Source of the DNA: a virus | Length of the DNA stretch: 64,000 bases | IMG/VR virus record: IMGVR_UViG_3300045988_176357 | Span: 128,001 to 192,000 of that record | Reading direction: 5' to 3' (one strand) | In this document: piece by piece, positions 1-64,000 of the stretch | Layout of the letters: the number at the start of each line of letters is the position of its first letter | Numbering within the stretch: position 1 is the stretch's first letter | The notes under the pieces: generated by a model | The model's database searches: none | Told to the model about the DNA's origin: nothing | The model's input: the letters and a program-made list of their open reading frames with translations, nothing else | Translations under genes and position numbers: made by a program

Positions 1-60
1 TATAGGCATATGCTGGCTCGTTGTTACAGGCAGTGACGATAAGGATGGACCAAAGCAGGC

Positions 61-158
61 CTGAAGCAAAAGGAAGCCCGTAGAGGGCCGCTAAAGGGGT
101 CACCCCCTCTCGTTATGTAGGGTTACCCTCTAACAGAAGCCAGAGAGGTCTAAGAATG
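61..158 (+). repeat. Conserved ~90-nt structured leader element (copy 1), ends at an ATG
   Basis: Near-identical to 751-840. Contains small hairpins (gcccgtagagggc; ggggtcacccc; tagggttaccct) and an agagagg RBS-like tract immediately before the start codon. Confidence 0.5.
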
Positions 159-386
159 CAAGGAACGGTCTTGGAGGAGGATATCGGAGCATGTAGAAGA
201 CAGCAGTATGCTTGCCAGACACCACTGTCGATGGTTTCGGTACTGATTTTGACGAGATTGAGGATGCACTGGCTTAACAGTTACGACGTAACTGTTACTG
301 ACATGTCGCTATTTTCAAGACACCAGAGGCAGCAGAATATCATAATCCATGCCGAAAGGCTGTTTCGTGGGTATCTTCCTCCTTAA
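156..386 (+). CDS. Hypothetical small protein (76 aa)
   Basis: ORF follows the conserved leader element. No recognisable motifs. Confidence 0.3.
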   Translation: MQGTVLEEDIGACRRQQYACQTPLSMVSVLILTRLRMHWLNSYDVTVTDMSLFSRHQRQQNIIIHAERLFRGYLPP

Positions 387-389
387 TGG

Positions 390-760
390 TCCTCCTTCTC
401 CTCCCCTTAAGGTTCCCTGCACCTTCCTAATCCCCTCTATAGTCTCCCCTTAATGCTCCATCTGCCATAAGGTACTTTTTTTATTAGTTTACCTAGTGTA
501 CCTTGAAGAAGTACCGTAAGGTACTCTGAAAGGTACACAAGATGGACCTGTATATTAGGTATTATTTATTATGATACCCCTAAAGGGGTATCGTAATAAT
601 ATAATACTGCGCACGCGCATAATGCGCGACGCATATACACGTATACGCAACACATGCTGCGTCCGGGCTGCGCCCTGTCTGGCATGTGGAGCAAGGATTT
701 TGATTTTCCTTTGTGTGGCACCATATGTTGCCAGAATCCCATCAAACCTAAAAGAAAGCC
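390..760. other. Structured non-coding region: pyrimidine tract, six GGTAC/GTACC repeats, perfect palindromes
   Basis: ccttctcctcccctt tract. ggtac repeats at ~470-540. Palindrome gataccccTAAAggggtatc at ~575-596, plus gcgcat(a)atgcgc and cgtatacg palindromes. No convincing ORF. Confidence 0.5.
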
Positions 761-840
761 CGTAGAGGGCTCCCAAAGGGGTTACCCCCTCTCGTTGTGT
801 AGGGTTACCCTCTAACAGAAGCCAGAGAGGCCTTAGAATG
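751..840 (+). repeat. Conserved ~90-nt structured leader element (copy 2) upstream of sbcD
   Basis: ~90% identical to 61-158. Ends in agaATG of the 838 ORF. Confidence 0.5.
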
Positions 841-1923
841 AAACGAAAGATATATCTTGTCAGTGACTGCCATGTGAAGTCACGATTATGGACCAACTTT
901 GCTGCTGTGCAGGGCGACGCCTACATGGCAATGCGCAAGATGGCATCCGAAACCGACCCGTCAAGTGTGCTGATCTCCTGTGGAGATTTGCTCGACTCGA
1001 ACAGACCCTCCAATGTCGACCTTGCCGAGACAGCCGAATTCCTGAACCACTTTCACAGGGTGCTGTACATAGCTGGCAACCATGACGACTGTCAGCCGTC
1101 TATCGTGCCTGTGATGTGTCCTTATGCGTTGCATCTGACACCTGATGATGTCGTTCGTGAAGGCAATCTCGTCATCTGCGGCATTGACTGGCAGCGCAGC
1201 AGGGAAGCATTCCTTGAGTGCCTTGCTCAGGCTGCACAAACACTCAGTGACGAGACCAAAGATGGCGGTCAACCCGTATTGATCATGCACCAGGCTGTGC
1301 ACGATTTCCTGTCCATCGACGGCGCCAGCATGTGCACAGCAAAGGAAATCCTGGATACCGTAGGACAGGACGTCCTTGTGTACTCAGGCGACATCCATGT
1401 TGTGCAGCATGTCGCTTCCAGCCTTGGCAAAGGCAGAGTACAGTCTCCAGGTCCGCTCGTCCCTCAGGACACTTTGCAGGCCCGTAGACAGCAGGTTTAC
1501 TGGGAACTCGACAGTGACACCGGGGTACCCACCCGGCACCCCGTCAGCGTGCGTTCTTTTGCGTTTCTTGACAGTGCCGCTCCCGACTTCGACCTTGCAG
1601 CGTCTCTGGATGCTCTTGACAGAAGCCTTGAGCTGCCGCCTGTTGCGATACTGCAGGTGCACGGTGACTATGTGCCGCCTAAAAGTCAGCTCAACAGAGA
1701 GGACTGCATTGTAGTTGTCCGTACGGAACGGACTTCGACAGAAGTAAGAACTGCAGATGAGTCCAGTGTAACTACACTGGAGGAAGCCATAGCTCAGGAA
1801 ATTGAAGCTACCGAACCGCTGCTTGCTGACGTGTTGAAGCCGTTGGTGGACAGGCTGACAACTGCGGATAAACCTGACGAGCTTCTATCGACATTGCTTA
1901 CGAATTGGGAGGTGACCACATGA
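838..1923 (+). CDS. sbcD: SbcD/Mre11-family metallophosphoesterase nuclease
   Basis: Calcineurin-like motifs LVSDCH, GDLLD, GNHDD. Immediately upstream of, and coupled to, an SbcC-like gene (ATGA overlap). Confidence 0.8.
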   Translation: MKRKIYLVSDCHVKSRLWTNFAAVQGDAYMAMRKMASETDPSSVLISCGDLLDSNRPSNVDLAETAEFLNHFHRVLYIAGNHDDCQPSIVPVMCPYALHLTPDDVVREGNLVICGIDWQRSREAFLECLAQAAQTLSDETKDGGQPVLIMHQAVHDFLSIDGASMCTAKEILDTVGQDVLVYSGDIHVVQHVASSLGKGRVQSPGPLVPQDTLQARRQQVYWELDSDTGVPTRHPVSVRSFAFLDSAAPDFDLAASLDALDRSLELPPVAILQVHGDYVPPKSQLNREDCIVVVRTERTSTEVRTADESSVTTLEEAIAQEIEATEPLLADVLKPLVDRLTTADKPDELLSTLLTNWEVTT

Positions 1924-2168
1924 TACAAGTCAAACACATGGATCTGTTTCATTTCTGCCGGTTCGACAAGCTGTCGCTTGATGTACAGCCAGGTCTAACC
2001 AGAATAGCAGGTCCCAATGGCTCAGGTAAGACGACGGTCTTCAGAGCCCTGATCTACGGTCTGACCGGTTGGTGTGATCCGACATGGGGCACACAAAGCG
2101 ACCTGCAGCAGGACGATGAAAGCGTTCCAGGCTATGTCGAACTGACACTGTCGGTAGACGGCGAGGCT
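1918..2168 (+). CDS. sbcC: SbcC/Rad50-like ATPase, exon 1 (Walker A)
   Basis: GPNGSGKTT P-loop. ORF runs into a TAA at 2169 that begins the IStron. Continues in frame at 3835. Confidence 0.7.
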
Positions 2169-2600
2169 TAACAACCTCCATTGAGGAGTGATCCTCATTG
2201 CAAAGAAAGTGAATTGCTAATAGATCCCAAGAGCCTCACGATGCCTGTAACAAGGATCGAAAGAGAAAACAAAGAAGTGAGGATACCGCAAGGCGACAGT
2301 AAGCCTAAACGGGAGTGACAACGGACGTTTAGCAGCCGAGCCTTGTATCGAGAGATACCCGGTACAAGGAAGGTTCATCGACTAGGACATCGTGTCCGTA
2401 CCCGAGCAGCCGTGTGCGTGATAACGCACGAAAGCAAGGGGAAGTACTCTGGCTCAGGAATGAGTCAATGAAATAGTCAGTGCTTCATGGAAACATGAAG
2501 AGTGGTCAGGAGTGACAACCTGAAACCTGCTACTGGGCGGCAACCGGTAGTGAACAGAACCATGGACTTCAATTGTATTGTTATTTCGTCAAGTTTTATT
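2169..2600 (+). ncRNA. Group I intron ribozyme core of IStron A
   Basis: Conserved with 9 other intron copies in the window. P7-like R/S motifs. Confidence 0.65.
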
Positions 2601-2657
2601 TACCGTTTTGATCTTTACAGAACGGAGTTATAATACTCTCAGTAACTGGAGAACACT

Positions 2658-3791
2658 TTGGAACCAAGAGCACACATAATCAGATTGTACCCGACAAGGG
2701 CACAGGAGAAGCAGCTGAAGAATACCATCGGCTGCGCTCGTTATGCGTACAATTGGGCTCTCGAGAAGTGGCGGGAGATGTATGCCGCACATGATAAGGA
2801 CAAGGCTTCTCCAAAGCCAAGTGCCTTGAAGCTGACCAAGTTATGGACTCAGGAGAAGCCTGACTGGGCACATGAGACAGCTTATTGCAGCCAGCAAAGA
2901 GCGATACATAACGTAGGCGTCGCTTATCAGCGCCTTTAGAGGGGCTTATCGGCGAAGCCGAAGTTCCATAAGAAGGGCGGCAAGGAGACGTTTTACGTTG
3001 ATAATGCGAAGGTCGCATGGTACGGCAATAGAATCCAGTTGCCCGACATCGGACGTGTCCGCGTAGCGGAGCAGATCCGTTTCGAGGGCAAGGTAATGGG
3101 CTACACAGTGTCCCATTATGCCGGACAGTGGCATCTCATAGCTCAGGTCAACGCCGAAGGCGACGTGAAACCTTACTGCGCCGATCCCGAGTCCGTCGTC
3201 GGTATCGACGTAGGACTTCTGAATCCGGCTGTAGCCTCCGATGGAACCGTCTTGCAGCTCCCCATAGAGAAGCTCCAAAAGCTTGACGCCAAGCTCAGGC
3301 GGCAGCAGAAGGCACTCTCCAGAAGTCAGCGCAACTCCAGAAACCACGCGAAGCTTCTCGTAAAGAAGCAGCGTACGCAGAATAAGATCAACAACATCCG
3401 AAAGGATGCAGTACATAAGTTCACGACCACCATTGCCAAGAGCCACGGCAAGGTAGTCATCGAAGATCTGGACATCCAAGGAATGAAGGATAAAGCTCCT
3501 TCAAGAGCCGTCAGAAGGGCGCATAACAGTTCCCTCATGGGCGCCATCCATCGGCAGCTCTCCTACAAAGTCCAGCACCTGATCAAGGTGAATCGCTTCT
3601 TCCCGTCTTCCAAGACCTGCAGCAACTGCGGGCACATAAGGAGCGCCCTTGATTTAAGTGAACGTACATATCATTGCGACCACTGCGGAGCGGTCATCGA
3701 CCGCGACCTCAATGCCGCAATCAACTTGATGAAATCAGGGCTGGTCAAGCCCGAAGCGTCTGTGGAGCAAGTCGGTACCGACTTGCGTTGA
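2658..3791 (+). pseudogene. tnpB: tnpB (IS200/IS605 OrfB) with in-frame TAG at 2938
   Basis: N-term MEPRAHIIRLYPTRAQE. C-term RuvC/zinc-finger YHCDHCGAVIDRDLNAAINL. The track splits it into 2658-2939 and 3039-3791. The same lesion is present in copy E. Confidence 0.75.
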
Positions 3792-3834
3792 AGCAGAAAG
3801 TACAAACGGACGCAACGTCCGTAAGTTCATGACA

Positions 3835-5514
3835 GAATACGTCCTGAAGAGGTTTGCAGGGACTGGTACGAAGCTGGTCGACACATTATGTAAAGACGAT
3901 GCAATAATTGTTAAGAATCGTCAAAAAATAAATGCATGGTTAGAGCAGTTCACAGGCATCTCTATGCCGGTAATGGCACAGTTGATGTGGTTGCGACAGG
4001 AAAACTCATCTTGGCTGCTGACGGCTACAGCTGCTCAGATCAACCAGTTCCTCGGTCTCATTTTCGACACCAAAAAGCTTGAGACCTACAGACAGCATCT
4101 GAAGAATGCCTGTGACAGCATACCGAAGCTGCGCGATGACTTTGACACAAGAAGGAAGCAAGCTGCAGAGACATTGCACCAGCAGTCCTCGCAGAAGGAG
4201 CTGCTGTCACAACAGCTGCAGGAACAGCAGGCACTTGTACAGGCTACACGGGAAACGCTGCAGGCATTTGGTAACAGCATGTCTGTAGCCGACCGTGACA
4301 AGATGCTGCGTCTGTGCGAACAGGAACTGGCAGTCTACAACAGAGACCTCGACAAGTATAGGGATCTGCAGGAAGCTCCTGTCGTGGATATTGAAACCGA
4401 GACAGCAGCTGAGACTGCATTGGTCTCCAAAATATCTGCACAGCGGCTTGAAAAGTCAACTTGTGAGCGGATGCTGAACAGTGCCCGTGCCGATAGAGAC
4501 AACAGCAAGTGGAGGCTTGATCAGCTGCGTCATATACATACGCCTGACACCTGTGAACTATGTGGTTGCAACCTCAGTACCAGTCCGGAAACGTACCGTA
4601 ACAACAAAGTAAAACTGTTACTGCAGCAGTCTTTAAGCTACGAAGAGGCCATCAGAACCTTTTCTGAGACCTACGAAACCAGTGCACATAAATGCATTGA
4701 ACTGGAAAAGCGTATGGCCCTGCTTGAACATGCTATTGCTTCAGATAATAAAGTGCTGGAATCAATCGGACAGAAACGTGCTGAAAGACTCCGGTACATG
4801 GAACAGCTGCAGCATAAAACAGAGCTTCAACACAAGATTGAACAGGTGACTGCTGAAATCGAAAAGCTCAAGGCAACACCTGTGTACGATGCGTCTATAT
4901 CGAAGCAGCAGATTGAAAGCATGCTTCGCAGTGCCGAAGCCAGAGAGACGGAACTGAAATCCGCATATGAGACCTGTATTGCTTCTATTGCGTCTGCACA
5001 ACAGATAATACATGATGCAGAAGAAGATGCTGTCAGGTATAAACGTAACGAACGTGTGCGCCAGGTTCTGTCGACTTTGCGTGATGTTTTGTCACAAAGC
5101 AGAGCACAGGCAAGATACCTTAACAGCAAGATATCTGCCTTGAATGGCAATATAGCTCACTATCTGCAACTGTCCGAGATGCCTTTCACAGTCTTCCTCG
5201 ACCCTGCAGAGCATGTTTTCAAGTACAGGATGGATGATTGTGATGTGCAGCATCAGGCAGGCATGCTGTCTGGTGCACAAAAGGCTGCCGCCGCAATTGC
5301 AATACAGATGTCGCTCGTTGTTACGGCAGTGCCGGATCTGACATTGCTTCTGCTGGATGAAGCGGATGCTTCGTTGTCACCGGAGAACAAAGTAATTGCT
5401 ACCAAGCTTTACAGGGTCCTTGCAGAGACGCTCAGTGGAAGCGATGGCAGCACATTCGTCATAAGTCAGTCAGACACTGTTGCTGCAGAATGTGACAGAG
5501 AAATAACACTATAA
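3835..5514 (+). CDS. sbcC: SbcC/Rad50-like ATPase, exon 2 (coiled coil, signature motif, Walker B)
   Basis: Long Q/E-rich coiled coil. LSGAQK signature and LLLLDEADASL Walker B/D-loop near the C-terminus. Joins exon 1 in frame. Confidence 0.8.
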   Translation, partial: EYVLKRFAGTGTKLVDTLCKDDAIIVKNRQKINAWLEQFTGISMPVMAQLMWLRQENSSWLLTATAAQINQFLGLIFDTKKLETYRQHLKNACDSIPKLRDDFDTRRKQAAETLHQQSSQKELLSQQLQEQQALVQATRETLQAFGNSMSVADRDKMLRLCEQELAVYNRDLDKYRDLQEAPVVDIETETAAETALVSKISAQRLEKSTCERMLNSARADRDNSKWRLDQLRHIHTPDTCELCGCNLSTSPETYRNNKVKLLLQQSLSYEEAIRTFSETYETSAHKCIELEKRMALLEHAIASDNKVLESIGQKRAERLRYMEQLQHKTELQHKIEQVTAEIEKLKATPVYDASISKQQIESMLRSAEARETELKSAYETCIASIASAQQIIHDAEEDAVRYKRNERVRQVLSTLRDVLSQSRAQARYLNSKISALNGNIAHYLQLSEMPFTVFLDPAEHVFKYRMDDCDVQHQAGMLSGAQKAAAAIAIQMSLVVTAVPDLTLLLLDEADASLSPENKVIATKLYRVLAETLSGSDGSTFVISQSDTVAAECDREITL

Positions 5515-5524
5515 GGAGAACAGG

Positions 5525-6565
5525 ATGAAGTACAAGAAAGGTGAGTTCGGTTACTGGTGGACAGTAATTAAGGGTAATAAGGATATAGAAGGCAAAGTGT
5601 ATGTAGGTATTATATCTTGTCGTCGCTCTAGCTTGGTATCTCTTAAAGGCGCACCAAAAGAGGTTGGCGGTAGTTTTTATTGCTCTGGCAACGCTCTGAC
5701 ATCACTTGAAGGCGCACCAAAAAAAGTTGGCGGTAATTTTGACTGTTCATATAACAAGTTGACATCTCTTAAAGGCGCGCCAAAAGAGGTTGGCGGTGGT
5801 TTTGACTGTTCGTGCAACAAATTGACATCTCTTAAAGGCGCACCAAAAGAGGTTGGCGATGGTTTTGACTGTTCATACAACAAGTTGACATCTCTTAAAG
5901 GCGCACCGAAAAAAGTTAGTGGTTATTTTTATTGCTACAACAACGCTCTGACAACACTTGAAGGCGCACCAAAAGAGATTGGCGATGGTTTTGACTGTTC
6001 ATACAACAAGTTGACAACACTTAAAGGCGCACCAAAAGAGGTTGGTAGTTGTTTTTATTGTTCCGGCAATCCACAACTCAAAGAGCTCCTAGATAAGATG
6101 CCTACACAAGCTATATGTGGAGACGTGTATAAGTGGTGTGGAAAGATCTGGAGCTTCTTCGACGGCGTGCAGAAAGAGGTAGCAACGATACGCAAATCCG
6201 GCAGCATTACGGTGTACAAGATGAAAGACGGCACCTATGCTATGCACGACGGAGAGGCGTACGCGCATGGCAAAACACTCAAGGAAGCCAAAGCGGATCT
6301 CATCTATAAGCGCACATCAAGGGATCTCAGTGAATACAAGAAGTTCACCATGGATTCCAAGCTGCCGCTTGAGGAGTGCATCAAGATGTACCGCTCGATA
6401 ACAGGAGCGTGTTCTCTGGGCACAAAGGAGTTCTGCTCGAAGAGGAAGCTCAAGAAGGCGTACACTGTTGGGGAAGTCATTGAGATCACAGATGGTGCGT
6501 ATGGGAATGACAAACTTAAGGAGTTCTTTAAAGAAGGCAAATGTCTACAACAGATGAAACCGTGA
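5525..6565 (+). CDS. Tandem-repeat protein with ~23-aa LRR-like repeats (LTSLKGAPKEVGGxFDCSYNK)
   Basis: At least 10 consecutive 23-residue repeats. N-terminus MKYKKGEFGYWWT is shared with the 9646 gene. Confidence 0.6.
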   Translation: MKYKKGEFGYWWTVIKGNKDIEGKVYVGIISCRRSSLVSLKGAPKEVGGSFYCSGNALTSLEGAPKKVGGNFDCSYNKLTSLKGAPKEVGGGFDCSCNKLTSLKGAPKEVGDGFDCSYNKLTSLKGAPKKVSGYFYCYNNALTTLEGAPKEIGDGFDCSYNKLTTLKGAPKEVGSCFYCSGNPQLKELLDKMPTQAICGDVYKWCGKIWSFFDGVQKEVATIRKSGSITVYKMKDGTYAMHDGEAYAHGKTLKEAKADLIYKRTSRDLSEYKKFTMDSKLPLEECIKMYRSITGACSLGTKEFCSKRKLKKAYTVGEVIEITDGAYGNDKLKEFFKEGKCLQQMKP

Positions 6566-6673
6566 AAGCGATGAAAGAAGCTCTGGAAGGTGACCCTAAA
6601 GAACTGTTCAGTGCTCTGGCACACATTATGGTGCAATTCTTCAACAGAGAACTGGTAAACTAAGGAGAACGGA

Positions 6674-7423
6674 ATGAAAGTGACAGAACTTGAAAGAAAA
6701 GAAGTTTGTACGCAAGTAAAGTATGCGTGGAATAAGAAGGTATTTGAGCTTGACGACTGCCCTGACTGGGCTCAGTACGCAGCTGTTGACAAGGATGGAA
6801 CCGCATTCTGGTGCAGTAACGAGCCAGATCTGTGTTCCTTCGGCTGGCTAACCTCTCTGAAAGACAAATATAAGTCCATATGTGACGCTGATAAGCGTCC
6901 GCTTCTGTTCAAGACAGATGGCTGGGTCTACAGTCTGATAAAGAGACCAAAGTCTGCACACAAGAACGTATCGGCACACTTGTGCAGAGACAGCAAAGGC
7001 AGGTTTGTCAGCAGGGTCAAAGACGCCACACCCGATCTGCCTCAAACCCAGTATCAGACAACAGAAGGCCACTATGCCTATGGCAGATGCAAATTGCTCG
7101 AATTCTCCGCACGTGAGCTCAGCGATGAGTATGGTAATGCAATGCTGCAACTGAAACTGCTGCTGAAGAACAAAAAGGGCGTTGTAGAGCTGGTCATAGA
7201 TGTGCGTCCTGTCAGTAAGGAAAAAGGCGCACTGCGTTATTTTGTAGTGCAATCAGGGCTTGAGCATGCACTCTTCAGTGCTTTGTTGCATAAAGACAAA
7301 GAGATCGACGCGGACTTATCTGCGATATGTCCTGTACTTTATATATACAGTAATACTGACATACGTGAAATCAGGTTTCCAGCAGCATCATGCTGGAGAA
7401 TCGAGCGTGAAATTGCACTGTAA
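6674..7423 (+). CDS. CPDWAQYAAVD-motif family protein (long variant)
   Basis: N-terminal VFELDDCPDWAQYAAVDKDGTAFW, shared with about 9 paralogs. Confidence 0.5.
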   Translation: MKVTELERKEVCTQVKYAWNKKVFELDDCPDWAQYAAVDKDGTAFWCSNEPDLCSFGWLTSLKDKYKSICDADKRPLLFKTDGWVYSLIKRPKSAHKNVSAHLCRDSKGRFVSRVKDATPDLPQTQYQTTEGHYAYGRCKLLEFSARELSDEYGNAMLQLKLLLKNKKGVVELVIDVRPVSKEKGALRYFVVQSGLEHALFSALLHKDKEIDADLSAICPVLYIYSNTDIREIRFPAASCWRIEREIAL

Positions 7424-7434
7424 CAGAAAGGAGC

Positions 7435-8139
7435 GTGAAAATGAAAGTAACAGATCTCGATACAAAAGACGTCATAGTAACACGTACAGAAAAACGGTAC
7501 GTACTTAATGAGAAAGTGTTCGAACTTGATGACTGTCCTGACTGGGCTCAGTACGCAGCTGTTGATGAGTGTGGGACTGCGTACTGGCACGAGAACAAGC
7601 CATGTCATATGTTGCACCAATGGTTTCACAGATCAGATAGCAGGTATAAGGCTATTGCTGATTACAGCTTTGATACCACCGACTGGCAGCACAGTCTTAT
7701 CGAGCGACCCAAGAAGGTACTCGAGGTCACTATGGCTGACCTGGAGAAGAAATATGGGTGCAAAGTCAAGCTTGTAAAGGGCTACGATACGCAAGAAAAG
7801 ATAGATGTTACATCTGACGCTGTAGCTGAGACCAGCAGTAACTTAAGTACAGATGTTTACAAGTTGGATACGCAAGTGTTCCTGCTTAACCAGTGTCCGT
7901 CTTGGGCTAAGTGGGCTGCTGTGGATCATGACGGTATTGCAAGCTGGTACAACACTAAGCCAGTTCTCAGCTCAGACAAAAGATGGCAATTGCCGAAAGG
8001 CGTTTTAGGGTGCTGTATGCCAATTGAACGTGTCGGTACTGGACAATACATGCGCTTCGATGCATCGTCTTACTATGATAGTGTAGTGGAAAAGAAAGCG
8101 TGTTTGAGTCCATACAAAGCACGTAAATCCAATGCCTGA
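7435..8139 (+). CDS. CPDWAQYAAVD-motif family protein, two tandem domains
   Basis: Two copies of the CP(D/S)WA.WAAVD...W motif. First copy ends with LEVTMADLEKKYGCKVKLVKG. Confidence 0.5.
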   Translation: MKMKVTDLDTKDVIVTRTEKRYVLNEKVFELDDCPDWAQYAAVDECGTAYWHENKPCHMLHQWFHRSDSRYKAIADYSFDTTDWQHSLIERPKKVLEVTMADLEKKYGCKVKLVKGYDTQEKIDVTSDAVAETSSNLSTDVYKLDTQVFLLNQCPSWAKWAAVDHDGIASWYNTKPVLSSDKRWQLPKGVLGCCMPIERVGTGQYMRFDASSYYDSVVEKKACLSPYKARKSNA

Positions 8140-9649
8140 CAGCCTGACTATAAAGCTCAGCTATACTGTATGCTCGTGTACCCCGTGGCCTGTGAGCTTG
8201 CGGGATACAGCTCGTTTCACAATGCGTGAGCCAAAGACGCCGGAAGAACTTCGAGCAGAACGAGACGCCATTAAGCGTGCAGGCAGCACAGGCAAACCGA
8301 AGCCCTACAAGTTTACAAGTCACAGCTGCGTTGAAACAAGGAGTGGCTCAGGCTACTTCCTTATAGGCTTTTGGCCGCACCTCAAAGCAGAACTCGAAAA
8401 GCGCAATATACCTTACAGTGTAGACGACCAGCGAGATCGTTCACTCAGACCTGATCCTGATTATAGCTGCCTGTCGGGTATACAGTTCCGAGAAGGACAG
8501 GCAGAAGCATTGGCAAGTATCATATCAAGTGATGGCGGTCTGTTGTGCTCCAATGTTTCGTTCGGTAAAAGCTTCCTTATTAAGGTGCTCTGTCAATTAT
8601 ATCCTACATTGAACATACTTGTCGTATGCAATGCGGGCGAAGTCGTACGGGAGCTGTACAGAGCCATCTCTGAGGTGCTTCCCGGTCAGGTTGGCCTGCT
8701 GGATATGAAACACAGCGAGATCAATGGCAAACGCATCATCGTTACCACAACGAAGTCCATGACGAAAGTCAAACCGGAACAGGTACAGCTGATGCTCGTG
8801 GATGAATGTCATTGCGCTGGGTACAACGAGACAGGATTCCAAATCCAGCAGTTCTGCTTCTGCAGACGATTCGGATTCACAGCAACCCCGATCAGAAACC
8901 AAGGCGATCATCTGTACTTTGAATCGTTATTTGGGCCTGTGCTGCAGCAGCAGACATTTGAGCAGTCTGTAGCGGCAGGTTCGGTAACTCCGATTGAGTA
9001 CACTATGGTACCGATTGAGAAAAAGCTGACATATCTTGACGACATAAAGCAGCTGCCGAATGCAATTCAGTACCGACTGATGTATACCAACAACCCTGTA
9101 AGGAACAGACTTATTGCAGGTGTGTTCAACGATATCAGACAGGCGAATCCTGATGCACAGATACTTATCATGACTCAGACTATCGAGCACTTGATACGCC
9201 TATGTGAACTTATTCCGGGTTTGCATTTCGCACACGGTGAAAGAGGCGATCTCAGTTCATATAAGCGCAAGAAGGGGCTCGAGAATGTCGACATGTTCAA
9301 GTACAGACAGTCAGCTGAGCAACTGTCGTACGTGAAAAAACAGGCCGAGCTTGGTGAGTATAAGTCGCTTATAGCTACAGGCGTCTGGTCAAAGGGCATC
9401 AACCTGCACCACTTATCCGTACTTATAAGAGCGGATGGTGCTGTATCCGGGATACCGTCTGTGCAGATACCTGGACGACTTGCGCGGCTTGACGATGGAA
9501 AGGAAATTGCGTTTCTTGTGGACTTTTCGGACGAGTTCTGTGAGTCTGCAGGTAACAGAGCAGTAGCCAGAACCAGGCATTACAACAAGGAAGGATATGC
9601 GTGCGTATCTTATATAGATATGCTGCAGGAAATAAGAAGGACAAAATGA
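8132..9649 (+). CDS. SF2 DExH-box helicase
   Basis: GKS P-loop region, LMLVDECH (DExH box), GFTATPIR (motif III). True start may be Met at ~8222. Confidence 0.7.
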   Translation: MPDSLTIKLSYTVCSCTPWPVSLRDTARFTMREPKTPEELRAERDAIKRAGSTGKPKPYKFTSHSCVETRSGSGYFLIGFWPHLKAELEKRNIPYSVDDQRDRSLRPDPDYSCLSGIQFREGQAEALASIISSDGGLLCSNVSFGKSFLIKVLCQLYPTLNILVVCNAGEVVRELYRAISEVLPGQVGLLDMKHSEINGKRIIVTTTKSMTKVKPEQVQLMLVDECHCAGYNETGFQIQQFCFCRRFGFTATPIRNQGDHLYFESLFGPVLQQQTFEQSVAAGSVTPIEYTMVPIEKKLTYLDDIKQLPNAIQYRLMYTNNPVRNRLIAGVFNDIRQANPDAQILIMTQTIEHLIRLCELIPGLHFAHGERGDLSSYKRKKGLENVDMFKYRQSAEQLSYVKKQAELGEYKSLIATGVWSKGINLHHLSVLIRADGAVSGIPSVQIPGRLARLDDGKEIAFLVDFSDEFCESAGNRAVARTRHYNKEGYACVSYIDMLQEIRRTK

Positions 9650-10731
9650 AGTACAAGAAAGGTGAATTCGGTTACTGGTGGACCAGGAAAAATGAGGATA
9701 TTGAAGGCGGAGAGTATGAGGGCTCCATATGTTGTCCTGAAAATCTTACGTCTTTAAGAGGAGCACCACGAATAGTGACAGGTGAATTCTTTTGTCACCG
9801 TTGCCGTATCACAACACTGAGAGGAGCGCCTGAGAAAGTAGGCGGAAATTTTAGCTGTGTTGAAACGAAGCTGACAGATCTGAAAGGAGCTCCTAAAGAA
9901 GTCGGCGGTAACTTCTACTGTGACATGTGCGGGCTGATATCTCTGGAAGGAGGTCCTCGCAGGATAGGAGGAAGCTTTTACTGCGATAACAACAAGCTCA
10001 CTTCGTTAGAGGGCGGTCCCACTGAGATTTTCGGTGACTACAGATGCAGCTATAACGAGCTTAAAAATTTGTTAGGCGCACCAGAAGTTATTCCTGGCGA
10101 TTTCATCTGCAGTGAAACCACTCTTAATTCACTGGAGGGCTGTCCAAAAGTAGTGAAGGGCTCATTGATCCTGGACTATAATTCGCTCATATCCTTGGAG
10201 CATTGCGCTAAAAGTGTAGGAGGGGACTTCAATGTAAACTTCAATGGGCTTAAGTCGTTGTTAGGCGGGCCCGTATCTGTAGGAGGATCCTATAAGTGCG
10301 TGAACAATGATCTGCGTACTCTTTTTGGTTGTCCGTCAGTCATAAACGGAGACTTTGAGTGCGCAGGCAATGCACTGAATGATCTTGCCTCCTGTCCAAG
10401 TAAAGTAACAGGTAATTTTGATTGCTGTAGTAATCATCTGGTTACCTTGGAAGGAGGTCCCACAGAGGTAGGCGGCGACTATGACTGCTCCGTCAATAAT
10501 CTACAGACGCTTAAAGGAGCTCCATCGTGTGCTAACGGTGATTTTGATTGCAGCTTCAATGAATTGACAAGTCTTGAAGGCTCTCCTGATGTGGTGGCTG
10601 GAGAATTCGTCTGTCATAATAACAAATTGGAGTCTTTGGTCGGAGGACCTAGCGTAGTGTCCGCTCACTATTGCTGTTCGTACAATAACTTGAAGTCCCT
10701 GAGAGGGATTGCTCATAAAATCGGTGGAGCT
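9646..10731 (+). CDS. LRR-like 23-aa repeat protein, exon 1 (split by IStron B)
   Basis: MKYKKGEFGYWWT start, then about 14 repeats of LxSLxGxPxxVxGxFxC. Ends GGA then TAA, which is the first triplet of the IStron. Confidence 0.6.
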
Positions 10732-12404
10732 TAACAACTCCCTTTAACCAGTGATGGTTATTGAACAAGAAAGTGAATTGCTAATAGATCCCAAGAGCCT
10801 CACGACGCCAATAAAATGGATCGAAAGAGAAAACAAAGAAGTGAGGATACCGCAAGGCGACAATAAGCCTAAACGGGAGTGACAACGGACGTTTAGCAGC
10901 CGAGCCATGCGTTCGACAGAACGCCAGCGCATGGAAGGTTCATCGACTAGGACATTGTGTCCGTACCCGAGCAGCCATGTGCGTGATAACGCACGAAAGC
11001 AAGGGGAAGTACTCTTGGTTGGGAACAACCAAATGAAATAGTCAGTGCTTCATGGAAACATGAAGAGCGGTTAGGAGTGACAACCTGAAACCTGCTACTG
11101 GGTGGCAACCGGTAGTGAACAGAACCATGGACTTCAATTGTACTTTAATTTCATCAAGAACATTTAACGTTTTGATCTTTACAGATACGGTGTATAATAC
11201 ACCTAAACTGAAGGTGTAAATTTCATGATCAGAACAAACGTCATAAGATTGTACCCGACAAGGGCACAGGAAGCGCAGCTGAATAACACAGCTGGCGCTT
11301 GTCGTTTCGCATGGAATAAAGCCCTCAGTTACTGGGATGAGCAATATGAAGCTCATCTTAAGGATAAATCCATTCCGTTACCGATTTCTTCCAAAGTAGC
11401 AAGCTGGTATAAAGACAACCGCGAAGAATGGGCGTCCGAAACATCTTCTGTCTGTCAGCGCCAGGAAATACTTCACCTTGGCAAAGCCTTCCACAGCTAC
11501 TTTAGACGTCCGGACCATTTCGCACATTCGAAGTTCCACAAGAAGGGAATTAAGGACTCATTCGAGGTTCCGAATGACAAGGCGAAAATCAAAGACGGCA
11601 GACTTTCATTGCCGAAGATAGGCGAAGTCAAAATGGCTGAGCCGCTTCGCTACCAAGGCAAGATATGCAGCTACACAGTAAAGAAGTCAGGCGGCAACTG
11701 GTATGTTCACATACCTGTGGAAACAGGTAAGGACGAGAGAGTTCGTTGCATCAATCCAGAGTCCGTCGTCGGTATCGACGTAGGACTTCTGAATCCGGCT
11801 GTAGCCAGCGACGGCACCAAGCTGGAGCTCCCAAAGGAAACCTTGGACAAGCTCGACGCCAAACTCAGGCGACAGCAAAAGGCACTCTCCCGTTCACAAA
11901 GGAACTCCAGAAACCATGCCAAGCTTCTTCTCAAGAAGCAGCGTACTCAAAATAAGATCAACAACATCCGAAAGGATGCAGTACACAAGTTCACGACCGC
12001 CATTGCCAAGAGCCACGGCAAGGTAGTCATTGAGGATCTGGATATAAAAGAGATGAAGGCCAAGGCCCCCGCACGTTCAGTGCGTCGCGCCTACAACAGC
12101 TCCCTCATGGGCGCCATTCGCTGGCAGCTCTCTTACAAAGTCCAGCACCTGATCAAGGTGAATCGTTTCTTCCCGTCTTCCAAGACCTGCAGCAACTGCG
12201 GGCACATAAAGGGCGACCTCACCGTAGGTGAACGTACATATCATTGCGACCACTGCGGAGCGGTCATCGACCGCGACCTCAACGCCGCAATCAACTTGAT
12301 GAAAGCAGGGCTGGTCAAGCCCGAAGTGTCTGTGGAGTAAGCTGGTACCAGCTTACGTTGAATCAGAAAGTACAGACGGACGCAATGTCCGTAAGTTCAT
12401 GACA
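10732..12404 (+). mobile_element. IStron B: group I intron + intact tnpB + 3' tail
   Basis: Same 5' ribozyme module (10732-~11160) and same 3' tail ...gtccgtaagttcatgaca as copies A and E. Confidence 0.8.
11225..12340 (+). CDS. tnpB: TnpB (IS605 OrfB family), intact 371 aa
   Basis: MIRTNVIRLYPTRAQEAQL...; central D-containing RuvC-I; C-term CSNCGH...YHCDHCGAVIDRDLNAAINL. Confidence 0.85.
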   Translation: MIRTNVIRLYPTRAQEAQLNNTAGACRFAWNKALSYWDEQYEAHLKDKSIPLPISSKVASWYKDNREEWASETSSVCQRQEILHLGKAFHSYFRRPDHFAHSKFHKKGIKDSFEVPNDKAKIKDGRLSLPKIGEVKMAEPLRYQGKICSYTVKKSGGNWYVHIPVETGKDERVRCINPESVVGIDVGLLNPAVASDGTKLELPKETLDKLDAKLRRQQKALSRSQRNSRNHAKLLLKKQRTQNKINNIRKDAVHKFTTAIAKSHGKVVIEDLDIKEMKAKAPARSVRRAYNSSLMGAIRWQLSYKVQHLIKVNRFFPSSKTCSNCGHIKGDLTVGERTYHCDHCGAVIDRDLNAAINLMKAGLVKPEVSVE

Positions 12405-12509
12405 GACATATATTGCGCCGATAATGAGCTGCCTGTTGCTGACAGCAAAAGAGCAAGATACGCTTTCGAAGCCAAGGATAATCTGCTGGAGGTATGTGGT
12501 GGCTTATAA
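12405..12509 (+). CDS. Putative 3' exon (34 codons) of the split LRR-like gene
   Basis: Reads in frame from the exon-1 GCT using the same junction rule that restores sbcC and the 50574 gene. Confidence 0.35.
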   Translation, partial: DIYCADNELPVADSKRARYAFEAKDNLLEVCGGL

Positions 12510-12616
12510 CAAGAACGTCGAGTATTTGTACTCCGTCGTATTTCCTTCGTTTAGTTCCAGCAAGGCGGTGCATGATGAGCTGGTGCACAGACACAGGAAA
12601 GAGACGGAAAAGGTGG

Positions 12617-13066
12617 GATATGTCCGAAGCAAGTTTGACTGAGTTCACGATGTTCGGCAATGAATACGAGGCTGTCGACAGCAACATATGCGATGGCTGC
12701 GTCTTTTTCAGTAAAGAGGGGCGTAGGTGTCACAGATACGAGATTGTACGGTCAGCTTCCGTTCACGGCGATCTTTCTTGTAGCAGCGTCGAAAGGACTG
12801 ACGGCAGGGATGTTATTTTCGTAAAGAAGAGCAGCAAACCCTATAAGACTGACTGCGGTTCAGTTACCAATGGCGACCTGCTCAGGCGTATGAACAACAG
12901 GGAGCTGGCAGATGTCATAGGGTTCTTTGCCCGCTGGATGCAGAGGGCCGACATAGGCGAGGACAACTACAGTGAATATATGCTGCGCTGGCTGAGCTCG
13001 TTGGGAACACCTGGAGATGCTGACGCAAAATCAAGGGGTTTTTATGAGAATCAAAAAGGTAACTGA
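12617..13066 (+). CDS. Hypothetical protein (Cys-rich)
   Basis: ORF only. Confidence 0.3.
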   Translation, partial: DMSEASLTEFTMFGNEYEAVDSNICDGCVFFSKEGRRCHRYEIVRSASVHGDLSCSSVERTDGRDVIFVKKSSKPYKTDCGSVTNGDLLRRMNNRELADVIGFFARWMQRADIGEDNYSEYMLRWLSSLGTPGDADAKSRGFYENQKGN

Positions 13067-13352
13067 CGACTATATAGAGTTCGACACAGGTGATACGTTG
13101 CGTTCGTATCACATGCCTGCATGCTGTGAAGACAACTACGCTGCATTTAAGGAGGTCGATGATCTTGCTCTTGAGGCCGACTTCGATCAGCCTCTGATGT
13201 TTGAGGCTGTATTTGGCGGGTTTCGTTTCGGCAACGAAGGCAAGATGTTCTTTGTTCCTTGCTATTCAGAGCAGAACGGATACTACACAAACGAGGTCGA
13301 TATCGAGCTCAATGGGAGTCGGGTGCTCAGCTGCGAAGGTACGCTTATCTGA
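13017..13352 (+). CDS. Hypothetical protein
   Basis: ORF only. Confidence 0.3.
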   Translation: MLTQNQGVFMRIKKVTDDYIEFDTGDTLRSYHMPACCEDNYAAFKEVDDLALEADFDQPLMFEAVFGGFRFGNEGKMFFVPCYSEQNGYYTNEVDIELNGSRVLSCEGTLI

Positions 13353-13467
13353 TGTCAGATGTGAAACATGTAAAAGTAAACAAGGACAGAAAGAGGGGAC
13401 TTAAGATGCCTAAGAAAGCGGCAGGCTTACATAGTCAACAATAAGGAGCACAAGAAAGGAGAACAAA

Positions 13468-13818
13468 ATGAAAATAACAGACCTCGACACAAAAAATGTA
13501 CAGGTAACACGTACAGAAAAACGGTACATATTGAACGATAAGGTCTTCCAGCTTGACTGCTGCCCTGACTGGGCTCAGTATGCAGCTGTGGATGAGGATG
13601 GACATGCTTACTGGTACGAGTATAAACCGAACCAATATTCTGCCAGTTGGAGAAATACGGCACCTCGTTTAGTGTCGCACATACATACTGACACACTTTT
13701 CGATGCCACCGACTGGTGGAATAGCCTTATCAGGCGCCCACAGAAGGTACTTGAGGTTACTATGGCAGACCTGGAGAAGAAGTTTGGATGTAAAGTGAAA
13801 ATTGTAAAGGATATTTGA
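13468..13818 (+). CDS. CPDWAQYAAVD-motif family protein
   Basis: MKITDLDTKNVQVTRTEKRYILNDKVFQLDCCPDWAQYAAVDEDGHAYWY...LEVTMADLEKKFGCKVKIVKDI. AGGAG RBS. Confidence 0.55.
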   Translation: MKITDLDTKNVQVTRTEKRYILNDKVFQLDCCPDWAQYAAVDEDGHAYWYEYKPNQYSASWRNTAPRLVSHIHTDTLFDATDWWNSLIRRPQKVLEVTMADLEKKFGCKVKIVKDI

Positions 13819-13819
13819 T

Positions 13820-14209
13820 ATGCTGACTGCAGATGATGTCTTGTGGCGTCTGGAACGTAACGCATATGAATGTGATGCAATCATACTGGACGGTCAGCTG
13901 GAGACTGTAAAGATCAGCTGCGAATCACGTGACTATATCTTATTAGACATCTCCATAGATGTTAAGCAGAAAACCCAGCGCCTTTTGGTTAGGCTGTATT
14001 ACAGTGAATTGTTCAAGCGTAAACTCTCACAGAAAGATATCAAAGACACTGTGTCAAACCTTGTATGCAGGTTGCTTGAATATCCGAATTCATATATTAC
14101 TGTAAGCAGTATAGACACTGATGGAGTGGTTATCACTGATGGTAACAACAGTAATATCTGGTTACCTTCTGGTGATTGGCAGCTGCTGCCTCCTGTGAAG
14201 GAAGCATAA
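13820..14209 (+). CDS. Hypothetical protein
   Basis: ORF coupled to upstream gene. Confidence 0.35.
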   Translation: MLTADDVLWRLERNAYECDAIILDGQLETVKISCESRDYILLDISIDVKQKTQRLLVRLYYSELFKRKLSQKDIKDTVSNLVCRLLEYPNSYITVSSIDTDGVVITDGNNSNIWLPSGDWQLLPPVKEA

Positions 14210-14314
14210 GCCGTGATCTTCTTGAACGGCAACAGTAAATTAACTTACAGTGATCTTTTCAAGCATGAATGCCTGTTGCAACTTGGACAAGATCAGAAAA
14301 ATAAACTCTTGACA

Positions 14315-14343
14315 AACGTCAATTTTGTGCTATATTACCTCAC
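14315..14343 (+). promoter_or_regulatory. Sigma70-like promoter: TTGACA, 16 nt, TGcTATATT (extended -10)
   Basis: cttgacaaacgtcaattttgtgctatattacc followed by aggagac RBS and ATG at 14360. The same tgtgctatattac + aggagaca block recurs at 18436. Confidence 0.55.
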
Positions 14344-14557
14344 ATAGAAAGGAGACGATATGGAAGATACAACCTACAGCGCTACAGTCAATACACCTGT
14401 GGAAGACATCAGCGATGTCAAAACGGTCAGTGCGGATCAGTTCGACGCAGGAGCATCAGTCAGTGTTAAGGCATCTTGTGCAGGAGATATCACTGTGGAT
14501 GACTTCAAGGCTACCAGAGAAACAGCAACAATTACAGTAAAGTAAGAAAGGAACAGT

Positions 14558-14935
14558 ATGCAGAAGAGAGACAGTAAAGGAAGATTCATGAAAGCTGATA
14601 AGGCATATGGCAGAGGCTGCAAGCGCAATCACGACACTTGTAAGTGCAACAAGCCCGCTGACAGTGTCAAGGACGAAGGTCCGCAGCTCCCTGTCGACTG
14701 CTCAAATATGAGTGATGACGAGCTTGAACAATTCATCAAATCGCTTGTAGCAGAACTCGCCAATGCAGTCTATATCCCAGGCAAAACCATGACCATCGAT
14801 GTTACCATCGAGGATAACGACGAAGCTGCTTGTACAGGTGACGATGCTGACGCAGATGACGACAAAGGTCACAGTGATAACTTCATGGATTCCTTCAGAG
14901 CCTTCTTGAAGGAGCGTGGAGTGGCACTTGATTAA
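14558..14935 (+). CDS. Hypothetical acidic protein
   Basis: ORF with RBS. Confidence 0.4.
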   Translation: MQKRDSKGRFMKADKAYGRGCKRNHDTCKCNKPADSVKDEGPQLPVDCSNMSDDELEQFIKSLVAELANAVYIPGKTMTIDVTIEDNDEAACTGDDADADDDKGHSDNFMDSFRAFLKERGVALD

Positions 14936-15470
14936 GGCGGCAGCTGCCGGTTTCCTGATAAGCATTGGTTGCAAAGTGGCCGTTATGGAAGGATCGTTCT
15001 TAGGGGCGATCCTTTTTTCTTTGGCCCTGTTGTGTATCATTCACTACAAGTTGCCTTTGTTTACAGGAAAGGTCGGTTACAGGACGCCTGTGACGATACT
15101 CGTGGTCGTACTTGTGTTCAACATGATTGGCGCATTCTCCGGCAGCCTGTTGTTCGATGCCCAGCTGTCTGCTGTAAATCTGTATCAGAGATGCAACGCG
15201 CCCTGGTACAAGGTATTGTGCAACGGTATAGGTTGCGGAGTGCTCATGTTCATCGCAGTGGATTACGGTAAGCGCAACCCGTTGATTGTTATCATGGCGA
15301 TCACCACGTTTATACTGTGCGGTTTTGAGCACTGTATTGCAGACATGTCTTACATAGCTACGAAAGTCGATACATATTGGGCATTCTTGTTGCTTGTTAT
15401 TGCAGGCAACGCAATAGGCGGCAAGCTTGCGTACTATTTAACAGGAGCACATAATGACAGAACGAGAATT
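14916..15470 (+). CDS. FNT-family (formate/nitrite transporter-like) membrane channel, compact 6-TM
   Basis: Six hydrophobic helices. ILCGFEHCIADMSY resembles the FNT signature GFEHS(I/V)ANMF. ORF reads through into the next gene frame to 15731, so the C-terminal end is uncertain. Confidence 0.4.
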
Positions 15471-15930
15471 GCGGCTCCGACTGAAGCGTCTCCTGGGTAC
15501 GGACAGGGGACTGCCGGTCGAGAAGCTCGCTGCAGAACTGACGACACACAAGGTGGACATTTTTCCGTACATGACATGGCTGTGGAAAACGCAGGGACAG
15601 AAGTTTCGAGTGCTGCTGACAAAGAAAGTGGCGGACTACGCAAAAGCAGCGGAAAAGGAAAAACAGAGCCTTCCGCAGCTGATCGTAAATGCTGGCACAA
15701 TTTTCTTGCATCTCTCAGAAGGCTCGCTTGAATCCGACAGGACAATTGAGATACTAGGCGACATGTGTGAACCTTATGCACTGTACTTCTTGTTTGCAGG
15801 CGTAGGATTGCCTTGCGACAAGTACCGTGCAGCTGCCAAGGAATACGCAGCCATGTTTCCGGATGCAGTACGTGCTCTGCCTGAACCATATAAGAAACTT
15901 GGAGAGGCACTGACACATGATACCACTTGA
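15454..15930 (+). CDS. Hypothetical protein
   Basis: ggagcacataATG start. Plausible globular sequence. Confidence 0.45.
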   Translation: MTERELRLRLKRLLGTDRGLPVEKLAAELTTHKVDIFPYMTWLWKTQGQKFRVLLTKKVADYAKAAEKEKQSLPQLIVNAGTIFLHLSEGSLESDRTIEILGDMCEPYALYFLFAGVGLPCDKYRAAAKEYAAMFPDAVRALPEPYKKLGEALTHDTT

Positions 15931-18415
15931 CAAGCATGACTTGACTATGCTGCATGTGCTAAGTTCCGAGAAACTGATGCTGAAGTCACTGAAGGCGGCT
16001 AAGGCAGGACAGGAACTGTTCCCTCCGAGACGTGTGCCTCATCTTGATCTGTTGTGGCGGCACTTCATACGTTTCGCCATACAGTCCAAGAAAGAAGGAC
16101 ACTGGCTGCAGTGGGACAGACAGGCATATGTAGCCGATTGTCTTGAAGAGCTGAAGCAGCGTGACGACATCAGCGACGAATGCAAGGCGCGATTCCAGGC
16201 AATATGCGTGCAGTATATCGGCGCTGAGCCGTTGGATGCAGCGGCAGGTGATAAGCTGCTGATGGATGCTGTAAACGAGGCAATCAGAACACAGATCAGC
16301 AGAGCTGTGTACAACTCCGAGGCCTTTGACGGTATCAGACAGCTGGTCAATAAAGGCGTCGAGCTGAAGGAATCTCTTGAGACAGCGGATGAGAAGCAGA
16401 AATTGTTTGTGAATCCGTTGCTTGACGTCGAGACTTACCTGCATGTACTGCCTAAGATGCCAACAGGTGTACGCTATTTCGACAGGGTGACTAACGGTGG
16501 TATGTCTGAAGGTGAGGTAGCGTTGATTGCTGGCTTGATGGGCGGTGGAAAGTGCCTTGGGAAAGACACACCCGTTCTCATGTACGACGGAACTGTAAAG
16601 AAAGTTCAGGATGTACGTGTAGGTGATCAGCTCATTGGTATGGACTCTACACCAAGGACAGTATTGTCTTTAGGTAGAGGCCGTAGTGAGATGTATAAAG
16701 TCACACCAGTAAAAGGTGACTCATTTACAGTTAACAGGTATCATATTTTGACGATGATATGCAGCGGTCCTGTGTTGTGGAAAGGAGTTAGATATAAACC
16801 AGGCGAGCTTATTGATATCTGTGTTGAAGATTTGTACGCGCAGTCCGACAGCTTTAAATCACTCCTTAAGGTGGTCAGAACAGGTGTGGACTTTAAATCC
16901 AAGTCTGCGCCTGAGTTAGACCCTTACTTTGTAGGTCTGTATTTGGGTGATGGCACAAAGGGAAAGGCACAGATCACAACTGCCGACACGGAAGTTGTTG
17001 GCTACTGTGTTAAGTATATGCAAGGTCTAGGGTTTAATTGCAACATACATAAAGATCCCAGACACAATTGCATTTATGTAAATATAAGTAAAGTCAGCAA
17101 CAAAACCGAAGGGGCGTTAACTATAATCCGTAGGAATACGTTTATAGATGGTGAGAAGCGAATTCTGGATGTGTATAAGACTGGAAGCAGAGAGGTTCGC
17201 ATGAAAATACTTGCGGGTCTAATTGACTCCGATGGATACACGCACCATGGTTTCCATGAGATAGTTACGAAGTATAGCAGTCTAGCAGATGATATATGTT
17301 TCGTAGCGAGATCATTAGGGTATGCAGCATATGTTAAAAAGTGTGAGAAAACATGCTATAATACAGGTGCTGCAGGCACGTACTATAAGGTCAGTATATC
17401 TGGAGATTTCTCAGACTTACCTGTTTTGTTACCTAGACATAAGTTGTCAAAACGTAAGCAAGTTAAATCTGTGCTGAGGACAGGGTATACTATAACCAAA
17501 TTACCCGAGGATGAGTATTATGGGTTTACCATAGATGGTGATCACAGATTTCTTCTGGGTGACTTTACAATTACACATAACACAGCAACAGCAATCCAAC
17601 TTGTCGGCAGTCAGTTGCTTGTAGGCAATCCAGTAGCATGGTTCACCTTTGAGCAGCCATTCGATCAGGACCTGATGCAGCGTATGGTATCCTTCATCAC
17701 AGGCTACAGCCTGGACATCATACGTGGCCGAGAGTTTAAGGATCTGCCAGAGGATATCCGAACAAAGTTCCTTGCACTCAGCAACCAGATGTCGGACAAG
17801 CTGATAGCAGCAGACTTCTCGAACAACAACATGCTTGACAAGAACGATCCTGAAGACGATGGCTCTGTGTACAGTCTGTGCAAGCGACTTGACATATGGG
17901 CGGACCAAGGTAAAGTGCCAAGTTACATCATGTTCGACTGGGTAGGCGCGGCAGTAAAGAGACTGGCTGCTGTACGCAGCATAGACATTGGGCAGATCAC
18001 CAATTACATCGCGCTTGCCAATGAGATCATCGATGGTCTTGTGCAGCTTGCCAAGCAGTACCATACGCGTGTGATCTTCTTTCATCAGCTGGACCCGGCG
18101 ATCAAGAAGTCGCCTCCGTCCAGAAAGCCCACAACTGTAGAGCTTCAAATGATGAAGACCATGTCGAACTACACGCAGTATGCAATGGCAATCGGCAAGC
18201 GCGACGAAAACCAGCGCTGTTGGTTCATCTGCGACAAGTGTCGTAACAGTTATCCATCGGAATGCGTGATCGAACTTGATGGCGCACATGCCAAGTTCAA
18301 TCTGCTGGAAGGCTATGCACCGGGTCGCAATGGTCAGTTCATCAACATCAACGAGCTGCAGGAAGAGCTCAGTGAGAACAGCGACACGGAAAACAGCTAC
18401 CAGCCTATAATCTGA
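15917..18415 (+). CDS. DnaB-family replicative helicase containing an intein
   Basis: YFDRVTNGGMSEGEVALIAGLMGGGK|C...HN|TATAIQ. The DnaB Walker A loop is interrupted. Downstream RecA-fold motifs VIFFHQLD. Confidence 0.8.
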   Translation: MIPLDKHDLTMLHVLSSEKLMLKSLKAAKAGQELFPPRRVPHLDLLWRHFIRFAIQSKKEGHWLQWDRQAYVADCLEELKQRDDISDECKARFQAICVQYIGAEPLDAAAGDKLLMDAVNEAIRTQISRAVYNSEAFDGIRQLVNKGVELKESLETADEKQKLFVNPLLDVETYLHVLPKMPTGVRYFDRVTNGGMSEGEVALIAGLMGGGKCLGKDTPVLMYDGTVKKVQDVRVGDQLIGMDSTPRTVLSLGRGRSEMYKVTPVKGDSFTVNRYHILTMICSGPVLWKGVRYKPGELIDICVEDLYAQSDSFKSLLKVVRTGVDFKSKSAPELDPYFVGLYLGDGTKGKAQITTADTEVVGYCVKYMQGLGFNCNIHKDPRHNCIYVNISKVSNKTEGALTIIRRNTFIDGEKRILDVYKTGSREVRMKILAGLIDSDGYTHHGFHEIVTKYSSLADDICFVARSLGYAAYVKKCEKTCYNTGAAGTYYKVSISGDFSDLPVLLPRHKLSKRKQVKSVLRTGYTITKLPEDEYYGFTIDGDHRFLLGDFTITHNTATAIQLVGSQLLVGNPVAWFTFEQPFDQDLMQRMVSFITGYSLDIIRGREFKDLPEDIRTKFLALSNQMSDKLIAADFSNNNMLDKNDPEDDGSVYSLCKRLDIWADQGKVPSYIMFDWVGAAVKRLAAVRSIDIGQITNYIALANEIIDGLVQLAKQYHTRVIFFHQLDPAIKKSPPSRKPTTVELQMMKTMSNYTQYAMAIGKRDENQRCWFICDKCRNSYPSECVIELDGAHAKFNLLEGYAPGRNGQFININELQEELSENSDTENSYQPII
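16553..17581 (+). other. Intein (343 aa) with LAGLIDADG homing-endonuclease domain inside DnaB P-loop
   Basis: Starts CLGKDTPVLMYDG (block A). LAGLIDSDGY motif. Ends ...FTITHN followed by Thr (+1). Confidence 0.8.
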
Positions 18416-18431
18416 CTTGCATTTTGTTGAA

Positions 18432-18448
18432 TCTGTGCTATATTACTA
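18432..18448 (+). promoter_or_regulatory. Promoter -10 region (tgtgctatattac) conserved with 14331
   Basis: Identical 13-mer + aggagaca RBS + ATG at 18469. Confidence 0.4.
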
Positions 18449-18468
18449 TCCCTAAAAAGGAGACAGAT

Positions 18469-18972
18469 ATGGACAGATTCAGCACGATATTGCAGACAGC
18501 CAAGGCAAACTACAGCACAACACATGGCGTTATTCTGAACCTGAGGAGCTCGAATAAACGCATACCGATCACGTTATGCGTATCCACAAGGCGCAACAGA
18601 AGCAAGATTGTACCTACAGACTGCATTGTCTGGAGTAAGGATCGCATACTGTATCAGGGAACGTTGAATGGCAAGCGACTCAGGAACCTTATAGAGAAGT
18701 CTGACTTGTGCTGCATAGAGGTGACAAATGCTGTGGACATGGATTATGGTCCTGGCAAGTATATATGTCTTAATGATAAGAATACCTGTCAGTGTACATC
18801 ATGTTTGTGCCACAAGCAGGAGGACATAAGCTCAGTTCAGTGTTCAGATGCTGTATCATACAGAACAAATGTACTGGATGAACTGTGGCGGCAAGGAATA
18901 AAAGAATCACGAAAAACACTAAAAGCAAAAAGAAAGGAAGCATTGCGTTATGCAACTGCTTTTTCTGGCTGA
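18469..18972 (+). CDS. Hypothetical Cys-rich protein
   Basis: ORF after the conserved promoter/RBS block. Confidence 0.4.
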   Translation: MDRFSTILQTAKANYSTTHGVILNLRSSNKRIPITLCVSTRRNRSKIVPTDCIVWSKDRILYQGTLNGKRLRNLIEKSDLCCIEVTNAVDMDYGPGKYICLNDKNTCQCTSCLCHKQEDISSVQCSDAVSYRTNVLDELWRQGIKESRKTLKAKRKEALRYATAFSG

Positions 18973-19266
18973 TGCCGGATCAACAATACACGCCTTTAAG
19001 AGCCCTGAAGCATGCGTTAATCATGTCTTCAGGGTTTTTGCTGATGCCGGTAAAGGGCCGCATATAGAGAAACAATTGTTCAGCAACTCAGACGGACTCC
19101 ACATGGTAACAGTGAAGTCGTTCGACAAGAAGAAGGTGACAGACTTCATCAAACAGATGCACCTGCACGCCTCATTCATTGTCGTACTGAGAAACAGAGA
19201 GCTGGATACAGAGGAACGGTACACCATCCGTAAGTCGTACTTAATGTGAACAAAATAAGGAGCACT

Positions 19267-20646
19267 ATGCAGAAAGACATTACAAGATCAACACAGACAA
19301 CATCTTACATAAGAACCAGCATTGTAGACAACGAAGCTGCCGGAACTGATTTCCAGCAGGTTTTCCCATATCAGAAGAAGCTGTTCGGCCGCATTCTGTG
19401 GCCCAGCAAGGACAGCATATTGCGTATTGTGCCAGGCAATGACGGTACGCATACATTCCCGCAGGTTATCAACGCAGACACCTGGACCACAGACGGTGAC
19501 CAGACAAATTACCTGTCTGACACCTTCTACATGACATATACCCTTAGTGGTTTCGGTGACAGCAAGTGCGATATCTGCAGCAACTTGAAACCCGGCAGCG
19601 ATGAAGCTGCCATGTACCCAGAATCTCCGCTAAATTACTTCTGCAACAAGATACATCGTACCATGAGGTATGTCTTGCAGGGCAAGGGCACCAAAGTCAG
19701 GTACAATGACAAGTGGCGCATGTGGACAGGGCTGCAAGGTACATTGCCGTTCCCGAGACCTACACTCATGTTCCAGGCTATCTGTGTACATCTGTGCGGA
19801 AGGGACTGTCTCAAAGAAGGGGAAGGAACCGATCCGGCACCTTTGTATGGTGTTATAGGCATCAACAACAAGACATCCATTGGCGAACTTGTCAAAGCGC
19901 TTGTCGCACCTATGGACAGACGTAGACCGATCGGGACAAACAACAATACATATGGTGCACTTGCTGAGGCGTCAGGGAATGTGCTGTATCTGAACAGTGT
20001 ACTGGATACGCAAGGTCATAAGTATCTTCAGCCCAGTATCCAGAGTTCGTCCGCACCGGCAAACAGCTGGGAACCTCAGCAGTACGACCTGACAGAGGAT
20101 CTGTGCAAGCAGCTGTGGGTTCCATGGGACAAGGTGCTGAAATATTACACAGTAAAGGAACAGCTCGAACTGATAGCATCTGAGTTTGGCGCCGATACTG
20201 TTAATTATGTGTTCTCTCTGTCCCCGCAATGGGAAGGGCTGCAGATTCCTGAGCGTATTGCCGCTGTAGGTATGGGGCAGTATGCAGAGAATGCTCAGAG
20301 AGCCCCTTCATACAGTGCTTTCGGACAGAACATGCAGAAACAGGCATTTGGCAGTACTCAAAGACAGGCAGCGCCAGCTTCAGTATCAAGCGCTGTTCCT
20401 GGCTTCGGCAGGGCTGCCCAGCCGTCTTTTGCACCGCCGAACACGACACCGTCAGCCGGTGCTTCAGCAAGTCCTGCTGTAAGCATGGACAGCATCAAAG
20501 CAGAGCTGGCAAAGATCAGAGCGGCCGCCAACACTGTACCTAGTGGTGCGGGAGCATTGGCAAGCGCTATGCTGAACGATCTCGAACTGCCGCCTGATGA
20601 TGACGTATACGAAGCTACAGGTGAGGAGAGCTTGGGAATCGAATAA
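19267..20646 (+). CDS. Hypothetical protein (460 aa) with Ala/Ser/Pro-rich C-terminal region
   Basis: aaggagcactATG start. No catalytic motifs recognised. Confidence 0.45.
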   Translation: MQKDITRSTQTTSYIRTSIVDNEAAGTDFQQVFPYQKKLFGRILWPSKDSILRIVPGNDGTHTFPQVINADTWTTDGDQTNYLSDTFYMTYTLSGFGDSKCDICSNLKPGSDEAAMYPESPLNYFCNKIHRTMRYVLQGKGTKVRYNDKWRMWTGLQGTLPFPRPTLMFQAICVHLCGRDCLKEGEGTDPAPLYGVIGINNKTSIGELVKALVAPMDRRRPIGTNNNTYGALAEASGNVLYLNSVLDTQGHKYLQPSIQSSSAPANSWEPQQYDLTEDLCKQLWVPWDKVLKYYTVKEQLELIASEFGADTVNYVFSLSPQWEGLQIPERIAAVGMGQYAENAQRAPSYSAFGQNMQKQAFGSTQRQAAPASVSSAVPGFGRAAQPSFAPPNTTPSAGASASPAVSMDSIKAELAKIRAAANTVPSGAGALASAMLNDLELPPDDDVYEATGEESLGIE

Positions 20647-20695
20647 CTAAAACATTCAGCCGGGTACTTATGTGCCCGGCATAAGGACAAACGAA

Positions 20696-21943
20696 ATGAA
20701 AACAGAAAAAGTGCTGAAGAAGAACGCAATCAAGGCCTATAAAGCCTTTAACAGTGACCTTACCTGCAAAGGCTTCCAATATGAAGTCGGGAAGGAATAC
20801 CACCATATAGGCGAGATTACAGTATGTTGGGCAGGCTTCCATGCTTGTGAAAGTTTGGCTGACTGCTTCCGCTTTTACCCGTTCAGTGAAACTAAAACCA
20901 GAGTGGCCGAGGTGCTCGCCTGGGGTAAAGTCAAGTACGAAGATACAGGTGTAAAACTCTGCGCCTCAAATATCAAGGTAGTCAGAGAACTCACATGGAG
21001 CGAGGTGTTGTCTCTGTGTAACAGCGGCGACAATAATACCGGCGACTGTAATAGCGGCAACCATAACACCGGTGACTGGAACAGTGGCAGCCGTAACAGT
21101 GGCAATTGGAATACAGGCAACTGGAACAGCGGCAACAATAACACCGGTGACTGGAATAGCGGCGACTATAACACCGGCAACTATAACAGCGGCTACTGGA
21201 ATTCCGGCAACAGTAACAGTGGCGAAGATAATAGCGGCAACAGTAACACCGGCAAGCGGAATAGCGGTGACAATAATAGCGGCAACAGTAACACCGGCAA
21301 CTATAATACAGGCAACGGTAACAGCGGCAACCAGAACACCGGCTGCGGTAACAGCGGCGACTGTAACAGCGGCGACTGTAACAGCGGCGACTGTAACAGC
21401 GGCAACCATAACAGAGGCTGCGGTAACAGCGGCGACTGGAATAGCGGCAACTGGAACATTGGCAACTGGAACATTGGCGACCGGAACAGCGGATACTTAA
21501 ATACTTCGGCACAGAAATATTGCTTTATCTTTAACAAACAAGTTGAAAAGTCAGTCTTGGCTCAGATTGAGTTTCCGGAGTTCATGTGCTTCACTTTGAT
21601 AGAGTGGATACCTGACTACAAAATGTCACAGCAGGAGAAAGAGCGGCACCCTGAATACGTCACAACAGGAGGATACCTAAAGGAGTACACATATAAGGAA
21701 GCCTTCAGGAAGTCCTTCGAGAAGGCCAGACGCAAATCTGACTGGCCCAAGCAGCGTCAGAAGCTGCTGGATCTGCCCAACTTCGATGCCAAGGTATTCG
21801 AGGAGATATCAGGCATCACATCTGAGGAACTTGGTGTCAGCGCTAAGGAGCTGGCAGACAAGCCAAAGACAGCCATGGAAGTCACAATGGCGGACATAGA
21901 GAAGGTATTCGGTTGTAAAATCAAGATTGTAAAGGATAGGTGA
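20696..21943 (+). CDS. N-S-G-N-x pentapeptide-repeat protein fused to a C-terminal CPDWA-family tail
   Basis: Conserved N-domain MKTEKVLKKNAIKAYKAFNSDLTCKGFQYEVGK, then about 45 NSGNx/NTGDx repeats, conserved C-domain EYVTTGGYLKEY..., and a final EVTMADIEKVFGCKIKIVKDR tail. Confidence 0.65.
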   Translation: MKTEKVLKKNAIKAYKAFNSDLTCKGFQYEVGKEYHHIGEITVCWAGFHACESLADCFRFYPFSETKTRVAEVLAWGKVKYEDTGVKLCASNIKVVRELTWSEVLSLCNSGDNNTGDCNSGNHNTGDWNSGSRNSGNWNTGNWNSGNNNTGDWNSGDYNTGNYNSGYWNSGNSNSGEDNSGNSNTGKRNSGDNNSGNSNTGNYNTGNGNSGNQNTGCGNSGDCNSGDCNSGDCNSGNHNRGCGNSGDWNSGNWNIGNWNIGDRNSGYLNTSAQKYCFIFNKQVEKSVLAQIEFPEFMCFTLIEWIPDYKMSQQEKERHPEYVTTGGYLKEYTYKEAFRKSFEKARRKSDWPKQRQKLLDLPNFDAKVFEEISGITSEELGVSAKELADKPKTAMEVTMADIEKVFGCKIKIVKDR

Positions 21944-21944
21944 T

Positions 21945-22343
21945 ATGTCCGTAAATTCTTTCTATCCACATACAGAAAGGGAGCAGCTAGCTCCTTTTGC
22001 AAACAAACGTGTGTTGGTAACTGGAAAAGTGCAGCATATTGCGGCTTGGATGTCGGGTAAAAGGTGGGGGTTGCGAGCTAACCTGGTTCAGTGCAAAGTA
22101 AAGCATGGTAATATTCAAGTAAGTGTCGACCATTTTACAGTCAATGTCGGGAAACAATTTATCGCTGTTCGAGCCAAAAGGAACACAACAGTATCTTTCT
22201 ATGCCACAGTCAAGGCATATCAGCCTGACAAACAACTGAAATATGTACCTGATGACGTCAAGATCGCTCTCGGTCTTACACCAAGAGTACCATCATATGG
22301 CATCAAGTGGCCTACAAGGGTCGAGGTGGTCAGTAGATGTTAG
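21945..22343 (+). CDS. Hypothetical protein
   Basis: ORF only. Confidence 0.35.
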   Translation: MSVNSFYPHTEREQLAPFANKRVLVTGKVQHIAAWMSGKRWGLRANLVQCKVKHGNIQVSVDHFTVNVGKQFIAVRAKRNTTVSFYATVKAYQPDKQLKYVPDDVKIALGLTPRVPSYGIKWPTRVEVVSRC

Positions 22344-22825
22344 TACGTGTAATTCCAAGGTACCTTATGGTACAGCTGTATAACAAGCATGTAGAAACTG
22401 GAGATACTGATGCCTTTCTTGACGGAAACCACTTTATTTCCGTTTACAGCACCAGAGACACGTCACCTTTGCCGGACCATCCACATGTACTTAAATTGAT
22501 GTGTGATGACCTGACACTTGCTGATATGCGTACATTTACAGAGGATGGCTGGAATCATGTTACACTGTTTGACGAGGACATGGCAGACAAGACCGCAGCT
22601 TTCATAAAGAGTATTCCCAGTACATGCAATTCACTTATAGTACACTGCGACGCAGGTGTCTCAAGATCTGGGGCCATAGGCATACTTGCCAACAGATATT
22701 TTAACGAAGAAGGCAGTGCTGACGATGAAAAGTTTCAACATGACTCAATGCCCTGGCTGTCGCCAAATCCGCACATATTGATGCTTCTCAGACCAAAGTT
22801 ACAGAGAAAGGAAAACAATGTCTAA
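22337..22825 (+). CDS. Dual-specificity/tyrosine protein phosphatase
   Basis: CX5R P-loop HCDAGVSRSG. Confidence 0.7.
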   Translation: MLVRVIPRYLMVQLYNKHVETGDTDAFLDGNHFISVYSTRDTSPLPDHPHVLKLMCDDLTLADMRTFTEDGWNHVTLFDEDMADKTAAFIKSIPSTCNSLIVHCDAGVSRSGAIGILANRYFNEEGSADDEKFQHDSMPWLSPNPHILMLLRPKLQRKENNV

Positions 22826-23771
22826 CTTAATCAAAATCGGACGCAACAACGAACTTAAGAGAGCCACACTGGAACTGCCTAAGTACGGTGAGCTCACGGA
22901 CGAGCGTGTAGTACAGGAAATGCGTGGTGTGTTTGACGGTTTCGAGTACGACCCAGACACGCAGGTCGAGACTGTGTTCAAGACAGTCGAACAGATCGAG
23001 ACTTATGCCGCCGAAGTCAGTAAAGAGCTTGAACAGGCTGACAACGACTTCAAGATGGCCGCAATCACCAATGCAGGGGCCATTGCAGCTAAACGCTGGC
23101 ACTTTGGCTTTATGATCAGCAAGTGCCTCAAGGCTTCCAAGTACGGTGAAGGCGTCGCCAATAAGATCGCAGCCGCAGCCAATATTTCGCTGCCGTACCT
23201 TTATCAGTACAGAGCAGTCGGAGACAATCTCAGCATCAGAGACGCCTATATCCTTGGTATGTACGGCGCTGGCTGGGACTGCATTCGTCAGGTTGCCGCA
23301 GTAAACGATCCCGATACAAGACAGAACCTCATTCAGTACTTTGTCCAGTCTATCACCGACTGGAACAACAGTGTCGCCAAAGAGCAGGCGAAAGAGGCAC
23401 TCAAGTCGGCATTGTCCATGCTGAAGCACGGTCCTGCCGAACTTGATGTTTCCAGTCCGGCCAAGATCGAGACAGCGGTCAACTTCGAATCCGAAGCGCC
23501 TGAATTCATGGAAGCCAAGAAGCAGCTGCAGAAGCTGATGACAGCATGCAGAGGGATTGTCAAAGATAACAAGTTGTCTCCGATGCTGAAGTCCTTTGGC
23601 GATTGTTACCTTGCGGATAATGTCCCTGATGCCGAGGCGCACCTCGATACACTGCACGAAGATGCGACATCAGCATTGGAGCTTCTGCAGCAGGTCGAGA
23701 GCGTGCTGCCGCAACTCAAGGAAGAAGTCACAAGCTTGCAAAATATGGGGCTCAGTCATGCAGACAGTTAA
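22818..23771 (+). CDS. Hypothetical protein (317 aa)
   Basis: ORF with RBS. Confidence 0.45.
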   Translation: MSNLIKIGRNNELKRATLELPKYGELTDERVVQEMRGVFDGFEYDPDTQVETVFKTVEQIETYAAEVSKELEQADNDFKMAAITNAGAIAAKRWHFGFMISKCLKASKYGEGVANKIAAAANISLPYLYQYRAVGDNLSIRDAYILGMYGAGWDCIRQVAAVNDPDTRQNLIQYFVQSITDWNNSVAKEQAKEALKSALSMLKHGPAELDVSSPAKIETAVNFESEAPEFMEAKKQLQKLMTACRGIVKDNKLSPMLKSFGDCYLADNVPDAEAHLDTLHEDATSALELLQQVESVLPQLKEEVTSLQNMGLSHADS

Positions 23772-23997
23772 GGTGGAAGTCGATGTGTCGGCCCTTATGT
23801 GTCCTCATTGCGGTTCTGTCGACAGTGTCAAGTTGATCGACCTTGGACCGGAAAGAGATGCAGAAGGTGAATACGGTAACTTTAGGTGCACCTGTTTCGA
23901 GTGCGGCTGGTCGACATGTGACATGGATACCGCAGAGGATGCAGTGTACGCTTTTATCACGGGTCTCGACTGTGATGTCAGGCATGACATAATATGA
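23758..23997 (+). CDS. Small zinc-ribbon protein
   Basis: CPHCGS...CTCFECG paired CxxC. Confidence 0.35.
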   Translation: MQTVKVEVDVSALMCPHCGSVDSVKLIDLGPERDAEGEYGNFRCTCFECGWSTCDMDTAEDAVYAFITGLDCDVRHDII

Positions 23998-24713
23998 AAC
24001 CAATAGGCTACGGGAAGCTCATTAAGCTCCTCAAAGCCACAGCACCAATATCAAAGCAGTTCGAAAATGAAGTTCTGCGGGATCAGCGTCTCGCAGAACT
24101 TTTTTCTTGTGTAGCCGAGGTCGTGCTGCCGAAAGCTACAGAACCGCAGAGATGGGCGTTGTGGCAGTGTTTCAAGGGTCTGAACGGCGTGCGTGTAACA
24201 CAGCGACATATAGTGTCCTGTGTGTGCAGAGCAGCAGCAAATATGCACTACATCCACGAGGGTATCGCACCCTTCTATTGGGATGGCAACAGCACAGCTG
24301 CTGTAATGAATTGCTTAGGTATAGAACAAGATGTAGCAGCTAAAGGAAAGCGCAGATTGATAGTGCATTTGATGTGTCTTCTTGGCGAACCTGCTGGACT
24401 AATATTCAAGGTGTCTCTAAGTTGTAACATGCTTGAGTATCTACTGGGTAAGCAGTTTGGCGTCTCTTTTCGCAAGTACAATGCAGCAGCCGAAGAGATC
24501 GCCGGTTGTGTCTTCAAGTGTACATTAAGTGAAGACACAGCAGGAGCCTATCTAGCGGATTTCAGCGCAACGCAAGCTATGAAAGACCATAACAGAAAGC
24601 TGGCAGAGATGCGCGTAAATCCAAGAAAATGCAAAACACCTGCAATGCCATGCGCGTCCTGTACCAAAACAAGGGCTCAGTGCATTTTGGCATGCAGAGT
24701 TGAGGACAAATGA
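23994..24713 (+). CDS. Hypothetical Cys-rich protein
   Basis: ORF. Confidence 0.4.
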   Translation: MKPIGYGKLIKLLKATAPISKQFENEVLRDQRLAELFSCVAEVVLPKATEPQRWALWQCFKGLNGVRVTQRHIVSCVCRAAANMHYIHEGIAPFYWDGNSTAAVMNCLGIEQDVAAKGKRRLIVHLMCLLGEPAGLIFKVSLSCNMLEYLLGKQFGVSFRKYNAAAEEIAGCVFKCTLSEDTAGAYLADFSATQAMKDHNRKLAEMRVNPRKCKTPAMPCASCTKTRAQCILACRVEDK

Positions 24714-24714
24714 A

Positions 24715-25677
24715 ATGAAAACAGAAAGAGTACTGAAGAAGAACGCAATCAAGGCTTACAAAGCCTTTAACAGTGACCTGACTTGCAAAGGCTTCCAATA
24801 TGAAGTCGGCAAGACCTACAGGCATAATGCTGTCTTGAAACTGTGCGAGTCAGGCTTCCATGCTTGCGAAAGGCTGGTTGACTGCTTCAGTTATTATGAG
24901 CCAAACCGAGCAAAAACTCGAATTTGCGAGATTCTGGCTTGGGGCGATATCCAGAGAAATACCGAAGACACCAAGTTATGTGCATCCAGAATCCACATTG
25001 TAAAGGAGTTGTCCTGGGATAACGTATGCTGTCTATGCAATAATATCGGCATCGGAAATCAAGGATTGGGTAACTCTGGAAATTACAACAGTGGAAACTC
25101 AAATTCCGGTAACTGGAATACAGGTAATAACAACGAAGGTAAGTACAATTCAGGCAATTGTAACGCTGGCTTAGGGAATGTAGGCACAGGCAATATAGGC
25201 AATAATAACTGTGGCCACTATAATTACGGTCATAGGAATTCCGGAAACAATAACATAGGATGTCGCAATGTAGGAAACCACAATACGGGCTACTATAATG
25301 TCGGTAACTGGAACAAAGGGTCGTTTAATATCGGCTGCTTCAATACAACAGATGCCACTGTACATATGTTTAACAAGCCTGTTATCGGAATCAGGCCATT
25401 TGATATTTTAGTCCCAGGTTTCTGCATCTTCGATACGACAGAATGGGTATCGGCCAGATGTATGACAGCTGAAGAAAAGAGGTGGCATCCCGAGTACGTT
25501 ACAACAGGAGGGTACCAAAAACAATACGACTACAAGGAAGCCTTCAGAAAGTCCTTCGAGGAGGCAAAGCGCCTTCCGGACTGGCCCGAACAGCTTAAGA
25601 GGCTGAAGGCGCTGCCCAACTTCGATGCCAAGGTATTCGAGGAGATATCAGGCATCAAGGAAGAGGAACTTGTTTAA
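24715..25677 (+). CDS. N-S-G-N-x pentapeptide-repeat family protein
   Basis: Same N- and C-terminal domains as 20696, with about 40 repeats. Confidence 0.65.
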   Translation: MKTERVLKKNAIKAYKAFNSDLTCKGFQYEVGKTYRHNAVLKLCESGFHACERLVDCFSYYEPNRAKTRICEILAWGDIQRNTEDTKLCASRIHIVKELSWDNVCCLCNNIGIGNQGLGNSGNYNSGNSNSGNWNTGNNNEGKYNSGNCNAGLGNVGTGNIGNNNCGHYNYGHRNSGNNNIGCRNVGNHNTGYYNVGNWNKGSFNIGCFNTTDATVHMFNKPVIGIRPFDILVPGFCIFDTTEWVSARCMTAEEKRWHPEYVTTGGYQKQYDYKEAFRKSFEEAKRLPDWPEQLKRLKALPNFDAKVFEEISGIKEEELV

Positions 25678-25692
25678 AGAAAGGAGGACAAA

Positions 25693-26037
25693 ATGAAAGT
25701 AACAGATCTCGACACAAAAGAAGTAACAGTAACAGTAACACGCTACATACTGAATGAGAAGGTCTTTGACCTTGAAGAGTGCCCCGACTGGGCTCAGTAT
25801 GCAGCTGTGGATGCTGATGGGAAAGCGCATTGGTTTGGTTCTCAGCCGTGTATTCGAGCAAAGTGGTGGAGACGCCAACCATGTAGTAGCTCAAGTCATG
25901 TATGCTTTGGTTGGCTTTTCGACGCTACCGACTGGCAGCACAGCCTTATCGAGCGGCCAAAGAAGGTGCTCGAGGTCACCATGTCGGATATCGAGAAGAA
26001 ATATGGATGCAAAGTCAAGCTTGTACGGGAGGAGTGA
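25693..26037 (+). CDS. CPDWAQYAAVD-motif family protein
   Basis: MKVTDLDTKEVTVTVTRYILNEKVFDLEECPDWAQYAAVDADGKAHWF...LEVTMSDIEKKYGCKVKLV. Confidence 0.55.
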   Translation: MKVTDLDTKEVTVTVTRYILNEKVFDLEECPDWAQYAAVDADGKAHWFGSQPCIRAKWWRRQPCSSSSHVCFGWLFDATDWQHSLIERPKKVLEVTMSDIEKKYGCKVKLVREE

Positions 26038-26038
26038 A

Positions 26039-26576
26039 AATGACTACAAAAGAATTTGTTACAAAATATGGGACTCAGATTAGCGGTGATTTGGTCGATG
26101 AGCTGTCGCATCATTCAGATGTACGCAGTTTCGTTTACTGGTTGCTGTATGCGTGCGGTTATCTTGAATCTCTGAAACTGGAGTGGCTGGTCCAGTTGCT
26201 TAGAACCAGAGATGCAGACAGCTTGAGACCTTATGTTGCCGAAGCTGTACTCAAATCCTGGCAGCAGCCAGTGTCCATCGGTATTCCGTCATCACTGTCG
26301 ACTGAAGCTGAAGCATTGCTTACGACAATGATAAATGACCATGAACATACGCAAGATGTATATGCACATGCAGTGAGCATGAAAGAGCTCTCTGTGCAGA
26401 ATGTACAGGTGGCCTATTGCGCCTCACCAGATATCAAGCGGTTGCTGTGGCAAATCCTGCATGGTATTGTTGTCTGGAAATCTCTTGATTATCGGTTATC
26501 AGAAGCTTATGTAACAAATCAGGTGCTTAAGTACATGCAACCAGTTGTATCTTTGTTCGAGGAGAACCTGGAATGA
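26039..26576 (+). CDS. Hypothetical protein
   Basis: ORF (Met inside track ORF 25902). Confidence 0.35.
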
Positions 26577-27214
26577 CTGTAGACGATTTGGTTATGTTCG
26601 ATAACAAGAAGCTCCTTGATTTCTTTAAGCTCGATCAGTGCCCTGACTGGGCAGAGTGGGTCGCTGTAGATAAGGATGGAACAGTCTGTTATTATTCTGG
26701 CGAACCTATTATATTTACTTGTGCGGGTGAATGGACACGTAACTCACCGAGCCATACATTGCAAGCTGTCAAGATAAACGGCATTAATATCAAAATTACT
26801 GTCGATGACTGGACAAAAGCGAAAGTCAAGAGGCCTCCTACAGGCAATGAAATGTTTCTTGGTAAGTGCAGAAACATCCATGTTCTCATGAAAGACTCTA
26901 AGTATGTAGTTTCTTTCGAGTGCCGTACAGAGGACACCCACGACAACGATAGCTATTATTTGGAACTGACAGTCGAACATAGATTGGCAGCAGAGATACT
27001 CGAGAGAGACTTAGGGCATATCATTGCTGAGTGGCTGGGTAAGGATGTGTCTGTAGAAACCATAGGTTCATATATTCGCAGTGCTCTTCAGTCCAGTATA
27101 CCTGAAGCTTTCTTAGCCGCAGTCACTGATGTTCGTCTGTTTCAGGGCCAGGCACGAAAGGTCTGTGAAAACTATGAAAACACTCAAAGATTTGATAATG
27201 TACAGCAACGATGA
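26573..27214 (+). CDS. CPDWA-family-related protein (N-terminal motif only)
   Basis: LDFFKLDQCPDWAEWVAVDKDGTVCYYSGEP. Confidence 0.4.
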   Translation: MTVDDLVMFDNKKLLDFFKLDQCPDWAEWVAVDKDGTVCYYSGEPIIFTCAGEWTRNSPSHTLQAVKINGINIKITVDDWTKAKVKRPPTGNEMFLGKCRNIHVLMKDSKYVVSFECRTEDTHDNDSYYLELTVEHRLAAEILERDLGHIIAEWLGKDVSVETIGSYIRSALQSSIPEAFLAAVTDVRLFQGQARKVCENYENTQRFDNVQQR

Positions 27215-27476
27215 GCTCCTGGCGTTTTTCGAGCTGAACATATGTCCGACATGGGCGACTTGGCTAGCAGTCGATATTGATGGGTTGGTGACATTTTTCG
27301 ACGCTGAACCGGAGATGCACTGTGGTTATTGGCAGCCAGCACAAGGGCGTGGTAAATTTTATACGTTGAAACTTAATGACGTGTATGTACGTATTTATGT
27401 CGCTGACTTTAATTTGGCAAAGGTCAGTCGACAGTTGCAACGTACAATAGAAAATAACAGAGAGGAGAATACATGA
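27174..27476 (+). CDS. CPDWA-family-related small protein
   Basis: LAFFELNICPTWATWLAVDIDGLVTFFDAEPE. Confidence 0.35.
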   Translation: MKTLKDLIMYSNDELLAFFELNICPTWATWLAVDIDGLVTFFDAEPEMHCGYWQPAQGRGKFYTLKLNDVYVRIYVADFNLAKVSRQLQRTIENNREENT

Positions 27477-28813
27477 AAAAAGGACTCGGAAACCTGCTGG
27501 ATGCACTTAGCAAGGCAGATGGCGGCGTCAGTATGTCCATCACAGAATTCAAAGAAGCCCAGTATGGTATTCCACTTAAGCATTACTGTCTGCAGTATCT
27601 TTTCGGCAGCACTGGGCTCAGGTACGGCGGTTTCTATCTGCTTGCAGGTAAGCCGAAGTCGTGCAAGTCGCCGTTTGCTTTCTTTCTCGCACATCTCAGC
27701 TGTGAGAATGATGGCATTGCATATGTGTACGAACTTGAAGGCAAAGCGTCACCGACGTTGCTCAACAGCATGTTTGCAGACAAGCCCGAATGGCGAGAGG
27801 ATGGCGGCCCTTTCAAGCTCATCAGAGGATTGACCTTGGATGGTGCAGAGAAGCACCTTACAAAGTCCGTGCTTAAATTATTCAAGCAGTATGAAGTCTA
27901 CGACACTCCGCTGCTGATCGACTGGGACTCCATCTCAGGGGCTGCGATGTCAGATGTCGTGTCCAAGATCGAGAAGGAAGGTGTAGCCAGTAAAGGCTAC
28001 TACGAGAAAGCACACATCATGAAGCATCTGACAGAGAGCTGGGTGGCACTTACCAATAACCTGCCTGTCGTATTCGTCGGCGTCCTGCAGGAAAAAGAAA
28101 AGGCTGCAGAAGGATGGGCACCTGCAGGCGGACCGCAGAAGTCATATGGCGGCGGCGATTCGCAGCTGTTCAAGGCAGGTACATTGCTGTCATTCTCTCA
28201 CAGCACGCTGCAGAACGGCGCAGGCAAACTTGTGCGTATCAAAACTGCACTGAATGGGTTCGCAGACAGCAGAGGCATTGAAGTCAAGTTTGTCTGGGAC
28301 CAGTTCGGAGATCTTGAAACTGATTCACAGGGACATAAGTGGCTCTTCGCAGAGGCGACGGCAAAGTGTCTCGCACAGCCGAAGATCGTCGGCGAACTCA
28401 GAGACATCATTGATGTGAAGATCAACGACTCCGGCGACAGAGTGACATGCAAGACGTTCGGTCTTGACAAGGTTACAGCAACAGAGTTCGAGGAGGCCTT
28501 GTTCGCACCTGAGAACGCCAAGGTGCTGGAAGACCTCTACAGGTATCAGAAAATCGAGAAGATCAAGCTGCCCTCAGAGTACGCAGCTTACGCCGAGAAA
28601 GCAGGTGACAAAGAGGCTGCGTACAAAGAGGCGCAGAAACAGGCACAGCTCGAAGAGCGTGAGGCCAAGGCGGCTGAAGCTGCAGCAAAGGAAGCAGCCA
28701 AGCAGGCAAAACGAGAGGCGAAAGCCAAGAAGTCAGCTGCGGCATCCAACCCGTTAGCTGCCTTGGCAGATATGGCTAAGAAAGCGGAGGCATCCGATGC
28801 AAAAGCTGAATAA
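27473..28813 (+). CDS. UvsX/RecA-like recombinase with K/E/A-rich tail
   Basis: LLAGKPKSCKSPFAFFLA resembles T4 UvsX LAGPSKHFKSNFAL. RecA-fold spacing. Low-complexity C-terminus. Confidence 0.6.
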   Translation: MKKGLGNLLDALSKADGGVSMSITEFKEAQYGIPLKHYCLQYLFGSTGLRYGGFYLLAGKPKSCKSPFAFFLAHLSCENDGIAYVYELEGKASPTLLNSMFADKPEWREDGGPFKLIRGLTLDGAEKHLTKSVLKLFKQYEVYDTPLLIDWDSISGAAMSDVVSKIEKEGVASKGYYEKAHIMKHLTESWVALTNNLPVVFVGVLQEKEKAAEGWAPAGGPQKSYGGGDSQLFKAGTLLSFSHSTLQNGAGKLVRIKTALNGFADSRGIEVKFVWDQFGDLETDSQGHKWLFAEATAKCLAQPKIVGELRDIIDVKINDSGDRVTCKTFGLDKVTATEFEEALFAPENAKVLEDLYRYQKIEKIKLPSEYAAYAEKAGDKEAAYKEAQKQAQLEEREAKAAEAAAKEAAKQAKREAKAKKSAAASNPLAALADMAKKAEASDAKAE

Positions 28814-29138
28814 CAAGCGCGTGTTCTGTACACCTTACGACGATCAGCGTATCGTGACAGCAAAAATCAAGAACGAAAAGCACTATGTACTGAAAGCATG
28901 TCCGTTCTGCGGCCGCAAGCCTGTAATCGAGACAGTAGAACCGATATTCCATGCCGATAAAGTCCAGTACTTTGTATCATGTGCGCACCACGGCTGCGAC
29001 TGCTACACAAGAACCTATCGCAGTCCGGGTGAGGCAATCGCGAAATGGAACAGACGCATCAGTCCACTTGACCGTATTGTAGCTTCTGACTTGAAACGCA
29101 GTCTTAAAGCAGCACAGAAAGAGGCGACAAATGAGTGA
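28797..29138 (+). CDS. Small zinc-finger protein
   Basis: CPFCG...CAHHGCDC. Confidence 0.35.
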   Translation: MQKLNNKRVFCTPYDDQRIVTAKIKNEKHYVLKACPFCGRKPVIETVEPIFHADKVQYFVSCAHHGCDCYTRTYRSPGEAIAKWNRRISPLDRIVASDLKRSLKAAQKEATNE

Positions 29139-29832
29139 CACACCAGAGTGGCCCACGACAGCACAGGCTGTCAAGGAAATGATGACCGAAGTCTGCGACA
29201 AGAATTTGTTCGACTCCGGCGGAGCTTACGGCTACGCTTATGAACGCAGAGCCAATTGTGACAAGGAACCTGAATTCAAGGTACATTACGAGCTCCTTGA
29301 TACTGGGAAATTGTGTATCGAAGTCACAAAGAGCATGTACTGGCATCTTGTGAACACCTGCCAGTACAGACACGACCTCACTGTTATGCTGGACGCATAT
29401 GCAGATCTCAAAGACGAGCGCTACGGAGCATGGCTTGGCGAGGATTTCTTCACCTCGTTTGGTCTCAAGTCAGGATCCGACAATACATGCAACACTGAAA
29501 CGATGCTAGACGGTACGTTTCTGTTCACACAGGCGTACACCAGCGATGAATCGACAGACCTGTTCGTGATCAGCACACACAATGGCTGCGATGTGCGCTC
29601 TGGTTACAGCAGCGCCAAAGTCTTTGAGAGTCCGGACGCTGAAGTTCTGTATGGCTTGGACAGTGCAAGTCTTATGTGTCACGGTTGTGATAGACAGTTC
29701 TATCTGTCAGCCAGCGGCACTCTGACACTCGATCCTGACCAGTTCAGCCTCGAGCAGAACGACGACTTGCCGTACTTTGTTGACGGCAAGCTTTACTGTC
29801 CGAAGTGCCATGAGCCGCTGGAGGTGTACTGA
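29131..29832 (+). CDS. Hypothetical protein
   Basis: ORF, coupled. Confidence 0.4.
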   Translation: MSDTPEWPTTAQAVKEMMTEVCDKNLFDSGGAYGYAYERRANCDKEPEFKVHYELLDTGKLCIEVTKSMYWHLVNTCQYRHDLTVMLDAYADLKDERYGAWLGEDFFTSFGLKSGSDNTCNTETMLDGTFLFTQAYTSDESTDLFVISTHNGCDVRSGYSSAKVFESPDAEVLYGLDSASLMCHGCDRQFYLSASGTLTLDPDQFSLEQNDDLPYFVDGKLYCPKCHEPLEVY

Positions 29833-30308
29833 TGCCGAATGCACAACTCATGGCTGCGCTGCATGCGAGTACTAAAGCGTTGCGAGAAATGGCACGTGAC
29901 GACGCTACGTACGACTTCGTATACGCGCACAGGAACATGTTCGTCAGCAACAGAGAGTCCTTCAAGGCTGCTGTATCTGCATGCCAGGAGCGCTCAGGCA
30001 GAGAGCTGTTGGACAGATTGGATCTGCAGGAGATCTGCATCGAGAAAGTAACCGAAGCGGAGCTGCTGCACAGCTGCTACTACTTTGTCGACAGTCCACT
30101 GTACAAGCGTTTCATTCAGCTCGTCAGCAAGCACGGCGGCATAGGTACGGCAATCTTCGTCGTCAACAAGCGAGGCATCGTCGTTACCAATAAGTACAGT
30201 CTGGACGCCTATGTGCGGGTCAAGCATGTACTCGGCAGCACAGGTAAATTGCCAGACATCATGTGGGCGCCCATAGAAGACCTTAAAGGCTTCACGTTTT
30301 ACAACTAA
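29832..30308 (+). CDS. Hypothetical protein
   Basis: ORF, coupled. Confidence 0.4.
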   Translation: MPNAQLMAALHASTKALREMARDDATYDFVYAHRNMFVSNRESFKAAVSACQERSGRELLDRLDLQEICIEKVTEAELLHSCYYFVDSPLYKRFIQLVSKHGGIGTAIFVVNKRGIVVTNKYSLDAYVRVKHVLGSTGKLPDIMWAPIEDLKGFTFYN

Positions 30309-30317
30309 GGAGGTTGA

Positions 30318-31785
30318 ATGCTGGAAACAAAAGTCATGTTCAATGCTACAGAGATCACGATCAAAGTGTCTGTGTGGGCGCGGGGTGATCCGTTCCCTGC
30401 TATTGGACATGCTGTAGGTATAGACACAGAAACCGAACTGATTACAGACGCCGAGCTTACGCCTCCGTTGGTTGTACTCGGCGTTTTTAATCCTGCTGAC
30501 ATGACCTGCTACCAGATATCCTGGACCGACGCGCAGTACTTCATGCAGGAACTGCTTAAGCGTGACTGCAAGCTGTACTTCGCCAATGCAGGATTTGATT
30601 ACTTCGAGCTTGAAAGCGATGAACTTCGAGATGCGGTCAGCAATGACCGTCTCGTAGACTTGCTCATCAGGGCTCCGCTGAAAGAGATCGCTACGATAGG
30701 TTACATCAGAACGCACAGCCTGAAGGATGCCTGCCAGTGGCATCTCAATTACGAGATGGACAAGCACGAGGATGAAGGCGACCAGGCAGCTCGTGTCACG
30801 TTCCGAAGGAACAAGGACATTACAGATGAGCAGCGCATTTACCTGACAATCGACTGTGCGTCCACCTATTATGCATGCGAGGCGATCGGGCCTCAGGCGA
30901 CAGAGTGCACGCATACACGTGGGCAGATCGTCCTGTATCATATCAGCAAGAACGGCTTTCCGTATGATCCGTACATGTTTGATTACTGCGAGAAGCTGTT
31001 ACAGCAGCATATGGACCAGTACCGTGCAGAGCTCATCACGTACGGGTATCCTGATCCATACAAGAAGGACATGCCGACAGATATCAAGCAGCTGCAGGAC
31101 GGCTGGCCGATGTTCAGGGACGCCTGGTTCGCCGCTCATATCAAAGAGAAGTACCAGTTCGAGGACTCGCTGCCAGGCAAGAGCACTGTAAAGCGCATAT
31201 TGCTGTACGGCACTGCGTATATGCAGCACGGTACCGATAAAGGCACTCTGGCACGAGTGTTCGCAGCATTGCTGCTGCAGGACAAGAACCTGTCCAAGAA
31301 GGAACAGGCTGCATATGACCAATTGGTGGAGGAGCACGACTTTCTGGATGCCTGCAACGGTGTTGGCAAGAAGGAGGTTTGGCCGACGCTGCTGGTTGCG
31401 TGGATGCGTGCCGAGCTGGATGGCAAGGACATTGCTGGCATCTGGCAGGCAGTGGACGATGCGGTGCAGGACCACCCGCAGTGGTTCTGTACTGAGGAGC
31501 CTGTCAAGCCCAAGGCGTTCATGCAGGACCATCTGCGGGAACTGCAGGAAAAGTACCCTGGACTGGAGTTCGACAAGACGCTCAAGTCAGGTGAACTGAA
31601 GTGCTCCAAGAAGGACGCGTGGAAGTTGGCGGATGCGGGAGTGAACGATCCGCTGCTGACCGCGTACGTAAACTTTGGCCATGTGCAAAAGTATAAGTCG
31701 TCGTTTACCAATAGGGAATACCTGAGGAGCGACGGCAGAGTGCGGTGCCGCTTTGGCATCGTGGAGAGCGGTCGGTTTGGCCGCT
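30318..31785 (+). CDS. Family A (T7-like) DNA polymerase, exon 1 (3'-5' exo + N-terminal pol)
   Basis: Exo I GIDTETE, Exo II YFANAGFDYF, ...DGRVRCRFGIVESGRFGR (TGRLSS-like). The ORF then reads into the intron. Confidence 0.75.
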
Positions 31786-32129
31786 TCACACCGCGAGGTG
31801 TGTCGAACAAGAAAGTGAATTGCTGGGACACCTTAACGGGTAACGCCGAAGGCAATCAGCAGCCGAGCCATGCGTTCGACAGAACGCCAGCGCATGGAAG
31901 GTTCATCGACTATCCCGTACGTAATGGGAGTACCCGAGTAGCCATGTGCGTGATAACGCACGAAAGCAAGGGGAAGCACTCTGGCTCAGGAATGAGTCAA
32001 TGATATAGTCAGTGCGCTTATGGAAACATAAGGAGTGGTCAGGAGTGACAACCTGAAACCTGCTACTGGGCGGCAACCGGTAGTGAACAAGATCCTTGGT
32101 GTGTACAATATCAAGCCTGCGTACATCGG
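31786..32129 (+). ncRNA. Group I intron 1 in DNA polymerase gene
   Basis: Same family as IStrons C/D and the nrdD intron (tcacaccgcgaggtgtgtcgaacaagaaagtgaattgctgggacaccttaacggg...). Boundaries chosen so that GRFGRSSKPNLQQYP is restored. Confidence 0.6.
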
Positions 32130-32251
32130 CATCTAAGCCGAATCTCCAACAATATCCGTCACACGATCCGGTGTTTGCCTTGAAAAACATGTACAAGCCA
32201 CCGGATGGAACCATTTTTGTCAGCGTAGACTATAGCTTCGAAGCGGAGCCT
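32130..32251 (+). CDS. DNA polymerase exon 2 (PNLQQ-P ... FVSVDYS motif A)
   Basis: SKPNLQQYPSHDPVFALKNMYKPPDGTIFVSVDYSFEAEP. Confidence 0.6.
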
Positions 32252-33286
32252 TCACACCGCGAGGTGTGTCGAACAAGAAAGTGAATTGCTGGGAGTGCAT
32301 AATGCCTGCGAGGCTACAGCGTAACCGCAAGGTAAGCGCGACAGCTGCGAAAGCAGAAAGAACACGCAGGATGGCATAAGGTGACAGTAAGCCTAAGTGC
32401 TGTGACAATTGCTGATCAGCAGCCGATCAAGGGATCTCCTAAGGCGAAAGCTATGGAGCCCGGAAAGGGTTCAGAGACTAAGCGCTCCTTCTCTGGAAAC
32501 GGAGAAGATGATATAGTCCGATTGTATTTAAATATTATTGCTGTATAATTAGAATATATAAGGCATTAACCACACAGAATTAACATGGACACAAAACCCG
32601 TTGGTTTCATTTACAGAATATATTGTACGTTGTAGTACTGTAGCAAAAGCTATATAGGGCAGACACGACACAGCATATAGAAAAGGTTCGCTCAGCACTG
32701 TTGTCCTGGAGCGAAGCGAAAGACTTACATAGACAGAGCTATCGCATATCTAGGTAAATAGCATTTTTGTATCGAGTAGCTTGCAGAAGCACAAACGCTT
32801 CAGTAGTTAAATAAGCTGTAGATCTAGTATATAGAGAAGTACGGTAGTTTGTTTCCGGGTGGATTTAATATATCTAAAGGAGGTACAGTACCGTAGTTTA
32901 CTTACTCTGGTAAGCCTGTAGTGCATTACTAGACCGGTATTGTATATAGAAACAGTCAGTAGGCTGCATAGGCTACAGGTTGTAATGCTTCAGATATTCG
33001 TAGTATAGCCAACAAACGTATAAAGTCTACAAAAGGGAATCACTTTTATTGGTAGTTTACAGCTTTATAGGCTTATTTGGACTTTTGGAATACTCCGGAT
33101 AAGAATGGTCCGAAGCGTATTATCAATGTCAGTACTGGATAGGTGTTTTAGTCACAGATAGCTGTATGCAGAAAATACAACCTAACTAAGTCACAGGTAT
33201 CCAGAATGTGCCTAGGCAAAACAGCTAGTCTGAAGTCGTGTCCTTATGTATTTGAGTTTTACCAGCAATAAGCAGTTAGCGCAGAG
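32252..33286 (+). ncRNA. Group I intron 2 (canonical R/S core + ~750-nt AT-rich 3' extension)
   Basis: ggttcagagactaag and aagatgatatagtcc at 32471-32525. The first 50 nt are identical to intron 1. Ends ...gcgcagaG. Confidence 0.6.
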
Positions 33287-33517
33287 TTGGTCGCGCTGGC
33301 AGAATCGTGCATAACAAAGTACGGCGAGTCCGTATTAGGCACTATTATCAACGCGGATGTATGTCCGCATTACTTCTTCGCCGGTGTCATGATGGGTCTC
33401 ATAGACGCCGACGTCAGCTTTTGCAGGGATCCCCAGGAAGTGGATCGTGTCAAGAAGTTCCTTAAAGAGCACGTAAGCAAGGAAGAAAGACAGAGAGCAA
33501 AAGCAGTTAATTTCGGT
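33287..33517 (+). CDS. DNA polymerase exon 3 (motif B O-helix)
   Basis: LVALAES... RQRAKAVNFG. Confidence 0.6.
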
Positions 33518-34550
33518 TAAATAATGTAAAGGAATGTAAAATGTAGTATAGATGTTTGGAGTGTGGGTGTCTGTTCTAGGCTAAGCAACCGGCTAAATAC
33601 TGCTCGCAAGCACATAAACAAAGGAAACAGAACCACAAAAGATAGGTGTATATCTGTTTAAATTGCGGTTGTAAATTTTAGAGAGCAAAGCGTTCTGATT
33701 ATGTTTTTTGCGGGCATAAATGCCGGTGTGCATATAGATAGAGTCATCCTTAGTTCGACTAGAGATAGTTCGTAGTTAGTAGAATGCAAGCGGATAACAC
33801 ACTGAAGTTCAGTAATAGATAGGCAAAAGCTAAAGCTAATGACATATATTGTGGTAAAACCCGGTTACGGTGGTCATAGGAAGCTTTAGATGCTTAGCTG
33901 TAGAGACGTGGTATATCAGTAACAGATTTTGGTCATAGGTGCTACAATAAAACTTTAGCCCAATCGCCCTACGCATAGGTAATTGCGTCTAAATAGAAAA
34001 CTTTAGATAAGCGTAGACGTATATATGCAAAGAAGAAAGCACTCGGCCTTATTGTTACTGAAAAGTCTACTAACCAGAAGGTAAGATAGGCTATAATTAA
34101 ATAGAGATATGGAATATGCTAGTGCTGTGGTTACTGTCAAAATGTCGATGCTTTGCAGTTACATCATGCAGATATGGATAGAAGCCACAATAATAAAGCT
34201 AATCTAGTTCTCTTATGCGCTAATTGTCATCAGATACTGCATACACGTATAAAGCGCAATTGGCATATGTATACGTAGCCTAAAGTCACATGTATATTAC
34301 AATAGTTGCAAAGTATGTAGGCCGAAGTAAAAGAGCGGAATAAAGCGGGAACTGCCGACAGGCAAACCCGAACCGAAGGCACGCAGGAATGCGTGTCAGG
34401 GGCAACGCGTAGCAGTACGTCCAGCTCGGATATGAACTGCCAAGAGGCCGCTCCTCTGCAGCCTATGCTGCAAAAATGTACGCTGAACACCGGTGTATGG
34501 ACAGAAAGACCGGGAGCTATGGGATAAAAAGCCCGTAGGATAACAAATTG
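33518..34550 (+). ncRNA. Intron 3 (AT-rich, carries a degenerate HNH ORF)
   Basis: Lies between NFG and LPGGMKGKRLYQ (YGMS-like). Intron class not determined. Confidence 0.45.
34123..34275 (+). pseudogene. HNH homing-endonuclease remnant inside intron 3
   Basis: CCGYCQNVDALQLHHADMDRSHNNKANLVLLCANCHQILH. Stop codon immediately upstream, so no full-length ORF. Confidence 0.55.
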
Positions 34551-34961
34551 CTGCCAGGTGGCATGAAAGGCAAACGCCTATATCAGCACCTGAGAGAATG
34601 CGGCATCAAGGCTACGTTGCAGGAAGCCTTTCAGCTCAGGGAAACCTGGCTGCGAACCTTTAAGGAAATGAACCTGCACTTCGCCAGAACGCCGCTAAGA
34701 CAAGACCCAAGGGAAAGGTACGCCTGGATACCTGCAAGTGACGACGACACAAGTACAGAGGACGCTGACCCGAAGGCAGATAAGCGCAAGGGTCGTCAGC
34801 TGTATGAAGTCACAACAATTACAGGCTTCAGACGTAACCGTACCGTAATCAACAGCTGCCTGAACACAGAGTTTCAGAACCCAGTTGCACATCTTGCAAA
34901 GGAGGCTCTATGGAACTTCGAGAGGGCAGGACTCGGTAATCGTCTGCTGAATTTTGTCCAT
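34551..34961 (+). CDS. DNA polymerase exon 4
   Basis: ...NPVAHLAKEALWNFERAGLGNRLLNFVH ends on the His of motif C. Confidence 0.6.
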
Positions 34962-35246
34962 GGCATCGTGGACGTTAAAGAAAGTGAATTGCTGGGAGTG
35001 CATAATGCCCGACTGCCTGATACAGGAGCGAAAGCAGAAACAAGTGTCGGGATGCCTCAAGCTGAAACAAGTACCCGTGAGGGGCGCTAAAAGGTGGTGC
35101 AATTGCTAATCAGCAGCCGATCAAGGGATCTCCTAAGGCGAAAGCTATGGAGCCCGGAAAGGGTTCAGAGACTATCCCGCAAGGGAGTAGGGCGAAAGTC
35201 CGAAGCACTCCTTCTCTGGAAACGGAGAAGATGATATAGTCCGAAG
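34962..35246 (+). ncRNA. Group I intron 4
   Basis: Follows T, ends in G. Core gggttcagagactatcc...aagatgatatagtccgaag. Splicing restores VH|DE (motif C HDE). Confidence 0.7.
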
Positions 35247-35492
35247 GATGAAGCAGACTACTGGGCCTACCCAAAAGAGGTCAGGCAGCTAGCTCCGATA
35301 GTGGAGCGATTGTGGCTGGAGCCTGGTCGCCGTGTGTTCCCTCATGTCATGCTCAAGTGCGAGACATCACTGAGCCTGTACTGGGACAAAGGCGGCGTCG
35401 AATTTCCAGATGTCAAGTGGAACGATAACGGGGAGCCGATACTGGAACTCCCGCCGTTCGTTCAACAGGCGTATGCCGCAAAAAGTACATAA
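35247..35492 (+). CDS. DNA polymerase exon 5 (motif C DE + C-terminus)
   Basis: DEADYWAYPKEVRQLAPIVERLW... aligns with the Pol I HDELVLEAPKE... tail. Confidence 0.65.
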   Translation, partial: DEADYWAYPKEVRQLAPIVERLWLEPGRRVFPHVMLKCETSLSLYWDKGGVEFPDVKWNDNGEPILELPPFVQQAYAAKST

Positions 35493-35494
35493 AC

Positions 35495-35540
35495 ATGGTC
35501 CCCCTGTGAGGTAACTCTTGCAGGGGGCTTTTCTATTGAG
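35495..35540 (+). terminator. Rho-independent terminator
   Basis: ccccctgtgaggtaactcttgcagggggc + ttttct. Confidence 0.6.
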
Positions 35541-35549
35541 GAAACGAGC

Positions 35550-35798
35550 ATGAAAACAATTACAAAATGTACGTTGCTTGCAGCAGCTGCAGCTTGTACC
35601 ATGTTAACTGGCTGCGATAGCGAAGAGGATTTGCAGAGATATAAATGCGAGGAGATTACGCGTCTATGCGAAGACCTGAAGGTGATTGAGTACGACGGAT
35701 GTGAGTACTTGCTTTTTGGTCCGTACTCCTATGCTGGACTTCTAACACATAAAGGTAACTGCAAGTACTGTGAACAGCGAAGGAACAAAACGAAATGA
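35550..35798 (+). CDS. Small lipoprotein
   Basis: Signal peptide with lipobox LTGC. Confidence 0.5.
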   Translation: MKTITKCTLLAAAAACTMLTGCDSEEDLQRYKCEEITRLCEDLKVIEYDGCEYLLFGPYSYAGLLTHKGNCKYCEQRRNKTK

Positions 35799-36883
35799 GA
35801 ACAAAAAGAGTACTGAAGAAAAATGCAATCAAGGCCTATAAAGCCTTTAACAGTGACATGACTTGCAAAGGCTTCCAATATGAAGTCGGCAAGACCTACA
35901 GGCATAATGCTGTCTTGAAACTGTGCGAGGCAGGCTTCCATGCTTGCGAAAGGCTGGCTGACTGTTTCAGTTTTTACCCGTTCAGGGAAGCTGAAACCAG
36001 AGTGGCCGAGGTGCTAGTCTGGGGTAAAGTCGAGTATGCAGATACAGGTGTAAAACTCTGCGCCTCAAATATCAAGATAGTCAGAGAACTTGCATGGAGC
36101 GAGGTGTTATCTCTGTGTAACACTGGCTACGATAACAGCGGCCACAGTAACAGCGGCAACCATAATAGCGGCAGCTGGAACAGTGGCAGCTTTAATAGCA
36201 GCAACTGGAACAGCGGCGACTGGAACAGTGGCGGCTTTAATAGCGGCAGCTGTAATAGCGGCAGCTGTAATAGCGGCAACTGGAACAGTGGCAGCCGTAA
36301 CAGCGGCGACTATAATATAGGCAACTATAATATAGGCTACGGTAACAGCGGCAACCAGAACAGCGGCGACTATAATACAGGCGACTGTAACAGCGGCAAC
36401 AATAACACCGGTGACTGGAATAGCGGCGACTATAACACCGGCAACTATAATATAGGCAACTGGAATGCAGGTATATTCAATACAGGGGCTTGTGAATATG
36501 CTTTTGCGTTCAATCAGCTTGTCAAGAAACAAGACTTAGAATGTCTTCCAAGTATACCATTCCTACGTTTTAAGCTTGTCGAATGGATACCGGAAAAGCA
36601 TATGTTGCCGGAAGAGAAAGAGCAGCACCCTAAGTATGCGACAGCCGGAGGTTATCTCAAGAAGTACGACTACAAGGAAGCCTTCAGAAAGTCCTTCGAG
36701 GAGGCAAAGCGCCTTCCGGATTGGCCCGAACAGCTTAAGAGGCTGAAGGCGCTGCCCAACTTCAACTTCAAAATCTTTGAAGAGATATCGGGTATCACTG
36801 CCGAGGAGTTAACAGGCAGCACTGTCGAGAAGTTGACTACGAAACCGAAACGCAAACGGGAAAAGAGCACTAAGGGTGCTTAA
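35795..36883 (+). CDS. N-S-G-N-x pentapeptide-repeat family protein
   Basis: Conserved N/C domains and about 60 repeats. C-terminal basic tail. Confidence 0.65.
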   Translation: MRTKRVLKKNAIKAYKAFNSDMTCKGFQYEVGKTYRHNAVLKLCEAGFHACERLADCFSFYPFREAETRVAEVLVWGKVEYADTGVKLCASNIKIVRELAWSEVLSLCNTGYDNSGHSNSGNHNSGSWNSGSFNSSNWNSGDWNSGGFNSGSCNSGSCNSGNWNSGSRNSGDYNIGNYNIGYGNSGNQNSGDYNTGDCNSGNNNTGDWNSGDYNTGNYNIGNWNAGIFNTGACEYAFAFNQLVKKQDLECLPSIPFLRFKLVEWIPEKHMLPEEKEQHPKYATAGGYLKKYDYKEAFRKSFEEAKRLPDWPEQLKRLKALPNFNFKIFEEISGITAEELTGSTVEKLTTKPKRKREKSTKGA

Positions 36884-36900
36884 CTTAGAAGGATATTCAT

Positions 36901-37785
36901 ATGTATGTAAAACGTAAAGACGCAATCATAGCGTTCAAAGTGTTTTCTGATGCGGAACTGAATATGCATCATATTGTTCCAGGTACAATTCTTGACACTA
37001 AGTCCATGACCTCAGATGATAAAAGAATGTTCACTGTGTTCAAACATGCTGAGGATGCAATATCGTTGGCAGTGCATATGTGTATGCAGACTGTTTGCAG
37101 AGTGCGCGTATCAGGTAACGTACGAGAGCTGGAAGGTGGAAGGCTGTTAGTGCAGCATATGCAAGTAGACTGCGATGGACTGATACCGCTCAGAAAGCTG
37201 CTTGTTACAGTGAATAAAGGTTCTGCCAACTACGGTATATACAATGAAGGAACTCGGAATGATGGTAACCACAATGTTGGCTGCAATAATGTCGGTAACT
37301 GGAACTTCGGCTCATACAATCTGGGCTCCTTTAATTTTGGCACTGGTAATATCGGCAATCATAATAGTGGCGACTATAACTATGGTGACTTAAACGAAGC
37401 CGGATATTGCAATGTGGCTAAACGCACACGCTCGTGCGTCTTTACCACAGTAAATAACACCGGATATTTGAGCTTTAATAAGCCTTATACAGTTAATCTC
37501 TATACTTGTCAAATTCCTGATTTCTGCAGAGTAAAAGTCATTGAATGGATTCCTGTTTCCAGCCTGGCTACAGTTAAGGATACAAAAGAGAAATGCATGT
37601 ATGCATGCTGCGGAGGTCGATTGAAAATCACCAGTTATCGGGAAGCCTTCAGGATCTCTTTTGAGGTAGCCAGACGCAAACCGGATTGGCCCAAGCAGCG
37701 GCAAATGCTGCTGGATCTGCCCAACTTCGATGCCGAGGTATTCGAGGAGATATCAGGTATCACACCAAATGAACTTGGATTGTAA
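36901..37785 (+). CDS. Divergent pentapeptide-repeat family protein (short repeat tract)
   Basis: GNHNVGCNNVGNWNFGSYNLGSFNFGTGNIGNHNSGDYNYG. C-domain ...DWPKQRQMLLDLPNFDAEVFEEISGI. Confidence 0.55.
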   Translation: MYVKRKDAIIAFKVFSDAELNMHHIVPGTILDTKSMTSDDKRMFTVFKHAEDAISLAVHMCMQTVCRVRVSGNVRELEGGRLLVQHMQVDCDGLIPLRKLLVTVNKGSANYGIYNEGTRNDGNHNVGCNNVGNWNFGSYNLGSFNFGTGNIGNHNSGDYNYGDLNEAGYCNVAKRTRSCVFTTVNNTGYLSFNKPYTVNLYTCQIPDFCRVKVIEWIPVSSLATVKDTKEKCMYACCGGRLKITSYREAFRISFEVARRKPDWPKQRQMLLDLPNFDAEVFEEISGITPNELGL

Positions 37786-37801
37786 CAGAAAGGAGAACGA
37801 A

Positions 37802-38164
37802 ATGAAAGCAGCAGATCTTGACACAAAAGACGTCACAGTAATACGTACAGAAAAGCGGTGCGTGCTGAATGAGAAGGTATTCGACCTTGACAACTGCCCT
37901 GACTGGGCGGAATGGGCGGCTGTGGATGAGGATGGTACGGCGTCTTGGTATGGAGCTAAGCCGGAGACCGTTGGAAGCGTTTGGATTAACGATGGTAGTA
38001 GCGGTTTAATCGGGGATGAGGATAGGATTGTAGCAATCATTTTCGATGCTGCCGACTGGAAGCGCAGCCTTATCGAGCGACCCAAGAAGGTGCTTGAGGT
38101 TACCATGTCGGATATTGAGAAGCAGTTTGGTTGTAAAGTGAAAATTGTAAAGGAGGCAGAATGA
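37802..38164 (+). CDS. CPDWAQYAAVD-motif family protein
   Basis: MKAADLDTKDVTVIRTEKRCVLNEKVFDLDNCPDWAEWAAVDEDGTASWY. Confidence 0.55.
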   Translation: MKAADLDTKDVTVIRTEKRCVLNEKVFDLDNCPDWAEWAAVDEDGTASWYGAKPETVGSVWINDGSSGLIGDEDRIVAIIFDAADWKRSLIERPKKVLEVTMSDIEKQFGCKVKIVKEAE

Positions 38165-38370
38165 AGCATCAGGAAACTATTATGTGGTGTCTCACAGGAC
38201 ATACTTGCAGTATATCGTACAATGCAGGGAAAGACAGGTACGATTGGGATATCAGGAAAGGCGAAGAGTTGCAGGCAAAGGGATCAGCGGTGACTCTGTC
38301 GGAAGCGCGCAGTACAGCCATGTCCGCATATCAGATTGTCCGTGACGGCGCAGCATTGTCGAGGTGACTT

Positions 38371-38700
38371 ATGATTGCAAAATTTAAGTATCCCGATATG
38401 TATGTTGGTTACGGCGTATGGCGCATTGTCGGTAATGCTGTGCGTAAAGATAAAATCACATTTGCGAACTTTCTATATGGTCCTGACGGAATCGAAATTA
38501 CAACACTGTACTTCGACAAAGAGTGTACTGATTTTGAGCGTCCTGAAGATCTCTATATGACCAAAGCGGAAGCTGTCAATGTTTTGCGTAAACGCACCGA
38601 ACGTGCATATGAGATAAGCAAAAAAGAGCTGTCAGAAGCAGAGCAGGATATGAAATTTGTTTCCAGCTACTGCAGCAAAAAGTATCCGAAAGATGCGTAA
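38371..38700 (+). CDS. Hypothetical protein
   Basis: ORF. Confidence 0.3.
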   Translation: MIAKFKYPDMYVGYGVWRIVGNAVRKDKITFANFLYGPDGIEITTLYFDKECTDFERPEDLYMTKAEAVNVLRKRTERAYEISKKELSEAEQDMKFVSSYCSKKYPKDA

Positions 38701-38894
38701 GTGCAACTGCCGTGTGTGTAAGAGATCTCGGAAGCTCGAAGCTGTGCTGAGCAGGTACAACATGAAGCCAAAGGATGTAAATTTCCTGCACGCCATACTG
38801 ACCAGCCTGATGACAGCAGAACTGGACAGAGACTGGGCACTGGTCGAGCTGAAGGAGGTGGCGTAGAAAATGACACAAGAAAAAGGAAAGCAAA

Positions 38895-39773
38895 ATGAGA
38901 GTACTGAAAAGTAGACCGATGACAGGATTCAAGGCAGTACAGTCCGATATGGCTGTCGACAATCCAAGAAGAATGGACGTCGGAACTGTGTACTCAACGA
39001 AATCTATGGCGTTGGCAGATCACAGTATGTTCTGTTTCGATGAGGAACTTGAAGACGCTGTGCGTGCATGCCTGTACAGTACGGCATTTAAGGTGTACAG
39101 ATGCAAAGTCTGGGGCACAGTGCTGGATGTTGAAGGTCGCAAAATCGCACAGCACATACAGCTGGAATGCGAGTTGTCTATGCGCAAGCTTCTTAAATTG
39201 TGCAACAAGGGCGCAAGCAATTTAGGTCTCCATAACAGCGGCAGCTTCAATTTCGGAGACTGTAATGATGGCAACCAGAATTACGGGGACCACAATTTCG
39301 GCAGTAACAATGTAGGAAGCTACAACGATGGAAGCGGCAACTGCGGCAGTCATAATTCCGGTAACTACAATTTAGGCAGCTACAATGCGGGCGGTGGATG
39401 GAATGCTGCCTGTCACACAGAGAGTTGCTTCTTTACAACAAAGAGTCATGTTGCGTTCAGGTTCTTCAATAAGCCGTACAGGGATGCCAGCATTACTGTA
39501 CACACGCCTGATTTTCTTAACATCAGACCTGCTGTGTGGATTCCAGGTAAGTATATGACTGACAAACTCAAAAGGCTTATGCCAAGAGGCGCGGATGTAG
39601 GCGGCTGCACTGTGTACTTTGACTACAAGACAGCCTTCATGAAGTCCTTCGCGGACGCCAGACGCAAACCTGACTGGCCCAAGCAACGCCAGATGCTGCT
39701 GGATCTGCCAAATTTCGACGCAAAGATATTCGAGGAGATATCAGGCATCAAGGAGGAGGAACTTGGATTGTAA
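38895..39773 (+). CDS. Divergent pentapeptide-repeat family protein
   Basis: SNLGLHNSGSFNFGDCNDGNQNYGDHNFGSNNVGSYNDGSGNCGSHNSGNYNLGSYN. Conserved C-domain. Confidence 0.55.
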   Translation: MRVLKSRPMTGFKAVQSDMAVDNPRRMDVGTVYSTKSMALADHSMFCFDEELEDAVRACLYSTAFKVYRCKVWGTVLDVEGRKIAQHIQLECELSMRKLLKLCNKGASNLGLHNSGSFNFGDCNDGNQNYGDHNFGSNNVGSYNDGSGNCGSHNSGNYNLGSYNAGGGWNAACHTESCFFTTKSHVAFRFFNKPYRDASITVHTPDFLNIRPAVWIPGKYMTDKLKRLMPRGADVGGCTVYFDYKTAFMKSFADARRKPDWPKQRQMLLDLPNFDAKIFEEISGIKEEELGL

Positions 39774-39789
39774 CAGAAAGGAGAACAAA

Positions 39790-40134
39790 ATGAAAGCAGC
39801 AGATCTCGACACAAAAGAAGTAACAGTAACAGTAACACTGTATATCTTGAACGAAAAGGTCTTCGAACTGGACGGGTGCCCGGACTGGGCTCAATGGGCT
39901 GCTGTAGATAAGGATGGCAGTGCATACTGGTACGAGGATGAGCCGGAAACAGACTGCGTCTACTGGACATCTGCGTATGAATGTAGCCGCTCCAAGTGTA
40001 TTGTCGACATATCCTTTGATGCTACCAATTGGCAGCACAGCCTTATCAAGCGACCTGAGAAGGTACTTGAGGTTACCACAGCGGACATTGAGAAGAAGTT
40101 TGGTTGCAAAGTGAAAATTGTAAAGGAGAAGTGA
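39790..40134 (+). CDS. CPDWAQYAAVD-motif family protein
   Basis: MKAADLDTKEVTVTVTLYILNEKVFELDGCPDWAQWAAVDKDGSAYWY...LEVTTADIEKKFGCKVKIVKEK. Confidence 0.55.
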   Translation: MKAADLDTKEVTVTVTLYILNEKVFELDGCPDWAQWAAVDKDGSAYWYEDEPETDCVYWTSAYECSRSKCIVDISFDATNWQHSLIKRPEKVLEVTTADIEKKFGCKVKIVKEK

Positions 40135-40135
40135 A

Positions 40136-40867
40136 ATGACAGAAAGTAAATCAGAATTGCATTTCGTACGTATCAGAGAGAAAGACTCCAAAGAGCCGTT
40201 CTGTGATCCGTATGCGGACATCAAGTTTGTTGTTACGTCTTTCTTTAAGGAGCTGCCTCAGTTGTATGGAATCAAACTGCAGCCTGCCGAGGACAAGATA
40301 GACTACTTGAAGGCATGTCTTAAAGTGTTTCTCACCAGGTTGGAAGAGGATCCGCAGCCGGTCAAGGCACAGCTGGAAGCCTTTATTGCAGCAATGCAGA
40401 AGGCGTTTACTCCTGCCGAGATTCTGTTCTTCGGAGAGGAGTTCCTGTCCTATGTGTTCTGCACCTTTGTGCTCCATTACAGACGCGACGCAAAGGTGGA
40501 TAAACCGACCACTATGCGGCTCGCAAGCCTGCTGCTCACGCTGTCGGGATCCGTACCTGCTGATGTGTGGGCACGCATGATGAACGGTACACAGGAAGAG
40601 CTTAAAGCCAAATTGGAGTGTGCGGCCTCACATCTGGAAGAGGTGCGTGCAGAGTGTGTAGAAGACGCCTCGAAGACCATTCCTGACATCAAGGATCTGG
40701 CAGCTCAGGCAATGGGCGCTACAGGAAGCCAGAAATGGGAAGATGTTGCGGCAGCATGCGACAAGTATGTACAGGAAGCTGCAGAAGATGACGACAAGGT
40801 TATTGCAGCTGCACTCGCGTATCCTGACTATCCTACGCCGTACTTTGAGGTCACAAAAGATGCTTGA
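40136..40867 (+). CDS. Hypothetical protein
   Basis: ORF. Confidence 0.4.
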   Translation: MTESKSELHFVRIREKDSKEPFCDPYADIKFVVTSFFKELPQLYGIKLQPAEDKIDYLKACLKVFLTRLEEDPQPVKAQLEAFIAAMQKAFTPAEILFFGEEFLSYVFCTFVLHYRRDAKVDKPTTMRLASLLLTLSGSVPADVWARMMNGTQEELKAKLECAASHLEEVRAECVEDASKTIPDIKDLAAQAMGATGSQKWEDVAAACDKYVQEAAEDDDKVIAAALAYPDYPTPYFEVTKDA

Positions 40868-41483
40868 GATGTTGTTGCAGAAACTGAAGATCGCGCGCGA
40901 AAGCAGTTCGCGTGTTGTCTTCTGCTATAAGTATGTCTGGTCCCGAATCGACGACTATGTGTCACTGACCAATCTGAGACTGGAAGCAATACAGGTCCGC
41001 GACGGCAAGGTCTTCCATACACAGGCCGCTCCAGTGCTTGATGTGAACCATGGTAAGCCCAGAGTCGCATTCGCAGATTCCGGTATCGTGCAGGTCACCT
41101 CAGGACCCCGATCGAACATTGTCTTGAGAGAACGTCTGCTGCACGCCAACGAGACAGCAGCTCCGGTTCCCTTTTGTGGAACCAGGGAAATTACAGAAAG
41201 CAGCGATGAGAAGGATCTTCAGGTAGTCTATGACTTCCTGACATCCGCAGCCTTTCCTGGCGTGGATATGCGCATGCCGCAGTTGTTCCGGATCACGAAG
41301 AACCCTGAAAGGCTGCGCCTGAACATCACACCTGACTTGCTGCAGGCTCTTGATCTGGATCCCGGAACACCCAGTAAGGAGATACAGGATGCGTTCCTGA
41401 ACAAACTGCCTTCCATTTCAGCGCAGACATCCGAAGGATACGTGTTGCCGTTCAACGTGTGCCGCATGTGTTTCACATGCTGA
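40860..41483 (+). CDS. Hypothetical protein
   Basis: ATGcTTGA overlap with upstream stop. Confidence 0.4.
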   Translation: MLEMLLQKLKIARESSSRVVFCYKYVWSRIDDYVSLTNLRLEAIQVRDGKVFHTQAAPVLDVNHGKPRVAFADSGIVQVTSGPRSNIVLRERLLHANETAAPVPFCGTREITESSDEKDLQVVYDFLTSAAFPGVDMRMPQLFRITKNPERLRLNITPDLLQALDLDPGTPSKEIQDAFLNKLPSISAQTSEGYVLPFNVCRMCFTC

Positions 41484-41494
41484 CCAGCACACAA

Positions 41495-43065
41495 AGGACT
41501 CCTTGGCGCGTGAGCGCCATTGAACAAGAAAGTGAATTGCTGGAACACCTTAACGGGTCATGCCGAAGGCAATCAGCAGCCGAGCTTATGGATGCCCAGA
41601 CCGGGCGCCGTGAGAAGGTTCATCGACTATCCCGGAAGGGAGTACCCGAGCAGCCATGTGACCGGCAGGTCACGAAAGCAAGGGGAAGCACTCTGGCTCA
41701 GGAATGAGTCAATGATATAGTCAGTGCGCTTATGGAAACATAAGGAGTGGTCAGGAGTGACAACCTGAAACCTGCTACTGGGCGGCAACCGGTAGTGAAC
41801 AGAACCATGGTCTCAAAATAGCAACATTATTTTGACGTTTTGATTTTCATAAAGGTGATGTATATTATCTGTATACAATAAGGAGCGCCATGTACAGAGC
41901 CCATAAGATACGCATAGATTGCACAAAAGAGCAGCACAGTCTGTTAATGCAGACTGCAGGCTGCGCTCGTTATGCGTACAACTGGGGACTCGAGAAGTGG
42001 GGCAAGCAGTACGAAGCCTGGAAGGCTGATAGCAGCTTGGAGGAACCCAACTGGGTTAACATATCCAGACAGTGGACACAAGAGAAACCTGAATGGGCAA
42101 ACAAGACAGCACGCAGTGCTGTTACCTGCTCACTGCGTAATCTCGGCACCGCCTTCAAGAACTTCTCAAGGCGCAAAGCAAAGTACCCGAAGAGGCATAA
42201 GAGGTCTCAAGGAATCTCCTTCCAGCTTGGAAACGATACCTGCAGTATCGAAGGCAACCGCATCAGGCTGCCTATCATAGACTACGTAAAGCTCCGTGAG
42301 ACTCCACGATTCCAAGGCAAGATAACAGGCTACACAGTGCAGCTCATCGCTTCCCACTGGTACGTGACAGTCGCCTTCGACTGTCCAGACGTCCCCAAAG
42401 AAGCTCCAGAGTCCGTCGTCGGTATCGACGTAGGACTCCAGCACCCGGCTGTAGCCTCCGATGGAACAGTACTCCAGCTCCCTCTTGAGAAACTACAGAA
42501 GCTCGAAGCCAAACGGCGCAGAGCTCAGCGAGCCCTTTCAAGGAGCAAACGCAATTCCAATGCGCGAGAGCGCAAGCGTGATAGACTCCAACGTATACAG
42601 CAGAGGATCACCAACATCCGACAGGATGCAGTTCACAAGTTTACGACTGCAGTGTGCAAAAACCACGCCACTGTAGTCACCGAAGATCTGGACATAAACG
42701 AGCTCAAAGACAAGGCCCCCGCACGTTCAGTGCGCAGAGCCTACAACAGCTCCCTTATGGGACTCATTTTGTTCCAGATCTCGTACAAGGCGGTGCACCA
42801 CGTAAAGGCACCCAAGTTCTTCCCGAGCACCAAGAGATGCTCAACTTGTGGACACATTAAGGAGGCCATGCCTCCGCAAATCAGAACATACCATTGCGAC
42901 CACTGCGGAGCCCATCTCGACAGAGATGAGAACGCAGCTCGCAACTTGATGTTGCAACCGTGGGTCACACGGTAAGAGGCGCGGTGATGGTACAGGCAGC
43001 GTCAGCTGCAGGTACCAGATGATCCGCGAAGACAGTCCGGTGCAACGCCGGATGAGATCATGACA
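41495..43065 (+). mobile_element. IStron C: group I intron (41495-~41830) + tnpB family 2 + 3' tail ...gatgagatcatgaca
   Basis: 5' module shared with D. Ribozyme core shared with pol intron 1 and the nrdD intron. Begins 9 nt after a TGA stop. Confidence 0.7.
41890..42975 (+). CDS. tnpB: TnpB family 2 (361 aa), intact
   Basis: MYRAHKIRIDCTKEQH...; C-term CSTCGH...YHCDHCGAHLDRDENAARNL. Confidence 0.8.
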   Translation: MYRAHKIRIDCTKEQHSLLMQTAGCARYAYNWGLEKWGKQYEAWKADSSLEEPNWVNISRQWTQEKPEWANKTARSAVTCSLRNLGTAFKNFSRRKAKYPKRHKRSQGISFQLGNDTCSIEGNRIRLPIIDYVKLRETPRFQGKITGYTVQLIASHWYVTVAFDCPDVPKEAPESVVGIDVGLQHPAVASDGTVLQLPLEKLQKLEAKRRRAQRALSRSKRNSNARERKRDRLQRIQQRITNIRQDAVHKFTTAVCKNHATVVTEDLDINELKDKAPARSVRRAYNSSLMGLILFQISYKAVHHVKAPKFFPSTKRCSTCGHIKEAMPPQIRTYHCDHCGAHLDRDENAARNLMLQPWVTR

Positions 43066-43198
43066 GTGACTGGGTATATGCAGGCGGCATGATCGCTGCA
43101 AGTATAACAGGCATCGGCAAGCATAAGCCTAAGGTACTGTACACCAGAGGTATGGACTTCTTCCGTAACTGGTGCGCCGCAAAACAGTGGAGTATCCA

Positions 43199-43813
43199 AT
43201 GCTGCTGACAGAGTTGTTCGATACATGGGGAACCAAGCCTCTGCTGATGACGACTGCGACCAACGGCTTGACACCCGGCAAAGACAAGCTGCTTGGGGTC
43301 TGTGTCAAGGACCCTGAGTTCAGCTCAGGTGACAGGCTGCTGCTCAACTACACAACAGGCGTAGAACTTCAGCAGTCGTCGAAGTTTCATGGCATCAGTC
43401 AGCAGGACATGCAGAGCGCAGGCTTGCAGGAAGCCCAGTTCAAAGACGAGTTGGACAAGCTGCTATCAGAGAACAGCGTCGCGGTACTCACTTATAATGT
43501 ACCTTTCCAGAGCAGCTTCTTAGGCGAATGTCTTCCGGAACTGGAAAGCTTGCCCCTCTATGACCTGACGATCATCGAGAAGGCAATCAGAAACGCCTAT
43601 GCCTTCGACACTGAAGAGCTGGCGACGTTCAGCTCTTTCTACGCTGCCTGCTGCCACGCGGCTATGCCTGTACCTCTGGCTACACTGTGCAGGAATCTGA
43701 AGATGACTCGACAGCCTCCGCCAGGACAGCTTCCAATGGAACGGATGCTGGACGTTTTGCAAGCGCTTTACAACGTAGCTTGCCTTGAAGATATTTCTGT
43801 GCTTCCGAGTTGA
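43199..43813 (+). CDS. Hypothetical protein
   Basis: Preceded by a coupled 41-codon ORF (43079-43204) that lies directly after the IStron C 3' end. Confidence 0.4.
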   Translation: MLLTELFDTWGTKPLLMTTATNGLTPGKDKLLGVCVKDPEFSSGDRLLLNYTTGVELQQSSKFHGISQQDMQSAGLQEAQFKDELDKLLSENSVAVLTYNVPFQSSFLGECLPELESLPLYDLTIIEKAIRNAYAFDTEELATFSSFYAACCHAAMPVPLATLCRNLKMTRQPPPGQLPMERMLDVLQALYNVACLEDISVLPS

Positions 43814-44412
43814 AGCTGGGAGTGACGAATCCTGTACCCAAAGCAGTCATCTATATCTGCACCTGGGTACAGGGCTTAATGACAGGTGTGCAGGTCTAAT
43901 CGATTTGCAGCATGCTGTCCTGTTTGTCAAAATTAACCCACAGGAATGTCTATCCCACCGGACAATACAGAAGTACGAATCCCTAGCAGGCATCAAGCAA
44001 CAGTGATTTGTCCGTGGCCTGATCAGCCGGTTTGACAAATTTGGTTTGAACCTACACGATGCAGCCGGACTTGGAAACTGTGCAGTTAGTCTGTGGTGCA
44101 GGTGTCACATAGTTGACCGATAACTGTACCATAGTCTAAGAGACAGAGGATACCTGCTATTCGGGATACAGAGGGTATGAAGCTATCATCCCTTTAGTCG
44201 TTACTTCCTGCTTCTGTACGTGCGCAGCCTTATACTTGCTCAAGTCTATGCCGGATGAGACTGCGCCATCTTTAATTGAATACAATTTATGATACTACAT
44301 AGGAGCTCCTATTGTGTTGGATACATCTATCAGACCTCCGGATAAATGGAGGGCAGCAGCAATACCAAAGAAAGACGGATCGTTCAAAATATACTACATA
44401 TTAGGTATACGT
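43814..44412 (+). ncRNA. Candidate structured non-coding RNA region (~600 nt, no ORF) upstream of the IStron D / reverse transcriptase locus
   Basis: Perfect 10-bp inverted repeat cctgtaccca...tgggtacagg at 43829-43871. gcatgc and caaatttg palindromes. No ORF longer than 60 codons on either strand. Confidence 0.35.
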
Positions 44413-45983
44413 AAAGGACGCCTTGGCGCGTGAGCGCCATTGAACAAGAAAGTGAATTGCTGGGACACCTTAACGGGTAATGCCGAAGGCAATCAGCAGC
44501 CGAGCTTATGGATGCCCAGACCGGGCGCCATGAGAAGGTTCATCGACTATCCCATATGGGAGTACCCGAGCAGCCTGGCTGCGACAGCAGCGAAAGCAAG
44601 GGGAAGCACTCTGGCTCAGGAATGAGTCAATGATATAGTCAGTGCGCTTATGGAAACATAAGGAGTGGTCAGGAGTGACAACCTGAAACCTGCTACTGGG
44701 CGGCAACCGGTAGTGAACAGAACCATGGTCTCAAAATAGCAACATTATTTTGACGTTTTGATTTTCATAAAGGTGATGTATATTATCTGTATACAATAAG
44801 GAGCGCCATGTACAGAGCCCATAAGATACGCATAGATTGCACAAAAGAGCAGCACAGTCTGTTAATGCAGACTGCAGGCTGCGCTCGTTATGCGTACAAT
44901 TGGGGTCTCGAGAGGTGGGGCAAGATGTACGAAGCCTGGAAGGCTGACAACAGCTTGGAGAAACCCAACTGGAAAAACATATCCAGACAGTGGACACAAG
45001 AGAAACCTGAATGGGCGAACAAGACGACACGCAGTGCTGTCACTTGCTCACTAAGCAATCTCGGTACTGCCTTCAAGAACTTCATAAGGCGCAAAGCAAA
45101 GTACCCGAAGAAGCACAAGAGGTCCCAAGGAATCTCATTCCAGCTTGGAAACGATACCTGCAGTATCGAAGGCAACCGCATCAGGCTGCCTATCATAGAC
45201 TACGTAAAGCTCAGAGAGCTTCCGCGCTTCCAAGGCAAAATCACAGGCTACACAGTTCAGTACATAGCTTCCCACTGGTACGTGATAGTCGCCTTCGACT
45301 GTCCAGACGTCCCCAAAGAAGCGCCAGAGTCCGTCGTCGGTATCGACGTAGGACTCCAGCAACCAGCTGTAGCCTCAGATGGAACCAAGCTAGAGCTACC
45401 CATAGAGAAGCTCCAGAAGCTCGAAGCCAAACGACGCAGAGCTCAGCGAGCCCTTAGCAGGAGCAAGAGGAATTCCAATGCGCGAGAGCGCAAACGGGCC
45501 AAGCTTCAACGTATACAACAGAAGATCATCAACATCCGTCAGGATGCAGTTCACAAGTTTACGACTGCAGTGTGCAAAAACCACGCAACTGTAGTCACCG
45601 AAGATCTGAACATAAACGAGCTCAAAGACAAGGCCCCCGCACGTTCAGTGCGCAGAGCCTACAACAGCTCCCTTATGGGACTCATTTTGTTCCAGATCTC
45701 GTACAAGGCGGTGCACCACGTAAAGGCACCCAAGTTCTTCCCGAGCACCAAGAGATGCTCAACTTGTGGACACATTAAGGAGGCCATGCCTCCGCAAATC
45801 AGAACATACCATTGCGACCACTGCGGAGCCCATCTCGACAGAGATGAGAACGCAGCTCGCAACTTAATGTTGCAACCGTGGGTCACACGGTAAGATGCGC
45901 GGTGATGGTGCTTGTGACATTCGTCACGAGCTCCAGACGATCCGCGAAGACAATCCGGTGCAACGCCGGATGAGATCATGACA
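44413..45983 (+). mobile_element. IStron D: group I intron + tnpB family 2 + 3' tail
   Basis: ~95% identical to IStron C throughout. Inserted between the non-coding region and the reverse-transcriptase gene. Confidence 0.7.
44808..45893 (+). CDS. tnpB: TnpB family 2 (361 aa), intact
   Basis: Near-identical to 41890-42975. Confidence 0.8.
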   Translation: MYRAHKIRIDCTKEQHSLLMQTAGCARYAYNWGLERWGKMYEAWKADNSLEKPNWKNISRQWTQEKPEWANKTTRSAVTCSLSNLGTAFKNFIRRKAKYPKKHKRSQGISFQLGNDTCSIEGNRIRLPIIDYVKLRELPRFQGKITGYTVQYIASHWYVIVAFDCPDVPKEAPESVVGIDVGLQQPAVASDGTKLELPIEKLQKLEAKRRRAQRALSRSKRNSNARERKRAKLQRIQQKIINIRQDAVHKFTTAVCKNHATVVTEDLNINELKDKAPARSVRRAYNSSLMGLILFQISYKAVHHVKAPKFFPSTKRCSTCGHIKEAMPPQIRTYHCDHCGAHLDRDENAARNLMLQPWVTR

Positions 45984-45994
45984 GAAGGTACCTG

Positions 45995-46843
45995 TTGATA
46001 CCTAACGACGAACTGAAACAAAGACAAAGAGAAATCCTCGACTACCTGTACAAGGCGCATCTGAGAGTGCACGAGGCTGCTGTCGGCTTCATGCCGAACA
46101 AGTGTACTCTCAACGGCTGCTTGCAGCATGCTGCCGATGCACAGGTAATTATCAACCTTGATGTACATGATTTCTTCCCCAGCTTTCCTGTAGATAAAGT
46201 CAGGTCAGTGTTGACAGCCCAGCTAGGCGCGGCAGTTGCAGACTACATTGTCGATATAGCAACTTTTAAAGGTAAGCATAGACAGCAGTTGCCTCAAGGT
46301 GCGCCGACTAGCCCGTATCTTACCAACATTGCACTTTACAAGTTCGATTGCAATATGGCGGCAAATGCGAAACGCAGAGGATTCACGTATACGCGATATG
46401 CGGATGACATCACATTGGCGAGCAGCAGCGAGATGCGTGTCAACTACATCAAGACTCTGATTCACGGAACTGAAAGAAGGTTGCGTGCGCTCGGTCTTAC
46501 GCTGTCCAGGAAGAAAACAAATGTCATATTCAGGAACAGTCCGCGTGTTCCGAGACGCATAACAGGGGTAACTGTTCGTAAGGATGGATTCGGATTCAAT
46601 GCACCTATCGGCTTGCGCAAGCAGGCTCGGGCAATGATACACAACCTGTACACAGCACTTAAGAGCGGTGTGCCTGCACAGGAACTTGTACCTGAATATC
46701 GCAGTGCAATGGGTACTGTGCAGTATTGCGACTTTATTCGCAGTGCCAGTATTGTTCCTGAATGTGCAACAGCCGACCCGGCTATAAAAACACATGAACT
46801 CGAATATGTAAAGGGGGTCTTCCGTGCCTATAGACATTATTGA
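45995..46843 (+). CDS. Compact reverse transcriptase (282 aa), retron-like
   Basis: HEAAVGFMPNKCT (motif 1), IINLDVHDFFPSF (motif 2), QGAPTSPYLTNIAL (motif 4), YTRYADDITL (motif 5, YADD), LGLTLSRKKT (motif 7), RRITGVTV (retron-type VTG). Confidence 0.7.
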   Translation: MIPNDELKQRQREILDYLYKAHLRVHEAAVGFMPNKCTLNGCLQHAADAQVIINLDVHDFFPSFPVDKVRSVLTAQLGAAVADYIVDIATFKGKHRQQLPQGAPTSPYLTNIALYKFDCNMAANAKRRGFTYTRYADDITLASSSEMRVNYIKTLIHGTERRLRALGLTLSRKKTNVIFRNSPRVPRRITGVTVRKDGFGFNAPIGLRKQARAMIHNLYTALKSGVPAQELVPEYRSAMGTVQYCDFIRSASIVPECATADPAIKTHELEYVKGVFRAYRHY

Positions 46844-47744
46844 TGGCAATACATCACAATCAGAAATACGCGTTGGCGAAATCTTCAAAGAGTATGGCAA
46901 TGTAGCTATAAACTTTAATGTCAGCGGCTACCGGACTATGTCGCTTGACGAGTTCAGGAAGGACGTGCTGCCGTCTTTACAGCCAGCAAAGTGCAGCCAG
47001 GCTATGTCGTATTATGTAATACGCGACTTGTCGCACAAAACCTGCTATTGTCTTCTTCCTGACTGTGTCGAAGAATTCCGTGTCTCATCCTGGTATGAGA
47101 TCACAACAGACAAGGTGAGAGAAAAGCTCCTGCAGGAAGCCGGACCAAGTGCAGAGACGGAAATTGTCTTTGACTTGCCTGTGCCTTTGCTCAAGTATCG
47201 GTACAATGAGACCTCATGGACCGCGATCGTAAAGATCCCGCATACTAAATTCATGTACAGGTCGACATTGCTGGCAGAATGCATTGGCGACGGCATTCTC
47301 ATCAACTTGCCTCCGTGTATCTTCAAAGTCAAAGCCAACAACAATGACGTAGTCCAGCAAGTCGCAGTATATGTCATTAAAGCAGACAGTGTTGTTTTTG
47401 ACAACATCAAACTGGCACATTTGCCTTTACCGAACATATACAACGATGGCAGCGTGTGCATGGGCAGCACACGCATTGAGGATCAGGCTAGCATTAAGTC
47501 AAAGGGGCAGTTGGTGATGGCTGTATGGGATTTGTTCATCAACTCTAACTGGAACTTGGATCTGCTGACATCAAGTATATTGCCGGACAACTTGATCGAC
47601 GTGTATGAGTCATTGCCAGTACATGCAGTAGATACAGGGTGCAGCGCCGGACGTGTTTTGTCCTTGCTGCAGTTGCTGGATTGTCTGCACGACGATACCG
47701 CTTACCTTAATTTGAACTGGGCAGGTCTATATGTTCACGTCTGA
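46824..47744 (+). CDS. Hypothetical protein coupled to the reverse transcriptase (candidate effector)
   Basis: 20-nt overlap with the reverse-transcriptase gene. No motif recognised. Confidence 0.45.
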   Translation: MPIDIIDGNTSQSEIRVGEIFKEYGNVAINFNVSGYRTMSLDEFRKDVLPSLQPAKCSQAMSYYVIRDLSHKTCYCLLPDCVEEFRVSSWYEITTDKVREKLLQEAGPSAETEIVFDLPVPLLKYRYNETSWTAIVKIPHTKFMYRSTLLAECIGDGILINLPPCIFKVKANNNDVVQQVAVYVIKADSVVFDNIKLAHLPLPNIYNDGSVCMGSTRIEDQASIKSKGQLVMAVWDLFINSNWNLDLLTSSILPDNLIDVYESLPVHAVDTGCSAGRVLSLLQLLDCLHDDTAYLNLNWAGLYVHV

Positions 47745-47985
47745 TCTGTTTGCACGCGCTCCCGAAGCTGCGTTTAGGCAAAGGGCAATGAAGCCGATCA
47801 GACAGCGCCCACTTAAGTACATCATCCTGTCCGGTACAGAGATTGATGGAACCATGAGCGGTACCTTGATACGTAGCTTAGTCGTGCTCCAATTACGCTC
47901 GAAAAGATCAAAGGACGTTATGCGTGCTGTGCTGGAAGTACCAGTCAACGATGACGGCCTTAACATTAAAACACTTGAAAACTGA
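47731..47985 (+). CDS. Hypothetical small protein
   Basis: Coupled ORF. Confidence 0.35.
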   Translation: MFTSDLFARAPEAAFRQRAMKPIRQRPLKYIILSGTEIDGTMSGTLIRSLVVLQLRSKRSKDVMRAVLEVPVNDDGLNIKTLEN

Positions 47986-47996
47986 AAGGAAAAACG

Positions 47997-48413
47997 ATGG
48001 TAAAAATCTACACTAAAGGGCACGATACTGTGCATCATCCTTCGCATTATGCAACACAGGCACTCCCATGTCACATAGAGTGTCAGGATATCAGGCGGCA
48101 TTTACCGCAGGCGGTTGCGGACGCTTTCAAGTATGTATGGCGTTCCGGCTCAAAGGGCACACCTAAAGATGCAGAGACAGACATCAGGAAAGCCGTCTGG
48201 TATCTTGACGATTTCTTTGAGCACTTTACAGTCAGTCAGTTCGACTTCACAACAGCAAAAGCTGTATTCGATCTGGTTGCCCTGGTATCACAGGAGACAT
48301 GGCGAGCAGAGGCATTGACATACCTTGTACATGGCAAAGTCAATGAGGCACGTGAAGTTCTTGTGAAATATCTTGATGAGAAGGAGAAAGTTTATGCGCA
48401 GCAAAGTGTTTGA
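47997..48413 (+). CDS. Hypothetical protein (possible divergent E2-like: HPS...C)
   Basis: HHPSHYATQALPC near the N-terminus. Very tentative. Confidence 0.3.
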   Translation: MVKIYTKGHDTVHHPSHYATQALPCHIECQDIRRHLPQAVADAFKYVWRSGSKGTPKDAETDIRKAVWYLDDFFEHFTVSQFDFTTAKAVFDLVALVSQETWRAEALTYLVHGKVNEAREVLVKYLDEKEKVYAQQSV

Positions 48414-49314
48414 AACCGGCGGGTACATTTACATCGACAGCCCCAACGCAAAGGGCTGGCATCAATGCGAACCGGAAGAGTTCTTTGCCAACCAGCGTCC
48501 ATACGATACAGAGCTCAACAAGGATCTGCTGAAGTGGACAGGCGCCAAAGTCGGAAAGGATCTGCTGCTGCAGGTAGCGGCACTGGCAAACTGTTTTCCC
48601 AGAATGGAAATCATGGTCTGCCTGTATTACAGCAGCGCAGAACAGAAGTGGCTGGCGAATGTACCTAAGCAGAAGGGTTCCGGTGCGCACGTCAAGTACG
48701 ATGATGAGGATTTTGCGCCGCCGAAAGGCTACGAGTTCCTCGGCACCATACACACTCATCCTGAAATGTCGGCTTTCTGGTCATGTGTCGATCGCAATGA
48801 TCAGAACCGTAAGAACGGGTTGCATCTTGTACTCGGTCTGAGAAACGGAAAGATCAACGAGGTCCTGTGCAGCCTGTTCTACAACGGTAAGCAGTACGAT
48901 CAGCCTGATGCGTATGAGCTGCCTGCAGCGGATGACCCGCTGCCTGAAGTCAATGAGGACTGGAAAGCGAAAGTGACCATACAGGAGCTTGCAGAACCTA
49001 AACTGAATATCATAAAGGACACTGACGCATTTCTCGAACCCAGATGGTTGCCTGATGCAGATGGCAGGTATAAGTTCAGTTACGACAGTGACAGCATCAG
49101 TCCATGCCTGTCAGACACAGCCAGTTACTTCGATGTTCTGCACGCTGCAGTCAAGCTCAATGAGCAACAGATGTATGATCTTTGTGGCCAACTGCTCGAG
49201 ATACTTGGTCAACAAGAACTGGCCGACGAAGTTGATGTAGCAGCCTTTGATGCAGCTCTTGGAGATGAAGATGATACATGTTGTGAGGCACGGTATGATC
49301 AGGAATCCACTTAA
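48394..49314 (+). CDS. JAB/JAMM (MPN+) metallopeptidase
   Basis: HTHPEMSAFWSCVD matches HxHx7Sx2D exactly. Confidence 0.7.
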   Translation: MRSKVFETGGYIYIDSPNAKGWHQCEPEEFFANQRPYDTELNKDLLKWTGAKVGKDLLLQVAALANCFPRMEIMVCLYYSSAEQKWLANVPKQKGSGAHVKYDDEDFAPPKGYEFLGTIHTHPEMSAFWSCVDRNDQNRKNGLHLVLGLRNGKINEVLCSLFYNGKQYDQPDAYELPAADDPLPEVNEDWKAKVTIQELAEPKLNIIKDTDAFLEPRWLPDADGRYKFSYDSDSISPCLSDTASYFDVLHAAVKLNEQQMYDLCGQLLEILGQQELADEVDVAAFDAALGDEDDTCCEARYDQEST

Positions 49315-50200
49315 TGTCGTAGTGATTGGGTGCGGAGGTATCGGCGGCTATCTTTGTCGACTGCTTCCACAGACAATGGCATGCCTGTATGTCGATTCCC
49401 TGGGTGCCGACCAGGCTCAGCAGCTCATGCAGTCGGAAGGGATGTCTGATGACGTGCGAGCTTCAGGCGCAGTCTTCAGCTCCCTTACCCTTATAGATGG
49501 CGACACGTTCTCAGGACATAACGCACTTAGGCAGGAAGGAACGGCTGGCAGCAAGCTGGCAACTGTCATGTCTATGATACGCAGCACAGACGCCTTCAGT
49601 ACCTGGCTCAACGCCACGGAACTTGTCGGGTATAACAACTACATCACGCCCAGGAACATACATAAAATCTTAGATCCCTTGTATAACGTCGTCATATTCC
49701 TGTGTGTCGACAACCATAAAACAAGGTACGAAGTGACCAGATGGGCAGTGGATCAGAAAACACAGAATATCCTGATCATTAACGGCGGCAATAAGAAAAC
49801 AGCCGGGAATGTCACGGTATTCCAGAATAACGCAGGCAAGCTTCTCGATCCCCCTATCTACAAGCTGTATCCTGAAGTGACGGACAAGTTTGATCGTCGT
49901 CCCGACGAGATAGACTGCGGCTCAGTGTCGGTAACCAACGACCAGACAGCAGTGACCAACAATATGATAGCATCTATAATGCTCGCCATGTTCAGCAAGT
50001 ATGTTCGCACAGGGGGCTTCGACCAGAAAACCAGACATAAAGATGCCAATGGAAACAACATTGTAGTCAGGAAAAATGAAGTCGTAGTCGACTTCGAAAC
50101 CATGACTATGCAATCGTTCGCACATTCACCGGACACAGACAATACGCCTTTGCAGTCGGCACTCGAGGGAGTTCCGGAAGGCGAGACAGAAATCATATAA
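49247..50200 (+). CDS. E1-like ThiF/MoeB-family adenylyltransferase
   Basis: NVVVIGCGGIGGYL Rossmann loop, followed by LIDGDTF. Confidence 0.65.
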   Translation: MMQLLEMKMIHVVRHGMIRNPLNVVVIGCGGIGGYLCRLLPQTMACLYVDSLGADQAQQLMQSEGMSDDVRASGAVFSSLTLIDGDTFSGHNALRQEGTAGSKLATVMSMIRSTDAFSTWLNATELVGYNNYITPRNIHKILDPLYNVVIFLCVDNHKTRYEVTRWAVDQKTQNILIINGGNKKTAGNVTVFQNNAGKLLDPPIYKLYPEVTDKFDRRPDEIDCGSVSVTNDQTAVTNNMIASIMLAMFSKYVRTGGFDQKTRHKDANGNNIVVRKNEVVVDFETMTMQSFAHSPDTDNTPLQSALEGVPEGETEII

Positions 50201-50214
50201 GAAAGGAAACACAA

Positions 50215-50535
50215 ATGCACAAACTCACAATCAACGGATCCACCTCCACCCAGATCAAACTCGGACGTTACACCACAGTGCTCAATCTCAGGAAGGCCCT
50301 GCAGGAAGTAGGGTACAACGTTAAAGGCAAGGCGTGCCTTATCAAGCAGACGCACAGCAGCATGCCCGCCAGAGCCAGAGACAATTACGTCATCCAGTAC
50401 GGAGACGAGATCGAGTTTACCAACGTGCCGCCCAAGATCGGAGCCAGAAAAGAGCGTGGTTCAGGAACCACTGTCACTGTAGGACGCAACACATTCACGT
50501 TCAATGACGGCGTTCTCATCATCTGCAGCCTGTGA
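50215..50535 (+). CDS. Small beta-grasp (ThiS/MoaD/ubiquitin-like) protein with C-terminal extension
   Basis: MHKLTINGSTSTQIKLG...YVIQYGDEIEF resembles the ThiS ...DGDEIEI pattern. Extension PPKIGARKERGSG... follows. Confidence 0.4.
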   Translation: MHKLTINGSTSTQIKLGRYTTVLNLRKALQEVGYNVKGKACLIKQTHSSMPARARDNYVIQYGDEIEFTNVPPKIGARKERGSGTTVTVGRNTFTFNDGVLIICSL

Positions 50536-50573
50536 TTACAACTAACAAACTATAATACGAAAGGAAAACACAT

Positions 50574-51995
50574 ATGATCATCATTGCAACTGCTAACAAC
50601 AACGAAAACCTCAACAACATCAGGATCAACCTTGACAACAGCATCTCTCTCGGTCAGCTTCTCGACAGAGATGATGTTCGTGCATTCTTCCACAATGCCA
50701 GCAAAGAGAGCATTCTGGCAAGCCTCGTTACCATTGACGGACTCGATGCCTATGCCATTACGAATGCGAGCTCTCTGACTGTTGACAATACTATGGAATT
50801 GCAGTTCGACATCTACGGCAGAGCACCGGAGACCGCACATACAGCTGCTGCTTCCGCCGGGTTCGTCACAATTACTCAGGGCGGAGGTTTCAACAGCAAG
50901 CGTGTGCCTATTGTGTCAGATACGACAAGAGCAGGGGATGTGCTTACACAGGATGTGGCCAATTTCTTCGCCACAACTGTGGATACTCTGCACAATATGC
51001 GTATTCTTATCAATGATGTCGAGGCGGAAACAACAGCTGTACTGCACGACGGCGACGCGATTACTCTCATGTCCAGAAAGTGCGGCGACAAGGGGGCATG
51101 TGTACCCATTCTTGCAATTACGCATACTGACGGATCTGTGACGAGACATGCAGTCCTTGCAGGTTCCAGGCTCAAGGAATGTCTCTCCAGGATTGTTCCC
51201 GGTGCGGTAGTGCTGTCTATCGACGGTACAGCGGTACCCATGAACTTCTATGATGCTATTGTAGAAGGCAAGCTGGTTGACAAGGACATGCAAGTGACTG
51301 TCAACGATAACAAGAAGTGCACGGTGCATTGCTGCGCCAATGACGGCAGTGATCCGGTCGACATGATCCTGGATGATGGCAGTTCTGTGATGGACCTGCT
51401 TACCAAAGTACAGGACAAGTTTGAAAACGCTGAGATCTATGTCTTTGACGTGGACGGCGATCTGGTACCGGAAGCTTTCGCCGATACCATCCTGACTAAT
51501 ACACTTGTCGTTGATGGTATGTATGTAACTTTCAGTTCGCTGCGTGAGATGCCTGTTGTACATGGCTATATGAACATGGAAGACGACAGCGAAGAAGATG
51601 AAGAAGATGAAGAAGATGGTGCTGAGTATGCAGATGACGAGCAGGTACTTGAAGGTCCTGCAGAAGATGCTGTAGGCGCCGTAACAGTCGTTCTTCCCGG
51701 GGGCTTCAGCACCTCTCAGGTCGCAATCAGGAACAATGTGACGAAGCTTCGTGATGTTGTTCTCAGCGCACGTATTCTGAATATGTCTGCGATGAACGAA
51801 AGCCAGGCGCAGACTCTCGTATACACAGTGAACGATGTCGAGAGCAATCTCGATGATACTCTGAGCATCGGTGATGTGATCCGGATGTCTGCACGTAAAG
51901 CAGGCGACAAAGGAAGTGCATTGAAAGTTACTGTCAAGCTGATGGATGCCACCGAATTCCGGTATGACGTGGAGCCGGGGACAAGGCTCGAGGCT
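50574..51995 (+). CDS. Multi-domain protein with repeated beta-grasp-like units, exon 1
   Basis: Repeated blocks ...VNDVE..T..LHDGDAITLMSRKCGDKGA / ...VNDVESNLDDTLSIGDVIRMSARKAGDKGSA and ~70-aa ...DLLTKVQDKFENAEIYVFDVDGDLVPE...VVDGMYVTF units. Acidic EDEEDEED linker. Confidence 0.5.
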
Positions 51996-53661
51996 TAACA
52001 ACCTCCATTGAGGAGTGATCCTCAATGCAAAGAAAGTGAATTGCTAATAGATCCCAAGAGTCTCACGACGCCTTTAACAAGGATCGAAAGAGAAAACAAA
52101 GAAGTGAGGATACCGCAAGGCGACAGTAAGCCTAAACGGGAGTGACAACGGACGTTTAGCAGCCGAGCCTTGTATCGAGAGATACCCGGTACAAGGAAGG
52201 TTCATCGACTAGGACATCGTGTCCGTACCCGAGCAGCCGTGTGCGTGATAACGCACGAAAGCAAGGGGAAGTACTCTGGCTCAGGAATGAGTCAATGAAA
52301 TAGTCAGTGCTTCATGGAAACATGAAGAGTGGTCAGGAGTGACAACCTGAAACCTGCTACTGGGCGGCAACCGGTAGTGAACAGAACCATGGACTTCAAT
52401 TGTATTGTTATTTCGTCAAGTTTTATTTACCGTTTTGATCTTTACAGAACGGAGTTATAATACTCTCAGTAACTGGAGAACACTTTGGAACCAAGAGCAC
52501 ACATAATCAGATTGTACCCGACAAGGGCACAGGAGAAGCAGCTGAAGAATACCATCGGCTGCGCTCGTTATGCGTACAATTGGGCTCTCGAGAAGTGGCG
52601 GGAGATGTATGCCGCACATGATAAGGACAAGGCTTCTCCAAAGCCAAGTGCCTTGAAGCTGACCAAGTTATGGACTCAGGAGAAGCCTGACTGGGCACAT
52701 GAGACAGCTTATTGCAGCCAGCAAAGAGCGATACATAACGTAGGCGTCGCTTATCAGCGCCTTTAGAGGGGCTTATCGGCGAAGCCGAAGTTCCATAAGA
52801 AGGGCGGCAAGGAGACGTTTTACGTTGATAATGCGAAGGTCGCATGGTACGGCAATAGAATCCAGTTGCCCGACATCGGACGTGTCCGCGTAGCGGAGCA
52901 GATCCGTTTCGAGGGCAAGGTAATGGGCTACACAGTGTCCCATTATGCCGGACAGTGGCATCTCATAGCTCAGGTCAACGCCGAAGGTGATGTGAAACCT
53001 TATTGTGCCAATCCAGAGTCCGTCGTCGGTATCGACGTAGGACTTCTGAATCCTGCTGTAGCCTCCGATGGAACCGTCTTGGAGCTCCCTATTGAGAAGC
53101 TTCAGAAGCTCGACGCCAAACTCAGGCGACAGCAGAAGGCACTCTCCCGTTCACAAAGAAACTCCAGAAACCACGCGAAGCTTCTCATAAAGAAGCAGCG
53201 TACACAGAATAAGATCAACAACATCCGTAAGGATGCAGTACATAAGTTCACGACCACCATTGCCAAGAGCCACGGCAAGGTAGTCATCGAAGATCTGGAC
53301 ATCCAAGGAATGAAGGATAAAGCTCCTTCAAGAGCCGTCAGAAGGGCGCATAACAGTTCCCTCATGGGCGCCATCCATCGGCAGCTCTCCTACAAAGTCC
53401 AGCACCTGATCAAGGTGAATCGCTTCTTCCCGTCTTCCAAGACCTGCAGCAACTGCGGGCACATAAGGAGCGCCCTTGATTTAAGTGAACGTACATATCA
53501 TTGCGACCACTGCGGAGCGGTCATCGACCGCGACCTCAATGCCGCAATCAACTTGATGAAATCAGGGCTGGTCGAGCCCGAAGCGTCTGTGGAGCAAGTC
53601 GGTACCGACTTGCGTCGAAGCAGAAAGTACAAACGGATGCAATGTCCGTAAGTTCATGACA
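51996..53661 (+). mobile_element. IStron E (copy of IStron A, ~97% identical) splitting the multi-beta-grasp gene
   Basis: Same 5' flank gaggct|taacaacctcc and same 3' end catgaca|g. Confidence 0.8.
52485..53651 (+). pseudogene. tnpB: tnpB with the same in-frame TAG (52765) as copy A
   Basis: N-terminal 93 aa identical to 2658-2939. Downstream part ~98% identical. Stop replaced by CGA, so a 15-aa longer tail. Confidence 0.75.
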
Positions 53662-54069
53662 GATTTCCTTATGTCTAATTATCCGGACTCCATTGTACTT
53701 GGCATCAATGGTGTCAGGGTAGATCCTGAGTTCTATGTGCCTGTTCTTGATGGCTTCACCCTGAACAGAGATACTGTGCTGATTGTGAAGGCCAGCCCGA
53801 AGATGACAGTGCACTGTTACTCCGGACATGTCGAGCCAAGCCTCTACTGCACATCTTATAAGATGAATTACGACAGTACCGTACAGGACTTGCTTAAACT
53901 GGTACAGAAGGACTTCGGCAATGAAGACATACGCGTGACGCAGATTGATCTCAAGGACGTACCGGAAGACTTTATGCAGGTTATCCTGGCAGGCACGTTT
54001 ATTACAGAGCAAATGGTTGTTACTTTCAATGAGCTCAATGGAGCGGGAAAGGCACGCAAGACACTGTAA
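53662..54069 (+). CDS. Multi-beta-grasp protein exon 2
   Basis: DFLMSNYPDSIVLGINGVRVDPEFYVPVLDG...VQDLLKLVQKDFGNEDIRVTQIDLKDVPEDF...VTFNELNGAG. Same unit as in exon 1. In frame with exon 1. Confidence 0.55.
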   Translation, partial: DFLMSNYPDSIVLGINGVRVDPEFYVPVLDGFTLNRDTVLIVKASPKMTVHCYSGHVEPSLYCTSYKMNYDSTVQDLLKLVQKDFGNEDIRVTQIDLKDVPEDFMQVILAGTFITEQMVVTFNELNGAGKARKTL

Positions 54070-54095
54070 AGCAAGGAGATCAGGCGCCCTGAGAT

Positions 54096-54632
54096 ATGGG
54101 CGCCTTTACCATGGAAACATATACGCCTAAAACATTCACATTTGATATTCCGATAAGGGCAAAGGCAGTACAGAGCACACGCTTTGCCAGAGGCCACTCT
54201 TTTGTCGACGCAAAGACAAAGAAATGGAAAAAGGCTGTCGGAGACTGTATCAAGTTACACGCTCCAGATGTACCCAGCGAGCTTCCTTTTGAGGTCGTAG
54301 AGGCGGTATACACATTCAAGCTGCCTCAGGCACTGACAAAGAAAGCTCGTGCTCGCATTGAAGGTGCATGGGCCAGAGGAGAAGATGTCGCGTACATCAG
54401 CACACCGGACCTCGATTCCAACATAAACAAGGGTCTGTCTGACCTGCTCACCGACATGGGCGTGTGGGCAGATGACAGGCGCATGTGGCGTGTGGCAAAG
54501 GACGCTGTCATCAAGAAAGTGTACGGAAAGGTGGACAGCATCCGCATCACAGTAAGAGAGACGCCATTTGTTCTTCTGAGCAACGGCAAGACAGCCTTGG
54601 AACACTTCTATGGACATCCTGGAACTGCGTAA
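54096..54632 (+). CDS. rusA: RusA-family Holliday junction resolvase
   Basis: ISTPDLDSNINKGLSDLLTDMGVWADDRRM matches the RusA D-x-D-N...K...D-x-L...DD core. Confidence 0.6.
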   Translation: MGAFTMETYTPKTFTFDIPIRAKAVQSTRFARGHSFVDAKTKKWKKAVGDCIKLHAPDVPSELPFEVVEAVYTFKLPQALTKKARARIEGAWARGEDVAYISTPDLDSNINKGLSDLLTDMGVWADDRRMWRVAKDAVIKKVYGKVDSIRITVRETPFVLLSNGKTALEHFYGHPGTA

Positions 54633-54886
54633 ACGGCTGCACGAAATGCTCGACCCGTTGTGGCAGACAGGTCAGTACAGACGCGATGATCTGTATCAGG
54701 AGCTCAGCAGCCTGCTGAAAAAGGATGCACATGTGTCCAAGATGACTGAGCAGGAGATATCAAAGTGTGCGGAATATCTTGCTGCCAGAACAGCTGTAGC
54801 GTATCCATGCTACAGATGCGTCCACCATATAACAGACATCAATAACATACCAGTGTGCGCTAAGCACATAGAAAGGGGGAATCGTT

Positions 54887-56104
54887 GTGAGCGTTTCTGC
54901 GCTTCAGAAAATTTTCGATCAGGCACTTACAACAGCAACCGAAGCACAGTATTGGGTTGACAGCGGCCAGAAGTGGCAGTACTGCAAGACGTGTATCTAT
55001 GCAGTGCCCACGCAGACAAATGACAGCAGGCCCACAGCTTTTGCGAACAAGAAAATGAATGCCAACCTGGCAGCCAATCCTACGCTGTGTTATCCTGAGA
55101 ACATGGTAACGCAGGTATGTGAACTGACAGGAGAATACACAGACTTTATTTTCGGAGGCGGCTTTGTTGTTGCTGCAGGCAAGGGCAGCATAAGGCACGA
55201 GCTCTTGAATGACCTTCCCATAAGGCATTACAAGTTCACACAGCCACGTGCATTTTCATATATGCAGGAACATGGCGGCATGCTGTGTGTTGTAAAAACC
55301 ACAGGTTTTCCAATCGTAAGGCTGATGGAAGGCGACGAGATGCTGTTCGTACTGCCTGCATATGAGAAAGAAATCGAAGATATCACATTCGAACATGAAG
55401 GTCGACAATACAAGTGCATAGGCTGGATCGATGACACAAGAAGCTATGCAAGAATAGAGGAGGTAACAGTGGCAGATTTCTCAAATCTTATCGGGCTTGG
55501 CAACAAGCAGGTAGCCGAGGTTCTCGGGGAAACACAGGAAACTTTGCAGGAGCAGGGCGTCATCCCGTCTGATTCCGGCAGCAGTGAAATGTCCTTCGCA
55601 AAGGATAAGGATGCGATGCTGAAAGTACTCAACAGCATTCCGACAGGCGCAAACAGAGCTCGCAAGAAACCTGTACAGGAACCAGAGCAACCCAAACAGA
55701 CAGAGAAAGAAGATCCTGTCAAGGACTTCAAGCAGGTTGAAGCAGGCAAGGTGACAGGCACGATTGTCACTTCAGTGCCTTCCGACTCTGCAACACCTGC
55801 CGAACAGGCAGAAGCACCTAAAGCAGAGCCTAAGGCTGAACCTGTGCAGGAAGAAACAAAGAAGAGCACACGCAGGAAGACACCTAAGGGAAAGTGCACG
55901 GATCTTACAGACATCATTGAACAGGTTGCACAGGATGTTCCTGAAGATATGCCTGTCGAAGATGTGCTTAAGGAAATCAGACAGCTCAGAGACCTGATGA
56001 TCGCGGCTTCAAGGCGCTCGGCGAATCTTGCTCTGAAGTATCTCGACAAAGCGTCTGACGCTGAGATCAAGATCACGCAGCTCAAGGAATTGCTTAAATG
56101 CTGA
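54887..56104 (+). CDS. Hypothetical protein (405 aa) with basic/acidic C-terminal region
   Basis: ORF. Confidence 0.45.
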   Translation: MSVSALQKIFDQALTTATEAQYWVDSGQKWQYCKTCIYAVPTQTNDSRPTAFANKKMNANLAANPTLCYPENMVTQVCELTGEYTDFIFGGGFVVAAGKGSIRHELLNDLPIRHYKFTQPRAFSYMQEHGGMLCVVKTTGFPIVRLMEGDEMLFVLPAYEKEIEDITFEHEGRQYKCIGWIDDTRSYARIEEVTVADFSNLIGLGNKQVAEVLGETQETLQEQGVIPSDSGSSEMSFAKDKDAMLKVLNSIPTGANRARKKPVQEPEQPKQTEKEDPVKDFKQVEAGKVTGTIVTSVPSDSATPAEQAEAPKAEPKAEPVQEETKKSTRRKTPKGKCTDLTDIIEQVAQDVPEDMPVEDVLKEIRQLRDLMIAASRRSANLALKYLDKASDAEIKITQLKELLKC

Positions 56105-56736
56105 TATCCGATCTGCAAAGGGCGGTGACGCGCAGTGCCTTACAGCGTAACGACTATATGCTGCAAGACATATCTATGCTACCTGAGGTTAACAGTGAAG
56201 TCATTGCACCGCGTTCAACAGCGGTACGCTATATGACCAGATATGAGCACATAGATTTTAGTTCTGCCGACGATGGTCCAGGGTGCGTCATGATCCCGCA
56301 TGAACAATATCTTCGCATAGGTGAAAATGGGCAGTTCACATTGCTTGATCAGCACATACCAGAGAGGCGCTACATTGAGTTCGGCGACAACTGCTTTTTC
56401 AGTATGTACAGTGTAACTGAGCATGCCAAGAATGTTGTCATTACCGGTAAAAATGACTGCAGTGTCATAATCAAAGACCGCTTGTGCGATGATTTTCGGC
56501 TGGAAGGCGACAGTTATGTATGCAAGATCCTGAGGGAAGATTTAACAATAATAGTAGTGTTGAAAGGAACTCTGACAATGACTATAGATGGGGAATCCTT
56601 GATTTTCCCCGAGCATACGAGACACACGTTTTATCCTGGTTTTATAGATACTGGTAAACTTGATGCGGTTAAAGTCCGCATAAATACTGATCTCGGCATG
56701 CAGAGAGCTGAAAATAACAGGTTCCGCTATGCCTAA
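56098..56736 (+). CDS. Hypothetical protein
   Basis: ORF. Confidence 0.4.
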   Translation: MLISDLQRAVTRSALQRNDYMLQDISMLPEVNSEVIAPRSTAVRYMTRYEHIDFSSADDGPGCVMIPHEQYLRIGENGQFTLLDQHIPERRYIEFGDNCFFSMYSVTEHAKNVVITGKNDCSVIIKDRLCDDFRLEGDSYVCKILREDLTIIVVLKGTLTMTIDGESLIFPEHTRHTFYPGFIDTGKLDAVKVRINTDLGMQRAENNRFRYA

Positions 56737-57316
56737 TGCTGAACACGAATCAGATCGGCACAGCAGCAACCGGCAATCCGAGATGCCCATAGAGCTGTAT
56801 GATCCAGACTATCCAGAAGGTGATCCTGAAGAGGCGGCCAAGGCCAGAATAAAGAACGAGGATCTGGTGCGACAGCTTACAGCAGCCAGGTCAGAGTTCT
56901 GCGGCATAGGTACGAACAAGGTCAAGAGACGCCTCAATCGGATTGCTGTCAGAGATCCCGATGCTATGTACGTCAGAAAGCTCCTCGAAATAGAGGACAC
57001 GAATATACGTGCAAAGCAGTGCAGCAAGTATAAGTACAAGAACAAGATATACGGCACTAAGGAATATCTGCTGAAGGAACTTGTGGCATTCTGCATAGAG
57101 CACAATTATGTGCACGGCATGCAGGAAACAGATAACTTCAGTACATCCAAAGTGCTGTACTTTGAGCTGCCCGACGGCACTCAAGTGTCTTTCCACTGCA
57201 ACGATGCCAGAGCCAGACCCTATAAAGGTACATGGGACGGTCTTGTGAACTCGACGCTGCCCAAGCTTGAAAAGTACATAAGGCAGCACTACGGAAAGGA
57301 ACTCGATGTCCACTAA
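56729..57316 (+). CDS. Hypothetical protein
   Basis: ORF. Confidence 0.4.
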   Translation: MPNAEHESDRHSSNRQSEMPIELYDPDYPEGDPEEAAKARIKNEDLVRQLTAARSEFCGIGTNKVKRRLNRIAVRDPDAMYVRKLLEIEDTNIRAKQCSKYKYKNKIYGTKEYLLKELVAFCIEHNYVHGMQETDNFSTSKVLYFELPDGTQVSFHCNDARARPYKGTWDGLVNSTLPKLEKYIRQHYGKELDVH

Positions 57317-57833
57317 CCTGGAAAAGGAAATAGCAAGACTCGATATCAGGCAGCAGCCTGTGGACGGCCTTGAAATTGCCCCTGGCTGTGTGCGCACTTC
57401 AGGCGGGTTCGTTATTCGAACACCAAAATCCAAGCTGAAGAAACAGACGATAAAACAGCAGACACAACCGGAGGCGCCGGTAACCAAGACTGCAACACGG
57501 TCTGTGCTGCCTGCACCTGAACCCGCAGCTCCTGTACATGTGCAGACCGAGACGCGTCCTGTGTACAGAGAGCCTGAACAGCAGGTCACTTTTACTACTC
57601 CTGTAGGAAGCATATCCGGCAAGTACTGGCCGGTCATAGATGCAGGTGACTATGTTGTTCTTGGGCTGACGGAGCAGTCGTTTGTTCCGTCCACGTACAA
57701 GGATGCGCCTGATATGAAGCTGCAGTTAAAGTCCGGCAAGATGGATGCTTGTGTTGTTTACACAGGCTGCAGGTTCACTGATCCTGATATTGAGAGAGAA
57801 TACATTGTAATGCTGAAGGTAAACAATGCTTAA
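57306..57833 (+). CDS. Hypothetical protein
   Basis: ORF. Confidence 0.4.
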   Translation: MSTNLEKEIARLDIRQQPVDGLEIAPGCVRTSGGFVIRTPKSKLKKQTIKQQTQPEAPVTKTATRSVLPAPEPAAPVHVQTETRPVYREPEQQVTFTTPVGSISGKYWPVIDAGDYVVLGLTEQSFVPSTYKDAPDMKLQLKSGKMDACVVYTGCRFTDPDIEREYIVMLKVNNA

Positions 57834-57989
57834 CAAACAAAGTAACAAAGGAATTCCCTGCACATATTGTGACGAGAAGGCGCTGCCGGATACGCAGCCG
57901 CCAGTGTGTGCAAAACACAAGGGAATCAAGAAAAAGGCTTCCGGAGCGGTAACGCTTAAGGAACTCGAAAACAAACCCGCAGGTCAATA

Positions 57990-58380
57990 ATGTTGGCATA
58001 CCTGACGGTCGTAGGCACTCTGCTTATCATATGGATACTCGCAGCACCTCTGTATTATTGGATCGCTGCAGGCATAGAGTGTAACGCAAAATACGCTTCC
58101 GCAAGGGAGCGCAGAGAAGCGGAATACGCATACATGAACGAACAGTTCAAGCTGTTTGAAAATGCTGTCCGCGATGAAGCTGATAAGCGACTGTCAGGTC
58201 TTGACCGGGAACAAGACAGCCGCCGCAATGCTTTAATACGTGCCAATAAGGCGCACAAAACACAGAGCAATAAGGTGTACCAAGGTAAACAGGATAAGGC
58301 GTACTCAGATAAGGCGCACAAACAGAAAAAGCATATGCGGCAGCTGCCCAAACCACAGAAACAAGGAAAGGGCAACAATG
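57990..58380 (+). CDS. Small membrane protein (3' end uncertain, overlaps thyX frame)
   Basis: N-terminal TM helix LAYLTVVGTLLIIWILAAPLYYWIAAGI. Confidence 0.3.
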
Positions 58381-59181
58381 CTGGTAAAAAGACCAAGTGC
58401 AGCAATAGTAAACGAACCGGACATCTTCCGGCAGATGGAATACGCGGGCAGGGTGTGCACAAACACTCTGCACAGAATGGACGAAAACAAGGCGCTCGAC
58501 TTTGTAACAAAAAGGGCGCAGACAAGAGAGTTCAGCGTTCTTGAGCATGCAGGCATCGATGTCACAAATGAGATGCCGAAGCTTGACCTGCTCGACGAAG
58601 ATTCGCCTGAATTCGGCCTTGTAATGTCCAGAGCGGTGCTGGGCGGTATCAGATGCAGCGACCTTGCACAATACAGCTCACATCACAGAGATCCGTCCAC
58701 ATGGGCAGACCTGCCCAGAGACCGTACAATTCTGACATTCGATGTTACATGTTCAAGGGCTACAGCTCAACAGCTCGAAAGACATAGGAACCTGTCCTTC
58801 TGTGAGAGATCGCTGCGATATGTCAAGCTGTCGAAGGATACCTTCGAGATGTGCACGGCAGATCCGGAAAGCAACTCCAATAACAAGGCATTCATGAAGG
58901 CGGCGGAAACGGCGCTTGACTGTTATCTCGAGCTGCTTGATTCGGGGTACTCTGCAGACGATGCAAGAAAAGTGCTTCCTCTCGGAACAGCTACACGTGT
59001 CGTAGTCACTGCCCAATGGTCATGGTGGTTAGACGTGCTCAGCAAGCGCTACCACAGACGTGCGTCCAGAGAGATGATCCTGCTGATGCAGGAACTGTAC
59101 AAGCTGATGCCTGAGCAGATCAATCACGTCGTCGACAACAACTTGCAGAAGCAGTTCGACGAGGCCGACAGGTATGTTTGA
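58378..59181 (+). CDS. thyX: Flavin-dependent thymidylate synthase ThyX
   Basis: LERHRNLSFCERSLRYV = ThyX RHRx7S motif. aaggaaagggcaacaATG start. Confidence 0.7.
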   Translation: MLVKRPSAAIVNEPDIFRQMEYAGRVCTNTLHRMDENKALDFVTKRAQTREFSVLEHAGIDVTNEMPKLDLLDEDSPEFGLVMSRAVLGGIRCSDLAQYSSHHRDPSTWADLPRDRTILTFDVTCSRATAQQLERHRNLSFCERSLRYVKLSKDTFEMCTADPESNSNNKAFMKAAETALDCYLELLDSGYSADDARKVLPLGTATRVVVTAQWSWWLDVLSKRYHRRASREMILLMQELYKLMPEQINHVVDNNLQKQFDEADRYV

Positions 59182-59527
59182 CCGACATCGTGATTTTGCG
59201 GTAGTCGGCAAACCCGGAATGTCAGGTCGTGTGGTGGGCGAAAAGTCGGTGAAACAGGAAACGCAGCCAAGGTCGCAAGACGTGCTAAGTGACATCAAGG
59301 CTGCGATGTTATCTGTCCAACCGACTGATATAAGTGCAGGTATAAGCAACCTGCCATTCACATACATAAAGAAACTTGCGTATCTGCGTTCCGTTGAGAC
59401 CTTCCTCAGCGCACAGCTCAACAGCGTGCGCAAAGAGATACAATCTATACAGGAAGACTCACTGCTGGATACAGACAATTAAAACATTCAGCCGGGTACT
59501 TATGTGCCCGGCATAAGGACAAACGAA

Positions 59528-60535
59528 ATGAAAACAGAAAAAGTGCTGAAGAAGAACGCAATCAAGGCCTATAAAGCCTTTAACAGTGACCTTACCTGCA
59601 AAGGCTTCCAATATGAAGTCGGGAAGGAATACCACCATATAGGCAAGCTTGAGCTGTGTGAGTCGGGTTTCCATGCCTGCCCAAAGCTGACCGACTGCTT
59701 CTACTTTTACCCATTCAACAAAACTAAAACCAGAGTAGCTGAGGTGCTGGTCTGGGGTAAAGTCGAGTACGAAGACAGAGGTAACAAGCTCTGCGCCTCA
59801 AACATCAAGGTAGTCAGAGAACTTGCATGGGGCGATGTGTTGTTTCTGTGCAACAGCGGCTACGGTAACAGCGGTTACGGTAACACCGGCAACGATAACA
59901 CCGGCAACTGGAATAGCGGTGACTGTAATAGCGGCAACCTTAACAACGGCAACAATAACACCGGCAACCGTAACTCCGGCGACTGTAATAGCGGCAACTG
60001 GAATAGCGGCAACTATAACAGCGGCGCCTATAATACAGGCGACTGGAACAGCGGCAACCTTAACAACGGCAACAATAACAGCGGTTACCGTAACAGCGGC
60101 GCCTATAATACAGGCGACTGGAACAGCGGCAACCTTAACAACGGCAACAATAACAGCGGCAACTGGAATAGCGGTGACTGGAACAGCGGACACTTAAACA
60201 CTCCGGCACAGAAATATACATTTATCTTCAACAAACAAGTTAAAAAGTCAGTGTTGGAAAGTACTGAGTTTCCGTCATTCATGTTCTTTGTTCTGACAGA
60301 GTGGGTTCCTGCCCGCGACATGTCACAGGTGGAGAAAGAGCAGCATCCTGAGTATGCTATTACAGGCGGTTACCTAAAGAGGTACGACTACAAGGAAGCC
60401 TTCAGGAAGTCCTTCGAGGAGGCAAAGCGACTCCCGGATTGGCCTGAACAACTTAAGAGACTGAAGGCGCTGCCGAATTTCGATGCCAAGATATTCGAGG
60501 AAATATCAGGCATCAAGGAAGAGGAACTTGTTTAA
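59528..60535 (+). CDS. N-S-G-N-x pentapeptide-repeat family protein
   Basis: First ~170 nt (59484-59650, including the upstream hairpin) nearly identical to 20652-20825. About 55 repeats. Confidence 0.65.
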   Translation: MKTEKVLKKNAIKAYKAFNSDLTCKGFQYEVGKEYHHIGKLELCESGFHACPKLTDCFYFYPFNKTKTRVAEVLVWGKVEYEDRGNKLCASNIKVVRELAWGDVLFLCNSGYGNSGYGNTGNDNTGNWNSGDCNSGNLNNGNNNTGNRNSGDCNSGNWNSGNYNSGAYNTGDWNSGNLNNGNNNSGYRNSGAYNTGDWNSGNLNNGNNNSGNWNSGDWNSGHLNTPAQKYTFIFNKQVKKSVLESTEFPSFMFFVLTEWVPARDMSQVEKEQHPEYAITGGYLKRYDYKEAFRKSFEEAKRLPDWPEQLKRLKALPNFDAKIFEEISGIKEEELV

Positions 60536-60550
60536 AGAAAGGAGGACAAA

Positions 60551-61009
60551 ATGATAACAGCAAGTGAACTTTATTGGATTTTCAGATGCGACAGCATACA
60601 TGACATGCTGACAGCAAGTCTTATCGTGCTTGGTATCGCATCAGCAATAGGTTGTATCATTATCTTAGCTATGTGCTTTAGCAGCCCCTGGGATGATGAC
60701 GTAAGGTCGTGGTTCGAACCTGACAGTGATACAAGTACCGAGCGTAAACAGATACTTACAGCTGTTAAGTGCGTTGCATGTCTGCTTGGTATTGTATGTA
60801 TGCTGGCTGTCGGCAAGATTATGCTGCCTACAACGAAAGAGCTTGTGCTGATAAAGGTACTGCCTGAAGTGGTAAACAGCAAGTTTGTCCAGGAAGATCT
60901 GCCCAGTGATATCCGTAAATTGTACACAGCAGCGGTACAGTCAACTTTGAATACATTGACAGACTCACAACAAAACACAAAGAAAGGAAAAGAATATGCT
61001 GACCATTGA
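60551..61009 (+). CDS. Membrane protein (2 TM)
   Basis: Hydrophobic helices IVLGIASAIGCIIILAMCF and VACLLGIVCMLAVGKIML. Confidence 0.45.
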   Translation: MITASELYWIFRCDSIHDMLTASLIVLGIASAIGCIIILAMCFSSPWDDDVRSWFEPDSDTSTERKQILTAVKCVACLLGIVCMLAVGKIMLPTTKELVLIKVLPEVVNSKFVQEDLPSDIRKLYTAAVQSTLNTLTDSQQNTKKGKEYADH

Positions 61010-61271
61010 CGACTATTTCGATAACTGCGAGAATCCCGACTACACATATAGCTGTCCCGAATGTGGAAGCACCGTTGAGCGCGATGACATTGAATGTCCC
61101 GAGTGCGGCTATCGGTTTGAAGACCCTGCAGATGTGTCAGAAATAGACGGCATGATATCTGACTCTGTCTCAGGTCAGCTGCTTGTAGACAGCGCATACA
61201 GTATGCCTGACAGTGAGGATCTTGATGATATCATGGATGACATTATGAAAGAGGCCCGAAATGAAGCATAA
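60996..61271 (+). CDS. Zinc-ribbon protein
   Basis: CPECGS...CPECGY. Confidence 0.45.
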   Translation: MLTIDDYFDNCENPDYTYSCPECGSTVERDDIECPECGYRFEDPADVSEIDGMISDSVSGQLLVDSAYSMPDSEDLDDIMDDIMKEARNEA

Positions 61272-61653
61272 AGTCGGCGTACCGGTAGTGGCTCAGGTGC
61301 GTAGGTTTCTTGCACTCTCAATCAAGGAACATACAGACATCAAGCGTGACTATAGAACTCGCGATTCCAAGTGTGACGAGCATGCAGAAAGCTGTACGAA
61401 GTACCAACGACGCCTATATGCTTCAGTATACTATGACAGCTGCAAGTTTATTTGCGCAATGAATGGGCTGCAGAGAGCAATCAATTACAGGCTCAGACAT
61501 AAAGATATGAGCGGGTATGTCGACAAGATCACCCAGGATAAGTGGTACGCCGAGTTGACACGAATTCTTCTCCGATCACTCTTGGCCGAAGACACAATAG
61601 AACAGTTCATCAACTACATGGAGGGAAAGAGCACAAAATAAAGGACACAGCCT

Positions 61654-62394
61654 ATGTTGCAGGCAATCAAACGACTCATCAAACGTATCACAATCAACCT
61701 AATCAGAGCAGTAAGGAAACTATTCACAACAAACACAACGGCAAGCGTTGCCACTAAAACAAAGAAAGAAGAAAGAATGAAAAACACGAAAACAACCGCA
61801 ATCACTCTCGCATCCGCAACCTCCTACAACCTCCAGTTCTTCCGTAAGGATGGACAGCGCTGGTTCGCCCAGAGAGACGTCACGTGCGTCTACGGGGCCA
61901 ACTACTATCCCGGTGCTAACATTGGCCGCCCTGTGATAGTGTCCAAGACAGATTTCGAGTACTTCGCCAACAACAAGAGAGCCTACAGAGGCCGTGTGTA
62001 CCTTCCTGAGAAGGAACTTGTACAGTACATCAAGGACAGAACCGAAGTCGCTCTGGACGCACGCAAGATGCACATGAAAGGCAACCACACAGCAGGCTGG
62101 TCGACTTTCGCAGCTGACGCAATCGAGCAGCTGTTTGGTATGAAGGTACCTGTCAGTGCTGTGGCAACCAAAGCACTCAGCCCGTCCACTAACCCGGAGA
62201 GAAGGAGAGTGGAGGAGGCGCTCGCCAACGACAGCAACGCACGCAGAGCATATGTCTCCGGTCGTCGCGCACGCGCGTACGCGAGAGCGATCACGTTCAA
62301 CATGGACAAACAGGAGTCGCTGCTGTACAGCGTCTTCGGAAAGGAAAGTAATGACAGTAATAGAAATCGCAATCGGCAGACCAAAGGAAAATGA
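61654..62394 (+). CDS. Hypothetical protein
   Basis: ORF. Confidence 0.4.
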   Translation: MLQAIKRLIKRITINLIRAVRKLFTTNTTASVATKTKKEERMKNTKTTAITLASATSYNLQFFRKDGQRWFAQRDVTCVYGANYYPGANIGRPVIVSKTDFEYFANNKRAYRGRVYLPEKELVQYIKDRTEVALDARKMHMKGNHTAGWSTFAADAIEQLFGMKVPVSAVATKALSPSTNPERRRVEEALANDSNARRAYVSGRRARAYARAITFNMDKQESLLYSVFGKESNDSNRNRNRQTKGK

Positions 62395-62806
62395 AGCTTC
62401 CGAGACTGTATTCGTCAGTGATACCTATGTAGCTGCAAATTGGCTGCTGGCAAAGGCTGCGCGTACATTGGAATCAGGCAGCTTCAAGAAACTGGAGGGC
62501 AGACGGCGCTTCAATGTCGAGCTGACTCAGCAGTATCTTGACAAGCAACTGGAAGAGGACAGTGTGTATCTTGAATTCGGGAAGCAGAACGACATTCTGT
62601 TCTGGGTCAATCTGAATGTTGTCGAAGTGATCGACACAGCAGAAGTCGCCGAAGCTTAACAGCACCAGTCGTAGAGATTCACTGTGCACACGTATAAGTG
62701 CACAATTCCTGCAGGGGCATCGGATACAAGTCCGGTGTCCCTGCTCTTTAGTACGCTACAGCATTTGTTACCGGCCAATAAGACCGGCAGCAACAAAAGA
62801 GGTATT

Positions 62807-63754
62807 ATGACAAAGACTATTGTCAAAAGAGACGGACGCACAGAAGCGTTCGATGCCGCCAAAATCAAAGCAGCAATCGAAGCAGCAATGGTAGCTGTGC
62901 ACAAAGGGCTGACAGGTGACCTCGCACAGAAAGCTGTGCAGCTGTCAGAGCAGATCGCACAGAGCACAGAAGACGGTGCCAGCATAGAAAGCATCCAGGA
63001 CAGGGTCGAGAAGGGTCTGATGGATGCAGATCTGATAGAGGAAGCCAAAGCCTACATCAAGTACAGAGCGGCGCGTACGGATATACGTGAGGCCCGCACG
63101 CACCTGATGAAGATCATCGACAGCTTCTTCACAGAGAAGCAGGACGACGGCAGCTCGCACAAAGAAAATGCGAACATCAATGCGTCCTCAGTATCTGGAG
63201 CCTTCTACAGAATCGGCTCGGAGGCAAGCAAGGACTATTATACCAGGTGTCTGATTCCGTCTGAATTCGTAGAAGCGCATACGAACGGATATTTGCATTA
63301 TCACGATGCAGACTATTATGGTCTCAGTCTCAACTGTATGCAGCATGACCTCGGTAAGATGTTTAAGAAAGGTTTCTCCACAGGCAACGCCTATATAGGG
63401 GAGCCTCAGAGCATCACATCAGCAATGGCGCTGACTTGTGTTATTCTGCAGAGCGGGCAGACGGACCTGTTCGGCGGCGAGAGCATTCCGGCATGGGACT
63501 TCTACATGGAACCCTATGTTGAGAAGAGCTTTAAGAAGGCGCTGAAGAAGCATCTCGAGAACATGGCCTTTGCGCCTGCGAACATGCAGGAGCTGTGGGT
63601 CAAGGAAAACGGGTACCAGGAACACACACCTGTGTTCGAGAACGACGACTTATACAAGGCCTACAAGTGGGCCAAGCGTGACGTCGAAGCTGAGACGTAC
63701 CAGGCTGCACAAGCCATGGTGTATAACTTGAATTCCTTAGCCAGCAGGGCCTGA
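62807..63754 (+). CDS. nrdD: Anaerobic ribonucleoside-triphosphate reductase NrdD, N-terminal part (ATP-cone + start of catalytic domain)
   Basis: ATP-cone IVKRDGRTEAFDAAKIKAAIEAA. GYLHYHDADYYGLSLNC resembles the NrdD IHIHDLD region. Only 315 aa, so the rest must lie beyond the intron and the window. Confidence 0.5.
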   Translation: MTKTIVKRDGRTEAFDAAKIKAAIEAAMVAVHKGLTGDLAQKAVQLSEQIAQSTEDGASIESIQDRVEKGLMDADLIEEAKAYIKYRAARTDIREARTHLMKIIDSFFTEKQDDGSSHKENANINASSVSGAFYRIGSEASKDYYTRCLIPSEFVEAHTNGYLHYHDADYYGLSLNCMQHDLGKMFKKGFSTGNAYIGEPQSITSAMALTCVILQSGQTDLFGGESIPAWDFYMEPYVEKSFKKALKKHLENMAFAPANMQELWVKENGYQEHTPVFENDDLYKAYKWAKRDVEAETYQAAQAMVYNLNSLASRA

Positions 63755-63763
63755 TTGGCCCCT

Positions 63764-64000
63764 TCACACCGCGAGGTGTGTCGAACAAGAAAGTGAATTG
63801 CTGGGACACCTTAACGGGTCATGCCGAAGGCAATCAGCAGCCGAGCCTTGTATCGAGAGCTACCCGGTACAAGAAAGGTTCATCGACTATCCCATAAGGA
63901 ATGGGAGTACCCGACAAGTGAAGGGGAAGCACTCTTGGTTGGGAACAACCAAATGATATAGTCAGTGCTTCATGGAAACATGAAGAGTGGTCTCGAAAGA
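63764..64000 (+). ncRNA. Group I intron (partial, runs off window) downstream of nrdD fragment
   Basis: tcacaccgcgaggtgtgtcgaacaagaaagtgaattgctgggacaccttaacgggtcatgcc... Same family as pol intron 1. Confidence 0.6.

What the first reader, a model, noticed from the sequence alone, without database searches (positions are those of the whole stretch)
2169..53661. Five IStrons (group I intron + TnpB), two families, with three in-frame gene disruptions sharing one target motif
Each element has a ~400-nt 5' segment with group I core motifs, a tnpB ORF, and a conserved ~45-nt 3' tail ending catgaca(g). Copies A (2169-3834), B (10732-12404) and E (51996-53661) all sit after the host sequence G(A/G)GCT and carry TAA as their own first triplet. 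Removing each element gives in-frame continuation using the same junction rule:
- sbcC: VDGEA|EYVLK
- LRR gene: IGGA|DIYCA
- beta-grasp gene: RLEA|DFLMS

Three independent frame agreements argue that these are real spliced genes and that the element has a GAGGCT/GGAGCT target or TAM preference.
Basis: partly seen in the sequence, partly recalled or inferred. Interest (0 to 1): 0.6.

Follow-up and report, generated by a model that had tools for sequence, protein, structure and literature searches.

The report
TnpB-carrying self-splicing introns in gut phage

Summary

**Boundaries.** Natural empty sites in close relatives fix them:
- A 2167-3835
- B 10730-12405
- C 41453-43066
- D 44385-45984
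- E 51994-53662

**Host genes.** All five (not three) interrupt ORFs in frame: SbcC-like, LRR protein, unknown, reverse transcriptase, unknown. The true junctions are VDGE|EYVLK, IGG|DIYCA and RLE|DFLMS.

**Target.** The family-1 target is GAGG, GGAG or GAAG, not G(A/G)GCT. It pairs with a 4-nt guide sequence at element nt 9-12 at 21 of 21 distinct sites. Family 2 inserts after CGTT or AGTT, with a canonical U·G pair.

**Components.**
- The ribozyme core, the RNA scaffold at the tnpB 3' end and a stem closing the tnpB module all show compensatory covariation.
- TnpB aligns along its full length with ISDra2 TnpB.
- No TnpA was found.

**Unexpected context.**
- TAG is never a stop in the 53 long ORFs of the window.
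- TAG occurs in frame in tnpB of A and E under purifying selection, and 35 times in two intron-borne endonuclease ORFs.
- The window holds at least nine group I introns.

**Verdict.** A new variant of a known kind. Splicing and TnpB-guided homing are inferred, not shown.

The parts
2167..3835 (+). IStron A (family 1, 1669 bp), inside an SbcC-like gene
   Evidence: Empty site in L001: GACGGCGAGG|AATAC. RF00028 26.9 bits, E=2.4e-4. A 1-nt G at both ends leaves a 1-nt ambiguity in the DNA boundary.
2175..2178 (+). Internal guide sequence CCTC of A. It pairs with the last four exon bases GAGG (2163-2166) to form P1.
   Evidence: Flank and guide sequence are complementary at 21 of 21 distinct family-1 sites.
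2658..3791 (+). tnpB of A (377 codons from TTG), with one in-frame TAG at 2937-2939
   Evidence: The TAG allele is kept in A, E, L010b and L094. dN/dS is 0.07 before and 0.17 after the TAG.
3696..3835 (+). Conserved structured RNA overlapping the tnpB 3' end and running to the right end (omega-RNA-like scaffold). It ends in the 3' splice-site G.
   Evidence: RNAalifold on 17 sequences: 12 pairs, 11 with compensatory double changes.
3836..3855 (+). First ~20 nt of the 3' exon, the predicted guide and target segment of the TnpB RNA of A. This is assigned by position only.
   Evidence: Position relative to the right end, by analogy with characterised TnpB systems. Not tested.
10730..12405 (+). 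IStron B (family 1, 1676 bp), inside an LRR-repeat gene. Guide sequence CTCC at 10738-10741, flank GGAG.
   Evidence: Empty site in L081, identical over 40 nt on each side. The spliced repeat GIAHKIGGDIYC (12 residues) restores the period of the preceding repeats (sequence).
11225..12340 (+). tnpB of B (371 aa, no internal stop)
   Evidence: Pfam. NCBIfam NF040570, 260 bits. Full-length match to ISDra2 TnpB 8bf8, E=4e-39, with GIDVG / IEDL / DRD aligned to that protein's GVDVG / TEHL / DRD.
41453..43066 (+). IStron C (family 2, 1614 bp), inside the gene starting at 40743. Guide sequence GACT at 41497-41500, flank CGTT (3 of 4 pairs).
   Evidence: Empty site in L085: GTGTTGCCATT|TGACTGGG. The spliced protein matches L085 over 291 aa at 95.5%. 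RF00028 46.5 bits, E=9e-11.
41890..42975 (+). tnpB of C (361 aa)
44385..45984 (+). IStron D (family 2, 1600 bp), inside a reverse-transcriptase gene. Guide sequence GACG at 44417-44420, flank CGTT, with a U·G pair at the 5' splice site.
   Evidence: Empty sites in L085 and L086: GACGGATCGTT|AAGGTA, reading IPKKDGSL|RYLLIP. RF00028 43.2 bits, E=3e-9.
44808..45893 (+). tnpB of D (361 aa)
   Evidence: dN/dS against C is 0.18.
51994..53662 (+). IStron E (family 1, 1669 bp), inside a 608-aa gene of unknown function. Guide sequence CCTC at 52002-52005.
   Evidence: Empty site in L079: GGCTCGAGG|ATTTCC.
52485..53651 (+). tnpB of E, with an in-frame TAG at 52764-52766
1920..2166 (+). Exon 1 of the SbcC-like gene (exon 2 is 3836-5514)
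9601..10729 (+). Exon 1 of the LRR-repeat gene (exon 2 is 12406-12509)
40743..41452 (+). Exon 1 of an unknown gene (exon 2 is 43067-43208)
44314..44384 (+). Exon 1 of the reverse-transcriptase gene (exon 2 is 45985-46843, Pfam RVT_1)
50574..51993 (+). Exon 1 of the 608-aa unknown gene (exon 2 is 53663-54069)
   Evidence: No Pfam family matches it.
31773..32119 (+). ORF-less group I intron F in the PolA-like gene. It has the same core as family 2, with canonical U...G splice sites.
   Evidence: RF00028 40.9 bits, E=8e-9, with a U·G pair in P1. Splicing gives ESG|RTSASKPNLQQYP. 95% identical to C over 164 nt.
55126..55140 (+). Unoccupied target in the window (GACAGGAG|AATACAC) that carries a family-1 IStron in the relative L010. 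Further unoccupied targets are at about 59164 and about 14136.

Best explanation
Each element is a TnpB-only IStron. A subgroup-IA-type group I ribozyme forms the left ~400 nt. A tnpB gene with its guide-RNA scaffold forms the right ~1.2 kb. A short stem between the segment just after the ribozyme core and the last ~10-20 nt before the 3' end closes the tnpB module into a loop.

**RNA level (inferred).** The ribozyme finds the 5' splice site through a 4-bp P1 helix between the last four exon bases and an internal guide sequence. In family 1 these are GAGG, GGAG or GAAG against CCUC, CUCC or CUUC, with a G-C pair at the junction. In family 2 they are CGUU or AGUU against GACG or GACU, with a U·G pair at the junction. 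The ribozyme splices after the terminal G of ...CAUGACAG and restores the host reading frame without a scar.

**DNA level (inferred).** TnpB, loaded with the scaffold plus the adjacent 3'-exon sequence as guide, cuts intron-less copies of the same gene in co-infecting related phages. Recombinational repair copies the element in. The window itself encodes a UvsX-like recombinase and SbcCD-like proteins. In effect this is RNA-guided intron homing.

**Shown here:**
- exact boundaries and presence/absence polymorphism;
- in-frame restoration of all five host genes;
- target and guide-sequence complementarity at many sites;
- covariation in three RNA modules;
- full-length TnpB proteins that align with ISDra2 TnpB and are under purifying selection.

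**Not shown:** splicing, TnpB cleavage and its TAM, and the route by which new sites are colonised.
For: **Boundaries and mobility**
- All five elements have precise empty sites in natural relatives.
- The window has empty sites for three IStrons carried by relatives.
- A and E have no difference in the first 279 nt of tnpB, 99-100% identity across the ribozyme segments compared, and 27 differences in 1131 nt of tnpB overall. They lie in different genes, so at least one is a recent copy.

**Ribozyme**
- RF00028 covers the full model with E from 2.4e-4 to 9e-11.
- In an alignment of 16 sequences, 34 of 52 predicted pairs show double compensatory changes. Both strands of P7 covary: GACUA/UAGUC, GAUCA/UGAUC, GGUCA/UGACC.

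**P1 helix**
- 21 distinct family-1 sites all pair with the guide sequence. CCTC meets GAGG at 12 of 12 sites and CTCC meets GGAG at 6 of 6. CTTC meets GAAG twice and GGAG once, through a G·U pair.
- In family 2, GACG meets CGTT and GACT meets AGTT.

**TnpB**
- All three Pfam domains are present.
- NF040570 scores 260 and 217 bits.
- B matches ISDra2 TnpB at E=4e-39 over its full length, with GIDVG, IEDL and DRD aligned to the corresponding motifs.
- dN/dS is 0.12-0.19 in four pairwise comparisons.

**Scaffold RNA**
- Two helices have 11 of 12 pairs compensated across 17 copies.
- The C and D hairpins are fully compensated.

**Closing stem**
- Cognate duplexes score -11 to -22 kcal/mol.
- In 10 of 13 elements, at most 2 of 300 shuffles reach the observed energy.
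- Pairing is lineage-specific.

**Precedent**
- IStron splicing at a G-ending 5' exon, and TnpB cleavage of vacant sites, were shown experimentally for other IStrons (PMC4227781; 10.1101/2023.11.20.567912).
Against: - No transcript or biochemical data exist for these elements.
- Every RF00028 hit is below Rfam's gathering score.
- Family 1 lacks the U·G pair that marks nearly all group I 5' splice sites.
- A 4-nt P1 helix is short.
- Homing explains spread only to the same site. It does not explain the more than 25 different sites seen, and no transposase was found.
- The two N-terminal TnpB types (42% identical) are not tied to the target type. L095 and L099 combine CCTC with the B-type, and L108 combines CTCC with the A-type. 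The protein's TAM may therefore not be the 4-mer that P1 reads.
- tnpB of A and E is intact only if TAG is read as sense, and no suppressor tRNA was found in the sequence held.
- C's guide sequence pairs with only 3 of 4 exon bases.
- L062 has a non-matching closing stem.
Confidence: 0.75

Rival explanations
1. The elements move as ordinary IS200/IS605-type transposons. A Y1 TnpA supplied in trans, by the host or by another part of the phage genome, cuts after the target tetranucleotide. TnpB only prevents loss. The agreement between target and guide sequence reflects TnpA's own base-pairing rule for its cleavage site, plus selection for elements that can splice.
For: - There are many different insertion sites, at least 25.
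- Targets are 4 nt long and lie only on the 5' side, with no target duplication.
- The guide sequence sits 4 nt 5' of a hairpin (P2), which is where IS608-type elements carry their left-end guide tetranucleotide (established knowledge of IS608).
- The TnpB profile score is higher for the IS200/IS605 type than for the IS607 type, 240 against 193 bits.
- The ACAG end resembles the TCAG end of group A IStrons (PMC4227781).
Against: - tblastn with IS608 TnpA finds no TnpA in the window or in about 110 fetched loci.
- No element has room for a tnpA gene or a remnant of one. Only about 100 nt separate the core from tnpB.
- No Watson-Crick match was seen between the bases 5' of the right-end hairpin and the ACAG end (read from the sequence).
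Confidence: 0.3
2. New sites are colonised by reverse splicing of the excised intron RNA into transcripts or single-stranded DNA that carry the 4-nt complement of the guide sequence. Reverse transcription and recombination follow. The phage's own reverse transcriptase could take part.
For: - Every insertion site is complementary to the guide sequence, which is exactly what reverse splicing requires.
- An RVT_1 reverse transcriptase is encoded in the window.
- No transposase was found.
Against: - The same complementarity is needed for forward splicing, so it would be selected whatever the insertion route.
- The reverse-transcriptase gene is itself interrupted by element D.
- Reverse splicing of a 1.6-kb RNA followed by full-length cDNA synthesis has no precedent known to me for bacterial group I introns (own knowledge).
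- It gives tnpB no role, yet tnpB is under purifying selection.
Confidence: 0.12
3. TnpB in these elements no longer acts as a nuclease for mobility. It serves as an RNA-binding regulator or chaperone of splicing, or A and E are simply dead copies with a nonsense mutation.
For: - TnpB binding to its RNA is known to block the second step of splicing in another IStron (10.1101/2023.11.20.567912).
- A and E carry an in-frame TAG under the standard code.
Against: - The motifs aligned with the ISDra2 TnpB catalytic region, and the zinc-finger cysteines, are kept in all five copies.
- The TAG allele persists in four copies from three genomes, with dN/dS of 0.17 downstream of it.
- TAG is never used as a stop in the 53 long ORFs.
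Confidence: 0.08
4. The first reader's junction rule is correct at the RNA level. Splicing would occur after ...GCU and before the final G, or after GCU and after CAUG. It would leave one or two extra codons relative to the intron-less allele.
For: - A U at the 5' splice site would fit the group I rule.
- Both alternatives stay in frame (sequence).
Against:
- The uninterrupted homologues lack the extra residue.
- GCU lies in the P1 loop and is not paired with a G.
- Group B IStrons are shown experimentally to splice after a G that is paired with C (PMC4227781; PMC13565253).
Confidence: 0.03

Closest known systems
Group A IStrons (CdISt1 of Clostridioides difficile; IS200/IS605-type), Tourasse et al. 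2014 PMC4227781; Zedaveinyte et al. 10.1101/2023.11.20.567912
   Same: - The order of parts is the same: ribozyme, then tnpB, then guide-RNA scaffold at the right end.
- The intron is subgroup IA-type, with P7.1 and P7.2.
- A short, compositionally balanced stem closes the IS module.
- The 3' end ...ACAG resembles TCAG.
- Family 2 has a U-ending 5' exon with a U·G pair.
- TnpB scores best against the IS200/IS605-type profile.
- Copies often lack TnpA.
   Different: - Targets are 4-mers (CGTT/AGTT, and GAGG/GGAG/GAAG), not the T-rich pentanucleotides TTGAT, ATTAT or TTTAT.
- Family 1 has a G-ending 5' exon.
- No tnpA fragment is present at all.
- The host is a large gut phage, not a Firmicutes chromosome.
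Group B IStrons (BcISt1, CboIStron; IS607-type), including CbISt3/CbISt4 in C. botulinum phages c-st and D-1873
   Same: - Family 1 inserts after a G-ending site. GAGG is one of the listed group B targets.
- The last exon G pairs with a C in the element instead of forming a U·G pair.
- IStrons carried by phages have a precedent.
   Different: - The right end is ACAG, not CGG.
- The target's last two bases (GG) differ from the element's last two (AG) at the commonest site type. This does not fit a serine-recombinase crossover dinucleotide.
- No serine TnpA is present.
- The closing stem is not long and AT-rich.
- TnpB scores lower against the IS607-type profile.
Homing-endonuclease group I introns of T4-like phages (td, nrdD, nrdB introns; I-TevI etc.)
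   Same: - They are group I introns in phage replication and nucleotide-metabolism genes. This window has introns in PolA-like and NrdD genes.
- Related phages differ by presence or absence of the intron.
- Spread during co-infection by double-strand-break repair is the expected route.
- One intron here carries GIY-YIG and HNH ORFs.
   Different: - The nuclease in the five elements is RNA-guided TnpB. It takes its specificity from the adjacent exon, so one element family can occupy many unrelated genes.
ISDra2 TnpB with its omega RNA (PDB 8bf8, 8ex9, 8h1j)
   Same: - The alignment is full-length (E=4e-39).
- GIDVG, IEDL and DRD align with GVDVG, TEHL and DRD of ISDra2 TnpB. By my own knowledge these hold the RuvC Asp-Glu-Asp triad.
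- A structured RNA overlaps the 3' end of the ORF and ends at the element boundary.
   Different: - There is no TnpA partner.
- The TAM is unknown, and the target 4-mers differ from TTGAT.
- The element is embedded in a ribozyme.

Membership tests
IStron (any group) | Group I ribozyme forms the 5' part of the element | tested here: met
   RF00028 covers the full model with E from 2.4e-4 to 9e-11, though below the gathering score. 34 of 52 pairs are compensated across 16 copies.
IStron (any group) | IS200/IS605/IS607-type ORF B (tnpB) lies 3' of the ribozyme, inside the intron | tested here: met
   Pfam and NCBIfam. PDB alignment.
IStron (any group) | Inserted in genes, and precise removal restores the coding sequence | tested here: met
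   Met at the DNA level: empty sites exist for all five elements. RNA splicing itself cannot be tested with these tools.
IStron (any group) | Stem formed by the sequences flanking the IS module (the 'IR stem') | tested here: met
   Cognate duplexes score -11 to -22 kcal/mol. The stems are lineage-specific and compensated between families 1 and 2.
IStron (any group) | Transposase ORF A (TnpA) or a remnant of it | tested here: not met
   tblastn with IS608 TnpA gives no hit in the window or the loci. Only about 100 nt separate the core from tnpB. A serine-type TnpA was not searched for with a profile.
Group A IStron (IS200/IS605-type) | [quoted passage not shown] | tested here: not met
   Family 2 inserts after CGTT or AGTT. 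Family 1 inserts after GAGG, GGAG or GAAG.
Group A IStron (IS200/IS605-type) | 3' terminus TCAG, and a 5' exon ending in U paired with G | tested here: inconclusive
   The terminus is ACAG in all copies. The U·G pair is present in family 2 only.
Group B IStron (IS607-type) | GG-ending target and CGG 3' terminus (shared crossover dinucleotide) | tested here: not met
   The GAGG sites end in GG, but the element ends in AG. The GGAG and GAAG sites end in AG. Family 2 sites end in TT.
Group B IStron (IS607-type) | Last exon base is G, paired with C in the element | tested here: met
   Met by family 1 at 21 of 21 sites. Not met by family 2.
TnpB / omega-RNA (OMEGA) system | RuvC Asp-Glu-Asp triad and a zinc-finger domain | tested here: met
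   GIDVG, IEDL and DRD align to the corresponding motifs of ISDra2 TnpB. The assignment of these motifs to the catalytic residues rests on my own knowledge. They are present in all five copies.
TnpB / omega-RNA (OMEGA) system | Conserved structured RNA overlapping the ORF 3' end and ending at the right boundary | tested here: met
   11 of 12 pairs are compensated across 17 copies. No Rfam family matches this stretch.
TnpB / omega-RNA (OMEGA) system | TAM-dependent, guide-dependent DNA cleavage of the vacant site | not testable with these tools
   The target 4-mer and the 3' exon are in the right positions. The empty sites for B and E in L081 and L079 match the would-be guide for at least 16 nt.
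Group I intron (Rfam RF00028) | Score at or above Rfam's gathering threshold (50 bits) | tested here: not met
   Scores are 26.3-46.5 bits. The E-values are nevertheless significant.
Group I intron (Rfam RF00028) | Terminal G at the 3' splice site, and a U·G pair at the 5' splice site | tested here: inconclusive
   The terminal G is present in all copies. The U·G pair is present in D and F, and in C-type elements at AGTT sites. Family 1 has G-C instead.

The most novel reading that the evidence does not exclude
In a lineage of large human-gut phages that read TAG as a sense codon, TnpB has replaced protein-only homing endonucleases as the mobility engine of group I introns. No transposase is involved.

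- The element would spread between co-infecting genomes by RNA-guided cleavage of intron-less alleles.
- It would reach new genes because only a 4-nt exon/guide-sequence match is required.
- The nucleases of the selfish elements would be made only when the phage switches on TAG decoding. These are tnpB of A and E, plus the GIY-YIG and HNH ORFs with 35 in-frame TAGs. Homing would then be timed to a particular phase of infection.
Probability: 0.3. Interest if true: 0.75.

Novelty: new variant of a known kind. Interest (0 to 1): 0.55.

Why it matters
IStrons and the role of TnpB in keeping transposons in place are known from a few Firmicutes and from work in E. coli. What this locus adds is a natural population picture.

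- Dozens of insertion sites differ between near-identical phage genomes.
- Both splice-site types, G-ended and U-ended, occur on one TnpB and right-end lineage.
- No transposase is in sight.
- A clean rule (four exon bases complementary to element nt 9-12) predicts where the element can live.

This makes two open questions directly testable in a phage system. Does TnpB drive true homing between co-infecting genomes? How do TnpB-only elements reach new sites?

The in-frame TAG codons in the nuclease genes also link mobile-element expression to stop-codon recoding in gut phages.

On the practical side, automated annotation will miscall all five host genes as truncated and two tnpB genes as pseudogenes.

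Tried and rejected
- **GenBank phage collection.** A search with 8 kb of the window and with element B gave no match.
- **Exact look-up of a window protein.** Gene 12494..13066 is not on record.
- **L080 as an empty site for E.** Uninformative, because the gene's 3' part is missing there.
- **Locating C and D from the start of their shared sequence (AAAGGAC).** I first read both as intergenic. That was rejected when L085 and L086 showed empty sites 28-45 nt further upstream and in-frame exons.
- **Rfam's P1 for D** (5' splice site after UAUACU). Rejected, because it creates a stop and disagrees with the empty site.
- **Co-evolution of TnpB's N-terminal half with the target 4-mer.** Tested and not supported. 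The modules are shuffled.
- **A diversity-generating retroelement around the reverse transcriptase.** No repeat pair with adenine-biased mismatches was found.
- **A sigma-70 promoter for tnpB.** No plus-strand match above chance.
- **A suppressor tRNA.** None in the window or in 37 loci.
- **TnpA.** None found by tblastn.
- **The amino acid encoded by TAG.** The only homologue found (P0029) is a public gene call that already assumes TAG=Gln, so it is not independent evidence. The alleles CGG and TAG at the same tnpB codon would fit a route through CAG.
- **A second viral scan for family-2 left ends.** It returned only the two loci already held.

Full report
**1. What is there**

The window is a one-strand block of phage replication and recombination genes.
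- PHROG and Pfam matches include an SbcD-like phosphoesterase, helicases, a primase/helicase-like protein, a UvsX-like recombinase, an NrdD N-terminus and a reverse transcriptase.
- Close relatives are IMG/VR viral contigs and human-gut metagenome contigs of up to 191 kb.
- Nothing similar is in the GenBank phage collection.
- No tRNA gene lies in the window.

The 16-nt P3/P4 motif AAGAAAGTGAATTGCT occurs nine times.

Five copies are followed by tnpB (elements A to E). The others are:
- F, an ORF-less intron at 31773-32119 in a PolA-like gene;
- G, from 32239, in the same gene, carrying GIY-YIG and HNH ORFs;
- I, at 34936-35264;
- H, from about 63750, which cuts NrdD and runs off the window.

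**2. Group I identity**

Rfam's gathering scan finds nothing. With E-value thresholds on short stretches, RF00028 matches every copy tested over the whole model.

| Copy | Bits | E-value |
|---|---|---|
| C | 46.5 | 9e-11 |
| D | 43.2 | 3e-9 |
| F | 40.9 | 8e-9 |
| G | 37.0 | 1e-7 |
| A | 26.9 | 2.4e-4 |
| I | 26.3 | 1.3e-4 |

Family 1 scores lower because it carries an extra insertion of about 100 nt in the P5 region.

I aligned 16 divergent copies, three from the window and 13 from other viral contigs. RNAalifold predicts 52 pairs, and 34 of them have compensatory double changes.
- P2, P6, P8 and the P9 helices vary freely but stay paired.
- The two strands of P7 covary: GACUA/UAGUC, GAUCA/UGAUC, GGUCA/UGACC.
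- The order P7, two hairpins, P3', P8, P7' is that of subgroup IA. This is my reading of the alignment and was not formally classified.

**3. Exact boundaries**

The spliced SbcC-like protein has a 96%-identical uninterrupted homologue (P0001, 641 aa). All eight homologues aligned lack that position.

Its DNA (L001) reads GACGGCGAGG|AATAC. The related contig IMGVR_UViG_3300045988_177579 has uninterrupted copies of four more host genes:

| Element | Empty site in relative |
|---|---|
| B | ATCGGTGGAG\|ACATAT |
| E | GGCTCGAGG\|ATTTCC |
| C | GTGTTGCCATT\|TGACTGGG |
| D | GACGGATCGTT\|AAGGTA |

For C, my predicted spliced protein matches that contig continuously over 291 aa at 95.5%. For D, a second contig (L086) shows the same empty site, and the join gives the reverse-transcriptase motif IPKKDGSL|RYLLIP.

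The elements are therefore:

| Element | Coordinates | Length |
|---|---|---|
| A | 2167-3835 | 1669 bp |
| B | 10730-12405 | 1676 bp |
| C | 41453-43066 | 1614 bp |
| D | 44385-45984 | 1600 bp |
| E | 51994-53662 | 1669 bp |

All five split ORFs in frame.

This adds exactly three bases, so it also stays in frame, and frame agreement could not reveal the error. With the corrected boundaries every element ends in G, as group I introns must.

**4. Target rule**

In family 1 the four exon bases before the element are complementary to element nt 9-12, across an 8-nt loop CUUAACAA. A metagenome scan with the left-end motif raised the number of distinct family-1 sites to 21.

| Guide sequence | Flank | Sites |
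|---|---|---|
| CCTC | GAGG | 12 of 12 |
| CTCC | GGAG | 6 of 6 |
| CTTC | GAAG | 2 |
| CTTC | GGAG (still pairs, via G·U) | 1 |

The base at -5 is not conserved. The last exon base is G paired with C. This is the unusual junction described and verified experimentally for group B IStrons (PMC4227781; PMC13565253).

In family 2 the guide sequence occupies the same place relative to P2.
- D has GACG against exon CGUU, with a terminal U·G pair.
- C-type copies have GACU against AGUU at two other sites (L032, L056).
- The window's C sits at CGTT, which gives 3 of 4 pairs.

The left ends of C and D differ in the first 28-45 nt. These form different hairpins inside the P1 loop.

**5. TnpB and its RNA**

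The tnpB ORFs of B and C, and of A when TAG is read as sense, have all three TnpB Pfam domains. B, C and D pass NCBIfam's TnpB model. B aligns end to end with ISDra2 TnpB at E=4e-39. Its GIDVG, IEDL and DRD motifs align with the corresponding ISDra2 motifs, which by my own knowledge carry the catalytic residues.

Pairwise dN/dS values:

| Comparison | dN/dS |
|---|---|
| A vs E | 0.12 |
| A vs L010b | 0.14 |
| C vs D | 0.18 |
| B vs L010a | 0.19 |

The last ~140 nt of 17 copies, including relatives whose TnpB is only 40-45% identical, share two helices in which 11 of 12 pairs are compensated. A third, terminal hairpin is compensated between families: ACGGACG..CGUCCGU against UCCGGUG..CGCCGGA (read from the sequence). 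This is the expected position and behaviour of a TnpB guide-RNA scaffold. No Rfam family matches it.

The segment just after the ribozyme core is complementary to the last 10-20 nt before the terminal (G)ACAG.
- Family 1 pairs CAUGGACUU with AAGUUCAUG.
- Family 2 pairs CAUGGUCUCA with UGAGAUCAUG.
- Distant lineages have longer duplexes that match only their own right end.
- In 10 of 13 elements, at most 2 of 300 shuffles reach the observed energy.

This corresponds to the 'IR stem' drawn for IStrons by Tourasse et al. (PMC4227781). It would bring the 3' splice site to the core. In the distant lineages it overlaps the terminal hairpin of the scaffold. The two folds would then exclude each other, in line with the intron/guide-RNA conflict described for CboIStron (10.1101/2023.11.20.567912).

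**6. Mobility**

- The window and its closest relative share none of their IStron sites.
- The window has intact, unoccupied targets at about 55133, 59164 and 14136 where relatives carry family-1 elements.
- Other gut contigs carry copies at window-equivalent 1029, 10285 and 60549.
- A and E lie in unrelated genes. They have no difference in the first 279 nt of tnpB and 99-100% identity across the ribozyme segments compared, with 27 differences in 1131 nt of tnpB overall.
- No IS608-type TnpA is detectable anywhere in the sequence held, and the elements have no room for one.
- The same TnpB-only architecture recurs in many large viral contigs and in five of seven MAG contigs found with a core pattern.

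Spread to the cognate site in an intron-less genome by TnpB cleavage and recombinational repair is the best-supported route. It is inferred from precedent (PMC10055086; 10.1101/2023.11.20.567912). How new sites are reached remains open.

Two observations limit the simple model.
- The two N-terminal TnpB types (42% identical, against 87-90% in the C-terminal part) are not tied to the target 4-mer.
- One relative carries a family-2 tnpB and right end without any ribozyme, after the flank GAGTT.

**7. Genetic code**

- None of the 53 plus-strand ORFs of 150 aa or more ends in TAG (27 end in TGA, 26 in TAA).
- Reading TAG as sense opens two ORFs in intron G: a GIY-YIG ORF with 15 TAGs and an HNH ORF with 20.
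- tnpB of A and E has one TAG each. The same allele is in L010b and in a copy on the 191-kb contig, while other copies have CGG there.
- A B-type copy (L099) has two in-frame TAGs.
- A public gene call translated the GIY-YIG ORF with TAG=Gln. That is an assumption of the caller, not evidence.

I conclude that this phage probably decodes TAG, and that the tnpB genes of A and E are probably not pseudogenes. Which amino acid TAG encodes, and which tRNA reads it, are not established.

**8. Comparison and verdict**

These are IStrons in architecture and probably in mechanism. They fit neither published group cleanly.
- They share the xCAG end, the short closing stem and an IS200/IS605-like TnpB with group A.
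- Family 1 shares the G-ended target and the G-C junction with group B.
- The targets are new 4-mers.
- No transposase accompanies them.
- They are spread through a gut phage lineage that also holds ORF-less and endonuclease-bearing introns with the same core.

I rate this a new variant of a known kind and of moderate interest. Splicing and nuclease activity remain to be shown.

Noticed in passing
whole window; 32585-33271, 33541-34527, 2937-2939, 52764-52766: TAG is never a stop in the 53 long ORFs. It occurs in frame 15 and 20 times in a GIY-YIG ORF and an HNH ORF inside a PolA intron, and once in tnpB of A and of E. All in-frame TAGs seen in credible genes of this window are in mobile-element nuclease genes. 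This suggests stop-codon recoding (code-15-like), possibly gating their expression.
   Followed up: partly
30318-35300: A PolA-like gene is split by at least three group I introns: F at 31773-32119, G from 32239 (about 2.3 kb, with two endonuclease ORFs), and I at 34936-35264. I could not fully reconstruct the exon structure after motif A (DYS|).
   Followed up: partly
62684-64000: An anaerobic ribonucleotide reductase gene (ATP-cone plus the NrdD N-terminus) is cut at about 63750 by another intron of the same core family. The intron runs off the window end.
   Followed up: partly
44314-44384 + 45985-46843: The phage encodes a reverse transcriptase (RVT_1), and element D interrupts it. No diversity-generating template/variable repeat pair was found nearby.
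   Followed up: partly
L081:4029-5270 (relative contig), equivalent to window 13083-13422: A family-2 tnpB and right end without any ribozyme sits after the flank GAGTT and replaces about 340 bp of the window's sequence. The nuclease/RNA module and the ribozyme are therefore separable.
   Followed up: partly
tnpB of A (2658-3791) vs B (11225-12340), and metagenome copies L095, L099, L108: TnpB is mosaic. The N-terminal ~175 aa of the A and B types are only 42% identical, while the C-terminal halves are 87-90% identical. The two N-terminal types are found with either guide-sequence/target type.
   Followed up: partly
2557-2564, 41793-41800 etc., compared with the right ends of distant relatives (L011, L012, ...): The ribozyme core ends with ..GUGAACAG in all five elements. 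This is the same octamer that forms the 3' end (GUGAACAG|) of distantly related IStrons. It may be a relic or alternative 3' splice site, and a hint of how the tnpB module was acquired.
   Followed up: no
L001 vs window 3841-3843; L085 vs window 41450: Some empty alleles differ from the occupied ones right at the predicted recognition site. There are three changes at 3'-exon positions 6-8 for A, and CATT instead of CGTT for C. These could be escape from cleavage or co-conversion tracts.
   Followed up: no
60-176 and 756-838: An ~85-nt sequence (GAAGCCCGTAGAGGGC...GGGGTYACCCCCTCTCGTT.TGTAGGGTTACCCTCTAACAGAAGCCAGAGAGG) is repeated directly upstream of two ATG codons (175 and 838). It may be a shared leader or regulatory RNA.
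   Followed up: no
6731-6826, 7507-7602, 13534-13629, 25753-25848, 37868-37963, 39850-39945 and others; 20957-21556, 36041-36460: A multi-copy gene family shares a 96-nt block (..CPDWAQYAAVD.DG..). Paralogous genes carry long runs of 15-nt tandem repeats.
   Followed up: no
L062 (IMGVR_UViG_3300045988_177661): One distant IStron has a post-core segment of one lineage type and a right end of another. Its closing stem does not form (-6.4 kcal/mol, no better than shuffles). It is probably a recombinant.
   Followed up: no

Follow-up and report, generated by a model that had tools for sequence, protein, structure and literature searches.

How a DNA polymerase gene interrupted four times within the codons of its most conserved motifs is put together, and what the interrupting sequences carry, is the question raised by positions 30318-35492 of the window (the whole 64,000-nt stretch of viral DNA that was analysed). 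The region encodes one family A DNA polymerase of a virulent-type phage as a single gene, which lies in the replication module and runs on the + strand in five exons from an ATG at 30318 to a TAA at 35490-35492. We think it very probable that this is a four-intron polymerase gene in which two introns carry endonuclease genes that use TAG as a sense codon and are made late in infection, that TAG most probably stands for glutamate, and that the introns became mosaics through recombination. The exons, delimited by homologue alignment and by an intron-less allele (L138), are as follows.

30318-31772, + strand: exon 1, 485 codons ending ...VESG; carries the 3'-5' exonuclease motifs and the N-terminal part of the polymerase
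32120-32238, + strand: exon 2, RTSASKPNLQQYP ... VDYSF; start of motif A
33280-33517, + strand: exon 3, AELVALAES ... RQRAKAVNFG; start of motif B
34551-34961, + strand: exon 4, LPGGMKGKRLY ... LLNFVH; first half of motif C
35247-35492, + strand: exon 5, DEADYW ... TAA stop

The joined exons form an in-frame coding sequence of 2469 nt, and the 822-residue product matches Pfam DNA_pol_A (E 1.5e-19). Aligned with uninterrupted homologues (832, 823, 832 residues and others), it has no gap at any of the four junctions (ESG/RTSASKPNLQQYP, DYSF/AELV, AVNFG/LPGGM and FVH/DEADY), and the DNA of the intron-less allele is contiguous at all four insertion sites. The five exons and four introns proposed in the preliminary description are essentially where it had placed them, including the break through motif C (VH/DE). 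Every intron is preceded by a U in a U.G pair and ends in G; for exon 1 the last base, U31772, forms this pair in P1 of intron 1 (AGCGGU/GCCGCU). We infer that the four introns are self-splicing, and their removal would restore SGR-TSASKPNLQQYP, DYSF-AELV, AKAVNFG-LPGG and VH-DE.

The introns, as predicted from ribozyme structure, are:

31773-32119, + strand: intron 1, 347 nt; ORF-less group I ribozyme of IA2/IStron type with P7.1/P7.2, terminal G32119
32239-33279, + strand: intron 2, 1041 nt; IA2-type group I ribozyme without P7.1/P7.2, core 32239 to about 32530, terminal G33279
33518-34550, + strand: intron 3, 1033 nt; compact group I intron, ribozyme core 34317-34550, terminal G34550
34962-35246, + strand: intron 4, 285 nt; ORF-less IA2-type group I ribozyme, core like that of intron 2 plus a P7.1/P7.2 insert

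The Rfam search that had been suggested as a check gave a divided answer. Intron_gpI (RF00028) matched intron 1 (40.9 bits, E 3.2e-8), intron 2 (37.0 bits, E 4.7e-7) and intron 4 (26.3 bits, E 7.4e-4), all under its gathering score of 50, and intron 3 had no match at E<=10. Structure modelling, suggested alongside it, recovered covarying helices for all four introns. In the family alignment of the IA2-type ribozymes 94.2% of cells are paired and 21 of 35 pairs are changed on both sides; helices P2, P6, P8 and P9 of intron 1 covary in alignment A2. Nine related ribozyme copies lie within the window, and five IStron units (ribozyme plus TnpB) elsewhere in it have a ribozyme part of the same IA2 family as introns 1, 2 and 4. 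Intron 1 shares 297 of 347 positions with one IStron ribozyme copy (w44400, ribozyme at 44420), including uninterrupted matches of 129-131 nt; it had been credited with an IStron-type core, and we read it as an ORF-less copy of the IStron ribozyme of the window.

Introns 2 and 4 have a second core variant in common, with a long P5 extension and an exact run of 66 nt, and the canonical core ascribed to both (GGTTCAGAGACTA...GATGATATAGTCC) is present in each. The core of intron 2 is identical at 264 of 292 positions to an ORF-less intron of a relative (L002) in which P9 is a plain hairpin; in intron 2 the P9 loop, closed by GAUUG 32520-32524 and CAGUU 33273-33277, holds an endonuclease gene. Intron 4 has the P1 GUCCAU/GUGGAC with its U.G pair at U34961 and ends at G35246, 4 nt past P7'; the same intron in L002 is without the 28-nt P7.1/7.2 insert. 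Two structural points count against this reading: intron 2 is without the P7.1/P7.2 elements of IA2 introns, and intron 4 is without P9.

Introns 1 and 2 had been said to begin with the same 50 nt. The identical segment is real, but the exact run is 45 nt.

31784-31828, + strand: intron 1 copy of the shared 5' module; hairpin P2 (CACACC-GCGA-GGTGTG), J2/3 and the first part of the P3/P4 core
32250-32294, + strand: shared 5' module, copy in intron 2; 45-nt exact run with 31784-31828

Every IA2-type copy has 20 of these 45 nt (AAGAAAGTGAATTGCTGGGA), the universal core, and the module-specific part of about 25 nt (P2 hairpin and J2/3) is also carried by an intron at 63755. That the P2-containing segment is the same in introns 1 and 2 despite their different cores fits an exchange of segments between intron copies. 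Common descent under strong structural constraint, with no recombination between introns, is an unlikely alternative that still carries some weight, given the share of universal core and given that all copies have a short, conserved P2 hairpin whose loop is of GNRA type. The P2 stem is nevertheless free to vary, with six of six pairs changed on both sides across the family, yet it is identical in introns 1 and 2 and the intron at 63755, the cores of which differ downstream (167 matches over 236-291 nt for intron 1 against intron 2). Moreover, over 129-131 nt the 3' half of intron 1 agrees exactly with other copies, the core of intron 2 is found with three different P1/P2 segments (in intron 2, intron 4 and intron I3a of L002), and a clean P7.1/7.2 indel separates intron 4 from its L002 orthologue. 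This mosaic of long identical segments would be best explained if paralogous introns of one genome had recombined or undergone gene conversion; the recombination put forward in the preliminary description is thus a reasonable, though unproven, deduction from the exact runs.

Intron 3 has another architecture, with no P2, a hairpin between P7 and P3' and an HNH gene in the P1 loop. Its P1 pairs UUCGGU 33512-33517 with GCCGAA 34321-34326, and its P10 pairs GUAG 34317-34320 with exon CUGC. Where the 3' exon differs, P10 differs with it: the pairing is CUGC/GUAG in the window, CUUCC/GGAAG in L003 and UUUC/GAAG in L134. Across five polymerase lineages, 97.8% of cells are paired and 24 of 47 pairs are changed on both sides, including the P3/P7 pseudoknot, against at most 4 in slid controls; the intron scores 288 bits with model R1. 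ORF-less versions in L002 and L135 have a small hairpin as P1, and the intron keeps exactly this position in lineages whose polymerases are 35-57% identical, whether the ORF is there or not. Intron 3 belongs to a different, compact group I lineage tied to the NFG/L site of this polymerase family, which agrees with the earlier claim of at least two intron classes.

It is very improbable that the polymerase is left unspliced at one or more sites, most plausibly at intron 3 with its lack of an Rfam match, and works as a split, multi-subunit enzyme. An in-frame TAA at the end of exon 3 and a possible TTG start for exon 4 at 34548 would suit such an enzyme, and split phage polymerases exist (T4-like gp43A/B). 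Against it stand the complete, covarying group I architecture of intron 3, whose 5' splice site has the U.G pair, whose P10 covaries and which ends in G, and the retention of this intron at an exact site over the range of polymerase identity just given, whether or not it holds an ORF. The break would also fall inside motif B (NFG/LPGG), and neither exon 2, with 39 codons, nor a 9-nt micro-exon in L002 can be an independent subunit. We therefore retain a single, spliced polymerase.

Two of the introns hold homing endonuclease genes, both open only if TAG is read as sense.

32585-33271, + strand: GIY-YIG homing endonuclease gene in the P9 loop (L9) of intron 2; 228 codons plus TAA, 15 in-frame TAG
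33541-34278, + strand: HNH homing endonuclease gene in the P1 loop (L1) of intron 3; 245 codons to the TAG at 34276, 18 TAG in all

The GIY-YIG protein matches PHROG 314 ('homing endonuclease') over residues 4-211 (E 1e-12, with X at TAG) and has 4541 HMMER homologues. The HNH protein matches PHROG 1271 and 10 other HNH families (E 2e-11, residues 2-241), and the motif HH...N...CANCH...H is visible in its translation; if TAG 34276 is also sense, the frame runs on to a TAA at 34525-34527, having entered the ribozyme core without meeting a TAA or TGA stop. TAG makes up 6.6-7.3% of codons in the two genes, and the profile matches (PHROG, Pfam) run across these codons. Both ORFs are intact when TAG is taken as sense. 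What had been described as a 750-nt AT-rich tail of intron 2 is the 228-codon GIY-YIG gene, and the supposed HNH remnant in intron 3 is a complete gene of at least 245 codons with a full-length PHROG match; the two were missed because of their 15 and 18 in-frame TAG codons.

The use of TAG differs between early and late genes. About 70 early + strand genes of the window, which are replication genes, are free of internal TAG and include no more than one TAG stop, whereas TAG accounts for 3-7% of codons in the late genes, a Baseplate_J protein included, of a relative contig that is about 94% identical. This contig alone provided the TAG-rich late module and a tRNA(CUA), at L013 1897-1970 with an Rfam tRNA score of 61 bits; no tRNA and no late genes were found in the 64,000-nt window itself. 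In the late genes of this phage lineage, TAG is a sense codon.

Decaying pseudogenes or AT-rich non-coding filler, with TAG as an ordinary stop, are scarcely credible as an account of the intron ORFs, even if these regions have no ORF above 50 codons under code 11 and a low GC content (0.38-0.39). Frames of 228 and 245 codons contain 15 and 18 TAG but not one TAA or TGA, the profile matches extend over their full length across TAG codons, the same TAG-rich ORF is conserved in L002, and a 52%-identical homologue (L139) has seven TAG positions in common; moreover, TAG is used throughout the late genes of the genome, which encodes the tRNA(CUA). To read these TAG codons the phage needs a tRNA(CUA) of its own. 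In early infection, polymerase transcripts would be spliced and translated, and ribosomes entering an intron ORF would halt at the first TAG. Production of the endonucleases would have to await the suppressor tRNA and so fall late in infection, at a time when there are replicated genomes into which to home. We infer such a restriction to late infection, for which the intron endonuclease of the TGA-recoded Agate phages (Borges et al., 10.1101/2021.08.26.457843) is a precedent.

Comparisons of homologues indicate that TAG most probably encodes glutamate rather than glutamine, a code variant for which we found no report in the phage literature. In 59 GIY-YIG homologues, the TAG columns contain Glu at 35% (5.1-fold enriched) and Gln at 6%, and the invariant catalytic Glu of the fold (58 of 59 homologues) falls on a TAG codon. 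GAA and GAG together fall to 1-2% of codons in TAG-rich genes, compared with 6-7% in TAG-free genes, with CAA plus CAG unchanged. TAG-free orthologues in L011 have E opposite 23 of 75 TAG codons and Q opposite 2, a pattern like that of genuine Glu codons (28% E) and unlike that of genuine Gln codons (24% Q), with log-likelihoods of -199 for E and -220 for Q. The GIY-YIG gene (HEG2) scores 68.2 bits against PHROG 314 with E at TAG and 51.6 bits with Q, and in a further TAG-rich endonuclease gene from the same insertion site (L139) TAG lies opposite GAR four times and CAR never.

Glutamine, the standard phage 'code 15' meaning assumed by annotation pipelines for intron ORFs and late genes alike, is improbable here, although the described TAG-recoded phages have all been assigned Gln, with proteomics for two crAss-like phages (PMC9523058). 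A database caller translated the same endonuclease gene with Q (P0045), the HNH gene does not discriminate (51.4 bits with E, 51.7 with Q), and the anticodon arm of the tRNA(CUA) equals that of Chloroflexota tRNA-Gln(CUG) except at base 36. With Gln, however, the GIY-YIG fold would lose its invariant catalytic Glu, TAG-rich genes would hold 10-14% Gln and only 1-2% Glu, and the 2 of 75 matches in orthologues and the 16.6-bit drop for HEG2 would go unexplained. The tRNA(CUA) also has G1-C72 and not the U1-A72 typical of tRNA-Gln. Its body resembles tRNA-Trp and tRNA-Gln rather than tRNA-Glu, so that charging with Glu is unexplained by sequence alone.

Group I introns are known from the DNA polymerase genes of SPO1, of Bastille and other Bastillevirinae, of T7-like phages and of cyanophage Pf-WMP3 (PMC11878797, PMC3428280). 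Like the introns predicted here, they are self-splicing and of IA2 type, lie in conserved polymerase motifs at closely spaced sites, often carry HNH endonucleases, and number two or three in some genes. The present gene differs in having four introns (five in L002, with its micro-exon), in combining two unrelated ribozyme lineages and in endonuclease genes written with TAG as sense. IStrons, group I IA2 ribozymes fused to IS200/IS605 or IS607 elements with TnpB (Tourasse 2014, PMC4227781), also have known ORF-less derivatives, and the homology of intron 1 to the ribozyme of the five ribozyme-TnpB units of the window extends along the whole intron. IStrons were described in chromosomes of Bacillota and Fusobacteria (PMC4227781), whereas introns 1, 2 and 4 lie in a phage replication module and lack TnpB and TnpA, intron 2 having a GIY-YIG gene instead.

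In Agate phages, too, a group I intron endonuclease in an early gene is rich in the recoded stop, an enrichment proposed to delay the endonuclease until late infection (10.1101/2021.08.26.457843); the codon concerned is TGA, read as Trp, in those phages, whereas in the present gene two endonucleases of different families have TAG, with Glu as its apparent meaning, at the very high density of 6.6-7.3% of codons. The Delta and Zeta groups of crAss-like phages likewise have core genes in 4-5 fragments through group I introns, up to 14 per genome, and late genes with TAG or TGA as sense together with suppressor tRNAs (Yutin 2021, PMC7886860). In those phages TAG is assigned to Gln. The introns here were identified by ribozyme structure; the window has about 48-50% GC, compared with 30-38% in the Zeta group, and no nucleotide match in the phage collection. 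Nuclear codes of eukaryotes in which UAG means glutamate are NCBI tables 30 and 31 (peritrich ciliates and Blastocrithidia), and UAA is reassigned in them as well. The phage code would share the glutamate reading of UAG with these tables and differ in involving TAG only, in a subset of the phage genes, through a phage-encoded tRNA(CUA).

The window polymerase gene (30318–35492, + strand) opens with an ATG preceded by AGGAGG, ends at a TAA at 35490 and is split under the bacterial code into five in-phase coding pieces. We placed junctions where the last exon base is a U able to pair with a G of the internal guide sequence, where G is the final intron base, and where both the reading frame and a conserved motif are restored.

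Exons and group I introns of the window polymerase gene
30318–31772, +, exon 1
31773–32119, +, intron 1
32120–32238, +, exon 2
32239–33279, +, intron 2
33280–33517, +, exon 3
33518–34550, +, intron 3
34551–34961, +, exon 4
34962–35246, +, intron 4
35247–35492, +, exon 5

The joined coding sequence is 2469 nt long and encodes 822 aa. The spliced protein matches Pfam DNA_pol_A (PF00476) with an E-value of 1.5e-19 and 70.6 bits (cut-off 34.3), and its motifs A (DYS), B (RxxAKxxNFG) and C (HDE), together with the 3′–5′ exonuclease motifs, are invariant with respect to six homologues, as expected of a family A DNA polymerase. A search of 5.8 billion proteins identified uninterrupted homologues of 823–867 aa with 37–65% identity, and a seven-sequence alignment contained zero gaps at all four junctions (ESG/RTSASKPNLQQYP, VDYSF/AELVAL, AKAVNFG/LPGGM and LLNFVH/DEADYW). 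In L138, an intron-less allele, the DNA is contiguous across all four intron sites. The gap-free alignment and the contiguous allele confirm, as far as sequence can, that this is one gene with five exons and four introns, as the preliminary description had proposed. Positions 28000–37000 had no Megablast match among 50,697 phage records.

The approximately 94%-identical relative L002, a 95 kb IMG/VR contig, contains a fifth polymerase intron (13193–13493), an ORF-less copy of the intron 2 core inserted after GCAGTT. A 9-nt micro-exon (AATTTCGGT) separates two group I introns in this contig, and six of its bases belong to P1 of the intron that follows. In five other relatives (L004, L005, L136, L137 and L134) an intron is found no more than one codon away from this extra upstream site, and a tRNA-Leu(UAA) is predicted by ARAGORN within the 3′ part of a polymerase group I intron in L136 (2614–2689). 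The ORF downstream of the window polymerase (35795–36883; also 59866–60078) contains long runs of N-S-G-(N/D/S)-(W/Y/C)-N repeats, which are picked up on the minus strand as spurious Rfam 'isrG' matches below threshold. A few kilobases downstream of the polymerase, the more distant relatives L003 (17736–18662) and L004 (16942–17877) encode a reverse transcriptase (Pfam RVT_1), possibly belonging to a diversity-generating retroelement.

At gathering thresholds Rfam returned nothing across the whole window, the introns surfacing in E-value mode only. An Rfam search had been suggested in the preliminary description: in a 3.8-kb search, introns 1, 2 and 4 matched RF00028 along the whole model with 40.9, 37.0 and 26.3 bits (E-values 3e-8, 5e-7 and 7e-4), all below the gathering threshold of 50, and neither intron 3 nor its ORF-less copy in the relative L135 matched at E ≤ 10. 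The window contains nine occurrences of the core motif GAAAGTGAATTGCTGGGA, compared with an expectation of 0.05, and Rfam located further copies near 2168, 41442, 44385, 51983 and 63742. Five IStron-like units, each an IA2 ribozyme followed by a paralogous TnpB of about 380 aa with the signature FFPSSKTCSxCGH...YHCDHCG...DRDxNAA, apparently interrupt genes of the replication module, such as SbcD/SbcC.

IStron-like units in the window
2160–3791, TnpB at 2646–3791
10725–12340, TnpB at 11207–12340
41480–42975, TnpB at 41836–42975
44400–45893, TnpB at 44754–45893
51985–53651, TnpB at 52473–53651

IStron ribozymes are of class IA2 (PMC4227781). Introns 1, 2 and 4 have no TnpB and hence fall outside the definition of an IStron (ribozyme plus an IS200/IS605 or IS607 ORF, TnpB alone or with TnpA); their ribozymes are homologous to those of IStrons. 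In an alignment of 11 IA2-type copies, intron 1 runs collinear with the ribozymes of the IStrons as far as P9, minus the TnpB part, and introns 2 and 4 share with the extra intron of L002 a P5 extension variant of about 130 nt. Helices P2, P4, P6, P7, P8 and P9 are paired in 94.2% of cells of this alignment, and of 35 pairs 21 show changes in both strands, compared with 29–48% paired and at most seven such pairs in controls slid by 1–3 columns; P4 and P7 are invariant. A P1 with a terminal U·G can be written for intron 1 (AGCGGU/GCCGCU), intron 2 (GCUU/GGAGC region) and intron 4 (GUCCAU/GUGGAC), which follow U31772, U32238 and U34961 and end at G32119, G33279 and G35246, respectively. We conclude from the covarying core helices, the P1 U·G and the terminal G that all three are group I introns. 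The four introns of the gene are predicted to self-splice in a guanosine-dependent manner.

The copies differ in their peripheral elements. P7.1/P7.2, the element that marks subgroup IA2, lies between P7 and P3′ in intron 1 and window intron 4 (GACUAUCCCG...GGGAGUA...) and is absent from intron 2 and from introns 4 and 3a of L002; in intron 4 the insert (35175–35202) is a clean 28-nt indel relative to L002 (about position 14354), the intron being otherwise about 98% identical. Intron 4 ends four bases past P7′, with no P9. An ORF at 62684–63754 has at its end a further IA2-type intron (63742–63985, Rfam 46.7 bits), and the window stops before the 3′ end of this intron.

Introns 1 and 2 had been described as beginning with the same 50 nt. 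An identical 5′ segment is indeed present, although the longest exact run is 45 nt (31784–31828 = 32250–32294) and starts at intron position 12 in both, immediately after the 3′ strand of P1. Every copy has its final 20 nt; its first 25 nt (P2 CACACC-GCGA-GGUGUG plus J2/3) recur only in the intron at 63755. Elsewhere in the family all six P2 pairs are changed on both sides, so that P2 varies freely and its identity in introns 1 and 2 is not forced by structure. Downstream, intron 1 has exact runs of 129–131 nt in common with the IStrons at 41500 and 44420, and intron 2 has runs of 66–112 nt in common with intron 4 and the extra intron of L002, whose P1/P2 segments differ. This mosaic fits the recombination between introns proposed earlier and suggests that paralogous introns have exchanged segments.

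Intron 3 belongs to a separate lineage. Intron 3 of L002 has the same 3′ 235 nt and no ORF, and there the exon-end UUCGGU pairs with GCCGAA across a 6-nt loop to make a small hairpin; on this basis, the 800 nt of window intron 3 between 33518 and 34320 represent an insertion in the P1 loop. Homologous introns interrupt polymerases of 35–57% identity exactly at the NFG/L codon boundary in L003 (HNH ORF in L1), L134 and L135 (no ORF). We could write a structure comprising P3, P4, P5, P6, P7, P9 and P9.1, in which P3 and P7 form a pseudoknot and a further hairpin sits between P7 and P3′. Across five sequences and 47 pairs, 97.8% of cells are paired and 24 pairs are changed on both sides; none of 500 shuffles scored as high, and slid registers gave at most four both-side changes. 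P8 forms in every sequence and is too variable in length for alignment. P1 is UUCGGU/GCCGAA and the terminal G is present in all five copies, and P10 tracks the 3′ exon, with CUGC/GUAG for the window copy, CUUCC/GGAAG for L003 and UUUC/GAAG for L134. A covariance model found only the five known copies in 290 kb of examined sequence. The modelled P1 U·G, P10, P3/P7 pseudoknot and terminal G point to a group I architecture with an IA-like extra hairpin and no P2. The gene therefore does contain at least two classes of intron, as first suggested, with the Rfam-invisible intron 3 separate from introns 1, 2 and 4, which are probably of IA2 type.

Introns 2 and 3 each contain an endonuclease gene whose frame is open only if TAG is taken as a sense codon.

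Endonuclease genes within introns 2 and 3
32585–33271, +, GIY-YIG homing endonuclease gene in intron 2; 228 codons, 15 TAG, no TAA or TGA within; opens with TAG as sense
33541–34278, +, HNH homing endonuclease gene in intron 3; 245 codons, 18 TAG; opens with TAG as sense

The GIY-YIG gene lies in the P9 loop, closed by GAUUG/CAGUU, and its TAA stop is 8 nt before the 3′ splice site. With X at TAG, its product matches PHROG 314 'homing endonuclease' over residues 4–211 (E 1e-12), and Pfam GIY-YIG with 21.1 bits, just below the 22.6 cut-off. What had been taken for an AT-rich tail of intron 2 is thus an intact gene with a full-length match. A full HMMER search found 4541 homologues, and a 62-sequence alignment shows no variation at residues Y10, Y23, R34, H38 and N95; the motifs and the catalytic Arg, His, Glu and Asn argue for a GIY-YIG homing endonuclease. 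L002 retains the same ORF, and the relative L139 has a 52%-identical ORF with 19 TAG at the same polymerase site. Only chance matches were found in a PDB sequence search. The HNH product matches 11 PHROG HNH families (best E 2e-11, residues 2–241) and carries the ββα-metal motif LHHADMDRSHNNKANLVLLCANCHQILH of HNH homing endonucleases, so that intron 3 holds an intact 245-codon gene and not the HNH remnant of the preliminary description. We found no match to this protein in Pfam at E ≤ 0.01, nor by tblastn in 50,697 phage records, which precludes homology-based decoding of its TAG codons. No TAA or TGA closes the HNH ORF ahead of the ribozyme core; if TAG 34276 were sense, the core would encode an 83-residue tail (AEVKERNKAGTAD...; 34276–34527), and L003 has the same frame relationship.

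We examined where else TAG is used. The approximately 70 + strand genes in the window make up a replication module (SbcCD-like, helicases, primase/helicase, UvsX-like and PolA). TAG occurs inside none of them and is the stop codon of one at most; this sole candidate (21933–22352) has TAG at codon 136 of 140 and a TAA four codons on. A tRNA scan of the window found none. The upstream part of the 94%-identical relative IMGVR_UViG_3300045988_177579 (L009, L010, L012 and L013; positions about 2,000–33,000) consists of about 30 kb of + strand late and structural genes in which TAG accounts for 3–7% of codons; among their products are a Baseplate_J protein and a tape-measure-like protein of 836 aa, the latter with 40 TAG. 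A tRNA(CUA) lies next to a tRNA-Met at L013 1897–1970 (− strand). When 17 TAG-rich late proteins were scanned with PHROG and Pfam, one Baseplate_J match plus weak HTH matches were the only yield. Since late genes hold the in-frame stop codon, that codon does not serve as a terminator there and a phage suppressor tRNA is present, we conclude that this is a stop-codon-recoded phage, the tRNA and late genes being those of its relative. An early/late split in stop-codon use has been described for recoded phages, and Agate phages have a TGA-rich intron endonuclease in an early gene, for which delayed production was proposed (Borges et al., 10.1101/2021.08.26.457843). Membership of the crAss Zeta group was set aside because of differing GC content.

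Further TAG-containing frames were noted in the window. The near-identical TnpB copies at 2646–3791 and 52473–53651 each have a single in-frame TAG at codon 97, where three TAG-free paralogues have F, S or I; these copies are either dependent on a suppressor tRNA or inactivated. A minus-strand TAG-rich frame of 288 codons (43629–44492) was discarded as the antisense of an IStron ribozyme.

Phage genetic code 15 reads TAG as Gln, the assignment made in the literature for phages, and we compared this reading with others. At the 15 TAG columns, 59 GIY-YIG homologues outside the close family have Glu in 35% of cells against a background of 6.9% (5.1-fold), and Gln in 6%; TAG codon 79 falls in the invariant catalytic Glu column (58 of 59 E). 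GAA+GAG make up 6–7% of codons and CAA+CAG 4–5% in TAG-free genes; in TAG-rich genes GAA+GAG fall to about 1–2%, CAA+CAG are unchanged and TAG is 4–7%. Were TAG Gln, TAG-rich proteins would be 10–14% Gln and about 1% Glu. Opposite 75 TAG in six late proteins, TAG-free syntenic homologues in L011 (25–36% identity) have 23 E and 2 Q, the reference being 28% E at genuine Glu codons and 24% Q at genuine Gln codons; log-likelihoods were −199 for E, −206 for D and −220 for Q. The PHROG 314 score of the GIY-YIG protein was 68.2 bits with E at TAG, compared with 51.6 (Q), 52.7 (K), 49.8 (S) and 51.0 (L), and between the window and L139 proteins TAG stands opposite GAR four times and CAR never. The HNH gene did not discriminate between E, Q, K, S and L. 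In a word-indexed protein search the GIY-YIG protein retrieved nothing beyond the cluster to which it belongs, pre-translated with Q, and this is not independent support for Gln. Code 15 is thus disfavoured, with Glu opposite TAG and GAR, but not CAR, depleted. We consider it likely that TAG encodes Glu in the late genes and intron endonucleases of this lineage, read by the phage tRNA(CUA) with G1–C72. A literature search found no paper reporting TAG as Glu in a phage, only Gln assignments; the Lak study noted an occasional alignment of TAG with E and concluded Q (PMC8346664).

The tRNA(CUA) has G1–C72 and G73, and in its D and anticodon arms it is similar to tRNA-Trp(CCA) of Bacillota and CPR bacteria and to tRNA-Gln(CUG) of Chloroflexota. 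When bacterial genomes were scanned with a pattern, biased because it was built from these two arms, 114 of 120 matches were tRNA-Trp and a few were tRNA-Gln(CUG). In the indirect pathway to Gln-tRNA, a non-discriminating GluRS is followed by GatCAB amidation, which depends on U1–A72. As a hypothetical mechanism, in a host without GlnRS such a GluRS might charge the Gln/Trp-like tRNA(CUA) with Glu; this tRNA, lacking U1–A72, would not be amidated by GatCAB, and Glu would be inserted.

From the exon structure, the two covarying ribozyme families, the endonuclease genes with sense TAG in L9 and L1, the early/late split in TAG and the tRNA(CUA) of the relative, the following course of events can be proposed. 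The four introns would self-splice from the early polymerase transcript, and early ribosomes entering the intron ORFs would halt at TAG. Accumulation of the suppressor tRNA would then permit production of the GIY-YIG and HNH enzymes, which may cut one or both strands of polymerase alleles that lack the introns in co-infecting relatives and so drive homing, the intron-less site ...GACTATAGCTTCGCAGAGTTG... being the presumed target of the GIY-YIG enzyme. Intron copies would also swap segments.

The TAG-written endonucleases would represent a second, independent case of selfish intron genes bound to the late translational state of the phage. If confirmed, TAG as Glu would be a new phage code: table-15 pipelines would mistranslate the late proteins of this lineage at 3–7% of residues, catalytic ones included, and the question of where an amber suppressor that inserts Glu comes from would be open to direct tests. 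The gene's value lies in two ribozyme lineages side by side, with IStron-type ribozymes that are clearly mosaic and an intron 3 lineage, invisible to Rfam, whose covariation is sufficient to seed a model.

Some Herelleviridae polymerase genes are known to contain one to three group I introns, with nearly half of Bastillevirinae pol genes split (PMC11878797), and crAss-like Delta/Zeta phages combine genes in 4–5 pieces with recoding (PMC7886860). Given these precedents, a PolA gene with four introns from two lineages, or five introns as in L002, is a new, rather extreme case of a known phenomenon, the intron colonisation of phage core genes, and one that is still recognisable as such. The TnpB-less IStron-type ribozymes, the Rfam-invisible intron 3 lineage and the TAG-written endonucleases are variants.

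What the first reader, a model, noticed from the sequence alone, without database searches (positions are those of the whole stretch)
43814..54069. Phage-borne retron-like reverse transcriptase next to an E1/JAB/Ubl cluster, pierced by two IStrons
From 43.8 to 54.1 kb the gene order is:
1. a 600-nt ORF-free structured region
2. IStron D
3. a 282-aa reverse transcriptase with full motifs 1-7, YADD and a retron-style VTG motif
4. two coupled unknown ORFs (306 aa and 84 aa) and a 138-aa ORF with an HPS...C motif
5. a JAMM peptidase with an exact HxHx7Sx2D motif
6. a ThiF/E1-like adenylyltransferase
7. a ~100-aa ThiS-like beta-grasp protein carrying a C-terminal extension, which could be processed by the JAB
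8. an ~610-aa protein made of repeated beta-grasp-like units, itself split by IStron E

Reverse-transcriptase-based elements and bacterial Ubl-conjugation modules are each known separately in defence or anti-defence contexts. I do not know of them described together, or inside a lytic-phage replication module.
Basis: partly seen in the sequence, partly recalled or inferred. Interest (0 to 1): 0.85.

Follow-up and report, generated by a model that had tools for sequence, protein, structure and literature searches.

The report
Phage reverse transcriptase wired to ubiquitin-like tagging
An uncultured large phage carries a retron-like reverse transcriptase that is always inherited together with a complete ubiquitin-like protein-tagging kit (E1, E2, trimming peptidase, ubiquitin-like proteins), a pairing I could not find described and which also occurs outside this phage group.

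Summary
The genes are real and at the stated coordinates, with four corrections.

1. IStron D (44385-45984) lies inside the RT gene. It splits motif 1. The spliced RT is 309 aa, and intron-less alleles confirm the junction.
2. The 306-aa ORF is the missing E2 (Pfam Prok-E2_D, invariant Cys212).
3. The 138-aa ORF is a DUF3310 passenger.
4. The "ORF-free" 500 nt holds a conserved antisense gene with 10 in-frame TAG codons, because this phage lineage reads TAG as sense. Its RT-sense strand still folds far better than shuffled sequence in 10 of 10 related phages.

The main result is that the RT and the E2-JAB-E1-Ubl cassette form one unit. All 11 diverged phage relatives keep the same gene order, and where gene calls are available RT and E2 overlap. 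Seven non-phage-clade contigs have the same RT-E2-JAB-E1(-Ubl) order. These RTs form two neighbouring clades of retron-like RTs. The cassette is present in 18 of 20 assessable members and in 0 of 33 other retron-like RT loci.

The Ubl proteins end in ...KG plus 0-5 residues. They match ThiS/MoaD profiles weakly, and the model matches linear poly-ubiquitin.

Best reading: a retron-type RT (plus structured RNA) coupled to a thioester Ubl-conjugation effector. The mechanism is inferred, not shown. I found no description in the searchable literature.

The parts
43632..44300 (-). Conserved antisense gene (about 200-223 codons) with 10 in-frame TAG codons. It is divergent from the RT start and its function is unknown.
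   Evidence: In-frame stops are TAG only: window 10, L004 11, L005 8, L006 12. The ORF is intact in L008, L009 and L013-L018. tblastx is strongest in this frame. There is no Pfam hit.
43814..44313 (+). Structured leader upstream of the RT; candidate RT-associated RNA. It overlaps the antisense gene.
   Evidence: MFE is -170.6 against -141.3 +/- 6 for shuffles, z = -4.9. The + strand gives z of -3.7 to -7.0 in all 10 phage relatives tested, while coding controls give 0 to -2. The alignment consensus structure is weak, -7.8 kcal/mol.
44314..44384 (+). RT exon 1 (GTG start; ends inside motif 1, IPKKDGSL).
   Evidence: Sequence and splice reconstruction. Intron-less alleles L001/L002 and protein P0001 are contiguous across the junction.
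44385..45984 (+). IStron D: group I ribozyme (44385-44663), TnpB (44808-45893), and a 3' end ...CATGACAG.
   Evidence: Rfam RF00028 matches at 43.2 bits, full length. TnpB hits phrog_506 at 3.8e-86. The element is absent from 97%-identical relatives, with exact junction 44384|45985.
45985..46843 (+). RT exon 2 (motifs 1b-7, YADD, thumb). The spliced RT is 309 aa.
   Evidence: RVT_1 3.7e-22; retron_St85_RT 138.6 bits; PADLOC RT_XIII 161 bits.
46824..47744 (+). E2-like conjugating enzyme (Prok-E2_D), catalytic Cys212 in the motif LPNIYNDGSVCMG. It overlaps the RT stop by 20 nt.
   Evidence: PF14460 at 33 bits against a cut-off of 25. Cys212 is invariant in 6 diverged homologues. The same LPN...C(L/M)G motif occurs in L068, L071, L074, L084 and L091.
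47731..47985 (+). 84-aa ORF overlapping the E2 stop. A small ORF sits at this position in most relatives, but its sequence is not conserved.
   Evidence: No family hit.
47997..48413 (+). 138-aa DUF3310 protein: a lineage-specific passenger, not a core member of the module.
   Evidence: PF11753 at 2.7e-4 (below cut-off); phrog_11324 at 2.7e-17. No separate gene is called here in L004, L005 or L008; the longer ORFs at this position in L006 and L009 were not tested for DUF3310.
48373..49314 (+). JAB/JAMM metallopeptidase (HTHPEMSAFWSCVD).
   Evidence: Prok-JAB at 25.3 bits against a cut-off of 25; PRTRC_A at 31.6 bits, below its cut-off.
49247..50200 (+). Single-domain ThiF-type E1 (GCGGIGG, NALRQ, CVDN, invariant Cys224). 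The true start is probably near 49295.
   Evidence: ThiF at 46 bits; PRTRC_ThiF at 41.6 bits, below its cut-off. Alignment A1 gives the invariant residues.
50215..50535 (+). 106-aa candidate Ubl (…YGDEIEFTNVPPKIGARKERGSG plus a 21-aa tail). It is a variable component.
   Evidence: It aligns at 20-24% identity with the KG-ending units of the polyUbl. Similar 121-142-aa proteins follow the E1 in L008 and L013-L016. Structure prediction failed at pLDDT 31.
50574..51993 (+). PolyUbl exon 1: unit 1, units 2-4, an acidic linker, unit 5 and the start of unit 6.
   Evidence: KG-ending units (…SRKCGDKG, …ARKAGDKG). The AF2 model of allele P0125 shows repeated beta-beta-alpha-beta-beta elements. The Foldseek top 50 hits are all ubiquitin-like proteins, mostly linear poly- or di-ubiquitin and ISG15, best E 4e-5.
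51994..53662 (+). IStron E: group I ribozyme plus a broken TnpB (52485-52766 and 52866-53651).
   Evidence: Rfam at 28.1 bits, E 9e-4. It is 99% identical over its first ~300 nt to the copy starting at 2162. The empty site in L001 reads CTCGAGG|ATTTCC.
53663..54069 (+). PolyUbl exon 2: the rest of unit 6 and unit 7. Exact excision gives a 608-aa protein.
   Evidence: Intron-less alleles P0125-P0128 (601-605 aa) read ...GTRLEDFLMS.... The common 441-aa allele instead stops at ...ARKAGDKGK.

Best explanation
The locus is one conserved module of an uncultured large phage that reads TAG as a sense codon. The longest contig carrying a near-identical polyUbl allele is about 198 kb. The module consists of a retron-like reverse transcriptase, preceded by a strongly folding RNA leader, and a complete thioester-type ubiquitin-like conjugation cassette.

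Proposed steps, all inferred:
1. The JAB peptidase trims the Ubl precursors (polyUbl, and possibly the 106-aa protein) after the conserved ...KG motif.
2. The ThiF-type E1 adenylates the exposed glycine.
3. The Ubl passes to Cys212 of the Prok-E2_D enzyme and is conjugated to target proteins.
4. The RT, probably with a cDNA copied from the adjacent structured RNA as in retrons, acts as the sensor, regulator or specificity partner of the cascade.

On this reading the Ubl cascade takes the place of a retron 'effector'. In the phage the module most plausibly serves conflict, against competing phages/mobile elements or against host immunity. This is suggested because the same module also occurs in seven contigs outside the phage clade, whose flanking genes differ from locus to locus.

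Shown here: gene content, catalytic motifs, strict co-inheritance of RT and cassette, and exact IStron insertion sites. Two self-splicing IStrons interrupt the RT and polyUbl genes, so both proteins depend on RNA splicing.
For: Domain assignments and motifs.

Synteny:
- RT-E2-(small ORF)-JAB-E1-Ubl is kept in every phage-clade genome examined: window, L004-L006, L008, L009, L013-L017, and also the separately analysed L010. RT identity goes down to 38%.
- RT and E2 overlap by 11-26 nt in the window and the five relatives with standard-code gene calls (L004-L006, L008, L009); in L013 and L015-L017 about 2 kb separates them.

Independent occurrences of the same gene order: L068 (a contig binned in a Planctomycetaceae metagenome-assembled genome), L071, L073, L074, L084, L091, L119.

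Lineage and association:
- In an NJ tree, module-linked RTs form two adjacent clades.
- The cassette is present in 18 of 20 assessable members and in 0 of 33 other retron-like RT loci with at least 1.5 kb downstream. Fisher p = 3e-12, not corrected for phylogeny.
- Pairwise identities of the RT track those of E1, JAB and E2 (Spearman 0.88, 0.83, 0.76).

Ubl evidence:
- Ubl C-termini are ...[RK]xAGxKG plus 0-5 residues, and the protein ends exactly at G in L006, L017 and L084.
- The Ubl unit profile hits ThiS/MoaD/CysO chains first in the PDB, E 0.025-1.
- The polyUbl model matches tetra-ubiquitin at E 4e-5.

Structured RNA next to the RT:
- z of -3.7 to -7.0 upstream in 10 of 10 phage genomes and -6.7 in L084.
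- z of about -5 to -6 and -3 to -4 in the RT-E2 gaps of L071 and L068.

IStron junctions are confirmed by empty-site alleles.
Against: - No biochemical step is shown.
- The RT scores below every curated retron family cut-off (138.6 against 235).
- No msr/msd with a1/a2 repeats or a conserved consensus structure was found: alifold gives -7.8 kcal/mol, and the conserved blocks are explained by the antisense protein.
- L073 and L074 show no structured RNA in the stretches tested.
- Two RTs inside the linked clades (L070, L090) lack the cassette.
- More distant phage JAB-E1 pairs (L019-L056) have no RT, so the cassette can work without an RT.
- The beta-grasp fold rests on a low-confidence model (pLDDT 44), weak profile hits and a sequence motif. 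The 106-aa model failed.
- Targets and biological role are unknown.
- The position inside the replication module, between the DNA polymerase region and RusA, could instead point to a role in DNA metabolism.
Confidence: 0.55

Rival explanations
1. There are two unrelated accessory systems, a retron-like RT and a PRTRC-like Ubl cassette, that merely sit side by side in a hot spot of the phage replication module.
For: Related JAB-E1 pairs in other viral contigs lack any RT within 8 kb (L019-L056). Most retron-like RTs have other neighbours. Synteny within one phage clade can simply be inherited.
Against: The same gene order recurs in contigs outside the phage clade with differing flanks (L068, L071, L073, L074, L084, L091, L119). 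RT and E2 overlap. Module-linked RTs form their own clades, 18/20 against 0/33. RT and E1/JAB/E2 distances co-vary.
Confidence: 0.15
2. The RT works in phage DNA replication or repair, for example making a primer or cDNA from the structured leader. The Ubl cascade would then modify replication or recombination proteins of the phage or host, rather than serving conflict.
For: In many phage relatives the module lies between the DNA polymerase region and the RusA resolvase, next to helicase, UvsX-like and SbcC-like genes. It appears to be core to this phage clade rather than sporadic.
Against: Compact versions of the module occur in non-phage-like contexts next to toxin-antitoxin, DUF932, PD-(D/E)XK, HEAT and radical-SAM genes. 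Nothing links the Ubl to any replication protein.
Confidence: 0.15
3. The E1/Ubl pair is a sulfur-carrier (ThiS/MoaD-type) or tail-assembly-type beta-grasp system, and the RT is a degenerate group II intron or DGR enzyme.
For: The Ubl unit profile matches ThiS/MoaD/CysO chains, and the E1 matches ThiF/MoeB models weakly.
Against: No thiamine or molybdopterin gene was seen among the neighbouring genes examined, and no tail gene lies nearby. An E2 with a catalytic Cys and a JAB are present, and the Ubls are made as precursors or poly-proteins. Group II maturase scores 59.7 bits against a cut-off of 300. There is no intron RNA domain, TR/VR pair or Avd gene.
Confidence: 0.03
4. The upstream 500 nt is only a protein-coding region (the antisense TAG-containing gene), and its predicted RNA structure has nothing to do with the RT.
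For: The conserved sequence blocks correspond to protein motifs (YPLYP, LLYCPVG, EMTALG). No covarying consensus structure was found. L071, L073 and L074 have no structured upstream region.
Against: The + strand z-scores are -3.7 to -7.0 in 10 of 10 genomes, against 0 to -2 for coding controls. In 9 of 10 the + strand scores stronger than the coding (minus) strand, most clearly in L009 at -7.0 against -1.2. Structured stretches also flank the RT in L084, L071 and L068.
Confidence: 0.35

Closest known systems
Retrons (RT + msr/msd non-coding RNA + effector; types I-XIII)
   Same: The RT's best matches in NCBIfam and PADLOC are all retron RTs (St85, Ec67, RT_XIII, RT_III-A and others). The YADD and VTG-type motifs are present. 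A strongly folding RNA lies next to the RT. There is a fixed set of accessory genes, as in the tripartite retron systems.
   Different: The RT scores below every curated retron cut-off. No msr/msd, a1/a2 repeats or branching G could be identified. The 'effector' is a five- to six-gene Ubl conjugation cascade, which is not among the retron partners I know of (own knowledge) and which I could not find in the literature. The module is core to a phage clade rather than a bacterial defence island.
Prokaryotic Ubl-JAB-E1-E2 operons of Iyer, Burroughs and Aravind 2006 (PMC1779556, Table 1 rows 6d/6e), including the PRTRC cassettes (TIGR03735-03737)
   Same: They contain a separate Prok-E2_D-type E2 with a catalytic Cys, a JAB peptidase, a single-domain ThiF-type E1, a ThiS-like Ubl and sometimes proteins with 2-3 tandem Ubl domains. 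They are mobile.
   Different: All three PRTRC models score far below their cut-offs: 21.6 against 131, 31.6 against 102, and 41.6 against 145. No other PRTRC model matched the ten ORFs of this locus, and a ParB-related partner was not looked for. An RT partner is not mentioned in that work. The poly-Ubl here has 7 units with an acidic linker.
Bil (BilABCD), type II CBASS (Cap2/Cap3) and Bub pathways (PMC11601596, PMC10557695, PMC10097602)
   Same: They follow the same logic: an E1 and E2 conjugate a Ubl (or Ubl-like tail), and a JAB peptidase matures or reverses it. They act in phage-bacterium conflict.
   Different: [quoted passage not shown] Cap2 is an E2-E1 fusion acting on a CD-NTase. Bub uses Ser/Tyr oxyesters and a DUF6527 protease. 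Here the E1 is a single ~300-aa domain, the E2 is family D with Cys, there are no PADLOC hits, the partner is an RT, and the carrier is a phage.
IStrons (group I intron + IS200/605 element; PMC4227781, bioRxiv 10.1101/2023.11.20.567912)
   Same: A group I ribozyme sits at the 5' end, a TnpB ORF follows, and the element ends in G. Insertions lie in-frame within coding genes. There are multiple near-identical copies, and relatives carry empty sites.
   Different: The host is a phage with at least five copies in 64 kb. No TnpA gene lies in these copies. The E-type copies insert after ...GAGG, so the 5' exon ends in G rather than the usual U. Rfam scores are below the gathering threshold.
Phages with TAG reassigned to an amino acid (code 15; bioRxiv 10.1101/2021.08.26.457843, PMC9523058)
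   Same: TAG is almost never a terminator (1 of 57 genes). In-frame TAG is concentrated in a few genes. A relative (L010) is recoded throughout.
   Different: No suppressor tRNA lies in the 64-kb window or in the fetched loci. The TAG-rich genes here are two homing endonucleases and the gene antisense to the RT leader, not structural or lysis genes.

Membership tests
Retron | RT belongs to the retron RT clade | tested here: inconclusive
   The best NCBIfam hit is retron_St85_RT at 138.6 bits, below the cut-off of 235. PADLOC RT_XIII scores 161 bits, and some 25 retron RT models score 100-160. In the NJ tree the phage clade branches outside the sampled retron-like RTs.
Retron | Adjacent msr/msd non-coding RNA with flanking inverted repeats and a priming G | tested here: inconclusive
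   A strongly folding + strand leader is present (z = -4.9; -3.7 to -7.0 in relatives). The consensus structure is weak and no conserved a1/a2 or branch G was found. Rfam finds no family other than group I introns: none in the whole window at gathering scores, and none at E <= 1 in 40000-56000.
Retron | Production of multicopy single-stranded DNA (msDNA) | not testable with these tools
   This needs RT-DNA isolation from cells expressing the module.
Retron | Conserved accessory effector gene(s) co-inherited with the RT | tested here: met
   E2-JAB-E1-Ubl is present in 18 of 20 assessable members of the RT clades and 0 of 33 outside. Identities co-vary.
Group II intron / DGR reverse transcriptase | Maturase-type RT inside intron RNA domains, or an RT with a TR/VR repeat pair and an accessory Avd | tested here: not met
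   group_II_RT_mat scores 59.7 bits against a cut-off of 300. There is no group II intron Rfam hit. No TR/VR-like direct repeat lies near the RT.
Prokaryotic E1-E2-JAB-Ubl conjugation operon (Iyer 2006 type 6d/6e) | ThiF-type E1 with nucleotide-binding and catalytic motifs | tested here: met
   PF00899 scores 46 bits against a cut-off of 28.1. GCGGIGG, N92/R95/Q96, D155 and C224 are invariant.
Prokaryotic E1-E2-JAB-Ubl conjugation operon (Iyer 2006 type 6d/6e) | E2-fold protein with a conserved catalytic cysteine | tested here: met
   PF14460 Prok-E2_D scores 33 bits against a cut-off of 25. Cys212 is invariant and lies in an LPN...C(L/M)G motif shared by 11 homologues. The fold itself was not modelled.
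Prokaryotic E1-E2-JAB-Ubl conjugation operon (Iyer 2006 type 6d/6e) | JAB/JAMM peptidase with HxHx7Sx2D | tested here: met
   HTHPEMSAFWSCVD is present. PF14464 scores 25.3 bits against a cut-off of 25.
Prokaryotic E1-E2-JAB-Ubl conjugation operon (Iyer 2006 type 6d/6e) | Beta-grasp Ubl with a C-terminal glycine available for adenylation | tested here: met
   There is a ...KG motif followed by 0-5 residues in the final or only post-E1 Ubl protein of 15 loci, and it also closes the internal units 2 and 5 of the window polyUbl. Top PDB profile hits are ThiS/MoaD/CysO, E 0.025-1. Foldseek hits on the polyUbl model are all ubiquitin-like, best E 4e-5, but the model's pLDDT is only 44.
PRTRC system (NCBIfam TIGR03735/6/7 equivalogs) | Proteins reach the curated family scores, and the cassette includes a ParB-related partner | tested here: not met
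   Scores are 31.6 against 101.8 (A), 21.6 against 131.45 (B) and 41.6 against 144.75 (ThiF). A ParB-related partner was not specifically looked for; no other PRTRC model matched the ten ORFs scanned.
Bil / type II CBASS / Bub | Tandem-domain BilD-type E1; or a Cap2 E2-E1 fusion with CD-NTase; or Ser/Tyr oxyester enzymes with DUF6527 | tested here: not met
   The E1 is a single ThiF domain of about 300 aa. E2 and E1 are separate genes, each with a conserved Cys. No CD-NTase or DUF6527 was seen. PADLOC gives no hit for E2, JAB, E1 or Ubl. Definitions are taken from PMC11601596.
IStron | Group I intron ribozyme fused to an IS200/605-family element, inserted in a gene and removable by splicing | tested here: met
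   There are full-length RF00028 alignments (43.2 and 28.1 bits, below the gathering score of 50) and TnpB genes. Empty-site alleles restore intact ORFs exactly. Splicing itself is inferred.

The most novel reading that the evidence does not exclude
The RT and the Ubl cascade act on one another directly. One version is that the RT-made cDNA (or the RT-cDNA complex) is the scaffold or the substrate onto which the E2 loads the Ubl. That would make this a nucleic-acid-guided ubiquitin-like tagging system, which phages and other mobile elements would use to mark specific targets. It would be a new mechanistic class for both reverse transcriptases and prokaryotic ubiquitin-like systems.
Probability: 0.12. 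Interest if true: 0.95.

Novelty: new variant of a known kind. Interest (0 to 1): 0.8.

Why it matters
Retron-type reverse transcriptases and bacterial ubiquitin-like conjugation are two of the most active topics in phage-bacterium conflict. So far they have been studied as separate worlds.

Here a distinct RT lineage is co-inherited, and co-diverges, with a full E1-E2-JAB-Ubl cascade. The pairing occurs in a family of large uncultured phages and in unrelated contigs. That predicts a functional coupling between cDNA synthesis and protein tagging.

If confirmed, it would add a new effector class to RT-based systems. It would give the long-orphaned Prok-E2_D/PRTRC-type cascades a testable partner. 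It would also show that phages themselves deploy Ubl conjugation.

The compact versions (L071, about 3.6 kb: RT, E2, a 97-aa ORF, JAB, E1, a 77-aa Ubl) are small enough to clone and test directly.

Tried and rejected
- Megablast of the locus against GenBank phages found no match. tblastn with the E1 found none, and with the RT only hits of 33% identity or less.
- Rfam at gathering scores found nothing.
- AF2 of the 106-aa protein with a 3-row alignment was unusable, pLDDT 31. AF2 of the polyUbl was low-confidence, pLDDT 44, and was used only for domain-level Foldseek.
- A word-indexed search with the E2 returned only 4 close homologues, so distant relatives had to be reached through loci.
- The small ORFs between E2 and JAB show no detectable similarity to each other.
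- RNAalifold on four upstream regions gave no convincing consensus. An attempt to collect more intermediate-divergence phage genomes from IMG/VR added only two, so covariation could not be tested.
- No suppressor tRNA was found in the window or in 16 related loci.
- My first splice model for IStron E (exon ending ...GCTT) was wrong. The empty-site allele corrected it.
- Several literature searches were uninformative.
- Rejected readings: DGR or group II RT, sulfur-carrier pathway, tail-assembly Ubl, and membership of Bil, CBASS or Bub.
- Not used: the search of protein representatives, because it gives no genomic context and so cannot speak to the linkage question.

Full report
WHAT IS THERE

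The window is a + strand replication module of a phage. PHROGs identifies SbcC-like, helicase, DnaB/primase-like, UvsX-like, DNA polymerase and RusA genes. The GenBank phage collection holds no nucleotide match to this locus, no E1 homologue and no RT above about 33% identity. IMG/VR contigs of 95 kb and 9 kb are 93-97% identical to the window. Near-identical proteins sit on metagenome contigs of up to about 198 kb.

Profile searches give the following:
- RT: RVT_1, 3.7e-22.
- 306-aa ORF: Prok-E2_D, 33 bits against a cut-off of 25.
- 138-aa ORF: DUF3310, with 'nucleotide kinase' PHROG families.
- 313-aa ORF: Prok-JAB, 25.3 bits against a cut-off of 25, with an exact HxHx7Sx2D motif.
- 317-aa ORF: ThiF, 46 bits.

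The three PRTRC equivalog models are the nearest NCBIfam families for E2, JAB and E1, but all score far below their cut-offs.

THE TWO ISTRONS

Rfam finds full-length group I intron alignments at 41442, 44385 and 51983. They score 46.5, 43.2 and 28.1 bits, just under the gathering score of 50. Each is followed by a TnpB gene. Further copies lie elsewhere in the window.

Relatives L001 and L002 lack the elements. The window joins exactly at 44384|45985, where the empty site reads GGATCGTT|AAGGTA. It also joins at 51993|53663, where the empty site reads CTCGAGG|ATTTCC.

IStron D therefore sits inside the RT gene and splits motif 1 (IPKKDGSL|RYLLIP). The spliced RT is 309 aa and matches the contiguous protein P0001 at 98%. 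IStron E splits a poly-Ubl gene, which is 608 aa if excision is exact. Its own TnpB frame is broken. E-type copies insert after ...GAGG, so the 5' exon ends in G rather than the usual U. The RNA splice site there is not established.

THE 'ORF-FREE STRUCTURED REGION'

Gene callers placed a 183-207-aa minus-strand gene here in three relatives. Its homologue is open in L008, L009 and L013-L018. In the window, L004, L005 and L006 it carries only TAG as an in-frame stop (10, 11, 8 and 12 TAG). tblastx is strongest in that frame, 121 bits against 45.

Several observations show that TAG is read as sense in this lineage:
- TAG terminates only 1 of 57 genes in the window.
- Two homing-endonuclease genes at 32570-33268 and 33511-34524 carry 15 and 20 in-frame TAG.
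- The relative L010 has 4-18 in-frame TAG in every module gene.

This matches code-15-type recoding as described in bioRxiv 10.1101/2021.08.26.457843 and PMC9523058. No suppressor tRNA lies in the sequence available.

So the region is coding, on the other strand.
- The RT-sense strand folds with z = -4.9 in the window.
- It folds with z of -3.7 to -7.0 in all ten phage relatives tested. In 9 of 10 this is stronger than on the coding strand. Coding controls give 0 to -2.
- A consensus structure could not be established, because the conserved blocks are the protein motifs.

A retron-style msr/msd therefore remains unproven.

IS THE RT LINKED TO THE UBL GENES?

This is the key question, and the answer is yes.

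Within the phage clade:
- The RT belongs to a family of about 310-aa proteins (P0001-P0035, 38-98% identity).
- Every context retrieved has RT-E2-(small ORF)-JAB-E1-Ubl in this order. These are L004-L010 and, through the E1, L013-L018.
- RT and E2 overlap in the window and the five relatives with standard-code gene calls; in L013 and L015-L017 about 2 kb lies between them. Downstream flanks sometimes differ.

Outside the phage clade:
- A scan of one genome per bacterial/archaeal species found L068, a contig binned in a Planctomycetaceae metagenome-assembled genome, carrying RT, Prok-E2_D, JAB and ThiF in the same order.
- The RT closest to it, P0085, sits in a 7-kb contig (L071) with RT, E2_D, a 97-aa ORF, JAB, ThiF and a 77-aa ThiS-like protein.
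- A metagenome scan with these RTs returned 80 retron-like RT loci. Five more carry the cassette: L073, L074, L084, L091 and L119.

Association:
- In an NJ tree the cassette-linked RTs form the phage clade plus one neighbouring clade.
- The cassette is present in 18 of 20 assessable members and in 0 of 33 assessable loci outside. Fisher p = 3e-12, not phylogeny-corrected.
- RT pairwise identity tracks that of E1, JAB and E2 (rho 0.88, 0.83, 0.76).

The converse does not hold. More distant phage JAB-E1 pairs (L019-L056) have no RT nearby.

THE UBL COMPONENTS

The protein(s) after the E1 vary from 77 to 608 aa. They always finish with a unit ending ...[RK]xAGxKG followed by 0-5 residues. The protein ends exactly at G in L006, L017 and L084.

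In the window the motif occurs after units 2 and 5 (SRKCGDKG, ARKAGDKG). The commonest allele of this gene (441 aa) stops one residue after the second motif.

Fold evidence:
- A profile of 16 such units hits ThiS/MoaD/CysO chains first in the PDB, aligned at their C-terminal Gly. The hits are individually weak, E 0.025-1.
- The AF2 model of the intron-less allele is poor (pLDDT 44) but shows repeated beta-beta-alpha-beta-beta units.
- All of its top 50 Foldseek PDB hits are ubiquitin-like proteins, mostly linear poly- or di-ubiquitin and ISG15, with FAT10, NEDD8 and related Ubls, best E 4e-5.
- The 106-aa protein aligns weakly with the KG units. It is present only in some relatives, and its model failed.

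The catalytic residues are conserved: E2 Cys212 and E1 Cys224 are invariant.

HOW IT PROBABLY WORKS (INFERENCE)

The proposed order of events is:
1. JAB trims the precursors after KG.
2. E1 adenylates the exposed glycine.
3. E2 Cys212 carries the thioester and conjugates the Ubl to targets.
4. The retron-like RT, with an adjacent structured RNA, regulates or directs the cascade, in the way retron RT-DNA controls its effector.

Structured RNA lies upstream of the RT in the phages and in L084. In L071 and L068 it lies in the RT-E2 gap, with z of about -5 to -6 and -3 to -4.

The module occurs in very different genomic surroundings: next to a toxin-antitoxin pair and DUF932, a PD-(D/E)XK nuclease, and HEAT and radical-SAM genes. 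This favours a self-contained conflict system over a replication function. Its fixed place in the phage replication module keeps the replication rival alive.

COMPARISON WITH WHAT IS KNOWN

The cassette is a distant relative of the Ubl-JAB-E1-E2 operons predicted in 2006 (PMC1779556, rows 6d/6e) and of PRTRC. It is not Bil, CBASS type II or Bub, as those are defined in PMC11601596; PADLOC gives no hits. The RT is retron-like but below all family cut-offs.

No paper in the searchable library links a reverse transcriptase with such a cassette. This is absence of evidence within that library only.

VERDICT

The mechanism is unproven.

Noticed in passing
window 32570-33268, 33511-34524, 43632-44300(-); whole window: TAG behaves as a sense codon. 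Only 1 of 57 + strand genes ends in TAG (29 TGA, 27 TAA). Three genes carry 10-20 in-frame TAG and no other in-frame stops: a GIY-YIG homing endonuclease, an HNH homing endonuclease, and the gene antisense to the RT leader. No suppressor tRNA lies in the window.
   Followed up: partly
L010 (logan:SRR17418339_17269) 295-6047: This relative has the same RT-E2-JAB-E1-polyUbl module, but every gene contains 4-18 in-frame TAG codons and terminates in TAA or TGA. It is a fully TAG-recoded member of the clade.
   Followed up: yes
window ~2160-3800, ~10767-12400, ~31770-32100, ~32236-32560, 41450-43066, 63748-end: Further group I introns and IStrons lie outside the finding: at least eight intron-type insertions in 64 kb. 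IStron C (41450-43066) is also missing from the 97%-identical relative. One intron carries the TAG-rich GIY-YIG gene.
   Followed up: partly
window 51993/51994 and copies at ~2160 and ~10767: E-type IStrons are inserted after ...GAGG/GGAG, so the 5' exon ends in G instead of the U expected at a group I 5' splice site. A 4-bp helix GAGG/CCUC (GGAG/CUCC in copy B) co-varies between copies.
   Followed up: partly
window 15917-18415: The 832-aa helicase/primase-like protein has an insert (residues ~202-566). It is 45-47% identical to segments in unrelated Klebsiella, E. coli and Vibrio phages, one of them annotated 'similar to intein'. It is probably an intein.
   Followed up: no
window 6731-39945 (8 copies); 20957-21556 and 36041-36460: A 96-nt motif is repeated in eight genes; I read it as encoding CPDWAQYAAVDxDG. 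There are long runs of 15-nt tandem repeats. Four paralogous gene sets lie at 20.6-21.9, 24.7-25.7, 35.7-36.9 and 59.5-60.5 kb.
   Followed up: no
window 55132/55133 versus L001 17542-19219: The close relative carries an extra ~1.7-kb insertion here that shares IStron-like sequence with IStron E and that the window lacks. The elements are therefore currently mobile within this phage population.
   Followed up: no
L002 and proteins P0129-P0224: Most sampled alleles of the polyUbl gene are about 441 aa and end ...ARKAGDKGK. They lack units 6-7 of the window's 608-aa version. The number of Ubl units is polymorphic.
   Followed up: partly
L179 484-1197 and L198 521-1210: A weak E1-like HMM hit (19-23 bits) lies directly upstream of a different retron-like RT in two viral contigs. 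This could be another RT/E1 arrangement or could be noise.
   Followed up: no
L074 158-1519 and 5646-6449; L072 1-7996 and 9335-10705: HEAT/Arm-repeat and radical-SAM genes neighbour retron-like RTs in two loci. One of these loci (L074) also carries the Ubl cassette.
   Followed up: no
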